Virus record (IMG/VR): IMGVR_UViG_3300025120_000017
Coordinates: 64,001 to 128,000 of that record
Strand: one strand, 5' to 3'
Source: a virus
DNA: 64,000 nucleotides
Under the pieces are notes generated by a model. That model saw only the letters and a list, made by a program, of their open reading frames with translations, was not told where the DNA came from and made no database searches. Position numbers and translations under genes: made by a program. Numbering within the stretch: position 1 is the stretch's first letter; every line of letters begins with the position of its first letter. Below are positions 1 to 64,000 of the stretch, one piece after another.

Positions 1-744
1 ATTTCCTTCATTAACTCCAGACTCTTCAGACATATTCATATATCTATAAAGTTTATTATATAATGCTCTAAGATCTTTTGTTAAAGTGCGAATTTTTTTG
101 CTATCATCTTTCATGATCATACTGTAAATATGTTCACCATCTGCATCATCTTTAATTAACGCTCTAAGATCGGCAAAATCCTTAGCAGCCTGAGCAGCAT
201 TTTCAACAACTAATGATTCTTTGATCTTATGCTTTCTCATAAAATCTCTCGCCATATCAATTGCATTTCTTAAATCAGTAACATCTAGTTCTGCCCAGGT
301 TATATTACCTTGTAAAAGTACTTCAGATTCATCATCCCACTTTGCAGTAGTTCTCATATCACCTTGATCATAAATTAATTCTTCAAGATCTCCAATTTCC
401 TCAACATAATCATTATTTGATTCATTAATATTTGTGGCATTAATTACTCTTTTACCAAGTTTTGATAATTTATAATGAGTTTCGCCATTTTTCTCAAAAG
501 TTACTAAATATCTGGAATTCTTTTTAATCCACTGAGGACTAGTTTTTCTACCGCTCTCTTCATTAGCAGATTTAATGTATTCCATTAAGTCAGTTTTACA
601 ACAAGATCCTTGCTCAGATACAAATCCAAGAATTTTTTGTCTAACTGGAGCATTTGCACCAACTACTGTTGATGCATACTTTCCATATTTTCTCTTAACT
701 TGAATAGTTCTTCTTTCGTTTAAAAAGCTTTTATAACTCTTCAT
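1..744 (-). CDS. Partial (runs off the left edge) modular internal-head-like protein with capsid-targeting-like leader; first module winged-HTH-like
   Basis: Not in the ORF track; translated by hand: ATG at 744, MKSYKSFLNERRTIQ..., open for 248 codons to position 1. Linkers NINE|S, IKESLVVE|N, ESGVNE|G. Module 1 (VRQKILGFVSEQG...YLVTFEKNGETHYKLSKLGKRVI) resembles a wHTH. Confidence 0.75.
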   Translation of the reverse strand, partial: MKSYKSFLNERRTIQVKRKYGKYASTVVGANAPVRQKILGFVSEQGSCCKTDLMEYIKSANEESGRKTSPQWIKKNSRYLVTFEKNGETHYKLSKLGKRVINATNINESNNDYVEEIGDLEELIYDQGDMRTTAKWDDESEVLLQGNITWAELDVTDLRNAIDMARDFMRKHKIKESLVVENAAQAAKDFADLRALIKDDADGEHIYSMIMKDDSKKIRTLTKDLRALYNKLYRYMNMSEESGVNEGN

Positions 745-769
745 TTTAAATGTTTTTATTTTTGATGAT

Positions 770-1774
770 TTAAAATACAATCATAGATTCATCTCCATTA
801 ACTTCAACGAATTTTATATTATTTGATTTAAGTATTTTAATTACATCTTTCATTGTCATCATTCCAGATATGGATTCATCTCCGATAACAAAAGACATTT
901 TCTTAGATAATTTTTTTAATTGAGCCGCAGTAGATTCATCAAAATCATCAAATTCAATTTCAGATAATTCCCCAGCATAATCAGCAAGCTCTGATGGTAC
1001 ATCAGATTCATTAACCTTCCCAAAAGATTCTTCAACTCTATCAGAAACAACAATTCCTAAGTATTTCTCAATTTCTTCTTTTGAGAATCCTTTCTTAGCC
1101 AATTCATCGATTATCTTTGTTAAAGTACTTCCTACAATAGAGTCAAGTTTTCTTTTCATAAGCTTAACATCGCCTGCTTCACCAATAAACTCTTCAGCAT
1201 TTTCTTTATCTTCAGCATCAACATCCTCAACATCGTATTCTTCATCACCGACTTTAAATGTTTTTTCGTCATTTGCAATTGCCTTAGCTCTAGCAGCACT
1301 GAATGCATTTCCTTCTTTAACAGATTCAAATTGATGTCCTACAATTTTAAGACCTGCTACGCCTGGAAAAAATTCCCCTTGATCTGTTTGTATTCTACCG
1401 CTTGATGCTGAATGACGAGGTTCAGAAAAACCTTTAACTACAATAGCATCACCTCTAAAGTCTTTAGTCTTATAAGGTAATTTAACAACTTTTCCGGTTT
1501 TTTCATCTACTAACTTAGCTGATTCATTAACTGATTCGTTAGCAAATCTTGCCACGCCTTTATCAAATGCCTTATGATATTTTTTAGGAATATGGTCAGA
1601 TTTTAGGTAACTAATAAGTTCCTCTGCGCTATCCCACATTTGGTTAGCTGCCTCATCTGCATCGCTTGTATATTGACCAGCTGCATTAATGATTTCCATT
1701 GCAATATCCTGGTCAAGTCCATACATTTCATTAACAGACTTGCTTTTATTTATAAACCTTTTATAACTTTTCAT
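770..1774 (-). CDS. Modular internal-head/prohead-core-like protein
   Basis: Leader MKSYKRFINKSKSVNE; internal linkers ESVNE|S, ESVKE|G, FIGE|A, KVNE|S; acidic, lysine-rich composition typical of T4-type core/internal proteins. Confidence 0.65.
   Translation of the reverse strand: MKSYKRFINKSKSVNEMYGLDQDIAMEIINAAGQYTSDADEAANQMWDSAEELISYLKSDHIPKKYHKAFDKGVARFANESVNESAKLVDEKTGKVVKLPYKTKDFRGDAIVVKGFSEPRHSASSGRIQTDQGEFFPGVAGLKIVGHQFESVKEGNAFSAARAKAIANDEKTFKVGDEEYDVEDVDAEDKENAEEFIGEAGDVKLMKRKLDSIVGSTLTKIIDELAKKGFSKEEIEKYLGIVVSDRVEESFGKVNESDVPSELADYAGELSEIEFDDFDESTAAQLKKLSKKMSFVIGDESISGMMTMKDVIKILKSNNIKFVEVNGDESMIVF
1001..1180. repeat. 180-nt coding direct repeat, copy 1 (module EAGDVKLMKRKLDSIVGSTL...RVEESFxKVNESD)
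   Basis: Near-identical in DNA and protein to 2568..2747. Confidence 0.95.
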
Positions 1775-1786
1775 TTTAAATCTTTT

Positions 1787-2515
1787 TTATTTTATTTTCA
1801 ATAAGTCATTTATAAACTTTTCAACATCCTTTCCTTTACTTAAAATAACATCAGCAGTTTCATCATCTTCACTAAATGGTATAGGATATTCTATTGCAAT
1901 TCCATTACCTGCTTTGGATATATTAGCGTCATATCTATCAATATCTTGGATTGATGTGTTTTTAACTTTACCTGTCTTATTAAAATTTGATAGTACTGAA
2001 ATTAAAGTACTAATCTCATCTTCATCAAAAACCATTTCAGATTCACCATTAAAATCTATAGCAACACCCTGAGATGCTTTAGATACCGATACATCAGATT
2101 CATTAACTGATTCATTCATTGGAATATCAACACCTAGTAATATTACGCTAACAGTTGGAGTACCACCTACGCTAAATCCTGGCAAAAATGCTTTAGCTTT
2201 TTTTCCTTTTTTAGATATTGATTCGCCTGCCTTCTTTATAATATTTCTAATCTTTGCAGTTTTTGGATCATCTTCATCAGTAAATGATGAATATCCATTA
2301 TCGTCATCATATACTTTAATATCTTTAAGAGCTTTAGCAGTAAAATCAAACTTTAAAACAGGAAATTCCTTTCTTCCATCCATGTTAAGTTCAAGTTTAG
2401 GATTTTGTAATAAACCTGTCTTCATCATGACATCTTGTGCATATTTAATCTGTGCATCTGTAAAATTATCATTAACATGCTTTGCTTCATTAACAAAACT
2501 TTTATAACTTTTCAT
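1787..2515 (-). CDS. Two-module internal-head-like protein
   Basis: Leader MKSYKSFVNE|AK; central linker PMNESVNE|SDV separates two unrelated domains. Confidence 0.65.
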   Translation of the reverse strand: MKSYKSFVNEAKHVNDNFTDAQIKYAQDVMMKTGLLQNPKLELNMDGRKEFPVLKFDFTAKALKDIKVYDDDNGYSSFTDEDDPKTAKIRNIIKKAGESISKKGKKAKAFLPGFSVGGTPTVSVILLGVDIPMNESVNESDVSVSKASQGVAIDFNGESEMVFDEDEISTLISVLSNFNKTGKVKNTSIQDIDRYDANISKAGNGIAIEYPIPFSEDDETADVILSKGKDVEKFINDLLKIK

Positions 2516-2528
2516 CTTAAACTATTTT

Positions 2529-3143
2529 TTATTTTTCAGTGGATGCCATATTTCCTTCACCGTCTGCATCTGATTCATTAACCTTTTTAAAAGATTCTTC
2601 AACTCTATCAGAAACAACAATCTCCATATACTTTTCGATTTCCTCTTTTGAAAAACCTTTCTTAGCTAATTCATCGATAATCTTCTTTAGTGTAGATCCT
2701 ACAATAGAGTCAAGTTTTCTTTTCATAAGCTTAACATCTCCTGCTTCAGTAATTCCTGATAATGCTTCAGTAACTTTTGCAGTTATTTCTTGGTCATCAT
2801 TAACAACTTCATCACCATCTCCGGATTTTGTTGGTTTACCTTTTGCTACTTCTTTATCTTCTATTTCATCAGATGATTCATCACCATCACCCATATCTTT
2901 AGAAACCTCTTTGCCAGCACCGTTTCCATTTTCTTGGTCTTCGTTATCTGCTTTTACCATTTCTGAAACTTCTCCGTCCCATTCTGATTCTATTTCGTTA
3001 AAGAATTTTTTCTTTTCTCCAGTAGATAAGTCAGCAGGTGAATCCGCGCCGTACTCAGCTAATTTTTCTTTAAAGAAATCTGCATATTCTTTTTGCTTTT
3101 TAGACTTCTCTTCTTCTAGTATAATTTGTCCTAAACTTCTCAT
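2529..3143 (-). CDS. Acidic prohead-core-like protein carrying the shared 60-aa module
   Basis: MRSLGQIILE|E start, D/E-rich middle, ITE|AGDVKL... module shared with 770..1774. Confidence 0.6.
   Translation of the reverse strand: MRSLGQIILEEEKSKKQKEYADFFKEKLAEYGADSPADLSTGEKKKFFNEIESEWDGEVSEMVKADNEDQENGNGAGKEVSKDMGDGDESSDEIEDKEVAKGKPTKSGDGDEVVNDDQEITAKVTEALSGITEAGDVKLMKRKLDSIVGSTLKKIIDELAKKGFSKEEIEKYMEIVVSDRVEESFKKVNESDADGEGNMASTEK
2568..2747. repeat. 180-nt coding direct repeat, copy 2
   Basis: Near-identical to 1001..1180. Confidence 0.95.
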
Positions 3144-3161
3144 AGTGAGTTTTATTTTTTG

Positions 3162-3175
3162 TTTTTATATTTAAT
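3162..3175 (-). promoter_or_regulatory. Candidate late promoter ATTAAATATAAAAA
   Basis: One of six exact copies lying roughly 10-20 nt upstream of minus-strand starts; shares TAAATA with the T4 late promoter TATAAATA. Confidence 0.65.
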
Positions 3176-3179
3176 CTAT

Positions 3180-3842
3180 TTATTTAATTCCATTCACAGG
3201 CATTCTAACCATTTCCTTATTAAACCGCTTTTCTTTATTTTCTTTAAATCCAAATCTTTTATAAAATTCTTTAAGTCTAGATGTTGAGCTTCCAAATTTA
3301 TCTGTTGTATCAAGAGTTAATATAAAACTTTGGTTATCTGCAAATTTAATAAGATCTTCCATGATTCTTGATCCTATTCCACTATTTTTATGAGTTTTAT
3401 TTACTTCTAAATAATTTAGCATAATAACATCTTCATTAGTTGTTATTGGATAATAGGATAATTTAATATCTTCAACAGGAAACTTCTTTAGTATGCTATC
3501 AGCAAATTCTTTAACCATTTTGGTTTTAGTTTTAATATCTTCTTTAAGGCCATCATATTTTTTATAACTTAATAGCCAACCTCTTAGCACTTTAGTAATT
3601 GAATCTGCGTGAGTTCCTTCAGGTTTTTCTATTGTTGTAATATTAACAGTAATATCACCATCTTGTAAACTTACTACTCCCGCATCTTGAAGAATTTTAT
3701 ATTCTTTTTCTCCATATGTATTTTTAATAAAATATGCAACTTGTCCTAAAAGATCATATTGACTGTTTTCAACCATTACATTAGGTATAGTACCAATAGG
3801 ATATAATTTAGATTGATTAATAAATTTTTTTAACCTCTTCAT
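3180..3842 (-). CDS. GNAT-family acetyltransferase domain protein with capsid-targeting-like leader
   Basis: LEVNKTHKNSGIGSRIM (acetyl-CoA-binding motif A) and LKEFYKRFGF (motif B) at the C-terminus; N-terminus MKRLKKFINQ. Confidence 0.75.
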   Translation of the reverse strand: MKRLKKFINQSKLYPIGTIPNVMVENSQYDLLGQVAYFIKNTYGEKEYKILQDAGVVSLQDGDITVNITTIEKPEGTHADSITKVLRGWLLSYKKYDGLKEDIKTKTKMVKEFADSILKKFPVEDIKLSYYPITTNEDVIMLNYLEVNKTHKNSGIGSRIMEDLIKFADNQSFILTLDTTDKFGSSTSRLKEFYKRFGFKENKEKRFNKEMVRMPVNGIK

Positions 3843-5362
3843 AAATATATTTCTTTTATTTTATATGGAAACTTTTGTTCTTTATATATTTTCTGTCTTG
3901 CCTTGCCATGAAAGTATACTAAATTCTTTTTAGTACTTCTTAAAATGTCAGTATAATCAAAAACATATAATATAGCCTTATCATCGTGAAGTCTTAATCC
4001 TCTACCTAAACTTTGTCTTATAATTATATCACTTTTAAAACTTTCAGTTAAGTGTATGTAATGTATATTTTTTACATTAATTCCAGTAGAAAAAGTACCA
4101 TAAGATGCTACAAGAACTTTATCTTTCCCATGTTCCATAAGATGTTTGATTTCATTCCTAGCGTTTTTATCAACCCCGCCATCAATGTAATAAACTTTCT
4201 TATTAGTATTTTCATTTATATATTTATAAAGGTCCTTGCCATATACTGTTCTATGAAATAGTACTAATTCATTGCCTTTACATTTATCAACAACTCTTTT
4301 TATAACTTCAATACGTTGTTTATTTTGTATGATAACATCTTGCTCCATTCTAAGAAGCTTTGATTTGTCATCTATTGTTGCTGTGATTTCATCAAAAGAT
4401 TCTTTTATTTTATCTGAGTGATGTAATTCTAAAACATTTATAAAAAGCTTAGATATATGACCTTTATCTTGAAGTTCTTTTGCTTTTATTTCAGTAATAA
4501 GTGGACCTAGATATGCTTGTAATGTTAGCCAATCAAGAGTTCCTTTTTTAGGTACTGTACCTGTTAGACCAAATCTTCTATCTGCACTATGACACCTTCC
4601 TAAAATATCTTGAATTGATTTTGCTTTTACTTTATGAGTTTCATCACAGCATATAGTATCAAATGCCGATAAGAAACTATCAGAAAATTTAACTAGACTT
4701 TGAAATGTTCCTACGAAAATATTTTGGTCATATGTATATTCTTTTGATTCTCCTCCATGAATTTGCTTTATTTCTAATAGTGTTTTATTATTAGGTTTTA
4801 AAAAGCTATTATATTCATGAAAGTCTTCAAATGCTTGTATTACTAAATTGATTGTAGGTACAATCATAAGACATTTTTTAGATAATCCTTTATCTAATAA
4901 ATATGAAAATGCTATATAAATGATTAAAGATTTTCCTGCACTGGTAGCAAGTTCACTAATAGATAATTTATATTTAAGTATTTTATAGGCAGAGTTAATT
5001 TGATAATCTCTAGGAGCAAACGGTTCACCTTTTTTATCAGTAGCATCTTCAAATTTGCTATTTACCCATTCACTAAATTCGTTAAATTCCAAATCATAAA
5101 AAAGATTTCTTAAACCGTCTATTTCAATATCATAACGATATTTTTTAGCAACTTCTCTAAGCTCCATCCATAATCCTGATGGCACATACTTATCTTGATG
5201 AAAATATGATATTATACCATTCCATTTTGCCTTAACTGGGTTAGGTAAAAAATTATAGTATTCTAGTTTTTTTGTTAATGATTTTTGGAGTTGCCCTTTT
5301 TCAGTCCTATCAGCATCTACTAAAGTAAGAATCCTATTATTATGTGATAGTGTGAATTTCAT
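3839..5362 (-). CDS. uvsW: UvsW-like SF2 DNA helicase
   Basis: PRDYQ, ATSAGKS (Walker A), DETH, GLTGT, QSLGRGLR; about 500 aa, as T4 UvsW. Confidence 0.9.
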   Translation of the reverse strand: MKFTLSHNNRILTLVDADRTEKGQLQKSLTKKLEYYNFLPNPVKAKWNGIISYFHQDKYVPSGLWMELREVAKKYRYDIEIDGLRNLFYDLEFNEFSEWVNSKFEDATDKKGEPFAPRDYQINSAYKILKYKLSISELATSAGKSLIIYIAFSYLLDKGLSKKCLMIVPTINLVIQAFEDFHEYNSFLKPNNKTLLEIKQIHGGESKEYTYDQNIFVGTFQSLVKFSDSFLSAFDTICCDETHKVKAKSIQDILGRCHSADRRFGLTGTVPKKGTLDWLTLQAYLGPLITEIKAKELQDKGHISKLFINVLELHHSDKIKESFDEITATIDDKSKLLRMEQDVIIQNKQRIEVIKRVVDKCKGNELVLFHRTVYGKDLYKYINENTNKKVYYIDGGVDKNARNEIKHLMEHGKDKVLVASYGTFSTGINVKNIHYIHLTESFKSDIIIRQSLGRGLRLHDDKAILYVFDYTDILRSTKKNLVYFHGKARQKIYKEQKFPYKIKEIYL

Positions 5363-5385
5363 TAATGTGTATTTTTATAATATAT

Positions 5386-5850
5386 TTAATAACCGCCACT
5401 TAGGAACCTAGTTGACTCTATTAAGTATTTTATTGCAAATCCAATCTTATCAATAGTTTCAATAGTTCTTCTATAATAATCTATTTGGTTTTCTAATACA
5501 GTTTTAAAATTTGTCTTAGGTTCAAGATCAGCATCAATATGTTTATGTATTTCACTATCATTTAATCTAACATTATATTCTGTCTTATACTTAAAATACA
5601 TATGCTTTCGTTCTTCACCAATTCTTTCGCTATGTTTGCGAATTTTTGAGCGTAGGTTAGAAATTTTATCACTTAACCTATGTCTTTGTGAAGATGTATG
5701 TACTTGTAACTCAGCAACTTCTTTAATATCAGTTAGTTTACTTATAATATTTTCATGGATAAATTTACCAATTTCATCTCTTTCAGATTCAAACTTTAAT
5801 TCAAGTTCTTGAACCTTTTTATAATATGCATCTTTTTGTTCTTTGTTCAT
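5386..5850 (-). CDS. UvsY-like recombination mediator
   Basis: 154-aa helical protein next to uvsW; C-terminal IDKIGFAIKYLIESTRFLSG resembles UvsY C-termini. Confidence 0.6.
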   Translation of the reverse strand: MNKEQKDAYYKKVQELELKFESERDEIGKFIHENIISKLTDIKEVAELQVHTSSQRHRLSDKISNLRSKIRKHSERIGEERKHMYFKYKTEYNVRLNDSEIHKHIDADLEPKTNFKTVLENQIDYYRRTIETIDKIGFAIKYLIESTRFLSGGY

Positions 5851-6074
5851 TAAAATAGAGAATTGTCTGCTGACTTATCAGCGTTTGTTATTGTTTTATC
5901 TATAGGATCAGATGTAGGAATTTCATCTACATCATTAATGATTAATTTAGATGTTGCTTTTTTTCTATATGCTCTTATAAACCATTTTCCTAAAGGTAAT
6001 TTTAAATCGCCAGTAGGTGCTTTAGTTGCCTTTTTAAATAATATACCTATTTCTTTATACATAATACATATCAT
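5850..6074 (-). CDS. Small hypothetical protein (start may be MYKEIG at 6062)
   Basis: Fills the gap between primase and UvsY-like genes with abutting stop/start. Confidence 0.5.
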   Translation of the reverse strand: MICIMYKEIGILFKKATKAPTGDLKLPLGKWFIRAYRKKATSKLIINDVDEIPTSDPIDKTITNADKSADNSLF

Positions 6075-7137
6075 ATTTTGTTTTACTAAAATATGTAGAC
6101 AATTTATTTAATGATTCTGAGTATTCACGATTATCATAAACATATTTTATCACTTCGTTCAAATCTTTAAGTCTTTTGTTTTTATATTTAAAATCTTTAA
6201 AGAATTTTGACCACATAAAGCATTGCTTATTTATCTTTATTTTATCTATAGCATTAGTTTTACCTGTCTTATCGTTATCGTAAAAATATCTAATATTATC
6301 CATATCATCAAAAAATTCTTTTAATTTAGTTGCACCTGCGGTTGCTACGCTATTTGGTAAAAAGAATGAATCTAACGGACCTTCAAAAACTGTGAGAGGT
6401 ATTTCAAGGTTTACATTAAAGATATTGAATATTAAAGATAAGTTATCGCAAGTACCTTTAAACACAATATCTTTAAAATCTATATCATATCGCATTTCTT
6501 CATTTAACTTTGAAAAGTCTTTTGTCAGATATTTAGGACCACCGTCAAGATTTTTTATTTGTAACCCAACTACTTTATCTTCTCCTATTTTATTTAGGAT
6601 CCATACTTCTCTCTTCTTCCATTTATTTACTCTAAATAATAGTTGATTCTTTACACTTTGTAATAATCTATCTTTTATAAATTGTTCTGACCAATCATAG
6701 TATGCATAAGATTTTAATCCATAAAAATCTTTAATTCTTTTAGTGAGTATAGAATTTTCATGCAAGAACTTAAAATATTCACTACTGTTTTGAAGAGTGA
6801 TATGTTGTCTATTCTTACTATTATTTTTTAAGATCTCTGCAATATTTTTAATATAATCAGCATTTCCTATTTTTTTACCAAATGCTTTAAAGAATCTAAA
6901 TGCTCCCCAATATTTTGCTACGCATTCGCCATTAAAGCAATGGAATTTCATTGTATCAAAATAAAAATATCCACGTTTTTTTGTTCTATCTTTAACAGAG
7001 TCTCCGCATACTGGACAGGCCATTAATAATTCAGATCCTTTATTTCTTAGCTTTCTTTTATGAACATCTGTAAATGTATCATTAAGAATGTCTTGTATGG
7101 TTTCTGTTAAATGATTTTTTAAATTATCTTTACACAT
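6055..7137 (-). CDS. DNA primase (T4 gp61-like)
   Basis: Zn ribbon CPVCGDS...FHCFNGEC; TOPRIM VFEGPLDS, YDNDKTG, KDLNE. Confidence 0.9.
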   Translation of the reverse strand: MCKDNLKNHLTETIQDILNDTFTDVHKRKLRNKGSELLMACPVCGDSVKDRTKKRGYFYFDTMKFHCFNGECVAKYWGAFRFFKAFGKKIGNADYIKNIAEILKNNSKNRQHITLQNSSEYFKFLHENSILTKRIKDFYGLKSYAYYDWSEQFIKDRLLQSVKNQLLFRVNKWKKREVWILNKIGEDKVVGLQIKNLDGGPKYLTKDFSKLNEEMRYDIDFKDIVFKGTCDNLSLIFNIFNVNLEIPLTVFEGPLDSFFLPNSVATAGATKLKEFFDDMDNIRYFYDNDKTGKTNAIDKIKINKQCFMWSKFFKDFKYKNKRLKDLNEVIKYVYDNREYSESLNKLSTYFSKTKYDMYYV

Positions 7138-7147
7138 ATAATAGTAT

Positions 7148-7177
7148 AAAAAAAAGGGTGGGACTTATCCCACCCTT
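7148..7177 (-). terminator. Intrinsic terminator after the SSB gene
   Basis: 10-bp stem AAGGGTGGGA/TCCCACCCTT, 4-nt loop, U-tract on the minus strand. Confidence 0.85.
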
Positions 7178-7204
7178 ATATAGTTACATTAATAGATTTA
7201 TCAA

Positions 7205-8233
7205 TTAAAGGTCTAAATCAAGATCATCTAGAAAATTATTAATGTTTTCGTCAGATTCTATTTCAACTGTTTTTTCTTTAGCAATAGGTTCAGATGTAGG
7301 TCTTGCATTTTTTAAAGCAGAACCAGACTCAACTTCATCTATCACATCATCAATAGATTCTGTAGATGCAGATGGTGTTGACTTATCAGCTTCTTTATTA
7401 ACAACTCCACTTATTTGCATTTCTCGTTTAGGTGCTGCAGTTGTCCCGAAAGATATTCCAGTTTTTTCAGTAATAATACTAAGCAATAGCGACTTTCGTT
7501 CTGCATCCATAGGAACATAAATGTATGGCTTCATAAGTTCTTCGCCTGTTTTAATAAATTCTAAAAATTCAGGTTTAGATTCAGTAGTAAATGATTCTCC
7601 TTTAAATTGTAATTCGCCTTTTTCTTGCCATTCACAACCATCATAATTCCAATACCCTCCTTTAAGACCAACGTTTACTTCTAAACTTCTTCCTATAAGT
7701 GGATTGAAGATATCTTCAGCTTTTTTACCCATCTTAATAGCTTTTGCATCAAGATTTACTTTACCATCAATTACTTTATGAACTTGTATAGGGCATTTCC
7801 ATACCATCAGCTTACCTTCATTCTCTGGTGTTACTAAATCTTTTTCTACATAAACTAAATAAAAGAAACTAGATTTTGGCTTAATTTCATCTGCAAGATC
7901 TTCAGATCTCTGATTTGTTTTTCCTTCTCTTTTTAATTTAAAGAATGCTCCCATAGCTTCGCATTTTTCGCCAATTGAGAACGGAGAGTCAAAATATCCA
8001 CCTTCATCAGCAGAATTCTTTAAATAGAATGTCTTTTTCTCAACGAAGTTTCTTTTAGGATTAAATCCGTCAGGATTAGCCAACCAATAAACAGGTCTTA
8101 CCACAGCAGAATATACTTTATCTTTTGCTTGGTTTGGATCTGGTTTAAATAAGTTAGTTGAATTTGAACTTTGCGACTGAGCAGGAGCTTCGAAGTCGTC
8201 CATGTTTACATTGAAAATGTCTAAATTTTCCAT
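7205..8233 (-). CDS. Single-stranded DNA-binding protein (T4 gp32-like)
   Basis: LVYVEKDLVTPENEGKLMVW, DIFNPLIGRSL, GGYWNYD and acidic tail (FLDDLDLDL). Confidence 0.85.
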   Translation of the reverse strand: MENLDIFNVNMDDFEAPAQSQSSNSTNLFKPDPNQAKDKVYSAVVRPVYWLANPDGFNPKRNFVEKKTFYLKNSADEGGYFDSPFSIGEKCEAMGAFFKLKREGKTNQRSEDLADEIKPKSSFFYLVYVEKDLVTPENEGKLMVWKCPIQVHKVIDGKVNLDAKAIKMGKKAEDIFNPLIGRSLEVNVGLKGGYWNYDGCEWQEKGELQFKGESFTTESKPEFLEFIKTGEELMKPYIYVPMDAERKSLLLSIITEKTGISFGTTAAPKREMQISGVVNKEADKSTPSASTESIDDVIDEVESGSALKNARPTSEPIAKEKTVEIESDENINNFLDDLDLDL

Positions 8234-8407
8234 AATTTACCGTTTTTACTTTTGTTAAATTTTAATTACAATAGTTAAATTCTTTTAAGCGCTTAATTGT
8301 TTTAACCTTTGTTACCTTTTTTTATAAAAAAGAGTTTTTTATTCTTTTCTATAGTATATTTAATCAACTAGGTTATGTTTATTTGCTTAATTTTATAACA
8401 TTTTTCA

Positions 8408-9412
8408 CTAAATTTTTACTGCTTCTACATCTAAACTTTCCATAAAATTTTCAGGAATGTTACCTAATTTATCTTGATCTTTTAAGTACTCAATAGTATC
8501 TTGAATTGCATCATGAATTGTTTTAACAGGTTTCCATTCTGTAAACATTTGTGCTTTTACACTATTTGCATAAATACTATGAGCTTCTCCATTAATTTCA
8601 GGAAATTGAATAAAGTCAACTTTTTTACCCATCTTATATGCAATTACTTTAACAATATCTATAAGACTTGTTGCTCTACCCGTTCCTAAATTAAAAGTGC
8701 CTGTGATATCTTTGTTATCTAACAAGAGTCTATGAAATGCGTTTACATCATCAACGTGTATAAAATCTCTTTCTCTTGTTTCATCACCAAATATGATTGG
8801 TTTATTGCCTTGCATATATCTAATGATAACTCCTGCAAAAAGCGGTGGAACTGTTCTTGTATAGTCTTGCATACACCCAGCAACATTAAAGTATCTTAAT
8901 GCAACCCATTTCATACCATATAGTTTTTTATATGATTCTGCTAGTGAAGCAACTGCAGCTTTTGAAGTACTATAAATTGTTTTAGGATTAGATTGTTCTT
9001 CTCTATATCCTCCTTGATATAAATAAGAATCTTCATATACAGCGCTAGTTTCACTAAAAACAACTTTAACATTATATTTTACAGCAATGTTAAAAACATT
9101 GATACTTCCCATTAAGTTATTATCATAGCAATCAGCTTGATTCTTATCACAATCATAAATGCTAACAAGACCCGCAAAATGATAGATAATATCTACACCT
9201 CCTAAAATATCAATAGCATCTTCAAGATCATTAGGTTTTCTAATATCACCTTCATAAAACTTTACCTTATCATGAATCTCTGGCATATAAGTACCTTGAC
9301 CTAAATTATCTAAAATAGCAATGTTGTCACTATCATAGCCTTCTTTTAATAAATCAGCGATAAAATTAGTTCCTATAAAACCACATCCACCTGTTATCAG
9401 AATCTTTTTCAT
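8408..9412 (-). CDS. NAD-dependent sugar epimerase/dehydratase (GalE-like extended SDR)
   Basis: ILITGGCGFIG, YSTSK (YxxxK), LRYFNVAG, RDFIHVDDV, FNLGTG. Confidence 0.9.
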   Translation of the reverse strand: MKKILITGGCGFIGTNFIADLLKEGYDSDNIAILDNLGQGTYMPEIHDKVKFYEGDIRKPNDLEDAIDILGGVDIIYHFAGLVSIYDCDKNQADCYDNNLMGSINVFNIAVKYNVKVVFSETSAVYEDSYLYQGGYREEQSNPKTIYSTSKAAVASLAESYKKLYGMKWVALRYFNVAGCMQDYTRTVPPLFAGVIIRYMQGNKPIIFGDETRERDFIHVDDVNAFHRLLLDNKDITGTFNLGTGRATSLIDIVKVIAYKMGKKVDFIQFPEINGEAHSIYANSVKAQMFTEWKPVKTIHDAIQDTIEYLKDQDKLGNIPENFMESLDVEAVKI

Positions 9413-9638
9413 TTCTTTTTATTAATTGAATAACAGTTATCTTATTTTTGTTTAAAATTAAAAAAATTAGAGTATTCTTAAACAAATATCTGGATTGTGT
9501 ATTTAATATATTGTAAAATCTCTAAGGAAGTTGAGACTCTGATTCTTTTAGAGTAACTATAAGGAGTTAATATTCTGAAACTATAAAGAGAAGAAATAGA
9601 ATATAAAAAGTATACATATAATAACTAAATGCATCTTA

Positions 9639-10115
9639 ATGAAAAGTAGAATAATAATAGTAGGAGCAGGTGGATCTGGTAAAGACCATTTAAGACAAAG
9701 ATTTATTGATAGAGGATATAAACCTAGTATAAGTTATACCACAAGACCTCCTAGAGATGGAGAAATTGAAGGGGTAGATTATTATTTCATTAATGAAGGC
9801 GCTTTTAAGTATGCGATAAAGCAAGGTGAGTTTTTTGAGTTTAGAGAATTTAACAGCTGGTATTATGGAACAAGTAATGTTGCTTTTAAATCTGCTAACT
9901 TATTTATAATGACTCCGCCTTCAATACATAAATTATCTAAAGAGATTAGAGAAACTTCTTTTATAATTTATTTAGATATACCAGAACATATTCGCATAAA
10001 GCGTCTTTCTGATAGAAAAGATGCAGATAGTGTTAAAAGAAGAGTAATTGCAGATAAAGAAATGTTTGATTGGTTTGTGGATTATGATCTTAGAATATCT
10101 GATCCTAACTTTTGA
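9639..10115 (+). CDS. gmk: Guanylate kinase-like nucleotide monophosphate kinase
   Basis: GAGGSGKD P-loop, SYTTRPPRDGEIEGVDYYF, WYYGT; the only credible plus-strand gene in the window. Confidence 0.85.
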   Translation: MKSRIIIVGAGGSGKDHLRQRFIDRGYKPSISYTTRPPRDGEIEGVDYYFINEGAFKYAIKQGEFFEFREFNSWYYGTSNVAFKSANLFIMTPPSIHKLSKEIRETSFIIYLDIPEHIRIKRLSDRKDADSVKRRVIADKEMFDWFVDYDLRISDPNF

Positions 10116-10195
10116 TTAAATAAACTACCTTCCTTATACAGCGAGGTTGCTAAATATTAAATTGTAACATTCTCTAAGCAACCTCCTGTACTTTC

Positions 10196-10702
10196 TTAAT
10201 ATCTTGTTATCTTTTTTATTGCTCGTTTGTCCCAAATACAACCTGATGAAACATCCCAAGGTCTAATCCAACTTCCTATAGGTCCCCACGGGTGTTTAAT
10301 TTCTATTCCTTGCCATCCATCTTTTTCAACATCTTCCCATTTTATACCACTAACAGTATCTGGAAATCCTATTAAACCATATTTTGCCTCAAAGTCTTTT
10401 TGAGACATGTCTTTACCTAATCTTAATACGTTTTTATAGTTTATCTCTATTTTATGAAGGTTTCCTGCTTCCCAATCTGGCATATTTTGTCTAACCCAAT
10501 CAATCCACTCAGTTCCAAATGAATACCATAAACCGCTAGGCTTAAAGTTCATATAGCTTTTAGCAGGAGTGTTTTTTTGTTTTGTGTTTCGAGTTTTTAT
10601 AGTATAATCAGATGACATTATAACTTTATCACTTGATTTTATTTTAGCATAATCTTCATCTACTATAATTTTATTTTCAAAAAACTTATCTAACCTTTTC
10701 AT
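10196..10702 (-). CDS. ADP-ribosyltransferase-fold-like protein with capsid-targeting-like leader
   Basis: Start reassigned to the ATG at 10702 (MKRLDKFFEN), just after the upstream stop; motifs KPSGLWYS, GWQGIEI, WDVSSGCIWD resemble phage ART-fold families. Confidence 0.45.
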   Translation of the reverse strand: MKRLDKFFENKIIVDEDYAKIKSSDKVIMSSDYTIKTRNTKQKNTPAKSYMNFKPSGLWYSFGTEWIDWVRQNMPDWEAGNLHKIEINYKNVLRLGKDMSQKDFEAKYGLIGFPDTVSGIKWEDVEKDGWQGIEIKHPWGPIGSWIRPWDVSSGCIWDKRAIKKITRY

Positions 10703-10703
10703 T

Positions 10704-11210
10704 TTATTTCTTAAATTGAGGCTCAATTCCAAATTGCTCAAAAAGCCTTTCAAGCGGTTTGGTAAAATTTCCTCTTTTGTTTTTATATTCAGGTATTTTC
10801 TTTTTGCCGTTAACTGCTTTAACTAATTTATTATAAGAACTCTTCATTAGTATAGGCCTTCTTGGTTTTTCAGTAGGGTGAATCCATAATTCACCTTCTT
10901 GTATTTTATTATGTTCTAAATAATTTGCAAGATTTCTTAAAAAACTTATTATATCAATATGCTTAGACAACCCTAACCTATTAAATGAATTAGTTATTTT
11001 ACCTTCAAGTGCATTTGCTTGAAATTGTATTGCTCCTCTACATAAACCTTTTCCAGTTTCATCAGGAAGCTCTGCAACTAATTTATGCTGATGGTCTAAT
11101 ACAATTTCTTCAGGTGGATATTTATTACCTAATAAAGGACATATGCCTTTTTGCTCAGCATGCCATTTTTCTTTAAGTGCTTTTATATCTTTGCTTTCTA
11201 ATTGCTTCAT
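10704..11210 (-). CDS. Recombination endonuclease VII-like resolvase (T4 gp49-like)
   Basis: QKGICPL, VLDHQH, RGAI..ANALEGKI, FLRNLANYL, IHP. Confidence 0.85.
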   Translation of the reverse strand: MKQLESKDIKALKEKWHAEQKGICPLLGNKYPPEEIVLDHQHKLVAELPDETGKGLCRGAIQFQANALEGKITNSFNRLGLSKHIDIISFLRNLANYLEHNKIQEGELWIHPTEKPRRPILMKSSYNKLVKAVNGKKKIPEYKNKRGNFTKPLERLFEQFGIEPQFKK

Positions 11211-11506
11211 TTATTTGTAGGTAAAAGTTTCCAAACATATATTGAATCTGAATGTGTTAAAAACTTTCCACCATCTTCAGTTTCTTCTAATATCTCTTTA
11301 ACTATATTAGTGCTTAATTTTCCACATATAAACCTGAAATTTACAGTAGGCTTAAATGGAATAGGGCCTCTAAATGCATCGTTATTTTCAATATTAGGAG
11401 TGTGTCCTTTTTCTCTATAGCAATAACCTAAAGCATCTGGGCTTAATAAATCAAGCTTGTTTAATATTTCCATATTAATATGAGTTTGCTTTATCTTCAT
11501 CCCCAA
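11207..11506 (-). CDS. Hypothetical protein
   Basis: Tightly packed ORF; no motif recognised. Confidence 0.5.
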   Translation of the reverse strand: MGMKIKQTHINMEILNKLDLLSPDALGYCYREKGHTPNIENNDAFRGPIPFKPTVNFRFICGKLSTNIVKEILEETEDGGKFLTHSDSIYVWKLLPTNK

Positions 11507-11751
11507 TCGCTATCAGCTTGATTATTATTTATCTCATCTTCTGCTATTTTCTTAATAAGCATTTCAAACTTAACAGATGTTGTTCCACTATAAATATTTT
11601 CCATTTCATCCATTTTTCTAGCAGCATCTAAAAAAGCTTCTAAATTAACTCCATTTCCACCTTTTTTATTTATAATTTGCATTTGCTTTAAAACAAGCTT
11701 TTCCATATCATTGCTTGTGTTCCTATGATTCATTTCTTGTATAGTTTTCAT
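11497..11751 (-). CDS. Hypothetical protein
   Basis: Start overlaps the upstream TGA stop (TGATG). Confidence 0.55.
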   Translation of the reverse strand: MKTIQEMNHRNTSNDMEKLVLKQMQIINKKGGNGVNLEAFLDAARKMDEMENIYSGTTSVKFEMLIKKIAEDEINNNQADSDWG

Positions 11752-12329
11752 CAGTATGTAATATCTTTTTTATCTTGTGCTATAATTGATTTTATTTCCT
11801 TCACAAGCTTTGCAGTTGTTTTAGGATACCTATTTGTTCCAAAGTTATTGTAGAAACTTATAAAGCCATCTTCAGCTATGTCAATAAATAAAGTATCTTT
11901 TGCATTAACAAAGCCTTTCTTAGTAACACAGTCATATTCAAAAAATACATCATATTCACCATCAGCGTTATTAACGCCAATATCATATGTTGCTTTAGGG
12001 CCATTAGGAAACTTGCTTGTTAAAAACGCCGCAACTGATTCAGGCGTTATAGGTGCTTTAGCTTCTAAAATATTTCCATCTTTATCAAAGAAATCATCTG
12101 GGTCTAAATGATAATATCCCATTATGTCACTCACAATATCTTGATGGTCTGAATTATCCATATCATATTCCTTCTTAATGAACGCTTTAATTTTATCATC
12201 AGAAGGTTGACCTTTTCCTAAAACTTTTTTAATCTTAGCGATAGAATTATATTTATGATCTCTGTCGCTATCTTCACTTAAATGTGAATACTTCTTAGCT
12301 TCGTTTAAAAATTCGTTTAAGCTTTTCAT
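11751..12329 (-). CDS. Two-module internal-head-like protein
   Basis: Leader MKSLNEFLNE|AK and internal NILE|AK junction. Confidence 0.65.
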   Translation of the reverse strand: MKSLNEFLNEAKKYSHLSEDSDRDHKYNSIAKIKKVLGKGQPSDDKIKAFIKKEYDMDNSDHQDIVSDIMGYYHLDPDDFFDKDGNILEAKAPITPESVAAFLTSKFPNGPKATYDIGVNNADGEYDVFFEYDCVTKKGFVNAKDTLFIDIAEDGFISFYNNFGTNRYPKTTAKLVKEIKSIIAQDKKDITY

Positions 12330-12330
12330 T

Positions 12331-12984
12331 TTAAAATTTTAATTTCTTTCCTAGTGCTGCACCTATTGCAGTACCTACAAGTCTACTTGTGAGTACATTA
12401 TATAAAGGCGAGTTATCTTTAATGCCTAAAGTGTTTGCTAATAATTTACCTATAGATTTACCGAAAGCTAAACCTCCGATACCTCCTAGTATAGAACCAA
12501 ATATTCCTTCATTAAGTAATTCGATTTGTGATTCATTAACGCTTTCAGGATTCATAAATATATCAATAATAGCAGATGCCTGTTCTTTAGTTAATTCCAT
12601 TTCAACATCTTCCTCATCTTCATCTTCTTCCATATCAGCTAAAATGTCACTAAACTTTCTAACCTTCACGGTCCCAGTAGGTATATCACCACTTCCCAAT
12701 GAATTACCATTAGGTAATGAAACTCCACCCATTCCGTTTACATTTGCTCCGGTTGCTGCTCCAAGATCTTCTCCAACTGCATCAGCATTTGTTTCATATA
12801 TTTCAATAGAGTTATTTTCCAGTTCATCTAAAAATCCAACTATAGAATCTTCATTATTTGATTCATAATAATTAGTTGATGTCATTGCTATTCCTTGCTT
12901 TGACCATGTACCATCTTTATATATTTCTTGAGCTTCCCTAGCGTCTCTTACTGCTACTTCTATGTAATATTTGTACTTGCTCAT
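12331..12984 (-). CDS. Modular protein ending in a glycine-rich amphipathic segment
   Basis: Start reassigned to MSKYKYY at 12984 because the 14-mer promoter motif covers the longer start; contains ESVNE|S and LLNE|GIFGSILGGIGG... Confidence 0.6.
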   Translation of the reverse strand: MSKYKYYIEVAVRDAREAQEIYKDGTWSKQGIAMTSTNYYESNNEDSIVGFLDELENNSIEIYETNADAVGEDLGAATGANVNGMGGVSLPNGNSLGSGDIPTGTVKVRKFSDILADMEEDEDEEDVEMELTKEQASAIIDIFMNPESVNESQIELLNEGIFGSILGGIGGLAFGKSIGKLLANTLGIKDNSPLYNVLTSRLVGTAIGAALGKKLKF

Positions 12985-12997
12985 TTTTAAGTTATTC

Positions 12998-13011
12998 TTT
13001 TTATATTTAAT
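12998..13011 (-). promoter_or_regulatory. Candidate late promoter ATTAAATATAAAAA
   Basis: Exact copy of the 14-mer. Confidence 0.65.
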
Positions 13012-13574
13012 CAACCTTTCATAAACTTCATTTCAGTAGTAGTGTAATTAAACGTTACATCAAATGTATCAAAACCTGCAATATTTTCACTATAACTTAT
13101 TTGAAATTCACTTATGGCACTAAATATGCAATCTTTAAATACTCTACTAAACATTATAGTTCCATCATTATCTAATATATGTACTGGTAAATCAAACATA
13201 TATGCCTTAGGATTACTAAAGTCATATTTCTCATGAAATGCATCTAACATTATCCAATAATTAACATATCCATTTATCATTTTAAATGTTATAGTTAATG
13301 ACTTATCACTTAAATCTTGTGGATTTATACTTGCTCTATTTTGTCTAGTTATTGCAGTAGGCGTATACTTATCTTTGTAAAAAGGTTCAGGGACATCGTA
13401 CCCAAATGTAGGTATAGTGATTGCTTGCACGGTTCCTTTAACAAGTTCTATTGGGCTATCAATATATGATGGCATTCTTTTTACATATGGTCTATAAAAA
13501 GCATCAATTTCTGTGGATATGAAATCTTTAGGAAACCCTACATAAAATAAATCTTTTCTACTTAAATCACTCAT
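13011..13574 (-). CDS. Tail tube terminator / tail completion protein (T4 gp3-like)
   Basis: VQAITIP...LTITF...NYW...VHILDN...FKDCIFSAISEFQISY parallels the gp3/gp19 fold pattern. Confidence 0.6.
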   Translation of the reverse strand: MSDLSRKDLFYVGFPKDFISTEIDAFYRPYVKRMPSYIDSPIELVKGTVQAITIPTFGYDVPEPFYKDKYTPTAITRQNRASINPQDLSDKSLTITFKMINGYVNYWIMLDAFHEKYDFSNPKAYMFDLPVHILDNDGTIMFSRVFKDCIFSAISEFQISYSENIAGFDTFDVTFNYTTTEMKFMKG

Positions 13575-13580
13575 TTATTA

Positions 13581-15863
13581 TTAGCTTGTTTGTCCTCTAT
13601 TTGTTGGTCCAAATGTATTAAAATTACTTCCTCTTACTTGGGAAGATAGTCTATTAATTTCTTTATCACTTGCAGTGTTTCCTAAGGTTTGTCTTTCTGC
13701 GCTCATTCCCATTGATACTTTCCTAGCAATTTCTCTTTCTATGCTTTCTTGATATGTAAGAGCATCAGCGTTTAAAGTCTTTATAGTGGTTTGCTGTTGT
13801 GCAATAACAAGAGACTGATCTGAATTAATTTCACTTAATTCTTTTATCTTATCATTAAGATTTTTAAGAGCATCTTTTACATCATCGGTAGTTTTTGTTT
13901 GACTGTCAATAAACCTACCCGAATATAATAAAGTTTCTGGTGAATTTTTACCTACTTTAGTAGTAATAAAGAAATTAGAATTAACAGCTCCTGCTATTTG
14001 TTGATATATTTCTTTAGTAATTCTAAAAAGTATTTGGCCTTTTTCTCTTTTTACGCTCTCATTATTTTCTTGAGTAAGTTTAAGTACTTCCCCATTACTT
14101 GGCGTAAAGTTTAAATATATTTCACCTATTTTAGTTAAATCAAAACTCACTGCTTCATCTTCTATTACATCAAAAATGTTAAAAAGTATATAATTATCAA
14201 ATGGGCTTACGGAGATAGATCCTAGATTTTGTCCAAATATGTTTTTAGTACCACTTGAAGATTTATCTACTATTTTATTATCTGAATTTATAATAACAGT
14301 ACTTGCTGATATATTTACATTTTTAGTTTCTTTAAACGAAGTAATATTTTTACTATAAAGATCAGTGTTATTTATATTTGTATCTTCTGATGAATTATTA
14401 GTGTCTCCAAGTAAATTAATAACTTTTTTATTATAAACATCAAATGATTGTATATTACTTTTAAGATTTATCTTAATAAGTTCTTGTCCATATTTAGCAG
14501 GGTTAAAACTTAAATAAGTACCTCTTTTTTCAGATATGCTATTAGTATTTACATTTAATATCTTAAGAGTGTACTCAATTTTAAAACTTAATGCGCTTCC
14601 TCCATATTTTAAAACTGGTCTAAACTCATTAGGATCTGAATAATTACTATCTTGAATGTATGATAGTTCAGAGGTTCTTATAAATGAGCTTATGTCATCA
14701 AATTCTGTCCCGTCACTTGCAACAACTTTTATTTTAACAGATCCTACTATTGTTGGATCATATATAAGTAAATCACCCTTATTCATACTAAGATTCAGAG
14801 TAGTGTCAAGACCTGTTTCAAGAGCAACCCAATAAGAACCTGCATCTAAATTATTTAAAAATGTATTATTTGATAAGTTTGGAGTACCTGTGCTAATTCT
14901 ATAAGAACCTATAAACTCATAACTACTAATTGTGTTAGGTAATTGCTCAGAAACAACTAATTCGTGTAATGCAATATATGAACTTCCTGCATTATTTAAT
15001 GTTGTCATATAATCTCCAAATATTACACTATTGAATGTACCATAAAACTCGATATAATCACCATTTGTGCTATCATTTATGTATACACCCACATCATTAA
15101 ACTCATCACTAGATGATATGCTAGATATCTCTGCATCTGTTATATGAGTGTATATTTGATTAGATTTCTTCTCAAACTTTGAAAACATACCTGCCTGTAT
15201 TTCAATATTAGCAGTATCATAAAACCCTTGCCCATTAGTTATCTTATATGCAAGAATGTCTGCATTAGCAGATTGTTGAAATTGTGTTTTATATGAATCT
15301 TTTAAATATCTTAATGCAGGAACTTTATATTCAATATATGTTGAGTATTGTCTACCTCCATATAAAAATGGATTACCATTAAGCGTAATCCAATTATCCT
15401 CAAATGTAAAAATACCATTAAGTAAGTTTACTTTAACATTTTTTTTATCATTTACTGATACTCTTATGCTTGCTCCATCATTTTCATTAAATGAAAAACC
15501 TTGAATAAAATGTAATCTAACAGTATCATAAATAACACCTTCAGACGCTGACCATGATAATGGTAAACTGGCAGTATTAGTTAGTTTAGCATCAGCATCA
15601 TTATATGGAGATCCTAGCTTATTTGTTGTTAATAGAGCATAATTAATATTCTTATCATCAATGTTAACAACTGATCTGTTTCTAGTGTTTGCTGTGAAAG
15701 CTTCTGTGCCATCGGTATTCATTACTTGTCTCTGCGAATTATGCGCATTTTCCATTAAATAAAAACCTGCATCTGTTGTATTAATAGCATCAGGTGATGA
15801 AGCATCATAGTATATGTATTCAACTAATATATTATTTGAAGAAAGATTTAAGAATAAACTCAT
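13581..15863 (-). CDS. Large hypothetical virion structural protein
   Basis: Beta-rich, C-terminal coiled coil, within the structural operon. Confidence 0.5.
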   Translation of the reverse strand: MSLFLNLSSNNILVEYIYYDASSPDAINTTDAGFYLMENAHNSQRQVMNTDGTEAFTANTRNRSVVNIDDKNINYALLTTNKLGSPYNDADAKLTNTASLPLSWSASEGVIYDTVRLHFIQGFSFNENDGASIRVSVNDKKNVKVNLLNGIFTFEDNWITLNGNPFLYGGRQYSTYIEYKVPALRYLKDSYKTQFQQSANADILAYKITNGQGFYDTANIEIQAGMFSKFEKKSNQIYTHITDAEISSISSSDEFNDVGVYINDSTNGDYIEFYGTFNSVIFGDYMTTLNNAGSSYIALHELVVSEQLPNTISSYEFIGSYRISTGTPNLSNNTFLNNLDAGSYWVALETGLDTTLNLSMNKGDLLIYDPTIVGSVKIKVVASDGTEFDDISSFIRTSELSYIQDSNYSDPNEFRPVLKYGGSALSFKIEYTLKILNVNTNSISEKRGTYLSFNPAKYGQELIKINLKSNIQSFDVYNKKVINLLGDTNNSSEDTNINNTDLYSKNITSFKETKNVNISASTVIINSDNKIVDKSSSGTKNIFGQNLGSISVSPFDNYILFNIFDVIEDEAVSFDLTKIGEIYLNFTPSNGEVLKLTQENNESVKREKGQILFRITKEIYQQIAGAVNSNFFITTKVGKNSPETLLYSGRFIDSQTKTTDDVKDALKNLNDKIKELSEINSDQSLVIAQQQTTIKTLNADALTYQESIEREIARKVSMGMSAERQTLGNTASDKEINRLSSQVRGSNFNTFGPTNRGQTS

Positions 15864-16616
15864 TTAAAATTGTATTATTTTATACGAAAGCCCTATACCT
15901 ATTTGAGGTACTATAGTAAAATTTGTACCAAGCCCTATTCCAAAATATGGGCCCACATTGAACCTTTTGTTATTTAATTTCTTTAAAGATGGAAGTATCT
16001 TTGGATCTAACACAACTGGTGTTATAGATTCAGCATTAAATCCTGGATGTTTACTTGTTACACTAACAATTAAATCATTACCATCCTCACTTAAAACTAT
16101 TTCTGCATCAAATATAAGCTCATCTCTATCAATAGTAAACTCACCTACATTTATTGCACTGTCTGCAGTAACAATAATTAACTTACCTGCAAGATGCCTT
16201 TCATTCCCTGGATTATAAATAGTGTCTTTACTGAACGGGACTTTAAATGTTGAGTCATTTATTTTAAATACGGTTGAATTAACTGTGACAGTATCATGAA
16301 TAACCTTAACGCCTGCATTTACATATACAACTGGCTTAGACTTAAGTTCTTTAGATAAATTATTAACTTTTTTATATAAAGATTTATTATAAACTTTAAG
16401 ATCTTTAAGTTCTGATACCATGCTCTTTTTTTGACTAACTAATTGGCCGTTTTTTAATACAGTTGTTTTAATAGTATCTTGCATAGCTTCAATATTATTA
16501 TTCTTTAAAATAAGGTCAGCTTGCACAGATTTCTTAGAGTCATGCGAACACTTTAATAGGAATAGTAAACATAATACTATTCCTATATATACTATATCTC
16601 TTTTTTTAAGTTTCAT
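15864..16616 (-). CDS. Membrane-anchored coiled-coil protein with C-terminal beta-hairpin (spanin-like candidate)
   Basis: N-terminal hydrophobic segment IVYIGIVLCLLFLLKC; C-terminus FNVGPYFGIGL...PQIGIGLSYKIIQF. Confidence 0.5.
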   Translation of the reverse strand: MKLKKRDIVYIGIVLCLLFLLKCSHDSKKSVQADLILKNNNIEAMQDTIKTTVLKNGQLVSQKKSMVSELKDLKVYNKSLYKKVNNLSKELKSKPVVYVNAGVKVIHDTVTVNSTVFKINDSTFKVPFSKDTIYNPGNERHLAGKLIIVTADSAINVGEFTIDRDELIFDAEIVLSEDGNDLIVSVTSKHPGFNAESITPVVLDPKILPSLKKLNNKRFNVGPYFGIGLGTNFTIVPQIGIGLSYKIIQF

Positions 16617-19600
16617 TAAACAAGTGGTATTGGTTCTGTGTATACATTTGCATAAATATCTTCTAAATTAGTTTCACCGCTATTACTAGAAGTGTAAGGA
16701 TCAATAGTTCTATATAATGTGTTTGGGTGCATAGTTCCTTCATTTCTATAAGTTACCTCAAATTCAGCAAATGCTTCTTGTCCTAATTGAGGAGTTATGA
16801 ACTTTTCAACTCCGGTTGAAGTTTCATATATATGTAGTTGCTGTCCTCCTCGACCTTTTGCAGATATAATATTACCAAAGTCAGTTGAGCCATCTAATAC
16901 AGTTGAAGCATTTGCATACCATGATAAATCAGCATTTACACCACCAGGAGTATCAAAATTCTTAAATCCTGAAAATGGAACGCCTGTTATAAAATCAAAA
17001 TCATTTATTACAGTATTTCCTCGATTAGGATTTTTAAGTCCATTAAGGTTAATTATAAAATATGTTCCTTTATAAACAGGGTCATAAAATTTCTGAGTTC
17101 TTTGTCTGAATTGTGAAACTATTGTATCATTTTTCCAGTTAGAGTTATCATATGTCTCCCAATCATAGGTCATATAGTATGCATTAGGTTCATCAGATGC
17201 TCTTTCTAGCTTTCTATCATTATAGACATTCCTTTCATTCTTTGTCACGCCTCCAGTAGTACGTCGGATAGCAATCACGCCGCTAGGAATTTGCGGCACA
17301 TCACCGAGAGGTCTTATAACATTTATACTTGATGAACCTGATGCATATTGTACTGTCTGGTGAAGTCCATCAAAATGTGTATGAAATGGTAGATTTTCAT
17401 TTCTTAAATATGGAAAACCTCCTTTAACAAACCCAGACTTTAATGGCCGATATGCATTTATGATATATTCTCCGCTATTATTAAGTCTATAATTATCTGG
17501 TGTAGGAACCCCAGTTCCATCATTATATGTAATTCTGGTATTTAGCGCTATTGTATCACTATTAGGAAATATTTGTTTAGGAAATCTACCAAAATAATTT
17601 GGTAAAACTACCCTAAATTTACTATCAAACCCTCTAGGTGCAAGCATTGATAGGCCATCATTTCCATATAAATCATTTATACTAGTCACAGAGTTTTTTA
17701 TAGCATTTTTTAAACCTACTGGTGTAGTTATATTAAATGTATTTCCTGTTGTTGCTCTTACAAGATATGTACTATTTAATGCATTATAATCAAACGCTGG
17801 ATTATCTTGTAATCCTGGCAGAGGTTTATCAGATCCATACCCGTGTATACCTTCTATAGTACTAAAGGCTCCTCTTAAATATACATCTCTTGTGTCTGCT
17901 AGCACAGCTCCATTACATACATAATAACCTTTAAACTCACCAGACCCTTTTCCTGGGAATGCCATTGACCACTGATTATATGTAGCTGTACCCCCAGCCC
18001 CATTTGGTTCACTTCCTTGATTCCATGAATATCTACCAATCTCATTACCCGTGCCAGATGCTGTTTGCCCATAGAGTCCTCGAGTTCTTGTAAAGAAATT
18101 AAAACTAGACATTTTAATTTCACCAACCATTATTATTGAGCCTGTTGGTAAACCTACTTTTTGAGGTGATTCCCATTTTACTATACCATGTCCACCATTA
18201 ACTGCAACATACCCTTCTTTATTTTCTGCTAATCCATACTCTCTTATACGAACGGTTCCATATAAATCTAAGGATCCTGTTGGCATTTTTTTATGACCTT
18301 CATCTAAATATAATTCAATGTTCTTATCTTTATTAACATCTGACGGATCAATGTTTCCAGCAGCATCTTTCTGCTGATTAAAGAACCCTGGAAAAATACC
18401 TAAACGAGTTAATGATTTATCTTTACCAACAAACCCATCTGCTATATTATATCCTAATGAATTAAAATCTAATCCATCTTCAGGTAGAAAATTATATGCG
18501 CTTGCGGTTGATCCATATGCCATAGGATTGGATCCACTAGGTATTCTGAAATTCATTGCGCTATATCCCATTATAGGAGTATCATAGCCTTGACCTAAGT
18601 AAAATACATTAGATGTTGAAGTTTGATTTCCTTTTCTTGCTTCTATTCTAGTTTGTCCTATTCTTAGCTGAGTATCTCTATAATTATTTGCATTTCTATA
18701 ATCATATGTTTTGGAAAGAATCTGTCTTCTTTTCTTATATGTTCCTTGTGTACTCCATGTATTTGCAGCCTCTTCCTCTACAACATCATTAACAATAATA
18801 AGTTCATTTGCATTCTTATCAAATGAAGAATTAGCATTTCTACCAATTACAGTTGAGTTAATATTATCTATATAACTTGCAGCTTTTGTTTTTGCCACAG
18901 TGCTTGATAGCGATATGCCACCATATCTTGTTATAAATTGACTAGTTGTACTAGAAAAATAAGTGTCTGCTGGATTATCACTACCTATTATTGCAAAACT
19001 ATCTTTTATATTATATTCTGTATATGTATCTGTGTTAAAGAAGTTAGACCAATCTGTTATTTTACTAATTGTCTTAATCTCTGCTCTTGAATATCCTGCA
19101 CTTAATCTAAATGTATTTGCACCTGTGCTTCTAAGATTAATACTTCCTACTGATGTTATACCAAAGTCAAAATTTCTATTTAATACTGCAAGCTTAGTAA
19201 ATGAGTCATATACACCGTAATTACTTACGCCTTTATATAATGCATCATAATCAGGATGTGTTTTATTAAGACCTATTGCAATACCATTAGTATATTCGCT
19301 ATTAGGATCTTTACCATTAGTAGCTAACGTGGGAAATGGATCTTTATAGTCATTTTGTCCTATTATTAACATAGGTACATCGCTTTCCTCTGTTGGAAAA
19401 TTAGAAAAATGTGGTTCAAATGTTCCATTATCTTTAAACATTGAAAGATATCTTGCAAGAACTAGTGAATTATTACCTAATCCTAGTGCAGCAAAATCTA
19501 AACCTTTATCAATATATCCGCTAGTTCCAGCACTATCATCCTCATCATTAATACTAGCTGCATTAATTAAATGATCATTTAAGGTTTTATAACTTCCGCC

Positions 19601-20041
19601 TAAAGTACCATTAGGAACAACAGAACCAGTGGTTGATGATGGATTAGAAAGTATTATTGAAATAGAGCCATCACCAGCAGGGCCAGCAGGGCCAGCAGGT
19701 CCTTTTATGTTAAGTCCGCTATTTACCCAAGGAGCACTAGGTCCAGCAGATCCTGCTAAATAGTATTGTATATCACCATCAGCTTTTAAACGAAAATCAT
19801 TATTTTTAAAAGATCCGTCAGTTGGTACATTTATTGTGCCTGTTGTTGTAGAATCAGCACCAAACCATTCAGATCCTCTAATACCTCTACTACCTGCAGG
19901 TCCACCTGGTCCGTCTGGGCCAGCAGGGCCTTGTGGCCCGCCTCCTGCTGCTATAAGTTGGTCAAAGTTATAGTTAACCTTTTCAACTAATTCTAAGATG
20001 TCATTAGAACCATATAATTCTTTAATTATGATTGAACTCAT
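16616..20041 (-). CDS. Tail fibre with short collagen repeats and tail-collar-like motifs
   Basis: N-terminal KVNYNFDQL anchor; GPQGPAGPDG; collar motifs PTGSIIM, GYYVCNG, LPNYFGRF, ENLPFHTH, YFII. Confidence 0.65.
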   Translation of the reverse strand: MSSIIIKELYGSNDILELVEKVNYNFDQLIAAGGGPQGPAGPDGPGGPAGSRGIRGSEWFGADSTTTGTINVPTDGSFKNNDFRLKADGDIQYYLAGSAGPSAPWVNSGLNIKGPAGPAGPAGDGSISIILSNPSSTTGSVVPNGTLGGSYKTLNDHLINAASINDEDDSAGTSGYIDKGLDFAALGLGNNSLVLARYLSMFKDNGTFEPHFSNFPTEESDVPMLIIGQNDYKDPFPTLATNGKDPNSEYTNGIAIGLNKTHPDYDALYKGVSNYGVYDSFTKLAVLNRNFDFGITSVGSINLRSTGANTFRLSAGYSRAEIKTISKITDWSNFFNTDTYTEYNIKDSFAIIGSDNPADTYFSSTTSQFITRYGGISLSSTVAKTKAASYIDNINSTVIGRNANSSFDKNANELIIVNDVVEEEAANTWSTQGTYKKRRQILSKTYDYRNANNYRDTQLRIGQTRIEARKGNQTSTSNVFYLGQGYDTPIMGYSAMNFRIPSGSNPMAYGSTASAYNFLPEDGLDFNSLGYNIADGFVGKDKSLTRLGIFPGFFNQQKDAAGNIDPSDVNKDKNIELYLDEGHKKMPTGSLDLYGTVRIREYGLAENKEGYVAVNGGHGIVKWESPQKVGLPTGSIIMVGEIKMSSFNFFTRTRGLYGQTASGTGNEIGRYSWNQGSEPNGAGGTATYNQWSMAFPGKGSGEFKGYYVCNGAVLADTRDVYLRGAFSTIEGIHGYGSDKPLPGLQDNPAFDYNALNSTYLVRATTGNTFNITTPVGLKNAIKNSVTSINDLYGNDGLSMLAPRGFDSKFRVVLPNYFGRFPKQIFPNSDTIALNTRITYNDGTGVPTPDNYRLNNSGEYIINAYRPLKSGFVKGGFPYLRNENLPFHTHFDGLHQTVQYASGSSSINVIRPLGDVPQIPSGVIAIRRTTGGVTKNERNVYNDRKLERASDEPNAYYMTYDWETYDNSNWKNDTIVSQFRQRTQKFYDPVYKGTYFIINLNGLKNPNRGNTVINDFDFITGVPFSGFKNFDTPGGVNADLSWYANASTVLDGSTDFGNIISAKGRGGQQLHIYETSTGVEKFITPQLGQEAFAEFEVTYRNEGTMHPNTLYRTIDPYTSSNSGETNLEDIYANVYTEPIPLV

Positions 20042-20043
20042 AG

Positions 20044-23000
20044 TTAATTAGATTTTATTTTAATTACAAAGGCTAATGTTACATCTTTATCACTAGGTAA
20101 TGAATATTCAAAAGTTTTATCATAATCATTTTCCTTAATCCCACTGATAATAACATCATTTAGTTTAGTAAAGCCATTCTGTAACAATTCTTGTACGTTA
20201 TATTTATCTTCGATGTAAATGATACTTTCACCAATAGGAGTAAATTTACCATAAACCTCTACATTAACTACTTCATATCTTGGCAATATATTAGTTAGTA
20301 CATACCTGCCTACATCATCATCTAAAGTATTAAGATCATCAAAATTAAATCGTGTATTAACATATGTGTTAAAGAGTGAAGAAAGACTAGGTGATATTTG
20401 ATTTATCAACTTATCTTTAGTTCGTAATTTACCTTTTATTTTATACACTTTATTTATGTCATTATTTGTTCTAAAAAGAGTGTATAATATTTCTTTATCA
20501 GGAAGCAACCCTGTGCCTGTACTTGTTATATCAGATGATGTAAACTTTTCTAATGATATATTATCAGGTATGTTCATTATTGCTGATCCTAGCATACTAG
20601 GAACATCCTTAGGTTCAACATATCCAGGTAATGATACAAATGTTTTTTTATCTACATATTTTCTATAATAATTATGATCCCAATCACTTCTAAAAATATA
20701 ACTATCTAACTTATCAATAGCAATTTCAGAAATGCTCCACCATTGTGGCTTTAATTGACTTTCACTAGATAATTCTAATACAGTAAGAGGGTTATCAGGG
20801 TTTACTTTATTTATGTACTGTTGTTTATATAGAGCAAATTCTGGATAATTAGAAAAGAATTGAACGTTTTTAAACAATAACTGATCTCTAATTTCTTTAT
20901 TAAATTTAGTTCCATGATTATCATTAAAGAAAACTATGTCATTAACTTTAGGAGAGAAGTTACCTTTAACTCTACTTATAGGTGTTAAGTATGTGTTATT
21001 AAGATTTGTAATTACTGATCCTACTGGCTTATAATCATTATCACTCACGGCATTAGTAATAAAAGGCTCAGATTTTAAATAATCGGCCTTTGCATTAATA
21101 TCACTATTAATAAACTCTATAGTAAACTCATCTTCTGATTTAACTACATTACCGCTAGCATCTTCATCAAAACTTATATATTCTATTGAAGGATTTCCAT
21201 TATTTACTTTGTTAAATATTTCACCAAAACTTAAATTTTGAATAATACCAGTAAATGCATTAAACCCGCCATCTCTATATATTGGAGTTTCTTTAACACT
21301 ATTAGCAAAATTTGGATATATGTTTAGATATGAGTTATTAAAAGCTGCATAAGTAAGCCCAGTAGTACTAAACTCAAATATACTTGCTTTAATACTATCA
21401 GAACTAACCTCTTGGATTCCATCAATTTTTATTATTCCTTTTATTGTGGTTATTTCTATTTTATTATATCGTCCACTTTCATCAGGTAATATCTGTGTCC
21501 TAAAATCTGGTAAGCTATTATCTGTGCTATTTTGAAATCCTTTTATGATAAATGAACCATCTAGTGCTATGTCCCATGTTTTATTATCAGCTGCATCATA
21601 TGGAGCAAATGCACCAAGTAATAATATATCAGAAATTACATTATCAGCACTATATTTATCTTTAATTACATATAAACTACTTCTATCTAAATATCTTTGA
21701 TTGTTTTCATCAAGGGTTAAGTAAAAATCATCAAGGTTTGCTTCTATATAAAATGTTATAGTTTTATATTTTTTATTTTCTATTATTTTATATGATAATG
21801 GACTTGTAGTATCATTTGTAAGTACTGCTGCAAATTTATATCCATTAAAATAATTACTTGGATAAGTAACAATATTCTTAATATTGAAGTTTAACGGAGT
21901 TTCATATTCATTTCTACGCTTTATGATTAATTTAGCTCCCCTAAACATTACGCTAGAATATGATACATCATTTCCACCAGAAAAAATACTATACTTTATT
22001 CTTCTAGGAATGTCAACAGTTGCACTTACTCTCTCTTGAATAAAATAATTTGAAAATTTATCAGATGTCATATCTATAATGTCAGCTTGTGATATAAAAT
22101 CTTCAAAGTATGAAAAAGTATCAATCCTTTCAATATCAGTTAAATATGGAGGAAATTTTTGTAGGTAATACCATTCATGAGTAAAGTATCTTGTATCTGC
22201 TGTTTTATAAAACCTACTAGGTGAAAATGAAGTAAAGCCAAATGCAGTAGATGTATTAAGCCTATAGCCATTTTCTCTAACATCTTTTCCATCATCATCA
22301 AATACCCATTTATTAATAAACGGTATAATTCTACCCGGTGTTGCTAATGTAGGTAATTCATTTTCAGATAGCCTATTATACTCATTATCTATTTTAGGAG
22401 ATTCATTTGTTGTTTCATTAATGATCCCAACAAGACTAGCAAATCCACTATCAGAAAAAGAATTCATAGCCGATGATATGTTTATAGGTGTAGTAACACC
22501 TATATTGTTTGTGATGTAATTTATTTGCTTTTCTATATACCCATCACCATCTTTTTTATAATCACTTCTAAACTGGTCAATATCAAACTGCTTTATAGGA
22601 TAGCATGATAATAAACCAACTTCATTAGGCTTATTATTATATATGTAAGCATAATTACCAGGTGATAAAAAAATTGATTCATCATCTTCTATATCAACTA
22701 TTACATATTTAAAAAAGTCTGTAAAATCTATAAGAGTTCTGCCGTCAAGTACATAATCATCAGTATATCTATACACTCCTTTAATTTTACTAAACCATGT
22801 GTTTGTTTTTAAGAATTTTGTATTATTAAAATATGAAAAGAATTCAGCATCAACTCTGATTCTACTTACTTTACTTGTTTTTCCTCCTATTAGTGTTGAT
22901 TCTAAAATCCATGAAGATGTTGGTGCATATGTAGTTGCTCCTATATCATCATATCCTTTAAAATGGGTAGATGCTGTTCTAAATGTACTATTATAATCTG

Positions 23001-24690
23001 AAACATTAATAAAGCTTAAGTCATTAAAATTAATAGTAATAGATGGCGCCGTAGGCTTATTTGAATATATAAGCCATTTATAAGTATTTGCAAAATCATT
23101 TTCAACTCTTGATGCAATGATTACTTTATTACCTATGTTAACTGCGCTTAATCCAAAATCATCATCATTGCTTGCATACTTATTTATAACGTCTGTTAAT
23201 GCCTTTGCACTATTTTCAGGCAATCCTGCAGAAGAAAATTTATTTGATATGAATGTACCTTGAGGTAAAGAACTATCCGCAATAAATGAACCTATTTTAG
23301 AAAAATCTGCATTATACTCATTAACTTTTTTAAGACGTACTTCAACATTATTTATGTTTCCTGTTATTGTTAATTCAACATACCCTTTTCCAGATGTGCT
23401 TACATTTTTTGCAGGTATGACACCTACAGATTCATCTGTGTATCCTTTAAAATCAATTAACTCTATTTCTTTATTTTTTAATACTATTTCATTAGTACTC
23501 CAGTCTGTATTGGTATTTACATTAAAATACTTATTAGTAGTTCCTTTAACATATGGAATATAATTACTGTTTTTTATATCAGCGGATAACAGGTCATAGT
23601 TTGTTAATCCATTTATGAATAGTTTAACCCCATTTTCATTCTTAAACGTAAAGTTCTTTTTATCATTAATGTTTATTTGATCATTAGTGAAAACATCTTT
23701 ATTTTGTTTAAAATTTTGTGGTTTTTTATTATAAAAATCTTTACCATTTAGATAAAATTTGCTAATAACTTCAGTATTAACAAAGAATCCGAAATATCTA
23801 GATACTTCATAATCATCTTTATTCTCATCATCAAATAAGAACTCGAAGTTTATCATATTAGCACATATGACAGAGTTTCGCTCAAATCCATTAGTTACAT
23901 TATTATCAAATTCTGTAATTGTTTTATCACTAGCATAAAAATTATCAAAAGATTCTTCAGGCTCCTCAGTAAACCCACTCTTTTTTAATGATATTCCATT
24001 ATATGTAGAGTATTCATTATTATTATATTTTATTGTAATAGGAGACTCTGGAAAATTATTATCTTGTAAATGATTTCTAAGGTATTTTCCAATGACAGTG
24101 TTTTCACTCATGTCATATACTTTATGAATTTCGCTATTTTTTAAAATAGTATTAAAAAAGTAATCTGATGTGTTTCCATTAAGGTAATCTGGATTATATA
24201 TCTGCTTTTCTATTACATCATTATATGATGTTATAATATCTCTAGTGTTAATAGAAACAGGGTCATTAAGTCTAAAAATAACAAAATTTTCAGGAATGTC
24301 ACTTCCTTCTAACCAAGATGGTGCAAAATATGCAAGTTGTTCAGGGTATTCTTTGGAAACTTTAGGGTATGCACCTTGTGTATACTGTGTATAATATTGT
24401 TGTGCATATGTATTTTTAACACTTAAGAAGTTTTCATTCTGTGCTAATTTATATACCAGTGATGCAGGTGTCTTGCCTTCATTAAATAATTGATAAACAT
24501 CTGAAGAGAATTTTCTCCTTTCATTAGTTTTAACTGCTTTATATCTATTTAAGCTAAGCTCTTTATCTGCGTCAATTGTCTCTAAATATATTTGACCTTT
24601 ACTATCAACTACAAGTTTTATATTACCTGTAAGCTTAGGGTTAGTTTTTATTAAAGAATAGCTATTTTTTCCTGTAAAAGGTGTGCTCAT
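20044..24690 (-). CDS. Very large hypothetical baseplate/tail structural protein (1548 aa)
   Basis: Long ORF behind a candidate late promoter, upstream of the fibre gene. Confidence 0.5.
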   Translation of the reverse strand: MSTPFTGKNSYSLIKTNPKLTGNIKLVVDSKGQIYLETIDADKELSLNRYKAVKTNERRKFSSDVYQLFNEGKTPASLVYKLAQNENFLSVKNTYAQQYYTQYTQGAYPKVSKEYPEQLAYFAPSWLEGSDIPENFVIFRLNDPVSINTRDIITSYNDVIEKQIYNPDYLNGNTSDYFFNTILKNSEIHKVYDMSENTVIGKYLRNHLQDNNFPESPITIKYNNNEYSTYNGISLKKSGFTEEPEESFDNFYASDKTITEFDNNVTNGFERNSVICANMINFEFLFDDENKDDYEVSRYFGFFVNTEVISKFYLNGKDFYNKKPQNFKQNKDVFTNDQININDKKNFTFKNENGVKLFINGLTNYDLLSADIKNSNYIPYVKGTTNKYFNVNTNTDWSTNEIVLKNKEIELIDFKGYTDESVGVIPAKNVSTSGKGYVELTITGNINNVEVRLKKVNEYNADFSKIGSFIADSSLPQGTFISNKFSSAGLPENSAKALTDVINKYASNDDDFGLSAVNIGNKVIIASRVENDFANTYKWLIYSNKPTAPSITINFNDLSFINVSDYNSTFRTASTHFKGYDDIGATTYAPTSSWILESTLIGGKTSKVSRIRVDAEFFSYFNNTKFLKTNTWFSKIKGVYRYTDDYVLDGRTLIDFTDFFKYVIVDIEDDESIFLSPGNYAYIYNNKPNEVGLLSCYPIKQFDIDQFRSDYKKDGDGYIEKQINYITNNIGVTTPINISSAMNSFSDSGFASLVGIINETTNESPKIDNEYNRLSENELPTLATPGRIIPFINKWVFDDDGKDVRENGYRLNTSTAFGFTSFSPSRFYKTADTRYFTHEWYYLQKFPPYLTDIERIDTFSYFEDFISQADIIDMTSDKFSNYFIQERVSATVDIPRRIKYSIFSGGNDVSYSSVMFRGAKLIIKRRNEYETPLNFNIKNIVTYPSNYFNGYKFAAVLTNDTTSPLSYKIIENKKYKTITFYIEANLDDFYLTLDENNQRYLDRSSLYVIKDKYSADNVISDILLLGAFAPYDAADNKTWDIALDGSFIIKGFQNSTDNSLPDFRTQILPDESGRYNKIEITTIKGIIKIDGIQEVSSDSIKASIFEFSTTGLTYAAFNNSYLNIYPNFANSVKETPIYRDGGFNAFTGIIQNLSFGEIFNKVNNGNPSIEYISFDEDASGNVVKSEDEFTIEFINSDINAKADYLKSEPFITNAVSDNDYKPVGSVITNLNNTYLTPISRVKGNFSPKVNDIVFFNDNHGTKFNKEIRDQLLFKNVQFFSNYPEFALYKQQYINKVNPDNPLTVLELSSESQLKPQWWSISEIAIDKLDSYIFRSDWDHNYYRKYVDKKTFVSLPGYVEPKDVPSMLGSAIMNIPDNISLEKFTSSDITSTGTGLLPDKEILYTLFRTNNDINKVYKIKGKLRTKDKLINQISPSLSSLFNTYVNTRFNFDDLNTLDDDVGRYVLTNILPRYEVVNVEVYGKFTPIGESIIYIEDKYNVQELLQNGFTKLNDVIISGIKENDYDKTFEYSLPSDKDVTLAFVIKIKSN

Positions 24691-24704
24691 CTACTTCTTA
24701 TTTC

Positions 24705-24718
24705 TTTTTATATTTAAT
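24705..24718 (-). promoter_or_regulatory. Candidate late promoter ATTAAATATAAAAA
   Basis: Exact copy of the 14-mer. Confidence 0.65.
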
Positions 24719-24764
24719 TAATATACCTAATAGAAATAATCAAGCGATATATAATATCATATTC

Positions 24765-27700
24765 TTAATCAGTAATATCAGTAGTTACATTTCCAGATAG
24801 TTTATTAAATGTATTTTGGTATGTAAGCGTTGGTATATCAGAAGAACTTACAGAGTTAGATTTGTATCTTGAATTTATTTCTAAATCAAACGAAAATATC
24901 TGCTCATCATAAAATACATCGAATCCTAATATCTTAGAAAATAATACTTGAGTAACTCCGGATGCTCCACCTACTCTACCTGTACCTCCTGTGCCTGGAC
25001 CAAAATAATCTGTCATTCTAAATTGATAAACAATTTGGATTGATATACCTTTTTCGGTACCTTTTTCTAAATTTAATTTACTAGGTGTATCATTACCATT
25101 AACCCTAACGTCTTTATATTCTTGTGGTACCATATACATATAGCAACCACATGATTTTGATCCTATTAAATACTTATCATCATCTTGAAAAGATAATTTA
25201 TTGGTATTTTTATTAATATCCATATATAAAGGAGATTGTTTATAAAATACAGTATCATCATTTTCCCTATCAAGCGGCGCATATTTAGATACTGTTGTAT
25301 TACTTCTAATAAATTCAGTGATATTAGGAGAAGATGTTGCTGATATACCTGCTTGTAATACAGGATGCTCTGCGTGTACATATACTGAATCATTTGTTAA
25401 TGTACTAGTTACTCCAGGTATGTCTCCGCTCCCTGGAGCAGTCACATTATCAGTTGTTGCTACTCCGCTCCATATAAAGTTTTCAGGAGTAGCAACATAA
25501 TTAGCAGTTGCTCCTGGAGTATTAGAAACAAGATATTCATTATATGAACCTACTGGAGAATTAACAACCCCGGTATCACCAACAAGTGCATTAGTTTCAT
25601 ATATTGCCTTAGTTCCTGTAACATCACTATTTCTAACATACACAAATTGACCATTTACTTGAGCAGATTGTGAAGGTAGCTTAACTGCTGTTCCGCCAGG
25701 TCCTAATGTATTTAAAGTATCTTCTTGAAGTGGATTACTTAACCCTATAGCAGGAGTTGAATATTTAAGATTTAATGTTCTTATTAACTTAGATCCACCT
25801 GATGCTGTGTATAATTCAATATCTGTAGCGGCAGCATTTTCAATTCTTAAGAAATAGTTCTTAGATACTATAACACCTTTAGGCTTATCAAGGTCGCTTA
25901 CAATATCTTTATAATTTCCAGCAAAAACAGAAACAAATTCATTTTGTTGAATAATTTTTTGGTTTCCTAAATCATCTTCAATTTTAATAACTAATACTCC
26001 TAAAGTCTTTTCAACTTGTGCCCTTAATGAATCAATTTCATTTTGCATTTCCTGTAGCTTGTCAAAAATAGAAATAACATTTCGTTCTGATGTTAAATAG
26101 CCACTTGCTAAATTAAAAGCTTGGTGAGCATAAAATGTATCATTTTGTGAAAATTGGTCTGCTATATGACCATCAATTCCTTTAGCAGTTAAGTCCTGTT
26201 GTAATTTAATATTAACTTTCTCATCTGATGCTTCTTTAACTATTGATAATATGTCTTTAGAAACTCCTAAGTCATCTGGGAAATCTATTCTTATAATGTC
26301 TGAATATTCTGATTCCAATGGATTACTAGGATATCCTGCCTCTGAAATAGACCTTATTCTAATTTCAACAGATTCATTAGGTTGAATTGAAATATCTAAT
26401 TGGTTAATGTTAACTGAATCGCCATCTTCTGTGTTTTGTGCAGCCCATGCATATGATCCTGATATTGCATCAAATACCCTATGCCTTAAAGGAGTTTTAG
26501 TGCTTATCCAATTTGAGTATACTCCATTAAGCTCAGTGCCATCATTAGAAGTTCTTTTAAATTCTTCTAAGTTATTTGCGGATCCTCCTTTTGTTAGGTA
26601 TCTATGCTCAACTAAAAATTGAATAACATCTTGTGTACTGCCATCTATTGCAGTTTTTTCTATAGGCAAATCAAAAAATCCTCTAATTCTATATTTAGCA
26701 GAAGCAGCTGATGTTGTTTTATCACTTGCTTTAGTAATGATGTCATTAACTGTTGTGTTATATAATGTTTCAGTACTAGCACGCTCGTCAATAAGATTTG
26801 CTAATTTATTTTTATCAGTCTGTCTATCTACATCAGTTTTATATGTTTTAGTACTAACCTCATTTCTAAGTTTTTTAACAGATTCATCTAATTGATTTAA
26901 TTGGCTTTTAAGTGAATTCTTTTCTTTATTAAGTGATTCAATTTCTTTATTACTCTGTACATCAGTTATATGTTTATTAATTTGAACTACTTGTAATTCA
27001 GTAGGATTTTCCGATGCAGAAAAAGATACTCTATTAGGTACCACGCCTTTGCTAGATGGTGGTATGTTCTCATTTGCTATGCTTAATAGAGTAGCGCCAA
27101 AATCAACAACGTTTTCTTGGTAATATGTTTCTAATGTCTTTATAATGCCGTTATCATTAATAGATAATTCACTTGAATAAAAACCAACGCCTGGTGTCCA
27201 ATTATCAGATGGTTGATTTGATAATGGGTCTATAGGTTTAATAAATTGTACTATATATTCATTAAACCCTACTCCTATTTGTACATCAGGAACTAATGGA
27301 GTTGTACTATAAAACTTAAGATTATCTGATCCTACTGTAACAGAGTCATAGCCTTCAACAAGAATCACAGAAACTGTATTTGTAGCGAAGTCAATATTAG
27401 TAATGGAGTATCTTGTGTTTTTTGAATTTTTATTAACTAATACAGAATCTCCTATTTTTAATTGTTGAGTTTCAAGTAAATTAGATGTCTTATCGTTATA
27501 TGTTAATTTATCTAATTGAAATTTAATATTTTTCTTAATTGCATTAACTCCATTAACTTCAACTGTTTCATTTTCTTCAAATGATCTAAGTACTGAAAAA
27601 TTTCCATAAAATCTAGATTCTTTTGGAGGTAGCTTAATAACATCTTCATCTAATGCATATTCTATTCCTGCACCTACTATAGTGTCAATAAAATCATTAT

Positions 27701-28238
27701 AATCAATGTTAGAATTTCCTTTAAAGCTTTGATTAAAAAGAGATAGCTTACTATCATCATTAAGATTTAATATAAACCTATGTGATTTAGCTTCTCTAGT
27801 ATCAGGATTTATTTCTTTTCCAAAATTATATGTAACATATAAGTAAGGATTTAAAAAAGATTCAAAAAACCAGTTATTTTTATTTTGAAAGCTAGTAGGT
27901 ACTTTAATATTTTTTATATCACTAGCAGCTTTCATTAAGCTTGTTGTTGCAACTGTTCTAAATGTACCGTCTTGTAATCTAATTGATGCATCACTACCTG
28001 ATAGCCCAGTAAGCTGTTTAATGTTTTCATCTATTCGCTGAACATCTTTCTTTAATGATCCAAGTGAAGGGATTGATACTGTTTTTATCGAATTATTAGA
28101 AATATCTTCAATTTTTAACTCTACTGTATCAGCTTCACTATTAATAACATCAGATAACTTTGAAAGTATGTCTGAATTATTTCTCTGTAGCTTAATAAGA
28201 TTATCAATTACGGATGCTAATGTATTTTTGCTCTCCAT
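24765..28238 (-). CDS. Large structural protein with coiled coils and an FN3-like segment
   Basis: Heptad regions (EIESLNKEKNSLKSQLNQL); IQPNESVEIRIRSISEAG...SEYS is FN3-like. Confidence 0.5.
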   Translation of the reverse strand: MESKNTLASVIDNLIKLQRNNSDILSKLSDVINSEADTVELKIEDISNNSIKTVSIPSLGSLKKDVQRIDENIKQLTGLSGSDASIRLQDGTFRTVATTSLMKAASDIKNIKVPTSFQNKNNWFFESFLNPYLYVTYNFGKEINPDTREAKSHRFILNLNDDSKLSLFNQSFKGNSNIDYNDFIDTIVGAGIEYALDEDVIKLPPKESRFYGNFSVLRSFEENETVEVNGVNAIKKNIKFQLDKLTYNDKTSNLLETQQLKIGDSVLVNKNSKNTRYSITNIDFATNTVSVILVEGYDSVTVGSDNLKFYSTTPLVPDVQIGVGFNEYIVQFIKPIDPLSNQPSDNWTPGVGFYSSELSINDNGIIKTLETYYQENVVDFGATLLSIANENIPPSSKGVVPNRVSFSASENPTELQVVQINKHITDVQSNKEIESLNKEKNSLKSQLNQLDESVKKLRNEVSTKTYKTDVDRQTDKNKLANLIDERASTETLYNTTVNDIITKASDKTTSAASAKYRIRGFFDLPIEKTAIDGSTQDVIQFLVEHRYLTKGGSANNLEEFKRTSNDGTELNGVYSNWISTKTPLRHRVFDAISGSYAWAAQNTEDGDSVNINQLDISIQPNESVEIRIRSISEAGYPSNPLESEYSDIIRIDFPDDLGVSKDILSIVKEASDEKVNIKLQQDLTAKGIDGHIADQFSQNDTFYAHQAFNLASGYLTSERNVISIFDKLQEMQNEIDSLRAQVEKTLGVLVIKIEDDLGNQKIIQQNEFVSVFAGNYKDIVSDLDKPKGVIVSKNYFLRIENAAATDIELYTASGGSKLIRTLNLKYSTPAIGLSNPLQEDTLNTLGPGGTAVKLPSQSAQVNGQFVYVRNSDVTGTKAIYETNALVGDTGVVNSPVGSYNEYLVSNTPGATANYVATPENFIWSGVATTDNVTAPGSGDIPGVTSTLTNDSVYVHAEHPVLQAGISATSSPNITEFIRSNTTVSKYAPLDRENDDTVFYKQSPLYMDINKNTNKLSFQDDDKYLIGSKSCGCYMYMVPQEYKDVRVNGNDTPSKLNLEKGTEKGISIQIVYQFRMTDYFGPGTGGTGRVGGASGVTQVLFSKILGFDVFYDEQIFSFDLEINSRYKSNSVSSSDIPTLTYQNTFNKLSGNVTTDITD

Positions 28239-28251
28239 TTATTTAGTCTTT

Positions 28252-30327
28252 TTATTTTATTACATCTATTTCAAATATATACTTGGTTGCATCTACACAT
28301 ATAATCTCAATTATAGGTTTAGCATTAATTAAATCAGCTAATGTTAATTTTCCTACTAGCCAATTCCAAGAACCTTGATTAAAAATATTATTACCATCTG
28401 TGTAAAATATTATTTCTGATAATGAATCTATCGTAAGTGTATTTTCAAATGATATTTTATAACTTTGTCCTGTTTGCCACTTATTTACTCTATCATCAAT
28501 ATTAATTTTTATATCATTTGATACAGTAGAATCTGCGGTTTTATTTTTAAAATAATTACTAAATGTACCAAGAAATATAATATTATTTCTAGTTTTATAA
28601 TTAACATCTGCTGTGTTTGTTATACCATTCCCGCTTACATAACTAAAGCTTCCTGTATCTGTATAGCAAATTCCTATATTATTATATGATTGTACATCAT
28701 TTAGAAAAGTTAATCTATTAGGAGTTGATTTATCAATTTTAATACCATTTCCTTGATAAAACGTGTCAAGATTGTAAGTGAGAGTTTCTGTTAATTCCCC
28801 TGCCGCAAGAGAATTGATTCTCTTACTATTATTATTAATAAGATCTATTAAAGTGCTTGGGCTTTCTAATGCAATCTGTGCATTGGAAACCTGTTCACTT
28901 AAAGCACTTATGCTATTTTTTAATTCATCTATGGTTGATTGACCATAGTAAAACTTTTCTAAATTATCTACTTGAGATGATAGTGTTTGTACTTTTATAT
29001 TTAGCGTTTGAAATGTTTCTAATGTATTTTGAAGACCTATCATTGCATCAGAATATAAATCCATAGAAAATGTATTATACTCATTTATTACCTTTTCTAT
29101 TCCAACATTATCTGCGCTTGTGTCAAATTTTACATTAAGTTTAAGACCATATGAATTACCGTTTAATTTAGTAATAGGATTAGGTTTAAATTTGCTAAAT
29201 GTTTTAATAGTTGAACCATCAGCAATAGTTTCTTTAAAATCATCAATAAATAAAACACCATAAAGGTTTCTTACAGTATCACTTGGGTTAGATACGTCAT
29301 ATATATCATAATAAACAAGAACTACATTAAACTTAAAATCTTGAGCTAACGCAGTTGCATTAAATTCACTAAGTAATTGAACATTTGGATCATCAGCAAC
29401 TTTTTTATAATCAGCAGCATCCCAGTCAATGATAGCACCATCCATATTAGATACCGTCATGTTATATGTGCTAGAACCTGCAATATCAGTAGATGCTTGA
29501 ATTACTTTATTGGTTACATTACCAAATGTATTATTAGTTGAATATGTATTAGTAGTATTATTATCAAAATATGCAGTTACTGACATAGATGGGTCAACAT
29601 GAGATGTTCTACCTTCAATATTATTACCATTAGTTCCTGTCCATGATACTGCTGGTGAATAATTACTATCATTTCTTAAACCAAATAAAACATCTGCAGT
29701 ATTTCCATGTGTTGTTGGTATATGTAAGTAAACTTCTGTATATGCTTGACCGCCTTTCTTTACATTATTAACAACATCAATATCACCTAAATACTTTACA
29801 ACTCTATTATAAATATTAAGACTTGTGTTATCGGTGTTTTCAGTTTCTTCTTCATATAGGTTAGAAGATGCTGCTACTGTACTTCTAGCTGTTTGGAATC
29901 GCATTGATCCTAAATTAGTCATCCATTTCCAAAATATTCTTTCAGAGACGGTTGATTTAAGGCTATCATCGTATACCCCGCCCCCAGAGTTTGTAGAGTT
30001 AAGAATTAATGTTTCCCAGTTAAGAACATAGTTTTCAAAACTATTAGCCATATATACATTACTCTTTTGTACACCATTTATCATATCCGTGATAACTGTT
30101 GGATCTGGAGTTCCTGTATTATCATCATTCCCAATTGCTTGAAATGATGGTGCATTATTACTATTTGTAGGCTGCTTAAATGTAGGAACATCAAGACATG
30201 CAAATTTAGAAAATGTAAATCTAAAGTTATCGTCACTAAATGTTTTTGATATATCTAAAGCAGCAGAAGGAAATACATAAAATGTTCCTCCTTGGGTACT
30301 TATAGGTTTTATAAGAGGTGTTGCCAT
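28252..30327 (-). CDS. Hypothetical structural protein with coiled coil
   Basis: 691 aa; behind a candidate late promoter. Confidence 0.5.
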   Translation of the reverse strand: MATPLIKPISTQGGTFYVFPSAALDISKTFSDDNFRFTFSKFACLDVPTFKQPTNSNNAPSFQAIGNDDNTGTPDPTVITDMINGVQKSNVYMANSFENYVLNWETLILNSTNSGGGVYDDSLKSTVSERIFWKWMTNLGSMRFQTARSTVAASSNLYEEETENTDNTSLNIYNRVVKYLGDIDVVNNVKKGGQAYTEVYLHIPTTHGNTADVLFGLRNDSNYSPAVSWTGTNGNNIEGRTSHVDPSMSVTAYFDNNTTNTYSTNNTFGNVTNKVIQASTDIAGSSTYNMTVSNMDGAIIDWDAADYKKVADDPNVQLLSEFNATALAQDFKFNVVLVYYDIYDVSNPSDTVRNLYGVLFIDDFKETIADGSTIKTFSKFKPNPITKLNGNSYGLKLNVKFDTSADNVGIEKVINEYNTFSMDLYSDAMIGLQNTLETFQTLNIKVQTLSSQVDNLEKFYYGQSTIDELKNSISALSEQVSNAQIALESPSTLIDLINNNSKRINSLAAGELTETLTYNLDTFYQGNGIKIDKSTPNRLTFLNDVQSYNNIGICYTDTGSFSYVSGNGITNTADVNYKTRNNIIFLGTFSNYFKNKTADSTVSNDIKINIDDRVNKWQTGQSYKISFENTLTIDSLSEIIFYTDGNNIFNQGSWNWLVGKLTLADLINAKPIIEIICVDATKYIFEIDVIK

Positions 30328-30342
30328 ATTTGACTAATTTTC

Positions 30343-30356
30343 TTTTTATATTTAAT
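30343..30356 (-). promoter_or_regulatory. Candidate late promoter ATTAAATATAAAAA
   Basis: Exact copy of the 14-mer. Confidence 0.65.
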
Positions 30357-30367
30357 TAAACATAAAA

Positions 30368-30394
30368 CAAGAAAACCGAGGCAAGAAGCCTCGG
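30368..30394 (-). terminator. Probable intrinsic terminator
   Basis: CCGAGGC/GCCTCGG stem, 5-nt loop, followed on the minus strand by TTTTCTTG. Confidence 0.7.
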
Positions 30395-30447
30395 CTAATA
30401 AAATATTCTTAAAAATTACACATTAATAAGATATGATTAATATATTT

Positions 30448-30963
30448 TTATACAAATGATATAGTTTTCCATATAGTTGCATTATATAATTTAGCAACAT
30501 TAGCAGTAGTGTCATAAACCATTTCCCCTCCTACTAAACCTGCTATATTAATATCTCCAATTTCAGTAGTAGTTAATCTAGGTAATTTAAGTAAATCAAA
30601 CGTAGATACATCTAAACCACTAAAATTACCAGTAGATGTTTTAGCAAATAATTTCTCTGCTACTTTGTTTCCAGTTGATCCTAACACCATAAAAGATTCA
30701 TCTTTATTTAAAAGAATATCTCCATCATTTAGTGATAAATCACCAATAGTTACTCCTACGCCTAAAGATGCTACTGTAAGTCCTTCAGTTATGATTACAC
30801 CATTTGAACCAACTCCAGTGTTATCAAATTTTCCTGTAGTTGTATCTAAAATTCCTAACAGACCATTAATGCCACTAATTACTGTAGAAAAATTATCATT
30901 TATGGTAATCCTATCAGCTGCTATTGAGCTAGTACCTTGTAGTGTTGTTACGCTTATTGACAT
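30448..30963 (-). CDS. Small fibre/adaptor protein
   Basis: N-terminus LQGTSSIAADRITINDNF homologous to the two upstream tailspike N-termini; C-terminal LPRLTT...GEMVYDT...YNATIW fibre motif. Confidence 0.6.
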   Translation of the reverse strand: MSISVTTLQGTSSIAADRITINDNFSTVISGINGLLGILDTTTGKFDNTGVGSNGVIITEGLTVASLGVGVTIGDLSLNDGDILLNKDESFMVLGSTGNKVAEKLFAKTSTGNFSGLDVSTFDLLKLPRLTTTEIGDINIAGLVGGEMVYDTTANVAKLYNATIWKTISFV

Positions 30964-30996
30964 GTTTAATTATTATTTTGTTTTATATTTATTTCA

Positions 30997-32526
30997 TTAG
31001 ATTATTCTTATATCAGTAACTCCGCTTCTTATACCGGACGAATTACTAGAAATTGCCGTTCCGTAATTAAGTAAAGTTGTGGGTATTATAGCATTAGTTA
31101 CTATATTATCTATTTGTACATTCAAATCCGTAGAAGTAGAATCGTCTAATAGTATGTATCCATCAGTAACTCCTTGTGCTGAAACTTTGAACCTACTATT
31201 TATGATATGAAACATTGCATATCTTGTAGGTATTAAAATACTACTGGCTGCCAATGAATCGTGTTTATAGTCAATAGAACAATCTTGAAACATTATATCT
31301 ACATACGCTTTTTCATTACTAGATGATATATTGAATAACGGAAATCCATCTTCAACTGTAAGTTTACATTTATCTAATTTGAATCTTGTATAAGTTTCAC
31401 TATTGTTATTAGTAAATCTAAACAAAGCTCTTTGTGTTGCTTGGTCTCCGGTCTTTATAACTATTTCATCAATATTAATATCAACATAGTTAAAAGCGTG
31501 TGTGCCCGTAGCATCGTGATATTCTTGAATATTCATTATATTAAAGTAAGAAACTTGAGCGGCTCCGCTATTAACCCATTCTAATCTTTTTGCAGTTACT
31601 TTAAACGTGTTGGTTCCAGTTATAGCATATACATTATCTGTAAACCAAGGAACTCTATCAACATTTATAAAATATTTATGCGTATCAGCAACACAGTACC
31701 CACAAGTAATTTTTCCTTTTACATTTAAGTCTATCAGTTGACTACCTTCTGCTTGGCAAAATATTGCGGCTACATTTACATTTCCTCCAACTTCAATAAC
31801 AGCACTTGATGCGTGTGCTCCTAAGAAATAGTGACCTCCCATAACATCTCCAGTTACAGACCCTTTTAGGAATCCTTGATAGGTTTCGGGAACAAGGTCG
31901 GATTGAACATAAAAGTGTGTTCCGATATCAGCTTTGTTACTTCCTGTTGGTTCTAATAAAGTTGTACTTTTTATATTAAATTCTACGGTTGACCCTTCGG
32001 TTATTAGTATAAATCCACTTCCGAAATCATTATTACTTCTACCTACAAATTCCCCTTCTCCTGTAATGTAAAATTTAATAGGATTAGCACCATTATTTGT
32101 TTTACCTACATCATGGAACATTATAGTATCCTTTGCTTGGCCGCCATTTCTAAAAGTAAAAAGAACTGGTTGGTCAGTCAAATGAGGATTTGTAATTCCT
32201 GTTCCGGGTAAAAAATGATAAGTAACTTCATCTTTACCTAAACCAATTTCATTAGTCATCATCGTGGTAATCAAAATAGTATCTCCAAAAGTTGCTCCCA
32301 GTTCTGCCCCAGCAATTGTTTTATATTTTTTAATTAAACTTCCTTTTATTGCAGTGGAATTATCACCATTTGTAGCATCTACTACTAATATTTGATTTGA
32401 AATTATTACACTATTAATGTTTTTTAAACTATTAACATCTTCATGTAAATGTTTAAAGTTTTTATTTATGCTCTCTCTATCGGCTAATATCGACCCAGTC
32501 CCTTTAAGTACTATTATTTTACCCAT
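30997..32526 (-). CDS. Tailspike-like beta-helix protein, paralogue 2
   Basis: VDATNGDNS...KTIAGA...GDTI beta-helix cap motif; N-terminal 33 aa identical to 32553..34214. Confidence 0.6.
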   Translation of the reverse strand: MGKIIVLKGTGSILADRESINKNFKHLHEDVNSLKNINSVIISNQILVVDATNGDNSTAIKGSLIKKYKTIAGAELGATFGDTILITTMMTNEIGLGKDEVTYHFLPGTGITNPHLTDQPVLFTFRNGGQAKDTIMFHDVGKTNNGANPIKFYITGEGEFVGRSNNDFGSGFILITEGSTVEFNIKSTTLLEPTGSNKADIGTHFYVQSDLVPETYQGFLKGSVTGDVMGGHYFLGAHASSAVIEVGGNVNVAAIFCQAEGSQLIDLNVKGKITCGYCVADTHKYFINVDRVPWFTDNVYAITGTNTFKVTAKRLEWVNSGAAQVSYFNIMNIQEYHDATGTHAFNYVDINIDEIVIKTGDQATQRALFRFTNNNSETYTRFKLDKCKLTVEDGFPLFNISSSNEKAYVDIMFQDCSIDYKHDSLAASSILIPTRYAMFHIINSRFKVSAQGVTDGYILLDDSTSTDLNVQIDNIVTNAIIPTTLLNYGTAISSNSSGIRSGVTDIRII

Positions 32527-32540
32527 AACTTTTTTATATT
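32429..32540. repeat. 112-nt perfect direct repeat, copy A (leader plus first 33 codons of tailspike)
   Basis: Identical to 34117..34228. Confidence 0.95.
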
Positions 32541-32552
32541 CTTAATTTTGTT

Positions 32553-34214
32553 TTATAATAGACTTTCGTATTTTGAATATTCGGTTAATATTGTAGAATC
32601 TAACAGTTTCATCTTTGGTATCCCAGTTGCATAAGAGTTTCCTGTAAAACTATCTACAAATGTATTAATTTTTACCGTTCCGTTTGATATAAACTCACCA
32701 ACAATATAAGCATTATCTTCTGTATTGTCATCTGTTCCAAATACAACTTGACCAGCAGTAATTGCCAATGGATTTATGATAACCTTAGTTGTTCCATTAA
32801 AGGTAAAGTTAGAAAATTTAGTATCTATGACTGAACCTCCATACCTATTAGAACCTCTTTTCCAATCGTAGAAACTTGTTTGAGCTGCAGGGTCAGTATA
32901 AACAATAGTTGTATTATTATAATTTATAATTGCCTTTGATTTATGAATTGAGGTATTTGTCTTTCTTGAATAATCTAATCTTGCCCCAACACCCAATAAT
33001 ACTAAATCAACATTCATATCAAGTACCAAAGAAATCGGTGCATATGCTGTGTCTGTACTAACAGATGATACTGATTGGTGCCCACCATTACCTGGCGCAA
33101 CCGTTGTATCGTTGTGTATTTTCAAAATTCCTACATTAAATTGTACATAATGATTACAATCTTTATATGCTAAAATAATACCATTTTCATCTAATGACAT
33201 ATTTGGTCGAGGGTCATAAAATTCATATAAAGGGGTGTTTATAATATATGTAGATTTAGCAGTTGCCGAATTAGCACATTGTATATTAGCTCTTGCACCA
33301 CCTACATAATGACTACCGGTTGTTATTGATTTTTCTGCTGATAAAGTTGCAAAAGAATTATCACAAGTTGATGATGAACCACTGTTTGTAATTAATGTAA
33401 CACCATAACTTAAATCATTTGTTCTAATACTACCTTTTGTATGAATATTAATATTCGTATTGGCAGCACCAAGATTTACTACTACCCAAGCATTGACTAT
33501 ATCACCACTTGCTCTAACATCTATCGTACACCCATTACCACCTAAATAAAATAACCAACCATCATCACCAATAATTTCGATATGTTCAGAATCGAGCATT
33601 ACTACCTTAGATGCTGATGTTAATCTTACAATAGACCTTCTCCACACACCATACCAATATGAATCAATTGTAAATCTGCCACCTATTATAGTATAAGAAA
33701 TATCTGTTCCTGATTTATCTGTCCATAATGCATTCCAATTTTCTCCTGTTATGTTTGGGTCAGTTGACGGATATGACATTGTTGAATTATTTTCAAAAAT
33801 ATAAGTAATTCCATCTTTACCTCTATTTGCTTCTACAACATCTGTGATTATTTTAATAATATTTCCAACTACTGCCACATTTTCTGCACCTTCAATAGTT
33901 TTAAAAGGTTTATCATAACTCCCTTTTACTGCAGTTGCATTATCACCATTTATGGCATCAACAATTAATATGCCAGTATTTAGTTGCTGGTCAATAGGTA
34001 CACTATTTTTCAAACTCTCCAATGCATCAGTGACAGTAGTTCCAGGCACGGTTGACTCATTATCTACATTCCCAGAAGTCGTTTTAACATTTTTATTAGT
34101 AATTGTGCTTTCTATGCTATTAACATCTTCATGTAAATGTTTAAAGTTTTTATTTATGCTCTCTCTATCGGCTAATATCGACCCAGTCCCTTTAAGTACT
34201 ATTATTTTACCCAT
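32553..34214 (-). CDS. Tailspike-like beta-helix protein, paralogue 1
   Basis: VDAINGDNA...KPFKTIEGA...GNII motif; beta-rich body. Confidence 0.6.
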   Translation of the reverse strand: MGKIIVLKGTGSILADRESINKNFKHLHEDVNSIESTITNKNVKTTSGNVDNESTVPGTTVTDALESLKNSVPIDQQLNTGILIVDAINGDNATAVKGSYDKPFKTIEGAENVAVVGNIIKIITDVVEANRGKDGITYIFENNSTMSYPSTDPNITGENWNALWTDKSGTDISYTIIGGRFTIDSYWYGVWRRSIVRLTSASKVVMLDSEHIEIIGDDGWLFYLGGNGCTIDVRASGDIVNAWVVVNLGAANTNINIHTKGSIRTNDLSYGVTLITNSGSSSTCDNSFATLSAEKSITTGSHYVGGARANIQCANSATAKSTYIINTPLYEFYDPRPNMSLDENGIILAYKDCNHYVQFNVGILKIHNDTTVAPGNGGHQSVSSVSTDTAYAPISLVLDMNVDLVLLGVGARLDYSRKTNTSIHKSKAIINYNNTTIVYTDPAAQTSFYDWKRGSNRYGGSVIDTKFSNFTFNGTTKVIINPLAITAGQVVFGTDDNTEDNAYIVGEFISNGTVKINTFVDSFTGNSYATGIPKMKLLDSTILTEYSKYESLL

Positions 34215-34228
34215 AACTTTTTTATATT
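34117..34228. repeat. 112-nt perfect direct repeat, copy B
   Basis: Identical to 32429..32540. Confidence 0.95.
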
Positions 34229-34229
34229 T

Positions 34230-37200
34230 TTATTCATCATATTCAACCACTCTTATAAGACCATTTTTTTGTATAGTCTTAGAGTTTCCATTAGTATCAT
34301 CAAGAGTTAATTTTACTGAATACTCTCCATTATCATTAAATAGATAAGTCATATACTTATTAAGATATGTAATAATAGTTTTTCCAGTGGTTTCATTTAT
34401 TATTTCCCATCTGGGATTAGTGTATCCTGGCATCTTACTCATGTCATAATTAAAAAATACCTGAGAACTTCTCTTTACGTCTCTCTGGTAATATAAAACA
34501 TCTAATGTGCTCCATGTTGCATTAGTTGTTATGCTTCTACCATATCGTGTTCCTAGAATATCTTTATATAATATATTACAAACATCATTAGGTGCATAAT
34601 CTTTTTTATATGCAATAATCTTTAAGTCATATGTAGTTACTCCTGTTGTTCCTGATGCAACTTTAACAATATTAAATTCCCAGTCAGCTATGAAGGGTGA
34701 ATTAGCATCTAAGTCAGCTTTAAGAGTTGCTAAATTATTAACTCCAGGTGTTATAGGATAAACAACTCCATCTATACTTAACTTAGCATCGCCTAATGCA
34801 CTTACTGTCCCTATTTCAAATATACTAAATCCGCACGGCGCATCTCCCAGTGCACCATATCCATTTATAGGTGTATTAGATGGGCTAACTGTCATTCCTG
34901 TGCTTGTGCTAAATATGTATCTATTAGGCTTTTCATATTCTTTTGATATTGCTATTATGGTATCAACCTCAAATAGTGTAAGGTTTCGTATTTTAGTGTA
35001 ATCCCATAAAAAACTTGTTAATATAGGATATGTATTAGGATCTAATTTAGTAATTTCATTAACAAAATCTATAAATAGGTTAGATGATGCACCTGTTGCT
35101 GTAAAGGTAAATGTTTCTGTTCTGTTATTATTTTCATCTACTACTATTAATTGACCTCCTGATGTTAAATCAGTTATTTGAAATTTAGTAAACGTTGGGC
35201 TTAATTCATCCCAAAATAAATGACCCATTTGATCCCATGTAACGCTATCAGGTATGTTATTCCAAATATATGGATTCATATCTTCTAAGCTGTTTTGTTC
35301 AACAGATTGTTTAGCCAAGTTTTGATAAAATTCTACATTATCAATACTATGCCAAGGAACTTCAGCAGTATCCCAAGTTGTTGAGTTTTTTACAGGAAGA
35401 TCCCATGTAAATCCTGCACTATCCCATGTCATTTCTAAACTATCCCAAGTTGCCTCATATTTATCTGCTATTTTCCATGCAGTGAAGTCTGGGTTTTTTT
35501 GTTCTACTTCGATAGCATCTTTTTTAATTATTTGGCTATAGCTTCCATATAGGTCATATAGTTTTAAATCTATTGAATATTTTCCAGGATATGGCAAAAT
35601 AACAAAGTATTCATTATATTCATCTATAGTTCCTTTTACTGTACTAGAAAATGCTGGGCTATCATCTAATGGCTTATAAACTGTCCATTCAATTTCATAA
35701 AAATTAGATTGCCCTGCTTGATCCCAACTAACCCCGCTTGATTGGTCTTGTCCGCTATTCCATAATGTTGTAGGAAACCCAATATCAGTAGGAAGAGTAA
35801 AGTCTTTATATGCATTATAGTTATCTAATGAATCCCACGTAACTTGTGCTTCACTCCATGTTATATCAAATGAAGTATTCTTTAGATATACTGGGTACCC
35901 TACTGGAATACCTTCTTTATTGTCTAAATCAAATACTGACCAATCAGGCTCAAAGAAATATCCTAAATATGCTTCACCAAAATTATTAACAGGATTAGAC
36001 CCGTTAAAGAAATCTACATGCGCTAATGTAGGTGCAGTAGACGCATATCTACCTTGCTCAACATATGAAATTATATTACTTGTGGTTGAATCTTTTTCTA
36101 CAAATAATATTTTATTATTATTAAGATTCATATGATATCTTGTAAAAGGGTATTGATTAATTTCCACAAGTTCATTATATAGCCTTGTCATATTATCCTT
36201 ATCGCTGGATTTATATAGAGCTATTATTTCTACACCTATCCCAGTAATGGTATCATATATCTTAAGCTTATTATCATAGAATGAATTTGTAAGAGTAAAC
36301 TCTCTTACTTTAAGATTTGTTGTACCATCCAGTTTTAAATCATTACCTATCTTTGTACCTATCCAATATAAAGGACGCAGATCTTGTATGAAACCAAAGT
36401 TACTTGGAGTAATGTCACATGTAACATCTATATTTACATCAATTGCATCAATTCTGGTAATATCTCTCCAATAATTTATTTCTATTTTATTATAATATAA
36501 TGCTTCCCCTACAATATCAATTATCCTTGCATTAAAAGGCAGGAAAGATTTTTTTAATTTTTCTTTAAGAGCAAATAATTTAATAAGAATTTCCTGAAGA
36601 GTAAATTCTGAAGTTTCTTCAACTATTGGGATTCCATCTTCATCAAATCTGCCGCTTTCTTTAGTTATTTGATAATATAAACCAAACTTGTTAGTTTTTC
36701 TATATACTTTAGATGGAAATAGATCAGTTCCTGTTGATGTATCACCATACTTAAATACATCTTCAATATTTACCCCCTTAAAAAACCCATATTTTTCATT
36801 ATTAATATCAACATTTTTCCAATACTCTTTAATTGTTAGATTTTCATAACCGAAAAATTTAATAATATTAATTAATGCTTTATAGCTGCCTAAATAAGGA
36901 AATATATTATGGAATTCTAATAAAAGTTCCTTTCTCTTTTTATTTATGATGTTAAAATCTATTTCAGATTCTTTAACATCAGTTTTATCAAAAATAATAA
37001 AATCTTTATTATCTATAGAGCTTCCTAATGTATTAAGTAATAAAGGAAGTCTAGGATCTTCTGCAATAACATCAGCAAAAAAGAATATTTCAGCAAGCTG
37101 GGTAATTGTTCCATTTTCATTAATATTAATGATAAGTTTTCCAACATATGAATTTGCATTGCTTGCACTAAATCCTATATTTACTGTTGTAAAATCTTTT

Positions 37201-37634
37201 TTAATGCTATCAATATTATATGCAGTAGGTACTTCTGTATATACTTTAGAAGCTATTGTTGTATCAGTAAATGTTGCATCATATGTTAACGTAACATCTT
37301 GCTCAGTTACTTTATTAATATAATAAAAATTATCATCGCCCTTTGCAATGCCATAAAAAAAGAATTCAGATGAATCATCAGATAGTTTAAATTCTAATTT
37401 TGAGTTTGAAACTTGTGTAAGAGGTTTAACATATTGGAAACTACCATCTTCTTGATCCGATACTTTTTCTAATACTATAAGTTGTTCACTCTCTATAAGA
37501 TCTGCTGATATAGAAGTATTATCGGTTATAACATAATTACCTTTATAGATTTCATCGACTGAATCCCAATGGAAATTCATGTTATCTCCTTTTTTATTAA
37601 AAAATAAGAAATTTTGCTTATTTATATTAGCCAT
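34230..37634 (-). CDS. Baseplate wedge-associated protein (gp7/P2 gpI-like) with Trp repeats and PKD/Ig-like domains
   Basis: GSYKALINIIKFFGY; TWD repeats; PGKYSIDLKLYD and GEYSVKLTLDDTNG PKD-like strands; downstream of gp6-like gene. Confidence 0.5.
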   Translation of the reverse strand: MANINKQNFLFFNKKGDNMNFHWDSVDEIYKGNYVITDNTSISADLIESEQLIVLEKVSDQEDGSFQYVKPLTQVSNSKLEFKLSDDSSEFFFYGIAKGDDNFYYINKVTEQDVTLTYDATFTDTTIASKVYTEVPTAYNIDSIKKDFTTVNIGFSASNANSYVGKLIININENGTITQLAEIFFFADVIAEDPRLPLLLNTLGSSIDNKDFIIFDKTDVKESEIDFNIINKKRKELLLEFHNIFPYLGSYKALINIIKFFGYENLTIKEYWKNVDINNEKYGFFKGVNIEDVFKYGDTSTGTDLFPSKVYRKTNKFGLYYQITKESGRFDEDGIPIVEETSEFTLQEILIKLFALKEKLKKSFLPFNARIIDIVGEALYYNKIEINYWRDITRIDAIDVNIDVTCDITPSNFGFIQDLRPLYWIGTKIGNDLKLDGTTNLKVREFTLTNSFYDNKLKIYDTITGIGVEIIALYKSSDKDNMTRLYNELVEINQYPFTRYHMNLNNNKILFVEKDSTTSNIISYVEQGRYASTAPTLAHVDFFNGSNPVNNFGEAYLGYFFEPDWSVFDLDNKEGIPVGYPVYLKNTSFDITWSEAQVTWDSLDNYNAYKDFTLPTDIGFPTTLWNSGQDQSSGVSWDQAGQSNFYEIEWTVYKPLDDSPAFSSTVKGTIDEYNEYFVILPYPGKYSIDLKLYDLYGSYSQIIKKDAIEVEQKNPDFTAWKIADKYEATWDSLEMTWDSAGFTWDLPVKNSTTWDTAEVPWHSIDNVEFYQNLAKQSVEQNSLEDMNPYIWNNIPDSVTWDQMGHLFWDELSPTFTKFQITDLTSGGQLIVVDENNNRTETFTFTATGASSNLFIDFVNEITKLDPNTYPILTSFLWDYTKIRNLTLFEVDTIIAISKEYEKPNRYIFSTSTGMTVSPSNTPINGYGALGDAPCGFSIFEIGTVSALGDAKLSIDGVVYPITPGVNNLATLKADLDANSPFIADWEFNIVKVASGTTGVTTYDLKIIAYKKDYAPNDVCNILYKDILGTRYGRSITTNATWSTLDVLYYQRDVKRSSQVFFNYDMSKMPGYTNPRWEIINETTGKTIITYLNKYMTYLFNDNGEYSVKLTLDDTNGNSKTIQKNGLIRVVEYDE

Positions 37635-37638
37635 CTAC

Positions 37639-37851
37639 TTATTTGTTTTCTTTTGTATAATTATATAAATTTTCCAAGGTTTTAATAGAATTATATGAAT
37701 GCATATAGTATCTTTCTAATCTATCTAAAAAACCTGTCATCATACCATTACCATATCGAACATAAGGCGACATAGTTTTTTCAAAAACGTCAAGATCCTC
37801 TTTAGGAACTCCGTTTATTGCTTGCTTTATTTGAGATTTTTGAGTTATCAT
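37639..37851 (-). CDS. Small hypothetical baseplate-operon protein
   Basis: TAATG coupling to the gp6-like gene. Confidence 0.55.
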   Translation of the reverse strand: MITQKSQIKQAINGVPKEDLDVFEKTMSPYVRYGNGMMTGFLDRLERYYMHSYNSIKTLENLYNYTKENK

Positions 37852-39671
37852 TATGCTTTATATTTTTTAAATCTTGGCACGCTTTCTTTAAAAACAACAT
37901 TAACTGCTGATAGGTTTACAGGGTCAATACCATCTTTATATTCAATATTATTTCTATCATTAAATCCACCTCTTAATATAGGAAGTTCTTTATTTCCTAT
38001 AACAATATCTCCAAAGTCATCAATACCTATTTTTGGGTCAGTTCCAGTTGATAAGATAATCTTTTCAGTTTTAGTAACATCAGTTGATGTATTAATATCT
38101 AATGAATTTTGTGTATTGTTTCTCAATTGGTCTAATAAAATATCAGACGTTTGTTTATTATTATAAGAAACTTCTTTAAAGTAATAACCATTTCGTATTG
38201 CTTCTTCATTATCCCCAGATATAAATGTAATGCTTACACTATCAATTCCATCAATAGATTCAATGGTCTTAATTAAATCCGATTTAGGTATTTTATCTCT
38301 CCGCTCAAGATTAATAAAATATTCTCCTGCTTTATTAATGATTTCCTCTTCAATAGTTTCTTCTGATGTAATATCATCAAAAACTCGTAAATAAACATTC
38401 ATTGCATATTTTTTTACAATTGGGTCTATAATTTTCATTTCTGCTGAAATAAGTTGAGATCCGCTTTTATTGATTGCATTATACACAGCTTCTTTTGTCT
38501 GTGCATCAATATAGAAATTTTCTATGCTTGTACTAAAGTAATCTGAATTGCTTGATACCTTCTTTGTAATGTCTGGCATTAAGAAAACATATACAACATT
38601 ATCATCATCTAAATAATCATCACCATAAGTGTTAAATGCATAAATAAAAGAAAATTGATTATAACGTCTTAAAAAATGTATGTAATTATCAGGATTTGCA
38701 AGAACTAAAGATCTGCTGTTTTTATTCAGTAAGTATTTTGTTAAATCAGTGCTTTCACCATCAGATCCTAGAGTAATTTTTTTAGTTACTGTAATATCAA
38801 AAATTTCATTAAGATCCACTACTTGCCCAGTTCCTAAGGTAACTTCATCATCAAATTCAAAAACTATTTCATTTTGATTTATTCCTAGGTTTCCTGCAGT
38901 TCCTGCTGTTTTAACATAATTAACTTTAATAAGTTGGCCTACATCAGGAATAGTACCATAATCTTCATTACCAAAATAAATATCGACTTGGCCATTTATA
39001 CCAGTTTTTATAATAACGCCTTTATCATTCTTATTCATATCATAAATAGATTCAAAGTTCTTATACTCTTCGTCATTTACAAATATTTTTACATTATCAT
39101 TTTCAATTATTTCAGTTCTATTGTCAATAGTAAATGACTGTAGTGGAGTTCCATCTCCTTGAAAACTTTCATCTGCTAATTCACCTTGAATTATATTAAA
39201 GTAAACAAACTCTTGACTAGTTTTAGGGATTAATATATTATCAGATGGTAATTTTATTAAGTATGCTAAGCTATTGTTTTGGCACATTAGCTTTGTAAAA
39301 TTATTTATTTTAATATTAGTGCTATTTATTAAGTTAGATGCACCTGGTTTTATCTTAAGACTTAATTCACCTGTTGCACTAGTTCCTCTAGATGGATTAT
39401 GGCCAGTCAATCGAGCAAGCCCTCTTATACTCTTTTGTTTAAATGCAGTTTCTGTATTTCTTTCATTAAGAGCATCTTCTAAATAAAAATATTGTAATTT
39501 ATTAAGTTCTTCTATTACATGAAGTATTTGGCCGTAAGGACTGGTCTCAGAAAAATTCTGATCTCTTTTAGCGTACTCTTTAATTAGATAATTTTCTACT
39601 TGAGTCTTTAATGCCTGATCTTGAATTAACAATTTATCAAGCACCAATTTTATTTTATTTTTATCAGTCAT
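37851..39671 (-). CDS. Baseplate wedge subunit (T4 gp6-like)
   Basis: TAFKQKSIRGLARLTGHNP, IYFGNEDYGTIP, YVKTAGTAGN, GSDGES. Confidence 0.85.
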   Translation of the reverse strand: MTDKNKIKLVLDKLLIQDQALKTQVENYLIKEYAKRDQNFSETSPYGQILHVIEELNKLQYFYLEDALNERNTETAFKQKSIRGLARLTGHNPSRGTSATGELSLKIKPGASNLINSTNIKINNFTKLMCQNNSLAYLIKLPSDNILIPKTSQEFVYFNIIQGELADESFQGDGTPLQSFTIDNRTEIIENDNVKIFVNDEEYKNFESIYDMNKNDKGVIIKTGINGQVDIYFGNEDYGTIPDVGQLIKVNYVKTAGTAGNLGINQNEIVFEFDDEVTLGTGQVVDLNEIFDITVTKKITLGSDGESTDLTKYLLNKNSRSLVLANPDNYIHFLRRYNQFSFIYAFNTYGDDYLDDDNVVYVFLMPDITKKVSSNSDYFSTSIENFYIDAQTKEAVYNAINKSGSQLISAEMKIIDPIVKKYAMNVYLRVFDDITSEETIEEEIINKAGEYFINLERRDKIPKSDLIKTIESIDGIDSVSITFISGDNEEAIRNGYYFKEVSYNNKQTSDILLDQLRNNTQNSLDINTSTDVTKTEKIILSTGTDPKIGIDDFGDIVIGNKELPILRGGFNDRNNIEYKDGIDPVNLSAVNVVFKESVPRFKKYKA

Positions 39672-39685
39672 TAATAATACTTTTT

Positions 39686-40051
39686 TTAATTAAGAACAAT
39701 TCTTACTAAATTATCATCCTCAACCGTGACATCAACCACAGCAGCTTCTTCATTTTCTATTTGATAAAAAGTAACAGAAACTTTCCAAGAAAAGTCACTA
39801 GCATATGATGAATACTCTTGAATTTGTTGGTTTATTCTAGATTTCATGTCACTTTCATTAGTACCTAACGTATGTAAATACATATCTAATGATGCGCCAA
39901 ACTTAGGACTACCAATAACAGCAGTCATAGGGCTTGTTAAGATTATTTCTATTTCTTGTAGAAATATTTCTAAGATATCATTTACTTCTATAGTGTTTGG
40001 GCTATAGTTCTTTGAATATGACTTTCTTAAGTAAATATCTGTTGCTCCCAC
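39686..40051 (-). CDS. Baseplate gp25-like protein
   Basis: ILTS...PKFGASL..YL motif; 121 aa; GTG start; precedes gp6-like gene. Confidence 0.75.
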   Translation of the reverse strand: MGATDIYLRKSYSKNYSPNTIEVNDILEIFLQEIEIILTSPMTAVIGSPKFGASLDMYLHTLGTNESDMKSRINQQIQEYSSYASDFSWKVSVTFYQIENEEAAVVDVTVEDDNLVRIVLN

Positions 40052-40062
40052 GGCTTACTTTA

Positions 40063-40076
40063 TTTTTATATTTAAT
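40063..40076 (-). promoter_or_regulatory. Candidate late promoter ATTAAATATAAAAA
   Basis: Exact copy of the 14-mer. Confidence 0.65.
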
Positions 40077-40094
40077 AACCGAGGTAATGGTAAA

Positions 40095-40475
40095 TCATGT
40101 AGTGTATGCAGAGATATATGGAATATCTTCTCTATAATGTGTTGATAATCTAGAATAACCATCAAGAACTTCATCATTAAAAATTACAATAGGATTATCC
40201 AATTCATCATCATGTGGAATTTCATCCCACTCTTCAGAATCTTCTCCATATCTATCTTCACCGCTTTTTATATATTCCTTAACATCTTTATCTTTTCTAA
40301 TTACATCTTTAACTTTAACTTTTTTTAATGTAAATGTCTTATTAGATTTAAGAATTTTTTCTATAAAAAAGTCAGGAACATCGCTACTATCTGGTGTGAT
40401 GTAAGTAATGTAATCAGCAATTTCTTGCGCTGATTTACTTTTAGCCTCATTTAAAAATTTCTTATAACTTTTCAT
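40095..40475 (-). CDS. ParB/Srx-like domain protein with capsid-targeting-like leader
   Basis: MKSYKKFLNE|AK; NPIVIFNDEVLDGYSRL matches the ParB-N PIxV...DGxxR pattern. Confidence 0.6.
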   Translation of the reverse strand: MKSYKKFLNEAKSKSAQEIADYITYITPDSSDVPDFFIEKILKSNKTFTLKKVKVKDVIRKDKDVKEYIKSGEDRYGEDSEEWDEIPHDDELDNPIVIFNDEVLDGYSRLSTHYREDIPYISAYTT

Positions 40476-41242
40476 TATTGTCCGTTTGTTGTAAAGAAAA
40501 AACTAGGTGAGCTTAATCCTTTAATTTCTTCTTCTACTTTTTCAATCATAGTTACACCATTATCAAACCATTTAGAATAATCAATTTGTACATTTCCAGG
40601 AAGTTCCATTTGAAATGCTCCTAATATGTTTCCTAATTGTTTATAGGATTCTCCTAAAACATAATTATAAAATAGGTCTAGTCCATATAATGCTTCATAA
40701 GGAACTTTAATCATTACATCAAGTATAAGATCTGGGCAATTCTTAACGTCACCTTTTATAAATAGCCTATTATTTAATCGGTTGTATTCATATGTAAGTG
40801 GGTGTTTAGTAATATGATACATTAGATCATCCCAAGATGCATAAACCACATATGCAAGAACTGCATCACTATACATACCATCTTCAACAGCACCACCGCC
40901 ACCTAAGCCATAATTACCATAAACAAATTTATTTAAACTAAAGTCACTTGTTAAATCTGATGTTTTTGTAAACTGATTATTTTTAGTAAGACCATTAACT
41001 GAATATACGCATGATGGTAATGTAACTCCTCTATTCATTTTAAACAATGAATCTTTCATATACTGCTCGGATGGAATTAAAATATAAACATTATCAACAG
41101 CATCTTCATAATTTCTATAAAACCATTCAGCTGTATATTTTGATATTCTATCTATTTCAGTTAATGGAATTTTAAAAGGTATATTACATGATGCTGTTAG
41201 TGCATTTATAATATCTTGATTAAATTCTTCCTTACTTCTCAT
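40475..41242 (-). CDS. Neck protein (T4 gp13-like)
   Basis: SKEEFNQDIINAL start; YKQLGNILGAFQMELPGNVQID and C-terminal ...FFF. Confidence 0.75.
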   Translation of the reverse strand: MRSKEEFNQDIINALTASCNIPFKIPLTEIDRISKYTAEWFYRNYEDAVDNVYILIPSEQYMKDSLFKMNRGVTLPSCVYSVNGLTKNNQFTKTSDLTSDFSLNKFVYGNYGLGGGGAVEDGMYSDAVLAYVVYASWDDLMYHITKHPLTYEYNRLNNRLFIKGDVKNCPDLILDVMIKVPYEALYGLDLFYNYVLGESYKQLGNILGAFQMELPGNVQIDYSKWFDNGVTMIEKVEEEIKGLSSPSFFFTTNGQ

Positions 41243-41247
41243 ATTTA

Positions 41248-42552
41248 TTAATTATTTTGTGCTTCTTCTGCGTCTATTACCTCTACAGAATCATCTATCT
41301 CAGTATCTACATATTTACCTTCTCTAAAAATAGTGTTACCTTTAATTTGCATTCGGTCTAATGTAATAAATTTTCCATTTATATATCCATTTATGACTTT
41401 ACCGCTTTCATGGTGACCATCCTTAAGTCTAGTCTTCTTTAAATCGCATGAAATTGTATCAGTGTTTGTTAAGTCACATTTACTTGTTTTACTATCTTGT
41501 AATATTGCATTATCTATCACGCATTGTATAAACCTACAGTTATGAAAAATTACCCTATGTGAATCTATCACAGTATCCTTAAAACTAATATCAACAAACT
41601 CAAGCAATGATTCGTCTGAGTCATAATTTATTTTTCCTGCCATGCCATAAGGAATGTTTTCCATCTGTTGCATTAGTGGAAAAAATACTTGTATTATTTT
41701 ATGGAACTGTGATTTAACTGCTTCAGAATTATCATTACCATCAACAGATAACTTAAGTTTTTTAAATATGTTCTTAAAATTAAAATAATCTTTACTTGCT
41801 AAAAAAAGTTTATGCTTTTTATCTACTATAGATTTAAGAATCTTATTATCTTCTTTATCATATGGTTTATTATATGATAAAATTAATGAATCAATAAAAT
41901 AGTCCATTAACTCAATAGTTTCATCAGATCTAATTGCATATTTAGGTCCTCCTAAATATCTAAATTCTAAATAACCTTTTGATAATTTAGTAAAGTTTAT
42001 TCCATAGTACTTATTACTTGGAAATACATAATTTGTTTTATTAAATGTTAAATTATCAATGGCATAACTGCCATGTCTAGGGAAAATAGATTTAATGGTT
42101 TTGGCATATATATTATTTTTTCTATCTGGAAAATATTTATAAACCAAATCCTCATCAAAATCAATAATATATTTAAGAATGTCAATGTTTTGAATATACC
42201 TACCTTCTATATTAATGTTAATATGTATACCACATCTTTCATTAAGTGATATTTTTTTATCTTCTCTTATAAACTTAAGCATGTTTAGTAAGACAATTCT
42301 TGCTAATGGATATGATATAGGCCCAGTAACAACCTCAACTAGGCTTACGCCTCCTGAAAAATCTGGCTCCATTTTCCAATGGTCATTTGTTGGTATAAAG
42401 TCAGAATGATGTTCTTTTTCTAATTTAACATCAACTTTAAATATTTTTTTGATTTTTTTCTTAATTTCTCCTAAGTTATATTTAGGATCTCTTAAAAATT
42501 CAAACTCAAACCCTATTTGTGACTTAGTTTGTTTAATTTCGTTAGGAGTCAT
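41248..42552 (-). CDS. Amidoligase (COOH-NH2 ligase) family protein with C-terminal beta-solenoid-like repeats
   Basis: IGFEFEF, EPDFS, VEVVTGP, CGIHIN, KYYGINF, YLEFRY. Confidence 0.8.
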   Translation of the reverse strand: MTPNEIKQTKSQIGFEFEFLRDPKYNLGEIKKKIKKIFKVDVKLEKEHHSDFIPTNDHWKMEPDFSGGVSLVEVVTGPISYPLARIVLLNMLKFIREDKKISLNERCGIHININIEGRYIQNIDILKYIIDFDEDLVYKYFPDRKNNIYAKTIKSIFPRHGSYAIDNLTFNKTNYVFPSNKYYGINFTKLSKGYLEFRYLGGPKYAIRSDETIELMDYFIDSLILSYNKPYDKEDNKILKSIVDKKHKLFLASKDYFNFKNIFKKLKLSVDGNDNSEAVKSQFHKIIQVFFPLMQQMENIPYGMAGKINYDSDESLLEFVDISFKDTVIDSHRVIFHNCRFIQCVIDNAILQDSKTSKCDLTNTDTISCDLKKTRLKDGHHESGKVINGYINGKFITLDRMQIKGNTIFREGKYVDTEIDDSVEVIDAEEAQNN

Positions 42553-42580
42553 CTATTACGCATATCTTTTAATATTTAAT

Positions 42581-42609
42581 AAAAAAGACGCAGTATAATT
42601 ACTGCGTCT
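42581..42609 (-). terminator. Intrinsic terminator after the S1-like gene
   Basis: Stem AGACGCAGTA/TACTGCGTCT with U-tract on the minus strand. Confidence 0.85.
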
Positions 42610-42645
42610 CTTTGAACATTTTTAAAACATGTCTTTTATATAAAA

Positions 42646-43770
42646 TTAAACAAATGATAAATCATATTTTCCATTATTAATGTTTATGATTTTGCATTCT
42701 ACTTTATCATTACGTTCTACCTCAACATTTTTCATTTTTGATATATGTACTAGACCACTTGTATTTTTATCAAATTTAACAAATGCACCGTATGAAGTAA
42801 GTTTAGTTACTCTACCTTTTACTATTTCGTTTTTCTTATATTTAACTTCCTTTAATGCTGTTAAATCCACTTCAAATCTTGATAGGATAATTCTCTTAGG
42901 ATTAATTATTTCTTTTAAGAAAAATTCAATCTCTACACCAGGCTTAACCTGACTATTGTCAAATAATTCCTTAAGGCCTTCATCAAATTCATCTTTATGA
43001 ATTAACCCTGTGAGAACTTCATTAAACTCAACAAATATACCAAAATGCGTAGTATCAGTTACTTTTCCAGTATACTTATCACCTACCACAAGATCTTGTA
43101 ATTTTATAGGAATTAAAGTTTTTAAATATTCTCGATGAGATACGATAAGAGTGTTTTTATACTTAGAATAACTATTATTATTTTTAACAGTCATTACTTT
43201 AATGGTTTCTCCAACAAGATCATTAAAATCAACTAATCTGTTTATTCCACCTAAGCTACCTGGCATAAATACATCAAGACCTAGAATATCAAGGTCATAT
43301 CCATTATTTGATAGCCTTAATACCTTAGCATCATATACTTTCTTAGAATCCCAATCTGTCATATCATCATATAGCTCTTTCCTGATCTTTCCAGTAATAG
43401 ATGCTTTTAAATACTCAGAACTTTCTTGATCTTGAGTGATAATTACTTCAATTTCCTGACCAATAGAAAAGTCGCTTGGATTTAGTTTATCCTTATCAAC
43501 AGACACGTATGCAAGTTCTCTATGCCCAACATCTAAAGATATTTCACCCTCAGTAATAGAAACAATTCTTCCTAGAACTACTTCGCCAGTGCATAATGAA
43601 TATTTTTTAACAGGAGTTACTCCATTAAAATAGTCTTCATATGATTTTGCTAAATCTTTTGCATAAGGCTCTGTTGATAGAATTTTTAAGCCTGATTTTG
43701 TTTGAAATGGTTGTTCAGCCGTGAACACGGAAATGTTTTTAGGATCCCCATAAACTTCTGTAGAGTTCAT
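42646..43770 (-). CDS. rpsA: Ribosomal protein S1 homologue (four S1 domains)
   Basis: GEVVLGRIVSI...; VFMPGS...LIVSHR (D2-like); GKVTDTTHFGIFVEF..GLIH; GRVTKLTSYGAFVKF..GLVHISKM. Confidence 0.8.
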   Translation of the reverse strand: MNSTEVYGDPKNISVFTAEQPFQTKSGLKILSTEPYAKDLAKSYEDYFNGVTPVKKYSLCTGEVVLGRIVSITEGEISLDVGHRELAYVSVDKDKLNPSDFSIGQEIEVIITQDQESSEYLKASITGKIRKELYDDMTDWDSKKVYDAKVLRLSNNGYDLDILGLDVFMPGSLGGINRLVDFNDLVGETIKVMTVKNNNSYSKYKNTLIVSHREYLKTLIPIKLQDLVVGDKYTGKVTDTTHFGIFVEFNEVLTGLIHKDEFDEGLKELFDNSQVKPGVEIEFFLKEIINPKRIILSRFEVDLTALKEVKYKKNEIVKGRVTKLTSYGAFVKFDKNTSGLVHISKMKNVEVERNDKVECKIININNGKYDLSFV

Positions 43771-43794
43771 ATTTTTTATTTTTAAGTGTATAAT

Positions 43795-44322
43795 TTATTT
43801 AATAGTAAATCCGATTACTGGTACTGAGATTTTAGGAGGTGGAGCTCCTGCCACTGCAAGACCATTATATAAAAATGATATAGTTTTTGCATGTCCGCTA
43901 AAGACATTAAATAATGCGCTTGTTATATTATCATAATCAGCGCTTTCTTCAAATAGAGGCAATGTAGGTGGTATTGGAGGTGTTGATATTGTGACTACTC
44001 CTGAATCAACTAAAGACATTCCAATTGTAGGAATAGCAGGTAGTTTAAGACTACCTGTTGCCCATGCAGCAATAAGAGATGCTTCTATTAAAGTAAATTG
44101 CATGTATGATCCTGGAATAGATTCAGATAATTTAATTTGTGCTACTATTGCACTTTTGATGAGTGTATAATTAATTCCACTCCATCTGTTCATATTTGAA
44201 TCTTTACCATTGCTGACAGCATCTTTATAATTATCAACAATAAGACCAGCAACATCTACTATGCTGCCAGAATTATTTAAGTTATCTTTAAATGATTGTT
44301 CTAAATCAGATTTTAGGCCCAC
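43795..44322 (-). CDS. Hypothetical protein, possibly baseplate spike-associated
   Basis: GTG start; Pro/Gly-rich C-terminus; two genes downstream of gp5-like gene. Confidence 0.45.
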   Translation of the reverse strand: MGLKSDLEQSFKDNLNNSGSIVDVAGLIVDNYKDAVSNGKDSNMNRWSGINYTLIKSAIVAQIKLSESIPGSYMQFTLIEASLIAAWATGSLKLPAIPTIGMSLVDSGVVTISTPPIPPTLPLFEESADYDNITSALFNVFSGHAKTISFLYNGLAVAGAPPPKISVPVIGFTIK

Positions 44323-44325
44323 CGT

Positions 44326-45309
44326 TTATTTAAGTTTAGTTAATAAATCAGACCATAAATCAACTCTTGAAATATCAGGAAAGTTATATCCTGATTTTTT
44401 TCCTCTCATATCTTCAACACCGACTTCTTTTTCAAGATGCTTTATAACCATTTTAGTAATATCTTTATCGTTAAAACGTATAATAGGCTTTTCCATTATA
44501 GGTGAATAAGGACCTCCATACATATTATATTGACCTTCTTGAATAGCAAATATTTCTTTACCAAATTTTGTTTTACCTTTTACTTTAAAAGTGTTGCTGC
44601 TCCACTCTATATAGCCTTCTAATAGATCCAACTCAGCAGCAATTTGACTAGCTGCATCCTCTTCACTACTGTTATATTCTGCCCAAAGGGATCTATCAAT
44701 ATCATACTCTACGTTAATCTCTGCAGGAATCATTATTTTATCTCTTAAAACTCCTTCATTAACTGATTCCATTTTACCAGATGATAGGTCTTTAAGATCT
44801 TTATTAGCATTATCTATGTTTTTACTTTCTCTTTTGAATATTCCAATAAATTTCTTAACAACACTTTTTAAACCTTGTATCATTTTAGAAAGAATATTTT
44901 CATCGATACTTTCAGATTCATTTGTTCCTATTTCAAAAGAATGTCCTATATTGGTTATCTTTTTAGAAGCTGCTAAAGATTCTTCTAATATGTTTCTTGT
45001 TGCTGAATTAACTTTACCTAAAGCCATTTCAAACGCATTCTTATACGAAGCTGAACTTCTCTCATGTGCAAATCTTTTAATCTTTATCAAATAATCATCA
45101 GTTTCTGCTAGCTTTTCACCAGTTTCCTGCATTGAATCCAATAAAGGTGTTATTTGCTTACCATATTCACCAAATTGTTTTTTAGCTTCTTTAAGCTTTG
45201 CTGATAGTTGATTAATCTCTTCTTGTAAAAGATAAAAATCATCCATTGATGCAACAATTGAAGGGTCTTCTATTTTAGATTCTTTTATAAAATTTCGTAA
45301 ACTTTTCAT
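44326..45309 (-). CDS. Modular internal-head-like protein
   Basis: Leader MKSLRNFIKE|SK; linkers NESESIDE|N and MESVNE|G; own candidate late promoter. Confidence 0.65.
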   Translation of the reverse strand: MKSLRNFIKESKIEDPSIVASMDDFYLLQEEINQLSAKLKEAKKQFGEYGKQITPLLDSMQETGEKLAETDDYLIKIKRFAHERSSASYKNAFEMALGKVNSATRNILEESLAASKKITNIGHSFEIGTNESESIDENILSKMIQGLKSVVKKFIGIFKRESKNIDNANKDLKDLSSGKMESVNEGVLRDKIMIPAEINVEYDIDRSLWAEYNSSEEDAASQIAAELDLLEGYIEWSSNTFKVKGKTKFGKEIFAIQEGQYNMYGGPYSPIMEKPIIRFNDKDITKMVIKHLEKEVGVEDMRGKKSGYNFPDISRVDLWSDLLTKLK

Positions 45310-45322
45310 TTTAACTCATTTC

Positions 45323-45336
45323 TTTTTATATTTAAT
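45323..45336 (-). promoter_or_regulatory. Candidate late promoter ATTAAATATAAAAA
   Basis: Exact copy of the 14-mer. Confidence 0.65.
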
Positions 45337-46079
45337 CACTCAGGATCAATCGTAACCAATTTACTTTTAAAGTTTACAAAATCTGTTTTAAATTTGCTTG
45401 CTAATGCGGCCCAATTAGGCGATGAACCTATTGGACCACTAGGTCCTGTGGGTGTTGGTATTGCTGATATCTTAGCCAATTCAGTTATAAATGAATTAAG
45501 TAACTCTTCAAGAGTATCTCCTAATACTGCAGGCTCTGCAGATATATCTTCAGAACCAATGCTAATGCCATTATCGCTAATATGAATAGATTTTTGCGTC
45601 TTTCCATTAGATAATAAAATACTTTCATCTTCATTTTTAATTTGAATATATGTTAAGTTTTTTCTTATTATCAATCCTTGAGTTTCTGTATAAAAAATTT
45701 CAAGAGTCCTTTCTTCTCCTGGGGTACCTTCACCATCTTCTCCTAGTTTTTTATCATACATTAATGACCATACTTTAGGATAATCTTCACCGTATTCCGC
45801 TAAGAGGTCTTCAGAGTTTTTTATAGTTGTAAAATAAAATGGAACATAGTCATCATCATTCTCAAAAAACGTATTAATTATATCACCTACTTTAGGTATT
45901 ATACAAGTTCCTGTGCTTAGTTGATTATATGGAATAGCCCAAGGAATTACGCCCTCTTCAAGCTCATCATATTTAGAAAAGATTTTAATTTTAACTCTAC
46001 CTAATTGAAGCGGGTCATCTGTTCTAATAACTTCTCCAATCCAAATAGTACCAACAAGGACATCTTTAAAATACTTCAT
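45336..46079 (-). CDS. Baseplate central spike, gp5/VgrG OB-fold type
   Basis: WIGEV..DDPLQLGRVKIK, IPWAIP, IPKVGD; C-terminal AVLGD...PTPTGPSGP. Confidence 0.85.
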   Translation of the reverse strand: MKYFKDVLVGTIWIGEVIRTDDPLQLGRVKIKIFSKYDELEEGVIPWAIPYNQLSTGTCIIPKVGDIINTFFENDDDYVPFYFTTIKNSEDLLAEYGEDYPKVWSLMYDKKLGEDGEGTPGEERTLEIFYTETQGLIIRKNLTYIQIKNEDESILLSNGKTQKSIHISDNGISIGSEDISAEPAVLGDTLEELLNSFITELAKISAIPTPTGPSGPIGSSPNWAALASKFKTDFVNFKSKLVTIDPE

Positions 46080-47326
46080 TAATCATTTATATTTTGTATG
46101 AATGTAGGAGTTTCACCATCTAGTAAATTATTACCTAATTCATCAATCTTACTTCTTACACCAGCAGCACCTGCACTTACTATACTTCCTGCACTAAATC
46201 CATATACATTTCCTAAGAACAATGAACTAAGCCCAGCTGTTACTGCATTTGTTACTGAAGCTAATGCATCTTTTTTAAGGTCTTCTATAAACCCTTCTGT
46301 TGCATTTTTAAGTTCATCTGCTGCTTTTGCTTTTGCTTTTGCTATTTCATCTTTTAAGTTAAATGCATCGCTAGCACCGTCTACATTAGAAGATGTTTGA
46401 ATTCCACCTCCACCTAATAAGCTTTTATTAAATTCGCCTAGACCACCTCCGCTTAAATTTGTTATAATGTTATTTACATAATCTTTAACATACCAGAATT
46501 TTTTATCATCTGATTTATATAACATGCTAAGTATTTTAAATAGATTACTTTCTTCTACTAATTCATAATCAAATATTAAACTTTGTTGAGCTGCTTCATT
46601 ACCTCCATTATTAATTGAACTAAATAAATCTCCACCTGAGCCCATGTTAATTTCAACAAATGAAAAATCAAACATAAATTGGCTATACTCAAATTCACTT
46701 TCGCCAAAAAATGTTTTATTTACTTCTTCTGAGTTTGAATTAGGTTTAGGTTCAACGCCATCAATCTTATCACCTGCAAGAGATTGCATAAATGTTCTAT
46801 TATCATAAACCATCACGCCCATTTCAAAATGTCTTAGGTTATCTGTTAGTACTTCTCTCTTATGTACCCAATCATATGTAGCTTTTCTGTATAAATCAAC
46901 TAGTGCACTCATTCTTAAGTCTAAAGATTCTATGCATGCTATTGTAATTTGTCCTTTAATTTCAGGTTTTTCTATTTCAGCTCGTCTTTTCCAACATTCA
47001 TCTAATCCTGTTATTGATTGAAAGTACCACGGATATTCCTTATTAATCTTTTGTAGTAAATTAACAAAAGTATCAAGCATTTTAAACCTAGTAGTGTCTC
47101 CTATTTGATTTAAGTAATATCTAGCAGAATTTGAATTTGATGCTGCGCCTAATAATCCACCATGATTAGAATCATTAATTCCTCTAAAAAATAACTTAAA
47201 TCCTAAATATGTAGGGTCTTCAAACTGTGCTAAAGTATCTTTAGAATTAGTTCGAGTTTTAAACTTACTAAGATCTTCATTCTTTATATAATTAACGCCG
47301 TTTGTATTTTTACTCTCAATTCCCAT
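46079..47326 (-). CDS. Tail tube initiator-like protein (gp54/gp48-like)
   Basis: Tube-fold-like segment (YFQSITGL...ITIACIES); position in the hub cluster. Confidence 0.45.
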   Translation of the reverse strand: MGIESKNTNGVNYIKNEDLSKFKTRTNSKDTLAQFEDPTYLGFKLFFRGINDSNHGGLLGAASNSNSARYYLNQIGDTTRFKMLDTFVNLLQKINKEYPWYFQSITGLDECWKRRAEIEKPEIKGQITIACIESLDLRMSALVDLYRKATYDWVHKREVLTDNLRHFEMGVMVYDNRTFMQSLAGDKIDGVEPKPNSNSEEVNKTFFGESEFEYSQFMFDFSFVEINMGSGGDLFSSINNGGNEAAQQSLIFDYELVEESNLFKILSMLYKSDDKKFWYVKDYVNNIITNLSGGGLGEFNKSLLGGGGIQTSSNVDGASDAFNLKDEIAKAKAKAADELKNATEGFIEDLKKDALASVTNAVTAGLSSLFLGNVYGFSAGSIVSAGAAGVRSKIDELGNNLLDGETPTFIQNIND

Positions 47327-47330
47327 TTAA

Positions 47331-48791
47331 TTATTTACTTTGATTTATATTACCTCCTGGATAAGGCATTGGCCATTCTCTTCTTATAAGGTATACAATT
47401 TGAGCAAATGAGCCATCTTTTTGCCAAACAATATCATAATCTTTAACAACATACCACCCAGATAAGAAATTATCAATTAAGTATCCCTGTGGATCAGTGT
47501 ATGCTTCTTCAGTTTTTTGCTCTCTCCCTGCTAGTTCATCACCTGCAGCTCTCCTATCTTTTGCTTGCTGACCTTGCTTAAATATTGATATTGGAATGCT
47601 TTTATATTTTAAAATACTACTTGAAATTCCATTAAGAGCAATAACAAGTCCCATTTTATTTATTTCTGTATTATTTTGATAGTTTTGTATTTTAGCATAG
47701 TGATAATTAGGATGTAAACTGCCTTCATTATCTGTACTATATCTTCTGCCAAAATATTTATATTTTATTTGATTTTCATAACTATTATCACCTGCTTTAC
47801 CTTTAAGAATTACATTATCCGTTTCAGCACCTTGTGTTGTTAAAGGATCAACAAAAAAACTCTCAAATTCATTAGTGTCCATATTAAAAGAATCTGCAAA
47901 TCTTTTATATCCATTTCTCATCCAAATATCTCCTGCATTGTTAAAAAGTGAATATGACATAATAAAAGATGAACTAGTTTGCATGTTTTTATGATTACTT
48001 AACATAAACTTTTCTTGTACTCCTTCAGGCCCATCATTATCCTTGTCTTGATTTGAAAAAGTTGCCGCATCATAATCACCGCTTTGTAATGGGCCTTCTG
48101 TTTGAAAGCAACTATTTACATTTACAAAATTTAAGTAATACCATAAATCTACATAAGAAGTAAAAAAAGAATCCTCATCTTTATATGATGCATCAGTGGT
48201 CTTTTGTATAAATTCCTGTATTGTATTTTTTGCATTAAATCTAGGCATCTGGTCAGCTGTATCAGTTACATTGCTGGCAAACCCTAACTGTAATGAATCA
48301 CATATATCTAATAAATGATTATATGAGCTCCCACTAGGAAACGATATACTAATATCACTTAATAAGTCAGGAATTTTCATTATACCTGACATTTTATAAT
48401 TAGTCCCTTCTTTTCGTTGATTTGATTTAATGTTAAGAATATCAAAATCTATTCTTATTTTTTTAAATTTATCATTATTAGGACTTCTCATATATACCTC
48501 AATAAGATCACCATCTTTTGGAAAATCTGCATCAAGCATATCATCTGGATCCAAGAACTGGATCATAAGAGTTGGCCTAAATCCTATAGTACTTAGTTTA
48601 AATTTAATGATATTATTATATGTTAACCTATACCCATTAATTTTCACAAATGGGTTGGCATACCCTATAAGTTTAGAGTCATCAGGAGAGTCTCCACTTT
48701 TTTCATTATAGTTTTCCTTTATAGGAGAAGGCTTTAACTTAGGCTCTTTGACTGTAAGTACATTAGATGTATTATTTCCTAATATTGACAT
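47331..48791 (-). CDS. Baseplate hub protein (gp27-like)
   Basis: Between gp53-like and gp5-like genes; C-terminal LSGWYVV...LIRREW. Confidence 0.55.
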   Translation of the reverse strand: MSILGNNTSNVLTVKEPKLKPSPIKENYNEKSGDSPDDSKLIGYANPFVKINGYRLTYNNIIKFKLSTIGFRPTLMIQFLDPDDMLDADFPKDGDLIEVYMRSPNNDKFKKIRIDFDILNIKSNQRKEGTNYKMSGIMKIPDLLSDISISFPSGSSYNHLLDICDSLQLGFASNVTDTADQMPRFNAKNTIQEFIQKTTDASYKDEDSFFTSYVDLWYYLNFVNVNSCFQTEGPLQSGDYDAATFSNQDKDNDGPEGVQEKFMLSNHKNMQTSSSFIMSYSLFNNAGDIWMRNGYKRFADSFNMDTNEFESFFVDPLTTQGAETDNVILKGKAGDNSYENQIKYKYFGRRYSTDNEGSLHPNYHYAKIQNYQNNTEINKMGLVIALNGISSSILKYKSIPISIFKQGQQAKDRRAAGDELAGREQKTEEAYTDPQGYLIDNFLSGWYVVKDYDIVWQKDGSFAQIVYLIRREWPMPYPGGNINQSK

Positions 48792-48793
48792 AT

Positions 48794-49300
48794 TTATAAT
48801 TTAATTCCACCATTTTTAATTTCTAAATTACTTTCTCCTGTTTTTAATGCATTAGGAGCAACATTTTCTTTAGATCCATTTTTAGTACTTTTTGATATTT
48901 GTGCAATAGCTTTAAGCCTATTATCATCTTTCTTTGATTTTTTGCTTGGGTCTATGTACTTACTATTAATTTGTGAATTGATAGCTTCTTTAGATGGATT
49001 AACATAAAAGTTTTTTGCAGGTTGTAATGCAGGAACTAAAATAAGCATGCCTTCTCTAATAGATAAAGGATCACTTATTTCATTGCATTTAAGTAATATA
49101 TCAACATAATCATCAGTCCCATATAATGAAAAGCATAATAGATCAGGTCTCTTATCATATTCATTAGTGACAATAATTCTTTTAGTTATTACAAAATCTT
49201 TAGTGTCATATCCAGGTACATATGTAGGTTCAGCAAAATCTATCATTTCTACATCATCTTTTATAATTTTAATTTTATTGTCTACTGTGTCTATCTTCAT
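48794..49300 (-). CDS. Baseplate wedge gp53-like (LysM-like) protein
   Basis: RPDLLCFSLYG...ILLKCNEISDP...G..ILVP. Confidence 0.85.
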   Translation of the reverse strand: MKIDTVDNKIKIIKDDVEMIDFAEPTYVPGYDTKDFVITKRIIVTNEYDKRPDLLCFSLYGTDDYVDILLKCNEISDPLSIREGMLILVPALQPAKNFYVNPSKEAINSQINSKYIDPSKKSKKDDNRLKAIAQISKSTKNGSKENVAPNALKTGESNLEIKNGGIKL

Positions 49301-49315
49301 TATGTAAATATTTTT

Positions 49316-50923
49316 TTAAGCAGTTTTAATTGCTGGAAACTTCTCTTGATATACTCCTGCTACGAACTTTGAAGCTGTTTCTGCTGTATCTATTGTATTA
49401 TTAGCTGTTTGTAAAGGAGTAACCGTTTTACCACCGCCACCTGATGCTGATCTATTTCTATAATATGACTTATCAGCAAAATCTACATCAGATCCATAAT
49501 ACCTATGACCACCATAATTAAACATTTTTTGTATTGCATATTTATCTCTTGGCATAGCATGTTTAAGCTTACATGATACAATTATTGCACTAGGAACATC
49601 ATCTATAGTAAAAGGACCTTCAAAACTAATTGAAGAATCTTCTAGAGCAAGGTTACCGATCATCATGGTTGGGTTAAAGGGATTACCTACTGTTAGATGC
49701 CACTCTCCTGTGCTTTGTGCAGTTAAAAGTGAATGTAAGCTATGCATTTCAGGTCTTCCTAATTTATCAAGGCCACCTCCTACTAATTTAGCCATTGAAT
49801 TACCTCCTAAAGTTTTTCCTAAGTTTCCCATGCTTTCCATAAATCCACCACTGAATGCATTTGTGAATGTACTCTTAAGATCTTTTGCAAATGATTTTAA
49901 AAAACCTACGGTATCCCCACTTCGTAATTTACTAAAATCTCCAATAGGAGTAGCAAATCCCCCACCTCCTGTAAATCTAACAGCTCCTCCCCAAAACGGC
50001 GCTTTACTAGAAGTCATGTTTAGTATGTTACCTAGAATATCTTGAAATGCTGCTCGTGTATTTATGCCATCATATGAACGAATCTTATACTTGAATTTAA
50101 CATCAAGGTTATGTTCAAATTTTAATCCACGTGATCTAGTATAAATAGAATCTATAACATCTATAGGACCCCATGTAAAATTATCTTGATGACTTGTATA
50201 TGGGTCAAAGTCTGTTGCTGCCTGTCCTTGAAGCTTTTCTTTAGCATATCTACCATCTGAATTGAATAATCCTGCTATGTTATTTAGTTTTTTGTTACCA
50301 AATGCAGTTTTTCCTCTTTCTATTGTTTGGATTTCAGATTTGAATTCTTTCCAGTTATATCCTACAGAAAAACTAAACATAGATTCCATTGTATTATCTT
50401 CACCATCAATATAACTAATTAGCCTACTTACATCTCTTGAAGGATTTTCTAATTGATTTTTTAAATTATCTCCACATGGGTTACTAAACCTACGAAGAGT
50501 TATCATATAATTATTAGGTATTTTACCATATTTAGCAGGAAAAAGAAAATCACCTTCTTTATATTGCATTGCATGATCTACAAAATTTTCTCCAAATTCT
50601 TTTACTATATTACTGCCTGTTGGGTTTTTTAAACCAGTAGCAACATTATTATTAAAGTAATCAGTTGGAGTTCCATAAAAATCAGAGTTTGCATTACCTT
50701 GATCATTAAATTTATTAAAGTGTATGACAGATAAGCTATGTAAAAGAGATTCTCTCCCTTTAATAGGAGGCATATTTTGATTTAGCTTTTCTCCTTTTTT
50801 ACCATATTTCTTTCCTTCAGGTATATCCTTTTCAGGAGAATCTCTCCATTTCTGTCTTATTAGAGATCCTGATCCACTTTTATTTAATTTATCTAGGCTT
50901 GAATATAATACTTTAGTACTCAT
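49316..50923 (-). CDS. Baseplate/tail tube junction protein (gp48-like)
   Basis: C-terminal tube-fold-like segment (NLALEDSSISF...PSAIIVSCKLK); next to gp53-like gene. Confidence 0.45.
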   Translation of the reverse strand: MSTKVLYSSLDKLNKSGSGSLIRQKWRDSPEKDIPEGKKYGKKGEKLNQNMPPIKGRESLLHSLSVIHFNKFNDQGNANSDFYGTPTDYFNNNVATGLKNPTGSNIVKEFGENFVDHAMQYKEGDFLFPAKYGKIPNNYMITLRRFSNPCGDNLKNQLENPSRDVSRLISYIDGEDNTMESMFSFSVGYNWKEFKSEIQTIERGKTAFGNKKLNNIAGLFNSDGRYAKEKLQGQAATDFDPYTSHQDNFTWGPIDVIDSIYTRSRGLKFEHNLDVKFKYKIRSYDGINTRAAFQDILGNILNMTSSKAPFWGGAVRFTGGGGFATPIGDFSKLRSGDTVGFLKSFAKDLKSTFTNAFSGGFMESMGNLGKTLGGNSMAKLVGGGLDKLGRPEMHSLHSLLTAQSTGEWHLTVGNPFNPTMMIGNLALEDSSISFEGPFTIDDVPSAIIVSCKLKHAMPRDKYAIQKMFNYGGHRYYGSDVDFADKSYYRNRSASGGGGKTVTPLQTANNTIDTAETASKFVAGVYQEKFPAIKTA

Positions 50924-50950
50924 AGAGAAAAGATGTATTTATATTATTTA

Positions 50951-51754
50951 TTATACATCTTTCTCTCGTTTTCTTGTGTTGGTTGATTTCTTTTCAGTAA
51001 ATGACTTTCTACTTTTAGTGAATTCCATTCTTCGGTATCTTCTATTTAAAATATAATCATCAAAAAATGTTGATAGTTTATCATTATGTATAAAATGCTC
51101 AAAATCAGGACCAAGCTCTTCAAGTAGGGATATTATTAAAGGTCTTGCTAATTTAAAAAACTTAGAAGTACTTGGCGTGTATATTTTAGCATTTGACTGC
51201 CTTAATGCATCATTACACATTAGGTTATGTAAGTCTCTTAGCTTATTACATAATGTTATTGTAGACATTTTAGTGCAATATTCAGCACATATGTGTAGCT
51301 TATCAAATACAAATGCTTCATTTACTAAAAATGTAAATTTTTCACTGTGATTTCTAAAAAATGTACTATATTTTGAAAAGTCAAAATATTTATCAGTTTC
51401 TTCAACTAATTCATAATCAGTAAAGCTAAATTTTCTAGTGTACTCGTTTAGGTCTTTAGGATCATTTGAAGTAACTGATTTAAACCAATTATTATGAAAA
51501 AAATCTTTTAAGATTTCTCTCTTATCAAATCCTGTGTGTATTTTTATAGCATATTCAACAGTATAGTCTGTGTTATCTACATGATATAGAACTTCGCCTG
51601 AAAACATCTTAAAATTATCAGACTCATTAAACGGGTATAAAATAAAAAATACTTTATCACCTTTTTTAAATATAGTATCACTTAAGATTTCTTTAGTATA
51701 ATAATTTTCTCTAAAAGTTTTAAGTTTCTTTGATCCTTTAGTTGGTTTAGACAT
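50951..51754 (-). CDS. Hypothetical protein
   Basis: 267-aa ORF; no motif recognised. Confidence 0.5.
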   Translation of the reverse strand: MSKPTKGSKKLKTFRENYYTKEILSDTIFKKGDKVFFILYPFNESDNFKMFSGEVLYHVDNTDYTVEYAIKIHTGFDKREILKDFFHNNWFKSVTSNDPKDLNEYTRKFSFTDYELVEETDKYFDFSKYSTFFRNHSEKFTFLVNEAFVFDKLHICAEYCTKMSTITLCNKLRDLHNLMCNDALRQSNAKIYTPSTSKFFKLARPLIISLLEELGPDFEHFIHNDKLSTFFDDYILNRRYRRMEFTKSRKSFTEKKSTNTRKREKDV

Positions 51755-52137
51755 TCTTGTTCTTTTTTAGTTATTTCTTCAATAGGTAAAAAGCATATTT
51801 CAGTATTTATAGAACCTGCCTTATATGCATTTATTTTTTTACTTACTTCTGTTATTATGCTTTCAAAAAGATCTTTGTCTATACGAGATACGTAATAATA
51901 TATAAAAAAACATGGAGTTCTTTTATTGGTAAGCATATTCTTGACAGATGTATTTATCTTGGCAAATACATCTGTCTGTAATACTAGGTTACTCTGATCT
52001 TCATCAAATATTGTGTATTTTTGATGAGATGCTTGAATATCTTCATAGCTAATTAAAACACTGTTTTTTGATTTTTTTAAATATGTTTTAAACTGCTTAT
52101 TGTTTTTAGCATATGTTATTATAAAAAACTTATTCAT
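51682..52137 (-). CDS. Hypothetical protein
   Basis: 151-aa ORF overlapping the next gene by 73 nt. Confidence 0.45.
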   Translation of the reverse strand: MNKFFIITYAKNNKQFKTYLKKSKNSVLISYEDIQASHQKYTIFDEDQSNLVLQTDVFAKINTSVKNMLTNKRTPCFFIYYYVSRIDKDLFESIITEVSKKINAYKAGSINTEICFLPIEEITKKEQECLNQLKDQRNLKLLEKIIILKKS

Positions 52138-52142
52138 ATTTA

Positions 52143-52364
52143 TTATGTGTCATCTTCTACACTATCATCTGTTTTAAGATCATGTAATTGCTCATCTGTT
52201 AGCGTAGAAGATTCTTCTGATTTTCTAAGCTGTTCAGAAACATGTCTTCTATGCAAATCTTTCCCGATTTTCTTAACCTCTTTCTTTGCTTTATGATATT
52301 CAGCAATATTAGTCTTTTTTAACCACTTAAGGTACTCTCTTCTCTGTGCTCTGGTTGTTTTCAT
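52143..52364 (-). CDS. Small basic/acidic hypothetical protein
   Basis: TRAQRR basic N-terminus, acidic tail. Confidence 0.5.
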   Translation of the reverse strand: MKTTRAQRREYLKWLKKTNIAEYHKAKKEVKKIGKDLHRRHVSEQLRKSEESSTLTDEQLHDLKTDDSVEDDT

Positions 52365-52881
52365 CTTCTGTTTTTATTAACTGTTCTATCCATGCATTAA
52401 TAGTGTTATGTACATTTTCTTTTATATCATCTGATATCTTATTTTTTATATACACGTTTAACTCATTTTTTAAATCTTCACCATATGCATCTATAAGTAT
52501 TTCTAGAGCTGCTTTTTTAGGTAATGATACTGAAAAATTCATTTTAATATCAACACTTTCATATGATTTTATTTTATCTAATATATCTGTAAATATTGAA
52601 TCGTTTTTAGGAGATGGGTAATCGCTAGGATTAAGTGATCCTGTTTTAATTTCTAGTTCCTTTACAAACTTCTCAGTGTCTTCTACGTCAAGTTCACTTA
52701 TTTCAGCTATAAGAGATAAGTATTCTTTAGTTAATGATTGATTTATTCGCCTTCCACTAACAAACTCAACAAATCTCATAGATCCTTGTGTTACTTCAGT
52801 GTTTTTAACAATTTCTTCTTGACCAAAGTTTTCGCCTTTAATCCATTCATATTTATTGCCAACCTTAATTCCTTGTAGCAT
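52327..52881 (-). CDS. Hypothetical protein
   Basis: 184-aa ORF. Confidence 0.5.
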   Translation of the reverse strand: MLQGIKVGNKYEWIKGENFGQEEIVKNTEVTQGSMRFVEFVSGRRINQSLTKEYLSLIAEISELDVEDTEKFVKELEIKTGSLNPSDYPSPKNDSIFTDILDKIKSYESVDIKMNFSVSLPKKAALEILIDAYGEDLKNELNVYIKNKISDDIKENVHNTINAWIEQLIKTEDENNQSTEKRVP

Positions 52882-52924
52882 ATTATTATAGTTTAATGAT
52901 TATAAAATATATAATAGATAAAAA

Positions 52925-53590
52925 TTAACATATGATTATTCTTCTTCTTGAAGAACCTCCACCACTTAGACCTTTTATTTCAACCCTATCTAAAGATACA
53001 TTACCACTCGTAGATGTTGCTCTTAAACTTATTGTACCAGCACTATGTCCAGCATCAGCACTAATTGCACCAGTTGCTACTTGTCTGTTTGTATTGTGGG
53101 TAGTAAAAGTCCTATTTGTTCCTTGTGGAATTTGTTGTGTAAGGATTTGATTAATAGAACATGATGTAATCATTATTAGTGAATCCTCTTCAACTGTTAA
53201 ATTTTGAGTGTTTGGTGTTGCTTGACCACCCGTTCTTGTGTATGCTCCAATACCACCGCTATCGGTAAAACTTCTTATGTGAACAGATACTGGATTCCAC
53301 ATGTTTTGATTAAAACTTACTACAACATTATGAGTTCCAGTAGGAGGGTCTACTAAATAAAAGAAAGACATTCTTTGTCCTAATCCACCTCTATTAGTGC
53401 TATGTAATTGTGTTAATGAAACTCCATTGTAAGTACATGGATTACTGCCTAACCCAACATTATTTGCATGAGTTATTTGAACAACAAGTAATCTATTGTT
53501 CCCTGTATTTTGATTATGTGAATAACTTTTAGAATATCCCGAAGGCGTAGCATTACTATTTGTTACATTTCCTTTAGTTGGAGCTGCCAT
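52925..53590 (-). CDS. Beta-sandwich fibre-associated protein
   Basis: NRLLVVQI...YNGVSLT...YLVDPPTGTHNVVVSF; T/S/N/G-rich; last gene of the fibre operon. Confidence 0.55.
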   Translation of the reverse strand: MAAPTKGNVTNSNATPSGYSKSYSHNQNTGNNRLLVVQITHANNVGLGSNPCTYNGVSLTQLHSTNRGGLGQRMSFFYLVDPPTGTHNVVVSFNQNMWNPVSVHIRSFTDSGGIGAYTRTGGQATPNTQNLTVEEDSLIMITSCSINQILTQQIPQGTNRTFTTHNTNRQVATGAISADAGHSAGTISLRATSTSGNVSLDRVEIKGLSGGGSSRRRIIIC

Positions 53591-53591
53591 A

Positions 53592-53876
53592 TTATAAATC
53601 GTTTATGTCTTTAATTTCAATTAAATTTCTTCCTTCTAGTGTATTTACTTCCGTTCTTGCCTCATTTACTGAATCAATATCATTAAAAAATGTATTTATT
53701 GATACCTCTCCCAGTTCTAACTTGGTTCTGTTTTCTCCTAAAAAAACTCCTAAAGTACTATCATATTGTTCATTTATTTCATTTGCGATGTTAACATCTT
53801 CGGTATATCCGACATCTGTATATTTAAGAGAATCGGTTCCTTCCAATTCTATTTTGCTGATTATATAGTATTTCAT
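53592..53876 (-). CDS. Small fibre-operon protein
   Basis: Tightly packed ORF. Confidence 0.5.
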   Translation of the reverse strand: MKYYIISKIELEGTDSLKYTDVGYTEDVNIANEINEQYDSTLGVFLGENRTKLELGEVSINTFFNDIDSVNEARTEVNTLEGRNLIEIKDINDL

Positions 53877-53899
53877 TTTGTGTCGATTGTTATTTTAAA

Positions 53900-54295
53900 T
53901 TAATCTAAATAAGTTACTTCAACACTACCGACACTAGGAAAAAATTCTTCAATGATTTGTTTACCGTAATTGCTCATTGCATAATGAAGAGCACTTAGTC
54001 CAGTTTTTCCACCATCAGAATATACATATTTGTCAGAACCATCTTCGTTTTCCATTTCAAAGTCTTGTCCCATAATATTTTTTTCTGAATCTGCAATTTT
54101 TAATTGAACGGTGTTATTAGAATTCCATTCATTAGCTTCTCCGTAACACCAATTAAAAGGTACATTAAAATTTTGAACAGTTTCTCTTCCTGTTCCTATG
54201 TTTCCTGGACAAGAAATTTTTCTTATTCCGGCTGCGTAAATATTAAGACCTCCGGCCTTAATTTCACAATCCTCTGTTAAAGTTATAGTTATCAT
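53900..54295 (-). CDS. Small fibre-operon protein, possible chaperone
   Basis: Directly follows the fibre gene. Confidence 0.5.
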   Translation of the reverse strand: MITITLTEDCEIKAGGLNIYAAGIRKISCPGNIGTGRETVQNFNVPFNWCYGEANEWNSNNTVQLKIADSEKNIMGQDFEMENEDGSDKYVYSDGGKTGLSALHYAMSNYGKQIIEEFFPSVGSVEVTYLD

Positions 54296-54319
54296 ATCTT
54301 ATTTATTTTTATTTATTTA

Positions 54320-57300
54320 CTAATCTTCTGTATATCTTATATCAACACTTAAATAAACACTTGTTCCACTTGCGGCACTTGTTTCTATCCAAACCCAACT
54401 ATTTGCTGGAATAGTAGCATCACTTAATGATGCAATATCTCCGGTTGTTGTACTTGTTGTTGCAGCACTTGTTGTTAATGCATTCCCGGCATCACTTCTA
54501 GTAGGATGATGTTTTAATTGATAAGTTGTATCTGGTGATGTTCCAGTTGAACAAGCAATTACTTCTTGTACTGTTATAGCAACATCAGTTCTAAAAATTG
54601 TAATATCATCAGAAGCTGTTGGTTCTTGTAAAGTAAATGTTTTACTTAAAGAAACTGGGGCACCTGTTCCTGTATCTCCTTTTTCTCCTTTAATACCTGA
54701 AGTCTTAGATATTCTCATACCTTGAGTAAAGTTCCAAGTACCATTTGCTGAGATAGTTGTTGTATTCTGATATGATTGCAATTTAATTTCAACTTCATCA
54801 CCTACATCTAAATCAAGTGAAATACTACCCGATACGCCATCCCAAGTAGAATCATCAACAGCATCCGACGCAGCAAAAGCACCATTTGGTGTTTTTATGC
54901 TTCCGTTAATAAATGCTTGTAAATTGTAATATGCAGAAGTACTATTTGTAGCAAATAAATTAACTTCAAATTGATAAGTTCCAGCACCACTTGTTGAGCT
55001 AACAACAAACTTTTTATTTGTATTATCCCAATCACCGTTCTTGTCTATCGCTCCTGTTACGGTGTCATCAAAATTAATAGTAGTTGCGTTGTTAGCAACA
55101 GTAATAAGTTGGTTGGTACTTCCAAAACCTAAATCAACAAGTAATCCACCACCTACGGCTGGCGTTTCTGATAAGTTTTTCCATTTTAATCCTGTTGCTT
55201 CCGTACTATCAGCTACTAATGCTTGTCCGTTAGTTCCAACTGGCAATCTTGCATCGGCAGTATCGTATGTATAAACATCTCCTTTTGTTGTTAATGGACT
55301 TGAACTACCAGCTGCTCCCCAAGAAAGAACTCCTGAACCATCAGTTTTCAAAAATTGTCCGTTAGAACCGGTGTCGTTTGGAAATGTTAAAGTATAACTT
55401 GCACCTGCAGAATGCGGTGGTGATTTAAGTTTTATACCGTGATTATTATTCCAACAATTTAATTGAATATAACCATCTTGTGATGAACCATCTCCTTTTG
55501 CAATAAAAGCTGCAATAGAACTTGTAGAAGTACTACTGACATTTCCTGTCATTTCTATTGCATTTGATGAACTAATCGTAAACGGTTCCGTTGAAGTTGT
55601 TCCGTTGTATATACGGAAAGTGCTATCGCTTTCGTTACCTATTGACCATTTAAAATTCCCTTGATTTAAAAATTTTATAAAAACTCCTGTATCAGCAGTC
55701 GTGTCTAGTGATATATTTGGGTTTGAGCTGAAACTGCTTTTAAAAGTTAAAATATCTTTTACAGTAGAATTAAATGTAGTTGCCTGTCCTAAATGAACAT
55801 TACCATCATTTCTAAAGTCCCATAACGAAGCATCATTAATATCAGTAACTTTGAAACCACTTGTACTTGCTGAATTATCAGAACCTTTAACTAGTGTGTC
55901 GTCTTGTAGGCTAATTCCTTCGCTTCCTATGACGTTTGAACCGTTGGCAATTGTTTTTCCGTTCCTTATTCTAAAGGTTTCTAAATGCGCAAGAGTTCCA
56001 AAAATTAAACTCATATCATTTGAACCATGCCATACATTTTGCATTCTACTAGAAAAATAACCACTAACATTAAAATCAATTGATGCTTTTTCTCCAGCTA
56101 CTAAAGAGCCAGTTTTGTTTATTCTTAAAGCCGTATGGTTTGCGCTTGTATTTTCTAAAGTTAACCCCGTAAAGGCATCACCTGCTAAACTTGAATGTAT
56201 TTCTCCTGCTACATCTAAATCATAACTTGGAATTATTTGTTTTATTCCTACTTTTCCATTCCTAATTCTAAAAGTTTCTAAATGCGCTAAAGTTCCTAAT
56301 GTTAAACTAATATCATTTGAACCATGCCATACATTTTGCATTCTACTAGAAAAATAACCACTAACATTAAAATCTATAGAAGCTTTTTCACCTGCAACTA
56401 ATGAACCAGTTTTATTAATTAAAATACCTGTATGATCTGTATTTGTGTTTTCTAAAGTTAGAGAAGGAATAGTAGAACTTGCATTTTTAAAAGTTAAATC
56501 ATTACCATTTAAATCAAGTATTCTATCTCCTGTTAAAGTTCCATCAGCAGTATAAATAGAACTACCACCAGTTCCGCTAGTTCCTATTCTAACTACTCCG
56601 TTTTCATTCCATAAATCGCCAGCTGATAAACCACTTGAGCTAGTAGGCATATTAACATTTATAGTGTTAGTTTTAACTGCTACTTTAGTTGTTACCGTTC
56701 CACTATCTGCCACCCTTAACTCTAATCTTCCCGTATGACTACCTGCTGTATTGCTTTCAATTATTGATACAAATCTTGCATAAGTTGCCTGAGCACTGCT
56801 TGAGTTATGTAAATCAATATTGAAACCTGCTCCGTAGCCAGTTGGATTTGCTGGTCTACAAAATGTAAAAGTAGATGAGGTATTAGAATCACCTATGATA
56901 TTAACATCTTGGCCTACTAGTATATCTCCGTTATTTCTAAAGTCCCATTTAGAATCATCATTTGTATCAACTATTTTAAATCCACTTGTACTTGCTGAAT
57001 TATCAGAACCTTTAACAAGGGTATTGCCTTGTAAAGAAATACTTTCACTTCCTACAACAGCATCTTCACCTACTATAAATTTATGTGTTGCTAAAGCACC
57101 AGCGGCAGCTAAAAAGTAATGCGGAACATTTGCGCCTATCTTAGTGTGTGCTCCACTCCATTGGTCAGAAAAGTGCATGTAACTTGTTGTTCCTGATCCT
57201 CTTCTTAGTTGTATTGCTTTTTGTGGTCCGATATCTAAACCTAAATAATTAAAGGAAACTCCATTAACATAATTACCAGCGTTATCAATATTTATTGCGT

Positions 57301-57685
57301 TTTGTCTAGTTCCCCATCTATCATAATATTCTGTAACTGGAATACCAATAGAACTATTATAATAATGATCTATTCTATCAGTTGTACCTGTTAGTCTACC
57401 CTTAAAAGTTAATTTATTACTATCAAGTTCAAGTTCTCTATCACCCGTTAAAGTACCATCAGCGGTATAAATACTAGAACCCCCACCGCCCCCACCGGCT
57501 TCATTCCATACGGCTGCTCCGGCTGTTGCATCAACACAATTATATGCTTTATCATTCGTAACATCTATCCATGTTGAACCTACTGAAAATCCAGTAGAAG
57601 TATCATCATTTACAGTCGGTGCTGCGGTTGCATCGAATTTATTTCCTTGTATCTTTAAAAGATTAATATTTGGTGTAGCACTCAT
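54320..57685 (-). CDS. Mosaic tail fibre with internal duplications
   Basis: APTVNDD..GFSVGS.W N-terminal module, poly-Gly linkers, repeated modules, LTTKGD...[11 protein letters not shown] fibre module. Confidence 0.75.
55955..56460. repeat. In-frame duplication of about 209 nt (about 55955..56163 and 56252..56460; 99-codon spacing)
   Basis: LTLENT...[36 protein letters not shown]...[11 protein letters not shown] occurs twice. Confidence 0.9.
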
Positions 57686-57692
57686 ATATTAT

Positions 57693-57869
57693 TTAATTAT
57701 TTTCTTCTTGTGATTCTAACCATTCTGTGTATTCTTTGGGCGGTTCATCACTCCAAAACCAACCATTTTTTTCAATCTTATTATCTTTTGTGATAATCGT
57801 TCCGTCTGAAAATCCCACTCTACCTGCTGAATTCCATTCATCATTTTCTTCGTTGTATATATAGAACAT
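57693..57869 (-). CDS. 58-aa hypothetical protein absent from the ORF track
   Basis: Hand translation MFYIYNEENDEWNSAGRVGFSDG...GWFWSDEPPKEYTEWLESQEENN*; fills the gap between two fibre genes. Confidence 0.7.
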   Translation of the reverse strand: MFYIYNEENDEWNSAGRVGFSDGTIITKDNKIEKNGWFWSDEPPKEYTEWLESQEENN

Positions 57870-57888
57870 AATTTTAATTTTTATTTTA

Positions 57889-59520
57889 TTATGTAATTGC
57901 TACCGTCCATCCTTTTGCTGTTGCTATTGCTATCTCTGCACTTGTAACTGAAGATGAGCCTGGATTGTCTTGAACATTTATAGTTTGTGTTCCATTAGCT
58001 GTACCTAAATTGTTAAAAATAACTACGATTTGTGCTTGTTCTAAATTACAATATCTATATGAATGTCCTACAGTTAGGTTGGTTATTAATACTTCTTGTA
58101 AAGCATAACAGCCTTGAAACCAGTTTCCACAGCTTGTTATATTTGCACCATCCCATGCGGGTATTTTTACCAAACTCTGACAATTATTGAAGGCAGCACT
58201 AAAAGAAGTAGTTGTTGTATTAATTACAATGTTAGGCAATTCCTCCAAAGAAGTATTGCTTAAAAATACTCTAGTCATTGATGTTGGAGGGGTGCCATTA
58301 AAGGTACCCCACTTTTTTATCTGATTAGCATTTTGAGCAAAATATGGATGTATTCCTGTTCCTAATTGCGCAGGACTTTTTCTAAGACCACTATATATAA
58401 ACATATACTGCATACTGGTAGATGAACTAAAATCAAATGCGCTTAAATCATCTATCCTATATGTGTTCCTAAACATAAATTGACTATTAGTTACATTACT
58501 GCAATCAAAGACCTTTACTTCTTCTAAATAAATGCATTGGTCAAACATATAATCTGTCCTAGTTAAGTTGTTTGGGAATGTGGCATTGCAGCTTATTAGA
58601 TTTGTACAGCCAATAAACATACTTTTGACGTCCGTTGCACTTGAACAGTCTAAATTAAAGTCTCCACCCCACTTATTTCCTGAAAATACAGCAGTAAAGA
58701 CTTGAATATTGGAACAACTTGTAATCGGACAAACCATTAGTGTACTACAAGCATAAAACATGTTTTGAATGCTAATAAGGTTAGGGGCATCAGCATCTAA
58801 ACTCCAAGGTTCTATGTATTCTATCTCATAGCAATTGTAAAACATTTCCGTAACTCCTGTAGCACTAGATAAATCTAATTTTGGAACTTCTAATAATAAT
58901 ACACATTGACGAAAACACCTATAAAAATTAGTAACATTAGAAGTATCTATTCCAACTACCTTTTGTAATCTGTAACTTAAATAAAATGCTTGCGACATGT
59001 TTGTAACATTACAAGTTCCCACAAATTCAAATTGCTCTAATCCCGAATTATTGTAAAAACTACTTGCTAATGATGTGATATTAACACTTGCCATTTTGCA
59101 ATCAATGATATTATTATTTGCTGAACCTGCACTAGCATCATTAGGATTTAATAAATTACCCATAACAAAGGAAGTAAGGTTTTGCCCAGATTGAGGTGTT
59201 AATGTAACTATTGCCTGTCTGTATCCTTCAGTAGTTTGTGTTGTTGCTGAAATATGTGTAAAGTCAATAGAATAGTCTGCAAATGCTCCCGAAGAATAAT
59301 TTACTGAACCCTGCCCATCACCCCAATCAACAGTATAATCACCTGCCGCTTGTAATCTTATGTGATTGCCAAACTTTTCATATATCTTAACTAGTAGATA
59401 AACTTTTTGGTCACCATCAGATAATACAGGTAAATCTAAATATTCAGGATTCCGAATATACTTTCTGAAAGATTTTTGCCCTCCTAATAATCTGCCGTTA
59501 TTTATTATTATATTTGCCAT
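57889..59520 (-). CDS. BspA/DUF285-type leucine-rich-repeat fibre/adhesin
   Basis: YTVDWGDG; repeats such as DTSNVTNFYRCF, VTNMSQAF, STSMQYMF; C-terminal IATAKGWTV. Confidence 0.75.
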   Translation of the reverse strand: MANIIINNGRLLGGQKSFRKYIRNPEYLDLPVLSDGDQKVYLLVKIYEKFGNHIRLQAAGDYTVDWGDGQGSVNYSSGAFADYSIDFTHISATTQTTEGYRQAIVTLTPQSGQNLTSFVMGNLLNPNDASAGSANNNIIDCKMASVNITSLASSFYNNSGLEQFEFVGTCNVTNMSQAFYLSYRLQKVVGIDTSNVTNFYRCFRQCVLLLEVPKLDLSSATGVTEMFYNCYEIEYIEPWSLDADAPNLISIQNMFYACSTLMVCPITSCSNIQVFTAVFSGNKWGGDFNLDCSSATDVKSMFIGCTNLISCNATFPNNLTRTDYMFDQCIYLEEVKVFDCSNVTNSQFMFRNTYRIDDLSAFDFSSSTSMQYMFIYSGLRKSPAQLGTGIHPYFAQNANQIKKWGTFNGTPPTSMTRVFLSNTSLEELPNIVINTTTTSFSAAFNNCQSLVKIPAWDGANITSCGNWFQGCYALQEVLITNLTVGHSYRYCNLEQAQIVVIFNNLGTANGTQTINVQDNPGSSSVTSAEIAIATAKGWTVAIT

Positions 59521-59535
59521 AATTTATGTTATTTA

Positions 59536-62500
59536 TCATCCTCTAATTAATCTAATCCAAGTATTATCTGCAACTGCAGTAAACCAATAGTTTCCATTGT
59601 AATGTGATTGTCCTTGATAGGTTCCTGTTATTGTACTTCCTGTATAATTACCATTAACATCCCAATTAGATGTTGTTTCTAATAATGTTGCTACTGCTCC
59701 TGCTGATAGATAGGCTTCAATTATTGGAATTTCTGAAACTTGTCCAACTCCAGCACTAGTTTTACCTAACATACAGGGCTGAGTAACATCTTGCATTTTA
59801 TCGTAAGTAACTTTATCAGCTCCAATGGTAACCACTCCAGTATTACTTATTGTAGTGTCTCCACTCATTGCTACCGAAGTTGCAGCGTTTGAAGAGTTAC
59901 CTACAAATATTTGTCCATTATTTAAAGTTGGTGTTCCACCTCCACCAGCTTCAGATACACCATAACATTCCCATTTACTTGTGTCGGTGCTATATCTAAA
60001 TCTCGCAGCTACTACATCACCAACTATAGTTGTGTTTGGAAGGGTTATACCATTAATTCCAGTGTAAATAGCATTCCAAGTAATTGCTCTAGCAGTGCCA
60101 TCATCATCTAATCGAAACTCAAGTCTTTGTCCATTTCTAGGAGTTCCTGTTGGAGCATTTATACCTACTGCACCACCTAGTGCCTGATAATCAACAAAGT
60201 CTGTGAAGTCTCCATCCCAACTTGCCGATGTGCCTGTATTTTCAAAAGTCCTTACAATCTTAGTATAATCTCTAAGATTGTCCATTTCTACCTTTTTCTT
60301 ATTATTAGAATCAAATATATCCTCAATAAGCATTACTTCCCCGCCAACAAGAACTGTCTTCTGTGTGATAGGAGTAATTTCTGAAGCTTTATTGCTATGT
60401 ATTGCAGTATCAAATTCAGTATAAAAATTTAAGTACTTAATAGCACCTTGATTTGCATCATCTCTTATCATTACTTGTGCTGCTGTACTTCCGCTATATA
60501 AAGGAAGAGTTTGGGTAAGTGACCATGCTGGGGAATCTAATACTACACTAGATTCATTAATTGTAATGCTTGATGTATCACCGCCAGTGCCTCCATAATG
60601 TTCAAGTTTTATAGATGCATCTTGTAAACTAATTTTTCTATGAGATGCATCAGATATTTTAGTTTGTTTCCAAAACGCTGAACCTGTCCCAAAAATATTT
60701 GATTGGTCCCATTCTACAGTATGAAATTGGCTATTATTTTTAATATTACTTTTATATGCATCAAAATAGTAGTCTTGAGCATATAAGTTTCTTGTAGATG
60801 TTCCTTTATTTAATGCATATGGTACTGCAGTTGGTCCGTTTATCCAACCTGAAAATAATTTAGATCCACTTACAGTAATGCCTGGTGTTCCTGGGTTTGT
60901 TGCTCCTGGAGTACCACTATATATTTCTAAGTATACTGGCTTTCCTGTAGATGTAGCGCCTATCTGGTCAGTCTTTGCTCTTGCGCTTGAATCCGTTGCA
61001 CCTGAGTAACTATCATTAACAACACTTTGCCAATCTTGCACAGATCCTGAAGGGCCTGTTGGTCCTGGTACAGTGCTTTGTGCACCTGTATTACCTTGAA
61101 CTCCTTGAACTCCTTGAATTCCTTGAGATCCTTGTGGTCCTGTAACTCCTATTAGTCCTGTAGGACCAACTACCGTACTTGCGGCTCCTGTTGGGCCAGC
61201 AACACCTTGGGCTCCTGTTGGTCCTATTGGCCCTTGAGCTCCAGTAGTTCCTATTGTACCTACAGGTCCCTGTGGCCCAGTAGCTCCAATAGCTCCAGGC
61301 GTTCCGGCCGATCCTGTCGGTCCTTGTGCACCTGTTACCCCAGTTCCCAATACGCCAGTTGGCACAATCGTCCAATCAGAATTTGTACCTCCTAAAGAAG
61401 ATACATAAAAAGGTGTATCTAATGTTATATCCCCGCTTCCTGGACTATATCCAATAACTTTACAATCTGCAAATTGATTAGGAATGTTGTCATTTATAAT
61501 TCTAGCAAACTGACCTGGTGCAAATGCTTGACCTGATGGAAATGAAGTAATAGTAAGAGGGTTAATATCAATTAATCCAAATGATTGTGTACTTCTTATT
61601 ATTGCGCCTGCGCCTGTTAGCCCTTGTGCACCGTTAAGACCATTAAATCCAGTTACTCCTGTCGCTCCTTGACTTCCTTGGAGTCCTGAGATTCCTTGAG
61701 CTCCTGTAGGTCCAGCAGGACCTACAGGACCACCGCTTGGTCCTGTTGGGCCAATTGCAGTAGCACCTGTGGCACCTATTGGCCCAGTTACTCCTTGAGG
61801 CCCTGTTGGTCCTGGTAAACCAGTACCTGTAATTACCCAGCTATTTGATGGGTTGGTATCAGCACCTGGATTTATATAAAAAGGTGCATCAAATTGTAAT
61901 GCGCCAGTATTGTTATTAAATGAAGATACTCTACTTACTTGAAAATCACTAGGTGATAAAGTTTTTGAAATCTGTACATATGAGCCTACCACGAATGCAG
62001 TACCATATGAATTGGTTCCAATATTAGGTACTACATTAAGTTGAGATGTACTTCCGTTATTCAATGAAAATAGAGTTGCAGATGTTGCATATAATCCAGG
62101 GCCACTAGCACCAGCTGCACCTGTTACTCCTATTCCTGTAGGTCCTGCTGGTCCTGCTACTGTACTATTTGCACCTGTTGCTCCTGTTACTCCAGTACCT
62201 GTAGCTCCTATCGGTCCTGTAGGTCCTATTGGTCCTGGAACAGTAGATTGAGCTCCTTGAGTTCCTTGAATTCCTTGAATTCCTTGAGCTCCTGTAGGTC
62301 CTGCCACTGTACTATTTGCACCTGTTGGTCCTGTTACTCCAATTCCTGTTGCTCCAACAGGTCCAATATTACCTTGACTACCTGTAGCTCCAGTAGGTCC
62401 TGTAACACCAGGAACGCCACTACCACCTACGCCTATTTTTGTCCAATCTAATGGATCAAATGTTGCTTTCTGTGTATCGAATTTTGCTATGTAATTGTAG

Positions 62501-62649
62501 GGTCCTAGTCCATCATCATAAAGAACTACCATATCTTTTTTATATGGATAGTTAGCTGACCACTGTTCTTTATACCTAAAGTTATTATCTAACTCTGTAT
62601 GAGTTAGTGGCCTATTTTTGTTACCTCTATAATTAATTTTATCTGCCAT
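59536..62649 (-). CDS. Collagen-like tail fibre/whisker
   Basis: Three long G-X-Y blocks (GPTGATG, GPQGVTG); N-terminal PLTHTELDNNF anchor. Confidence 0.85.
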   Translation of the reverse strand: MADKINYRGNKNRPLTHTELDNNFRYKEQWSANYPYKKDMVVLYDDGLGPYNYIAKFDTQKATFDPLDWTKIGVGGSGVPGVTGPTGATGSQGNIGPVGATGIGVTGPTGANSTVAGPTGAQGIQGIQGTQGAQSTVPGPIGPTGPIGATGTGVTGATGANSTVAGPAGPTGIGVTGAAGASGPGLYATSATLFSLNNGSTSQLNVVPNIGTNSYGTAFVVGSYVQISKTLSPSDFQVSRVSSFNNNTGALQFDAPFYINPGADTNPSNSWVITGTGLPGPTGPQGVTGPIGATGATAIGPTGPSGGPVGPAGPTGAQGISGLQGSQGATGVTGFNGLNGAQGLTGAGAIIRSTQSFGLIDINPLTITSFPSGQAFAPGQFARIINDNIPNQFADCKVIGYSPGSGDITLDTPFYVSSLGGTNSDWTIVPTGVLGTGVTGAQGPTGSAGTPGAIGATGPQGPVGTIGTTGAQGPIGPTGAQGVAGPTGAASTVVGPTGLIGVTGPQGSQGIQGVQGVQGNTGAQSTVPGPTGPSGSVQDWQSVVNDSYSGATDSSARAKTDQIGATSTGKPVYLEIYSGTPGATNPGTPGITVSGSKLFSGWINGPTAVPYALNKGTSTRNLYAQDYYFDAYKSNIKNNSQFHTVEWDQSNIFGTGSAFWKQTKISDASHRKISLQDASIKLEHYGGTGGDTSSITINESSVVLDSPAWSLTQTLPLYSGSTAAQVMIRDDANQGAIKYLNFYTEFDTAIHSNKASEITPITQKTVLVGGEVMLIEDIFDSNNKKKVEMDNLRDYTKIVRTFENTGTSASWDGDFTDFVDYQALGGAVGINAPTGTPRNGQRLEFRLDDDGTARAITWNAIYTGINGITLPNTTIVGDVVAARFRYSTDTSKWECYGVSEAGGGGTPTLNNGQIFVGNSSNAATSVAMSGDTTISNTGVVTIGADKVTYDKMQDVTQPCMLGKTSAGVGQVSEIPIIEAYLSAGAVATLLETTSNWDVNGNYTGSTITGTYQGQSHYNGNYWFTAVADNTWIRLIRG

Positions 62650-62665
62650 TTAAGCAATTTTATTT

Positions 62666-63208
62666 TTATTCTAATCCGCTGTTATCAGTAGCAGGGTCAT
62701 TAGGATTATATCCTAATACTCCAACATATCCTGGGTCTACATAACATACATCAACAGATGCATCTTCTCTAGTTGTCTTAAGAAGAGTATTTTTATTAAA
62801 GTATGTAATTAAAGAATCTTTTAAATATGCAACACTTTTATTAGTGCCTGCAATTAATGAAGCATTCTTATAATTATTATATTCTGTATCTGTTTTTGAC
62901 TTTGGATTCCCATCTGCTATATTATAAAAACTTATATTACTTTTATACGAAACTGTGTTATTAATAAACCTAATGTTCTCTAAAAATATAAAATCACCTA
63001 CTATACAATATTTATTAGGCTTTGTATCGTTTATTAGGCTTGAATATCTAGCAAGAAAATCTGCTAAATCATTATAACTTATATAAGTTTTTTTACCAGA
63101 TAATTTAGAAATAATCTTAAATGATAAATCATAAGAAATAAACCCTTGAGTTTCTAAGTCTTTTAGAAATAGATATGTATATTCAAGAGTAGTAATATCA
63201 AGTTCCAA
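62666..63208 (-). CDS. Hypothetical structural protein
   Basis: TTG start, behind a promoter-like variant ATTAAATAATAAAAA; C-terminal YVDPGYV. Confidence 0.5.
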   Translation of the reverse strand: MELDITTLEYTYLFLKDLETQGFISYDLSFKIISKLSGKKTYISYNDLADFLARYSSLINDTKPNKYCIVGDFIFLENIRFINNTVSYKSNISFYNIADGNPKSKTDTEYNNYKNASLIAGTNKSVAYLKDSLITYFNKNTLLKTTREDASVDVCYVDPGYVGVLGYNPNDPATDNSGLE

Positions 63209-63266
63209 CAGTACATATATTATTTTTATTATTTAATAGAGTACTATTGGAACTTATAATCAAAAA

Positions 63267-64000
63267 TTAGAATAATGATTTTGTTTTTATAATGTTTAGC
63301 TTCTGTTCTGTTGATTTGTTAGAAACTATTTCTATATTCTTAGAGAGTGCTTTAAATAGGCTTGATGCATATTGACCGTTAAAATATACATCATCAAGAT
63401 ACTTCTTATATAAATGAACTCTAAGCTGTTTGTATTTTTCTGGATTTTGCTCCAATGCTTTTATTTTAGTGTGTAGCTCTTTAGAGTTTTTAACTCTTAA
63501 AAAGTCATGTAAATCTAGGTTATTCTGTGTATCATAAGTTTCATGAACAAACGGTATCATACCATGATAAACAACTTCTCTAAATTTTGTAGTTACTGGA
63601 CCTTTTGTGTTTCCTACAACAAGAGTATACTTAAATTTTTGAGCCAATGGATCTAATTCATGAAATTTAACCACTCCTTTGATTTGAGAATGTGCATTAA
63701 GAACTTCTTCTTTCCAATTTCCATAAATATGAGCTTCTTGATTAACATCATAATCTAATACATATTCTTGTAAGATTTTTAATCTATCTTGAGATGATGC
63801 ATTCCCTTGATTAAGAATTAGCCCTATCTTTATTGGTTTTTCAATGGATAACCATGAATCAAGATCTAGTTTATTCTTATCATATAATATTGTAGCATCT
63901 AATTTAGAGTAAATTTCTTTAACTTTATCAACCTTTTTAGTATTATCACCTTTTGCAATTATACTCTTTATTTCATGCTCTTGTTCCCAAACACTGATGC
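63267..64000 (-). CDS. Partial T4 beta-glucosyltransferase-like (GT-B) DNA glycosyltransferase; start lies beyond the right edge
   Basis: Frame is open from 63998 by hand translation. HIYGNW...TLVVGN...VTTKFREV..G.IPFVHETYDTQ...LRVKNSKELHTKI parallels the T4 BGT C-terminal domain as I recall it. Confidence 0.65.
   Translation of the reverse strand, partial: ISVWEQEHEIKSIIAKGDNTKKVDKVKEIYSKLDATILYDKNKLDLDSWLSIEKPIKIGLILNQGNASSQDRLKILQEYVLDYDVNQEAHIYGNWKEEVLNAHSQIKGVVKFHELDPLAQKFKYTLVVGNTKGPVTTKFREVVYHGMIPFVHETYDTQNNLDLHDFLRVKNSKELHTKIKALEQNPEKYKQLRVHLYKKYLDDVYFNGQYASSLFKALSKNIEIVSNKSTEQKLNIIKTKSLF

Follow-up and report, generated by a model that had tools for sequence, protein, structure and literature searches.

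Why do many otherwise unrelated genes of one phage begin with nearly the same ten residues? The question arises from a window of 64,000 nt (positions 64,001 to 128,000 of IMG/VR record IMGVR_UViG_3300025120_000017; coordinates below refer to the window unless the contig is named). The phage is uncultured and T4-like. Within this stretch the original prediction placed nine leader N-termini at 744, 1774, 2515, 3143, 3842, 10702, 12329, 40475 and 45309 (here genes A to I, in this order), and all of them were located there on the minus strand. Our reading, to which we give a probability of about 60%, is that in this phage M-K-S-(Y/L)-x-x-F-(L/I/V)-N-E takes the place of the T4 capsid targeting sequence (CTS) and loads cleavable modular cargo.

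The leader is enriched over background N-termini, as had been supposed. Over the whole contig (171,834 bp) 13 N-termini match the strict pattern MK[SNGD][LY]xxF[LIV][NK]E, compared with ~1e-4 matches expected from composition and none inside proteins (54,008 residues). The assumed family of "at least nine" is present but too small: in a looser form the leader starts ~26 of the 208 called genes of the contig (about one in eight), most of which lie outside the window. A position matrix, which was built from the 13 strict members and is circular for those members, assigns 27-34 bits to the leaders of genes A, C, G, H and I, 18.9 bits to gene B and 14.8 bits to gene E. For comparison, 915 internal Met 10-mers have their 99th percentile at -1.0 and their maximum at 10.8 bits; gene D, with 2.6 bits, still lies above that percentile. 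Gene F (MKRLDKFFE) is a weak member at -3.7 bits.

The T4 CTS reads MKTYQEFIAE (PMC8442874). Its residues 4 and 7 (Y4 and F7 in IPIII) are responsible for targeting and residues 8 and 10 for processing, Asp at position 10 stops cutting but not targeting, and gp21 cleaves after L/I-x-E (PMC9026906). The term "capsid targeting sequence" is also used in PMC9024508. Judged by its sequence, the leader appears to be a close analogue that keeps exactly the positions important in T4, both the targeting pair (4 and 7) and the cutting pair (8 and 10). Among 18 leaders, position 4 is L/Y in 17, and F at position 7, L/I/V at position 8 and E at position 10 are each found in 16. Likewise, the N-terminal tag of T4 IPI, IPII, IPIII and Alt is ten residues long, is hydrophobic or aromatic at 4 and 7, and has L/I at 8 and E at 10. 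The exceptions at position 10 are gene E (Q10) and gene B (K10, with VNE at residues 14-16); leader length in the contig is 10-16 residues. With Q in place of E, the product of gene E is perhaps targeted but uncut.

The contig also encodes the matching head genes. A gp23-type capsid protein (PF07068, E = 1e-36) and a gp20-type portal (PF07230, T4 portal, E = 9e-59) are accompanied by an S77 (gp21-type) protease at contig positions 39345-40979 (PF03420 at 44.7-47.1 bits, cut-off 27). The latter is fused to a coiled-coil scaffold forming its C-terminal part, and its alignment to T4 gp21 (PDB 5jbl) spans the catalytic His and Ser motifs, GELDHP and ISSRAAG. T4 similarly combines gp21-type S77 protease, scaffold, gp23-type shell and gp20-type portal in one genome. 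The capsid protein, which shows 30-33% identity to those of Tenacibaculum pT24 and Sphingomonas PAU and 48% to that of an uncultured 462-kb phage, carries SSSLNE-51 seven residues off the position aligned with the T4 maturation site. NTVNE-161 lies between the protease and scaffold parts. The expected protease substrates, capsid protein and protease-scaffold, carry the same [LIV]-N-E motif as the leaders.

Alternatively, the N-terminus could be unrelated to the capsid. It might be a feature of the mRNA or of translation initiation in an AT-rich phage lacking Shine-Dalgarno sequences, a signal for a different location, or one that lets the protease activate the proteins at a set time in the cytoplasm. 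In agreement with this, no Shine-Dalgarno sequence is visible upstream of the leader genes, and many of them sit among small early-type genes. That only about 40% have an upstream motif of the structural-gene type also counts against a capsid role, but the distribution of this motif, defined post hoc, counts for one: 10 of the 26 leader genes have it, as do 14 of the 46 structural genes and 20 of the remaining 136 (p = 0.01). However, the leader codons vary at synonymous sites (AAA/AAG, AGT/AGC/TCA, TTA/CTT/CTA, AAT/AAC, GAA/GAG), so the conservation is at the protein level, and most genes of the genome do without the tag. Moreover, the match to the T4 CTS falls at exactly the functionally mapped positions, the tag co-occurs with T4-type head genes, and the same motif recurs within proteins as a linker, which a translation-start signal cannot explain. 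We regard a role apart from the capsid as very improbable.

Behind the leader the bodies are otherwise unrelated, as proposed: an all-against-all BLAST of the contig proteins joins only genes B and D, by one 66-residue module. T4 also has unrelated bodies behind one tag, and T-even phages have variable CTS-led sets. The genes described in the following are all on the minus strand, and ↓ marks a predicted cut. Gene A (1..744, leader MKSYKSFLNE) crosses the left edge of the window with its 3' end 239 bases before it and has a full length of 327 aa. Its sites are predicted after residues 10, 108 (NINE↓S), 176 (IKE↓S) and 246 (GVNE↓G), and its first module is basic (pI 10). Gene B (770..1774, leader MKSYKRFINKSKSVNE) encodes a predicted polyprotein of 334 aa with predicted sites after residues 16, 84 (ESVNE↓S), 154 (ESVKE↓G), 199 (IGE↓A) and 256 (KVNE↓S). 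Gene C (1787..2515, 242 aa) combines the leader MKSYKSFVNE↓A with an internal predicted ESVNE↓S site after residue 139. Gene D (2529..3143, 204 aa) has the weaker leader MRSLGQIILE↓E, which begins MKSLGQIILE in its homologue P0002, and KVNE↓S after residue 190. The module common to B (989..1186, residues 197-262) and D (2556-2753, residues 131-196) is 88% identical; I-[GT]-E↓AGD marks its beginning, and its end lies shortly beyond VNE↓SD.

Gene E (3180..3842, 220 aa, leader MKRLKKFINQ) carries a C-terminal GNAT acetyltransferase domain. PF13508 and PF00583 are matched above their cut-offs; PHROG acetyltransferase families are matched too, as is a stretch within a PHROG profile of 3925 positions. 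Gene F (10196..10702, 168 aa) starts with MKRLDKFFE↓N, one residue shorter, and its membership in the family is uncertain. Gene G (11751..12329, 192 aa, leader MKSLNEFLNE↓A) could also be cut after residue 89 (NILE↓A). A leaderless gene at 12331..12984 (217 aa) contains the ESVNE↓S linker and a near copy of an N-arm segment of the capsid protein (NGMGxVSLP..GSGDxP), and its C-terminus is glycine-rich and hydrophobic. This gene might encode cargo or a head protein with a different kind of address. Gene H (40095..40475, 126 aa, leader MKSYKKFLNE↓A) consists of one acidic module. Gene I (44326..45309, 327 aa, leader MKSLRNFIKE↓S) has an ESVNE↓G site after residue 185, adjoins a gp5-like baseplate hub gene and is preceded at 25 nt by the promoter-like motif TAAATATAAAAAG.

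The linkers are concentrated in the tagged proteins. The leader proteins (5,378 residues) contain ES.?V[NK]E 9 times and all other proteins (46,134 residues) once, a ~77-fold enrichment per residue, and VNE followed by S/G/A/M/D occurs 14 times versus 7 times. The general [LIV]-x-E is hardly enriched (21.6 versus 16.8 per 1000 residues); hence the case rests on the narrower motif [LIV]-[NK]-E followed by a small residue. The expectation that linkers lie outside predicted folded domains was borne out for gene B, where all four internal sites are located between domains of the AF2 model, its low-confidence segments (pLDDT <50) being 74-84, 151-154, 195-207 and 251-258. In the poor model of gene I (mean pLDDT 48), a predicted coil that connects a helical half with an alpha/beta domain contains site 185.

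The joints also appear as places of exchange. Homologues of gene B are mosaic and their boundaries of homology cluster at the predicted sites: 47% of 253 boundaries, which are not independent hits, fall within 5 residues of the five sites (leader end after residue 16 plus the four internal ones) compared with 16% expected (p ~0.002). In homologues of gene I, modules are inserted, dropped or re-ordered at VNE↓, IKE↓ and VTE↓. Alternatively, the tag might direct to the capsid and be removed while the internal ES-V-N-E elements stay uncut, as conserved flexible joints or recombination junctions of lasting multi-domain proteins. The linker, with E-S upstream of V-N-E, is indeed more constrained than the T4 rule L/I-x-E demands, and its nearly constant DNA (GAA TCx GTT AAT GAA) could guide recombination. 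As these codons are the preferred ones of the genome, the linker DNA cannot separate selection at the protein level from selection at the DNA level. Against uncut joints, the linkers end in [LIV]-[NK]-E plus a small residue, just like the leader, the capsid site and the protease-scaffold junction, and they lie in exposed inter-domain segments, where a co-packaged Glu-specific protease is expected to cut. We consider permanently uncut linkers improbable; going by the sequences, the multi-module tagged proteins probably enter the head and are separated there into their modules by cleavage.

Would the pieces stay in the head? Several modules of the leader proteins are very acidic (pI 4.3-4.6). 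Two leader genes are located in the head module beside the portal. One gene B module, GNAF...AARAKAI, also forms the C-terminus of the protease-scaffold protein P0115 of a relative, which ties the tagged proteins to the prohead core, and it occurs in tandem (P0115, P0033). Given the acidic modules and the one module on a scaffold protein, expelled core material fits as well as retained cargo: for some acidic modules, an origin as parts of the core or scaffold, destined for degradation and expulsion, is just as conceivable. Extended to most tagged proteins, this would make them auxiliary core or scaffold parts with a role in head assembly or size control instead of effector delivery, which are targeted to the prohead, chopped and expelled as T4 gp67, gp68 and gp22 or the long SPN3US propeptides. 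There are precedents, since the core proteins of T4 have multiple L/I-x-E sites at which they are cut before being cleared (PMC9026906) and the multiple cuts of SPN3US sit in removed propeptides (PMC10052503). The position of the two genes beside the portal points in the same direction, as does the lack of an enzyme signature in most modules in Pfam and PHROG profile scans.

However, the modules are predicted to fold independently and, although many phages have shuffled them, remain conserved at 50-88% identity, which is unexpected for disposable spacers. Enzymes are found among the cargo domains, namely the GNAT acetyltransferase of gene E, a RimK-like ATP-grasp domain outside the window and a cytidylyltransferase-like domain in a relative. 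By sequence, only the GNAT and RimK-like ATP-grasp domains would point to enzymes acting on host proteins. In addition, 46 families behind one tag (see below) resemble the variable internal proteins of T-even phages, which are anti-defence factors (PMC3012670). We therefore think it unlikely that most tagged proteins are expelled core parts.

Other systems load proteins into heads as well. In phage P1 the Dar system (DarA, DarB, DdrB, Hdf) comprises anti-restriction proteins that are loaded in the head, injected and protect the incoming DNA; loading and injection are what is proposed for the tagged proteins here. The Dar proteins depend on one another for loading in a fixed order and are not known to use a universal short tag with linker sites, and no homology of the tagged proteins to Dar proteins was seen here. 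The ejection or inner-body proteins of the giant phages phiKZ, 201phi2-1 and SPN3US, which are processed by a prohead protease related to gp21, resemble the tagged proteins in that cleavage after Glu at a short motif affects many proteins inside the head (PMC5694885, PMC10052503), with paralogues sharing conserved N-termini and some proteins cut at several sites. In contrast to the leaders described here, their propeptides are long (>100 residues), extra cuts lie in cleared propeptides and every reported cut of SPN3US yields N-terminal propeptides. Neither a short universal tag nor strings of retained, shuffled modules are present in these giant phages. No sequence homology of the leader proteins to ejection proteins of phiKZ, 201phi2-1 or SPN3US was found, and PHROG scans of the leader proteins gave no inner-body or ejection families of the phiKZ/SPN3US type; with their short leaders, the tagged proteins were rejected as members of that class. 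Polyvalent proteins (Iyer et al. 2017, PMC5512222) also join several unrelated domains, GNAT included, in one polypeptide thought to be delivered with DNA and cut into units, but bring their own peptidase domain and a characteristic domain set. Here an N-terminal address tag is present, and the prohead protease would act in trans on a fixed linker. Pfam scans of ~20 leader proteins returned only GNAT, ATP-grasp and DUFs and no peptidase or polyvalent-protein signature domain, and this assignment was likewise rejected.

We thus regard the system as a variant of the T4 internal-protein system, and no published description of the variant was found. The phage belongs to a distant clade. It differs from T4 by module shuffling at linkers and by multi-module proteins with predicted internal cut sites, whereas T4 internal proteins are cut once. 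As to scale, the T4 principle is indeed expanded: ~26 leader genes compare with a handful in T4 (IPI-III and Alt plus core proteins; PMC9026906) and about 5-6 in the cultured relative pT24. Of the proposed addressed, protease-cut cargo system, the T4-like tag, the matching head genes, the linkers between domains (gene B) and the module exchange at linkers stand, while scaffold binding, cleavage, head retention, ejection and effector roles are what we infer from them. By T4 precedent (PMC9026906), tagged proteins would bind the scaffolding core during prohead assembly, presumably the coiled-coil C-terminal part of the fusion at contig positions 39345-40979, and the gp23-like shell would close round them. 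The S77 protease would then cleave after Glu in (L/I/V)-x-E, removing the tag, and also cut the E-S-(x)-V-(N/K)-E linkers of multi-module proteins, so that a single address would load several small, independently folded modules. These would remain with the DNA and probably reach the host at infection like T4 IPI-III and Alt, and the linkers would double as junctions for module swaps between genes and between phages.

The tag is not confined to this phage. The exact form MKx[L/F]NEFLNE starts 84 open reading frames of 46 unrelated families at 58 loci of other viral contigs, and the following residue is G/A/S in 63%. Prokaryote genomes hold only 8 matching stretches in 596 Gb. A Gp23-type capsid gene is present in three of five multi-tag contigs tested. 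Tentatively, and at somewhat less than even odds, many uncultured T4-like lineages may share such an "address plus cut-site" code, in which a 10-residue tag and an ES-V-N-E type joint allow any small module to join the capsid load, with room for several in one gene. If this is true, ~12% of the genes of this phage would encode pre-made proteins that accompany the DNA on injection. Virion cargo, and not early gene expression, would then account for a large part of host takeover and counter-defence, and injected effectors would be predictable from metagenomic sequence alone.

The nine genes for which a shared N-terminus of about ten residues had been claimed, here A to I, were all located on the minus strand of the window, with starts at 744, 1774, 2515, 3143, 3842, 10702, 12329, 40475 and 45309. 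The leader, M-K-S-(Y/L)-x-x-F-(L/I/V)-N-E, is strong in A, B, C, G, H and I, intermediate in E and doubtful in F; D shows a weak leader and is a member by its module content. Across the whole contig the pattern MK[SNGD][LY]xxF[LIV][NK]E is found at 13 N-termini, against ~1e-4 expected by amino-acid composition, and at no internal position. The leader is thus enriched over background; the original prediction had named a lack of such enrichment as an argument against itself. A looser pattern retrieves 29 of the 208 called genes, about 26 of which were retained as plausible members. The bodies behind the leaders had been described as otherwise unrelated. This is correct in general, as no similarity is detectable between them, but B and D have one module in common (88% identity over 66 residues). 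With bodies dissimilar save for this module, the nine genes were rejected as plain paralogues. A leader conserved as a recombination or translation signal at the DNA level was likewise rejected, since its codons vary at synonymous sites while the peptide is kept.

The leader-gene array runs E, D, C, B, A and then through three genes past the left edge of the window, two of them leader-bearing. Directly upstream of it lie genes for a gp41-like helicase and for a single-strand DNA-binding protein resembling gp32 (window 3839-8233, minus strand). Related contigs (L010, L015 and L018) hold polyprotein arrays at the equivalent position. Hence the array downstream of the gp41-like helicase/gp32-like gene is a conserved variable locus. 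Near leader gene H we find an amidoligase-like enzyme (PHROG 2443; window 41248-42552, minus strand) and, adjoining both, a head-tail adaptor-like gene (window 40475-41242, minus strand).

The leader was compared with the capsid targeting sequence (CTS) of T4, MKTYQEFIAE (PMC8442874). In the leader MKSYKEFLNE six positions are identical to it and three more are conservative. Mutagenesis of the T4 protein IPIII assigned targeting mainly to residues 4 and 7 and processing to residues 8 and 10; gp21 cleaves after L/I-x-E, and Asp at position 10 prevents cutting, not targeting (PMC9026906). Among 18 leaders of this contig, position 4 is L or Y in 17, while position 7 is F, position 8 is L, I or V and position 10 is E in 16 each. 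By analogy with the Asp-10 result, E, with Q as the last residue of its leader, may be targeted yet left uncut. A shared N-terminus acting as a signal unrelated to the capsid is a less likely explanation.

The 171,834-bp contig (29.8% G+C, 67% complete by CheckV estimate), of which the window covers bases 64,001-128,000, carries nearly all genes on the minus strand and has a T4-type head module outside the window. The latter comprises a gp23-family major capsid protein (contig 37642-39327; Pfam Gp23, E = 1e-36), a protease-scaffold fusion of 544 residues (contig 39345-40979) with an N-terminal Peptidase_S77 (T4 gp21) domain and coiled coil for the rest, a gp20-type portal (contig 41040-42686; E = 9e-59) as well as a gp2-like DNA end protector and a gp15-like protein. 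The S77 protease aligns to the T4 gp21 structure 5jbl over GELDHP and ISSRAAG, the segments with the catalytic His and Ser. The capsid protein shows SSSLNE at residue 51; in a weak alignment, the counterpart of the T4 maturation site after residue 65 follows seven residues downstream. The mature PDB form of the T4 capsid chain is 65 residues shorter than the precursor. In the protease-scaffold protein, NTVNE-161 is located just past the protease domain, and FLTE-487 and MIKE-508 near the C-terminus. Judged by these motifs, the phage's own expected protease substrates carry the motif of the tag.

The nearest capsid proteins in the phage database belong to an uncultured 462-kb phage (48%), Sphingomonas phage PAU (33%) and Tenacibaculum phage pT24 (30%), followed by Lak megaphages and by Chryseobacterium and Flavobacterium phages. 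Based on these relatives the host is probably a member of Bacteroidota, in keeping with the lack of visible Shine-Dalgarno sequences in front of the genes. A megablast search with 12 kb of the window against the phage database and a tblastn search with B against 50,697 phage records gave no match.

Linkers of the ESVNE/ESVKE type, which the original prediction had described between the blocks of several leader genes, are enriched in the leader proteins. ES.?V[NK]E occurs 9 times in their 5.4 thousand residues, whereas the remaining proteins, with 46 thousand residues, have a single case; for VNE followed by a small residue the counts are 14 vs 7. The general [LIV]-x-E is hardly enriched in leader proteins.

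The polyprotein B (334 residues) was modelled using AlphaFold2 (69 homologues, mean pLDDT 68). About 16% of the chain has a pLDDT <50, namely segments 74-84, 151-154, 195-207, 251-258, 298-305 and 324-334. The original prediction had named linkers inside predicted folded domains as an argument against itself. In the model of B all four predicted internal sites (after residues 84, 154, 199 and 256) fall in low-confidence gaps between folded blocks. Homologues of B in a collection of 5.8 billion proteins each cover 10-49% of it at 50-88% identity and derive from proteins of many lengths. Of their 253 internal boundaries, 47% are located ≤5 residues from one of five predicted sites (the leader end after residue 16 and the four internal ones), compared with 16% for random placement (p ~0.002, a value limited by the matches being interrelated). 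Examples are strings of modules with joints such as ESVVNE|A, ESMNE|A, ESINE|G and ESVIIE|G, where the bar denotes the predicted cut. A Foldseek search of the B model against the PDB returned no match at E ≤ 0.001 and weak Tudor/SH3-like hints for the beta module. The beta-rich module (KLPYKTKDFRGD...SSGRIQTD) is also seen inside leaderless proteins of 909-973 residues starting with MAIDQETFNTRL, on contigs of a different phage kind with 38-39% G+C (L020, L023 and L025).

In the three homologues of I, one module is seen as an insertion after ESVNE|. Moreover, the N-terminal module of I occupies the second or the last place there, following other leaders, and the relocated module always starts directly after [LIV]-x-E. 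The AlphaFold model of I is poor (4 sequences, mean pLDDT 48) and was used only for the surrounding of residue 185, where it shows ESVNE-185 in a coil that connects a helical half to an alpha/beta domain. Linkers that stay uncut would be a further explanation for such joints, which we consider less likely. Rather, the prohead-protease sites would both release the tag and join the modules to one another. We infer packaging, cleavage, retention and injection from the T4 precedent.

The main rival accepts the targeting as real but regards a large part of the material as core or scaffold peptides to be disposed of. It is kept in play by the composition of the predicted modules, a mixture of basic (pI 9-10) and very acidic ones (pI 4.3-4.6), the acidic ones being those in question, and by a module fused to a scaffold protein: GNAF..AARAKAI.., found in tandem, is also the C-terminus of a prohead protease-scaffold protein, so that in at least one relative it is part of a prohead core protein. 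The best reading of the sequences is nevertheless that a numerous, scattered and rapidly changing set of genes reuses a T4-type capsid address.

In T4, IPI and Alt are capsid-delivered anti-restriction and host-modifying factors. Few modules of the present set can be named. E has a GNAT acetyltransferase domain, the tagged gene at contig 8080-9069 is an R2K/RimK-like ATP-grasp enzyme, and other tagged genes match DUF7403, DUF3008 and DUF5824. One relative has a precomputed cytidylyltransferase-family Pfam match (PF01467) ahead of shared modules.

A different entry may apply to a leaderless protein of 217 residues (window 12331-12984, minus strand). Its segment 'NVNGMGGVSLP..GSGDIP' nearly copies the N-arm segment 'SVNGMGAVSLPE..GSGDVP' of the capsid protein and is followed by a run of acidic residues, an ESVNE|S linker and a hydrophobic C-terminus resembling a glycine zipper. 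It may enter the head by mimicry of the N-arm. TAAATATAAAAAG is located 25 nt upstream of this gene. Similar motifs, TAAATAT(A/T)AAAAG, precede a number of large structural genes and part of the leader genes, I among them, by ~25 nt; for the starts at window 24690, 30327, 30963, 42552, 45309 and 12984 the distance is fixed at 25-30 nt. The motif resembles the T4 late promoter core, TATAAATA; a weak match to a gp55-like late sigma is present in the head module (contig 43784-44614). A second A-rich upstream motif is common to other structural and leader genes. Either motif precedes 10 of 26 leader, 14 of 46 structural and 20 of 136 other genes (leader vs other p = 0.01). As both were defined after the data had been seen, the tie between structural-type motifs and leader genes is at most suggestive.

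Three adjacent genes on the minus strand (window 30448-30963, 30997-32526 and 32553-34214) probably encode tail fibres. The two longer ones are identical in their first 30 residues (MGKIIVLKGTGSILADRESINKNFKHLHED) and then diverge, and the third (171 residues) has weak N-terminal similarity to the first of this pair (32% identity). The pattern points to exchangeable distal parts behind a shared N-terminal anchor.

In loci of related viral contigs there are gene arrays whose leaders terminate in F-(I/L)-N-E, together with polyproteins that contain as many as five ES..E joints. A DNA pattern for MKSYKxF[LF]NE with AGY serine matched no other viral contig. The pattern for MKx[L/F]NEFLNE was found at 58 loci of other IMG/VR contigs (L032-L089) with 84 tagged open reading frames, at most nine per 42-kb contig, while only 8 stretches matched in 596 Gb of bacterial and archaeal genomes. 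The bodies behind this tag fall into 46 unrelated clusters, and the next residue is G, A or S in 63%. A Gp23-type capsid gene is present in three of five multi-tag contigs tested, all five being fragments (17-31% complete). In the cultured phage pT24 about five or six genes have leaders of the MRDIxxYIKE type, with starts such as MRDIRDYIKE, MRDITHYIKE, MKSLISYYNPLLESNINE, MKDISVYINE and MKSILEYVTE (LC168164.1 89992-90780, 92740-92994, 94834-95319, 173362-173994 and 179862-180485). By these N-termini the system seems to be present but small in pT24, making this phage a possible bench model for packaging and cleavage.

T-even phages have diverse internal proteins with the CTS as sole common part, and the CTS is perhaps a general protein-loading route of T4-like phages (PMC3012670, PMC9026906). 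In giant phages many head proteins are cut after Glu; in SPN3US the multiple cuts fall in long propeptides that get cleared (PMC5694885, PMC10052503). Polyvalent proteins are multi-domain, injected and carry their own peptidase (PMC5512222). Among the papers searched, none pairs 'prohead protease' with 'polyprotein' and none describes the leader family in the PAU/pT24/Lak clade. We likewise found no account of four features in combination, namely a short universal tag, fixed linkers that fit the rule of the prohead protease, shuffled strings of modules and a scale of roughly one gene in eight.

The CTS residues to which mutagenesis in T4 assigned a role persist in phages with only distantly similar capsid proteins, a point relevant to the recognition of the scaffolding core by internal proteins. 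One address with several cleavable modules is a natural multi-cargo format, of applied interest where phage capsids are to be loaded with proteins. If tag and linkers act as in T4, they tell which proteins are present in the capsid of an uncultured phage and are the first to be delivered. A cargo signal readable in this way would, if true, yield dozens of new candidate counter-defence modules per genome, and in other viral contigs alone one tag heads 46 unrelated families.

What the first reader, a model, noticed from the sequence alone, without database searches (positions are those of the whole stretch)
1001..2747. 60-aa module duplicated between two genes with boundaries at putative cleavage sites
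Seen: 1001..1180 and 2568..2747 are near-identical and encode E|AGDVKLMKRKLDSIVGSTL.KIIDELAKKGFSKEEIEKY..IVVSDRVEESF.KVNE|SD. Similarity begins at I-x-E|A and ends just after VNE|SD, with unrelated flanks. Inference: the unit of exchange is the protease-released module, which is direct evidence of module shuffling among the cargo genes.
Basis: partly seen in the sequence, partly recalled or inferred. Interest (0 to 1): 0.8.

Follow-up and report, generated by a model that had tools for sequence, protein, structure and literature searches.

The report
Shuffled module in phage head-cargo genes
Two neighbouring genes of an uncultured marine giant T4-like phage share a real 60-codon module. Its edges fall on the short Glu-ending linkers that divide a large family of marine phage proteins into mix-and-match modules, and these linkers look like cutting sites for the phage's head protease, though no cutting has been shown.

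Summary
Window 1001-1180 and 2568-2747 are a direct repeat, 86% identical in DNA and 93% in protein, with no gaps. Both copies lie in frame on the minus strand, in ORF 770..1774 (P0001) and ORF 2529..3143 (P0002). Fourteen codon differences are silent and four change the residue, so this is neither an assembly artefact nor a fresh copy.

The contig is a 172-kb marine T4-like phage with a gp21-type prohead protease and a gp23-type capsid protein. About 26 of its genes start with a leader resembling the T4 capsid-targeting sequence.

P0001 is a five-piece mosaic. Two other pieces recur in about 120 marine phage proteins, in many combinations, always bounded by hydrophobic-x-Glu linkers. One piece also sits inside protease-scaffold and scaffold-like proteins.

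The duplicated module is the native C-terminal domain of the P0002 family, a syntenic gene downstream of a helicase. The gains and losses seen in relatives map to these linkers. The linker codons are over-represented as DNA and could serve as recombination microhomology.

Module shuffling at the linkers is well supported. Cleavage and packaging are inferred only. The exchanged unit may have been two modules rather than one. First-stage notes of this scan describe the same kind of system in another genome.

The parts
770..1774 (-). P0001, 334 aa: leader-bearing five-piece mosaic gene that hosts repeat copy A
   Evidence: ORF. Segment-wise BLAST of 123 homologues shows independent pieces at residues 1-80, 81-149, 150-199, 200-256 and 257-334.
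1001..1180 (-). Repeat copy A: codons 199-258 of P0001. The module proper is residues 200-256 (1007-1177).
   Evidence: It begins at I-G-E|A and ends two codons after V-N-E.
1178..1327 (-). 'GNAF' module of P0001 (residues 150-199). It is widespread in marine phage proteins and often tandem.
   Evidence: about 70 proteins, always preceded by [VIL]-x-E and ending F/Y-x-x-E. It is also found inside a Peptidase_S77 protease-scaffold protein (P0118) and a scaffold-like protein (P0095).
1328..1522 (-). 'mid' module of P0001 (residues 85-149), a small beta-rich domain
   Evidence: Alignment of 33 contexts with unrelated flanks. In the AF2 model, the folded core (pLDDT 74-86) covers P0001 residues 84-149 and both flanks are disordered. 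No significant fold match.
1727..1774 (-). N-terminal leader of P0001. It is CTS-like; the first hydrophobic-N-E is at residues 14-16.
   Evidence: The leader pattern starts 26 of 218 ORFs but follows only 7 of 867 internal Met residues.
2529..3143 (-). P0002, 204 aa: leader variant, helical N-domain, acidic disordered linker and module copy B. It is the syntenic gene downstream of the helicase.
   Evidence: phrog_28651 on residues 11-65; AF2: helices 4-54, disorder 58-114, helices 137-161 and 166-193; synteny.
2568..2747 (-). Repeat copy B: codons 133-192 of P0002. The module proper is residues 134-190 (2574-2744).
   Evidence: It begins at I-T-E|A and ends two codons after V-N-E.
1787..2515 (-). 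P0003, 242 aa: leader-bearing gene between the two repeat hosts. It has an N-E-S-V-N-E-S linker.
   Evidence: It is absent from the orthologous loci L011 and L008.
1..744 (-). P0004: leader-bearing gene that runs off the window start. It is the conserved downstream neighbour of the P0002 family in relatives.
   Evidence: Orthologues are found in L008, L011 and many distant loci.
1005..1015 (-). 11-nt linker word encoding V-N-E-S at the right edge of copy A
   Evidence: 5 matches in the window against 0.13 expected. The others are at 1521-1531, 2097-2107, 2572-2582 and 12530-12540.
2572..2582 (-). The same 11-nt linker word at the right edge of copy B
1521..1540 (-). 20-nt linker stretch in P0001 (N/mid junction), 95% identical to 2097-2116 in P0003
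   Evidence: family D18.
1728..1793 (-). Conserved gene-junction cassette: end of the upstream gene, short spacer and leader codons. Copies also lie at 698-763 and 2469-2534.
   Evidence: families D2 and D3.
3180..3842 (-). GNAT-type acetyltransferase gene with a leader-like start, immediately upstream of P0002
   Evidence: (weak PF13508 hit on the orthologue).
3839..5362 (-). DEAD/ResIII helicase, used as the syntenic anchor to find orthologous loci

Best explanation
The two genes belong to a large set of leader-bearing genes in an uncultured marine giant T4-like phage. These genes most likely encode proteins that are carried into the prohead and then cut by the phage's gp21-type protease.

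The proteins are strings of autonomous 50-70-aa modules joined by stereotyped linkers, typically E-S-hydrophobic-x-E. The 57-aa two-helix module is the native C-terminal domain of the P0002 family. That family is the gene that sits downstream of a helicase across this phage clade.

A copy of the module now sits in the neighbouring extra gene P0001, between its GNAF module and its C-terminal domain. It may have arrived together with the GNAF module. Both joints lie at linker sites: exactly at Glu|Ala on the left, and two codons after V-N-E on the right.

The likely mechanism is recombination between the short linker-coding DNA words that the genes share. Selection then keeps only in-frame products that preserve whole domains.

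Shown: the repeat, its exact edges, purifying selection on both copies, recurrence of modules with linker boundaries in relatives, and presence of the protease and capsid genes. Inferred: packaging, cleavage at the linkers, direction of transfer and the recombination mechanism.
For: - Repeat and edges.
- Purifying selection: 14 silent against 4 replacement codon differences.
- T4-type head genes in the same genome: Peptidase_S77 at 47 bits and Gp23 at 124 bits.
- T4 gp23 is cut at L-T-E65|A66. This follows from the full-length (521 aa) and mature (456 aa) PDB chains aligned. The capsid protein here has L-N-E at residues 46-48, and the protease ORF has V-N-E just after the protease domain.
- Leader: the pattern starts 26 of 218 ORFs but follows only 7 of 867 internal Met residues (p=2e-13). 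It resembles the 10-residue T4 capsid-targeting sequence described in PMC9026906 and PMC5694885.
- Linker motif ES.?[VILM].E: six-fold enriched in leader genes (p=6e-5).
- Mosaic structure of P0001 and the flank listings.
- The folded core of the mid module ends at the linkers.
- In the P0002 model, the I-T-E|A-G-D site lies in the loop between two helices.
- The GNAF module is embedded in a protease-scaffold protein and in a scaffold-like protein.
- Orthologous loci: L011 and L008 have the P0002-type gene followed directly by the P0004-type gene, so P0003 and P0001 are extra here.
- L054 has a 456-aa gene after the helicase. It has the same N-domain followed by modules separated by E-S-V-x-x-E linkers.
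- The linker DNA word is found 5 times against 0.13 expected.
Against: - There are no proteomic or structural data for this phage or any relative. No cultured phage carries these modules, so cleavage and packaging rest on motif analogy.
- P0001's own leader has Lys, not Glu, at position 10.
- Roughly one gene in eight carries the leader, more than expected for head cargo. Some of that signal may reflect something else.
- Hydrophobic-x-E is common in these acidic proteins, at about 2.6% of positions. The all-against-all breakpoint test shows only 1.6-fold enrichment, and its points are not independent.
- Silent-site divergence between the two copies (13 of 47 codons) matches that between orthologues in other phages (14-18 of 47). 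The event is therefore old, or the copy came from another phage. Later gene conversion could also explain why the copies remain closest to each other.
- P0001 and P0007 share the junction F-[VI]-G-E before A-G-D, which suggests a two-module unit.
- The AF2 model of the module itself has low confidence (pLDDT 45-60).
Confidence: 0.6

Rival explanations
1. These are ordinary multi-domain proteins. The modules are real and do shuffle, but the Glu-ending linkers are only flexible inter-domain spacers and are never cut. The shared N-terminus is not a capsid-targeting signal; it could reflect expression or recombination constraints at gene starts.
For: - Any viable domain shuffling is expected to break at linkers.
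- The gene-junction cassette is conserved as DNA across three gene starts (families D2 and D3), so part of the leader's conservation could be at the nucleotide level.
- 26 leader genes is a large number.
- No cleavage data exist.
Against: - The linker keeps its hydrophobic-x-E pattern even where its sequence has otherwise drifted.
- The same motif sits at the expected propeptide position of the capsid protein and after the protease domain.
- A gp21-type protease, whose known sites end in Glu, is encoded in the genome (PMC5694885).
- The GNAF module occurs inside protease-scaffold proteins.
- The linker motif is enriched specifically in leader genes.
Confidence: 0.25
2. The two copies are old paralogues kept similar by gene conversion within the genome. 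The edges of similarity then only mark where homology between the genes ends. They do not record a discrete transfer of a protease-delimited unit.
For: - Identity is patchy: perfect tracts at codons 202-215 and 241-251 flank a diverged centre.
- Silent divergence is no lower than between phages, yet the two copies are closest in replacement changes.
- The GNAF-module junction is shared with P0007.
Against: - This still requires an original event that placed the module between two linker sites in P0001, so it changes the timing rather than the boundary result.
- 47 codons are too few to separate the scenarios.
Confidence: 0.1
3. The repeat is an assembly artefact or a chimeric contig.
For: The contig is a metagenome assembly, and reads could not be examined.
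Against: - The copies differ at 14% of bases, mostly at silent positions, and both are in frame.
- Copy B and its neighbours recur on the independent contig L010.
- The GNAF-module junction recurs in two other assemblies.
Confidence: 0.02

Closest known systems
T4 internal proteins IPI/IPII/IPIII and Alt, with the capsid-targeting sequence (Mullaney and Black 1996, as reviewed in PMC9026906, PMC5694885 and PMC3012670)
   Same: Both have a leader of about 10 residues at the N-terminus of otherwise unrelated proteins, ending in hydrophobic-x-Glu. Both occur in a phage with a gp21-family protease and a gp23-family capsid protein. In both, the set of proteins is highly variable between related phages.
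   Different: T4 internal proteins are single small proteins cut once. Here many proteins are strings of several modules with internal sites. The number of leader genes is far larger (about 26). Packaging and cleavage are untested.
Multi-site processing of head and inner-body or ejection proteins in giant phages phiKZ, 201phi2-1 and SPN3US (PMC9026906, PMC5694885, PMC10052503)
   Same: Both involve a giant phage, a gp21-related protease that cuts after Glu in a three-residue motif, and several sites per substrate.
   Different: The residue at P3 in those phages is Ala, Ser or Gly; here it is Val, Ile or Leu, as in T4. No sequence relation to those proteins was found. Module-by-module reassortment at the sites has not been described for them in the papers I read.
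T4 prohead core proteins gp22, gp67 and gp68, which are cut into small peptides (PMC5694885)
   Same: Core and scaffold proteins are degraded at many Glu sites. Here the GNAF module sits inside protease-scaffold and scaffold-like proteins.
   Different: The modules here are strongly conserved folded or helical units, 70-85% identical across unrelated contexts. That argues for a function of their own rather than disposable scaffold.
Modular shuffling in the plastic regions of T4-type genomes through short conserved DNA cassettes (recalled from memory: Repoila 1994, cited in PMC3012670; Arbiol 2010, not checked)
   Same: Short conserved DNA at unit boundaries is proposed to guide recombination. 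A conserved gene-start cassette is also present here.
   Different: In that case whole genes are the shuffled units. Here the units are also sub-genic modules within open reading frames, and the conserved DNA encodes the linker.

Membership tests
T4-type capsid-targeted internal head proteins | N-terminal targeting peptide of about 10 residues ending in hydrophobic-x-Glu | tested here: inconclusive
   P0002 has I-L-E at residues 8-10 and P0003/P0004 have V/L-N-E at 8-10. P0001 has Lys at 10, and its first site is at residues 14-16. The pattern is N-terminus-specific. The resemblance to the T4 sequence is by pattern only.
T4-type capsid-targeted internal head proteins | The phage encodes a gp21-family prohead protease and a gp23-family capsid protein | tested here: met
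   PF03420 at 47.1 bits (cut-off 27) and PF07068 at 123.8 bits (cut-off 24.4) in the same contig.
T4-type capsid-targeted internal head proteins | The protein is present inside the mature head, with its leader removed | not testable with these tools
   The phage is uncultured. No match in deposited phage genomes.
Prohead-protease polyprotein substrates | Several internal sites matching the protease's motif, placed between folded units | tested here: met
   Linkers lie at residues 80/84, 150/154, 199 and 256 of P0001. The same boundaries appear in about 120 homologous contexts. The mid-module fold ends at the linkers.
Prohead-protease polyprotein substrates | Demonstrated cleavage at those sites | not testable with these tools
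   This needs proteomics or an in vitro assay.
Known protein domain families (Pfam, PHROGs) for the 57-aa module | Significant profile match | tested here: not met
   No Pfam match above cut-off and no PHROG match on the module. Only four to five relatives were found among 5.8 billion sequences and 1.8 billion cluster representatives.
Recent segmental duplication | Silent-site divergence much lower than between orthologues of related phages | tested here: not met
   13 silent differences in 47 codons between the two copies, against 14-18 between copies from different phages.

The most novel reading that the evidence does not exclude
A broad clade of marine giant T4-like phages encodes its capsid-packaged proteins as polyproteins of independently reassorting 50-70-aa modules. 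The protease-site linker plays two roles: it is the cut site in the protein, and its conserved codons are the recombination microhomology in the DNA. Cargo would then evolve by a process akin to exon shuffling, with each released module acting as a separate small effector or structural peptide.
Probability: 0.4. Interest if true: 0.8.

Novelty: new variant of a known kind. Interest (0 to 1): 0.62.

Why it matters
Proteins injected with phage DNA are the first phage products to meet host defences. In T4 they are known to be highly variable anti-defence factors.

If the reading holds, it gives a simple sequence rule for finding packaged cargo in uncultured marine giant phages: a leader plus E-S-hydrophobic-x-E linkers. 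It also gives a mechanism for how that cargo diversifies, namely reassortment of modules at cut-site linkers. And it yields a catalogue of small, strongly conserved modules of unknown function to test, including the mid, GNAF and two-helix modules.

The rule also suggests where foreign proteins could be inserted for packaging experiments in such phages.

Tried and rejected
- Pfam and PHROG scans of the four tandem genes and of the module gave nothing above threshold, apart from phrog_28651 (function unknown) on the P0002 N-domain.
- tblastn of P0001 against 50,697 deposited phage genomes found no match.
- A profile search of 1.8 billion cluster representatives with the module added only weak hits with several short matched stretches.
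- A feature search of the ESM Atlas scored about 0.8, which is noise level.
- Foldseek of the mid-module model against the PDB found no match at E<=0.001. The weak hits were small beta-barrels of the SH3, Tudor or Sm type and are not reliable.
- A single MAFFT alignment of P0001 with 106 module fragments misplaced the fragments and was dropped. Per-module alignments were used instead.
- The all-against-all HSP-endpoint test gave enrichment (30% against 18% expected), but the endpoints are noisy and not independent, so I treat it as weak support.
- I first read P0002 as lacking a leader. After seeing the variant leaders in other genes I corrected this.
- A RiPP-like reading (leader plus multiple cores) was considered and rejected. 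The modules are folded 50-70-aa domains, and one of them sits in protease-scaffold proteins.
- Weak similarity was seen between P0001's C-terminal piece and the C-terminal domain of the 549-aa family, and between the module start and the scaffold tail. It may reflect composition only and is not relied on.
- An exact look-up of P0001 in other assemblies found nothing on record.
Full report
**Observation.** The repeat finder on window 1-6000 gives one outstanding direct repeat, 1000-1186 against 2567-2753: 187 nt, 86% identical, no gaps. The next family is 66 nt at 76-77%. All long ORFs here lie on the minus strand. The copies fall in frame inside ORF 770..1774 (P0001, 334 aa) and ORF 2529..3143 (P0002, 204 aa).

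A codon table places the shared block at codons 199-258 of P0001 and 133-192 of P0002. Upstream codons differ at one to three bases each until Ile197. Identity starts at Glu199-Ala200. Downstream, identity runs through V-N-E-S-D and then stops.

Eighteen of the 60 codons differ, 14 silently and 4 with a residue change. Both copies are therefore under purifying selection, and the repeat cannot be a collapsed or duplicated assembly.

**Genome context.** The window is bases 64001-128000 of a 171.8-kb virus contig with 29.8% G+C. CheckV estimates it at 67% complete. The contig encodes:
- a Peptidase_S77 (T4 gp21-type) prohead protease, fused to a repeat-rich scaffold-like tail;
- a Gp23-type major capsid protein next to it, and a likely portal gene (unverified) beside them;
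- T4-like baseplate genes in the window.

The nearest deposited capsid protein is from a 462-kb uncultured huge phage, at 47.6% identity. Lak phages follow at 33.6%. Related contigs come from marine metagenomes.

**Leader and linker motifs.**
- 26 of 218 ORFs start with M-[KR]-x-[LYIF]-x-x-[FIY], against 7 of 867 internal Met positions. Fourteen of them also have Glu at position 10.
- This resembles the 10-residue capsid-targeting sequence of the T4 internal proteins (PMC9026906, PMC5694885, PMC3012670).
- All four tandem genes at the window start carry a leader. P0002 has a variant with I-L-E at residues 8-10. P0001 has Lys at position 10.
- T4 gp23 is cut at L-T-E65|A66. This can be read from the full-length and mature PDB chains.
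- The capsid protein here has L-N-E at residues 46-48, and the protease ORF has V-N-E right after the protease domain.
- The linker pattern ES.?[VILM].E is six-fold enriched in leader genes outside the leader itself (p=6e-5).

**P0001 is a mosaic.** A search of 5.8 billion proteins returned 189 hits that each cover only part of P0001, at 50-88% local identity. Segment-wise BLAST resolves five pieces:

| Piece | Residues | Recurrence |
|---|---|---|
| N | 1-80 | few homologues (e.g. P0088) |
| mid | 81-149 | about 60 proteins |
| GNAF | 150-199 | about 70 proteins, often two or three in tandem |
| repeat module | 200-256 | P0001 and the P0002 family only |
| C | 257-334 | not resolved |

Pieces occur in many orders and with many partners. 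The flank listing and the 33-context alignment show three things:
- mid is always preceded by [VLI]-x-E and followed by F/Y-E-S-hydrophobic-x-E;
- GNAF is always preceded by [VIL]-x-E and ends F/Y-x-x-E;
- the pattern persists where the linker sequence itself varies.

An AlphaFold model of mid with flanks puts the confident beta-rich core at P0001 residues 84-149, with both flanks disordered. GNAF also occurs near the C-terminus of a Peptidase_S77 protease-scaffold protein (P0118) and of a coiled-coil scaffold-like protein (P0095). This ties the module to prohead core proteins.

**The duplicated module.** It is rare. Apart from the two window copies, it is found only in P0005 (a near-identical relative, L010), P0006, P0007 and P0129. 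All of these are members of the P0002 family: leader, helical N-domain (phrog_28651), acidic linker, then the module at or near the C-terminus.

The AF2 model of P0002 shows the N-domain (pLDDT about 80), a disordered stretch at 58-114, a short helix, a loop containing I-T-E|A-G-D, and then two helices of low confidence.

The gene is syntenic. In L011 (helicase 75% identical) the order is helicase, P0002-type gene, P0004-type gene. In L008 it is acetyltransferase, P0007, P0004-type gene. In many distant loci (helicase about 44% identical), a gene with the same N-domain follows the helicase and carries GNAF units, with a P0004-type gene further on. In L054 that gene is a 456-aa string of modules separated by E-S-V-x-x-E linkers.

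P0003 and P0001 are therefore extra genes in the window lineage, and the module is native to the P0002 family.

**Breakpoints in relatives.**
- The site before the module is hydrophobic-x-E then A-G-D in all five contexts, although the upstream sequence differs.
- P0007 has a GNAF unit inserted between V-E-E|G and V-G-E|A.
- P0006 has an added C-terminal piece that starts after V-N-E.
- P0129 ends soon after the module and has no site.

The junction events I could score all lie at linkers.

**Caveats on history.** Module DNA identity is 85.8% for P0001-P0002, 79.4% for P0001-P0007 and 80.9% for P0002-P0006. Silent differences are similar in all pairs, at 13-18 of 47 codons. The copy is therefore old, or it came from a related phage. 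Gene conversion may have kept the two window copies closest to each other.

P0001 and P0007 alone share the unusual end of GNAF (F-[VI]-G-E) joined to the module, and their GNAF units are 84.7% identical in DNA. The unit moved may have been GNAF plus the module.

**DNA microhomology.** The 11-nt word for V-N-E-S occurs five times in the window against 0.13 expected. Four of the five lie in P0001, P0002 and P0003, including the right edge of both copies. A 20-nt linker stretch is 95% identical between P0001 and P0003 (D18). A 66-nt gene-junction cassette recurs at three gene starts (D2/D3). These are plausible recombination substrates, but this is inference.

**Comparison with known systems.** The closest analogues are:
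- the T4 internal proteins with their targeting sequence;
- the multi-site processing of head proteins in phiKZ-like phages.

I found no paper describing module reassortment at protease-site linkers. No cultured phage carries these modules. First-stage notes of this scan describe the same linker system and the 549-aa GNAF protein in another genome. Those notes are unchecked leads, though they fit what I saw in P0038.

**Verdict.** Module shuffling at conserved Glu-ending linkers is well supported by comparative data. Protease release and head packaging are likely but untested. The single-module unit and the recency implied by 'near-identical' need qualification.

Noticed in passing
L001/L002 (genome C1:39345-40979, outside the window): The prohead protease is fused to a long scaffold-like tail that contains about eight tandem copies of a 14-aa unit (consensus near S-G-I-E-N-W-S-E-H-V-T-E-T-V). 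P0118 from another phage has the same protease-plus-repeat design with a different repeat.
   Followed up: partly
window 3180-3842 (-): A GNAT-type acetyltransferase starts with a leader-like peptide (M-K-R-L-K-K-F-I-N-Q). It sits at the head of the cargo-gene array, a possible packaged enzyme analogous to T4 Alt. The L008 relative has a shorter acetyltransferase-like gene (125 aa; called so from its sequence only) at the same place.
   Followed up: no
whole genome, e.g. window 11751-12329, 40095-40475, 44326-45309, and 85233-92428 beyond the window: About 26 ORFs share the N-terminal leader. A dense block of them lies 21-28 kb beyond the window end, and two lie just upstream of the likely portal gene (C1:44722-45903).
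   Followed up: partly
P0038 family (549 aa; 31 members on 49 contigs up to 147 kb); L024, L057, L062, L063 near 9000-13000: A widespread marine phage protein combines the P0002-type N-domain, a domain with a Y-M-H-Y-D-G-Y-P motif, a helical part, two or three GNAF units and a conserved C-terminal domain. One source labels it RNA polymerase subunit K/omega, which looks spurious.
   Followed up: partly
P0088 and genome C1:44722-45309: A further shared module (motif P-H-M-M-Y-D-x-E-T-G-K) follows a V-N-E linker in both a 561-aa metagenomic protein and the C-terminus of a leader gene next to the head genes. Another module is shared by P0088 and P0029. The module network is larger than the three pieces studied.
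   Followed up: no
P0095, P0118 and about 15 other GNAF proteins: Many GNAF-containing proteins end with the same 25-aa tail after the last GNAF unit (A-K-x-E-L-P-K-K-I-x-L-Y ... F-K-A-L-M). It may be a capsid- or scaffold-binding tail.
   Followed up: no
window 2539-3174 (+): A 211-aa ORF lies antisense to P0002. It is most likely a by-product of the purine-rich acidic linker on the coding strand, not a gene.
   Followed up: no
P0079 and P0080 (about 445 aa): The mid module is fused after a cytidylyltransferase-like domain (PF01467) in leader-bearing proteins. This suggests enzymes can be joined to these modules.
   Followed up: no
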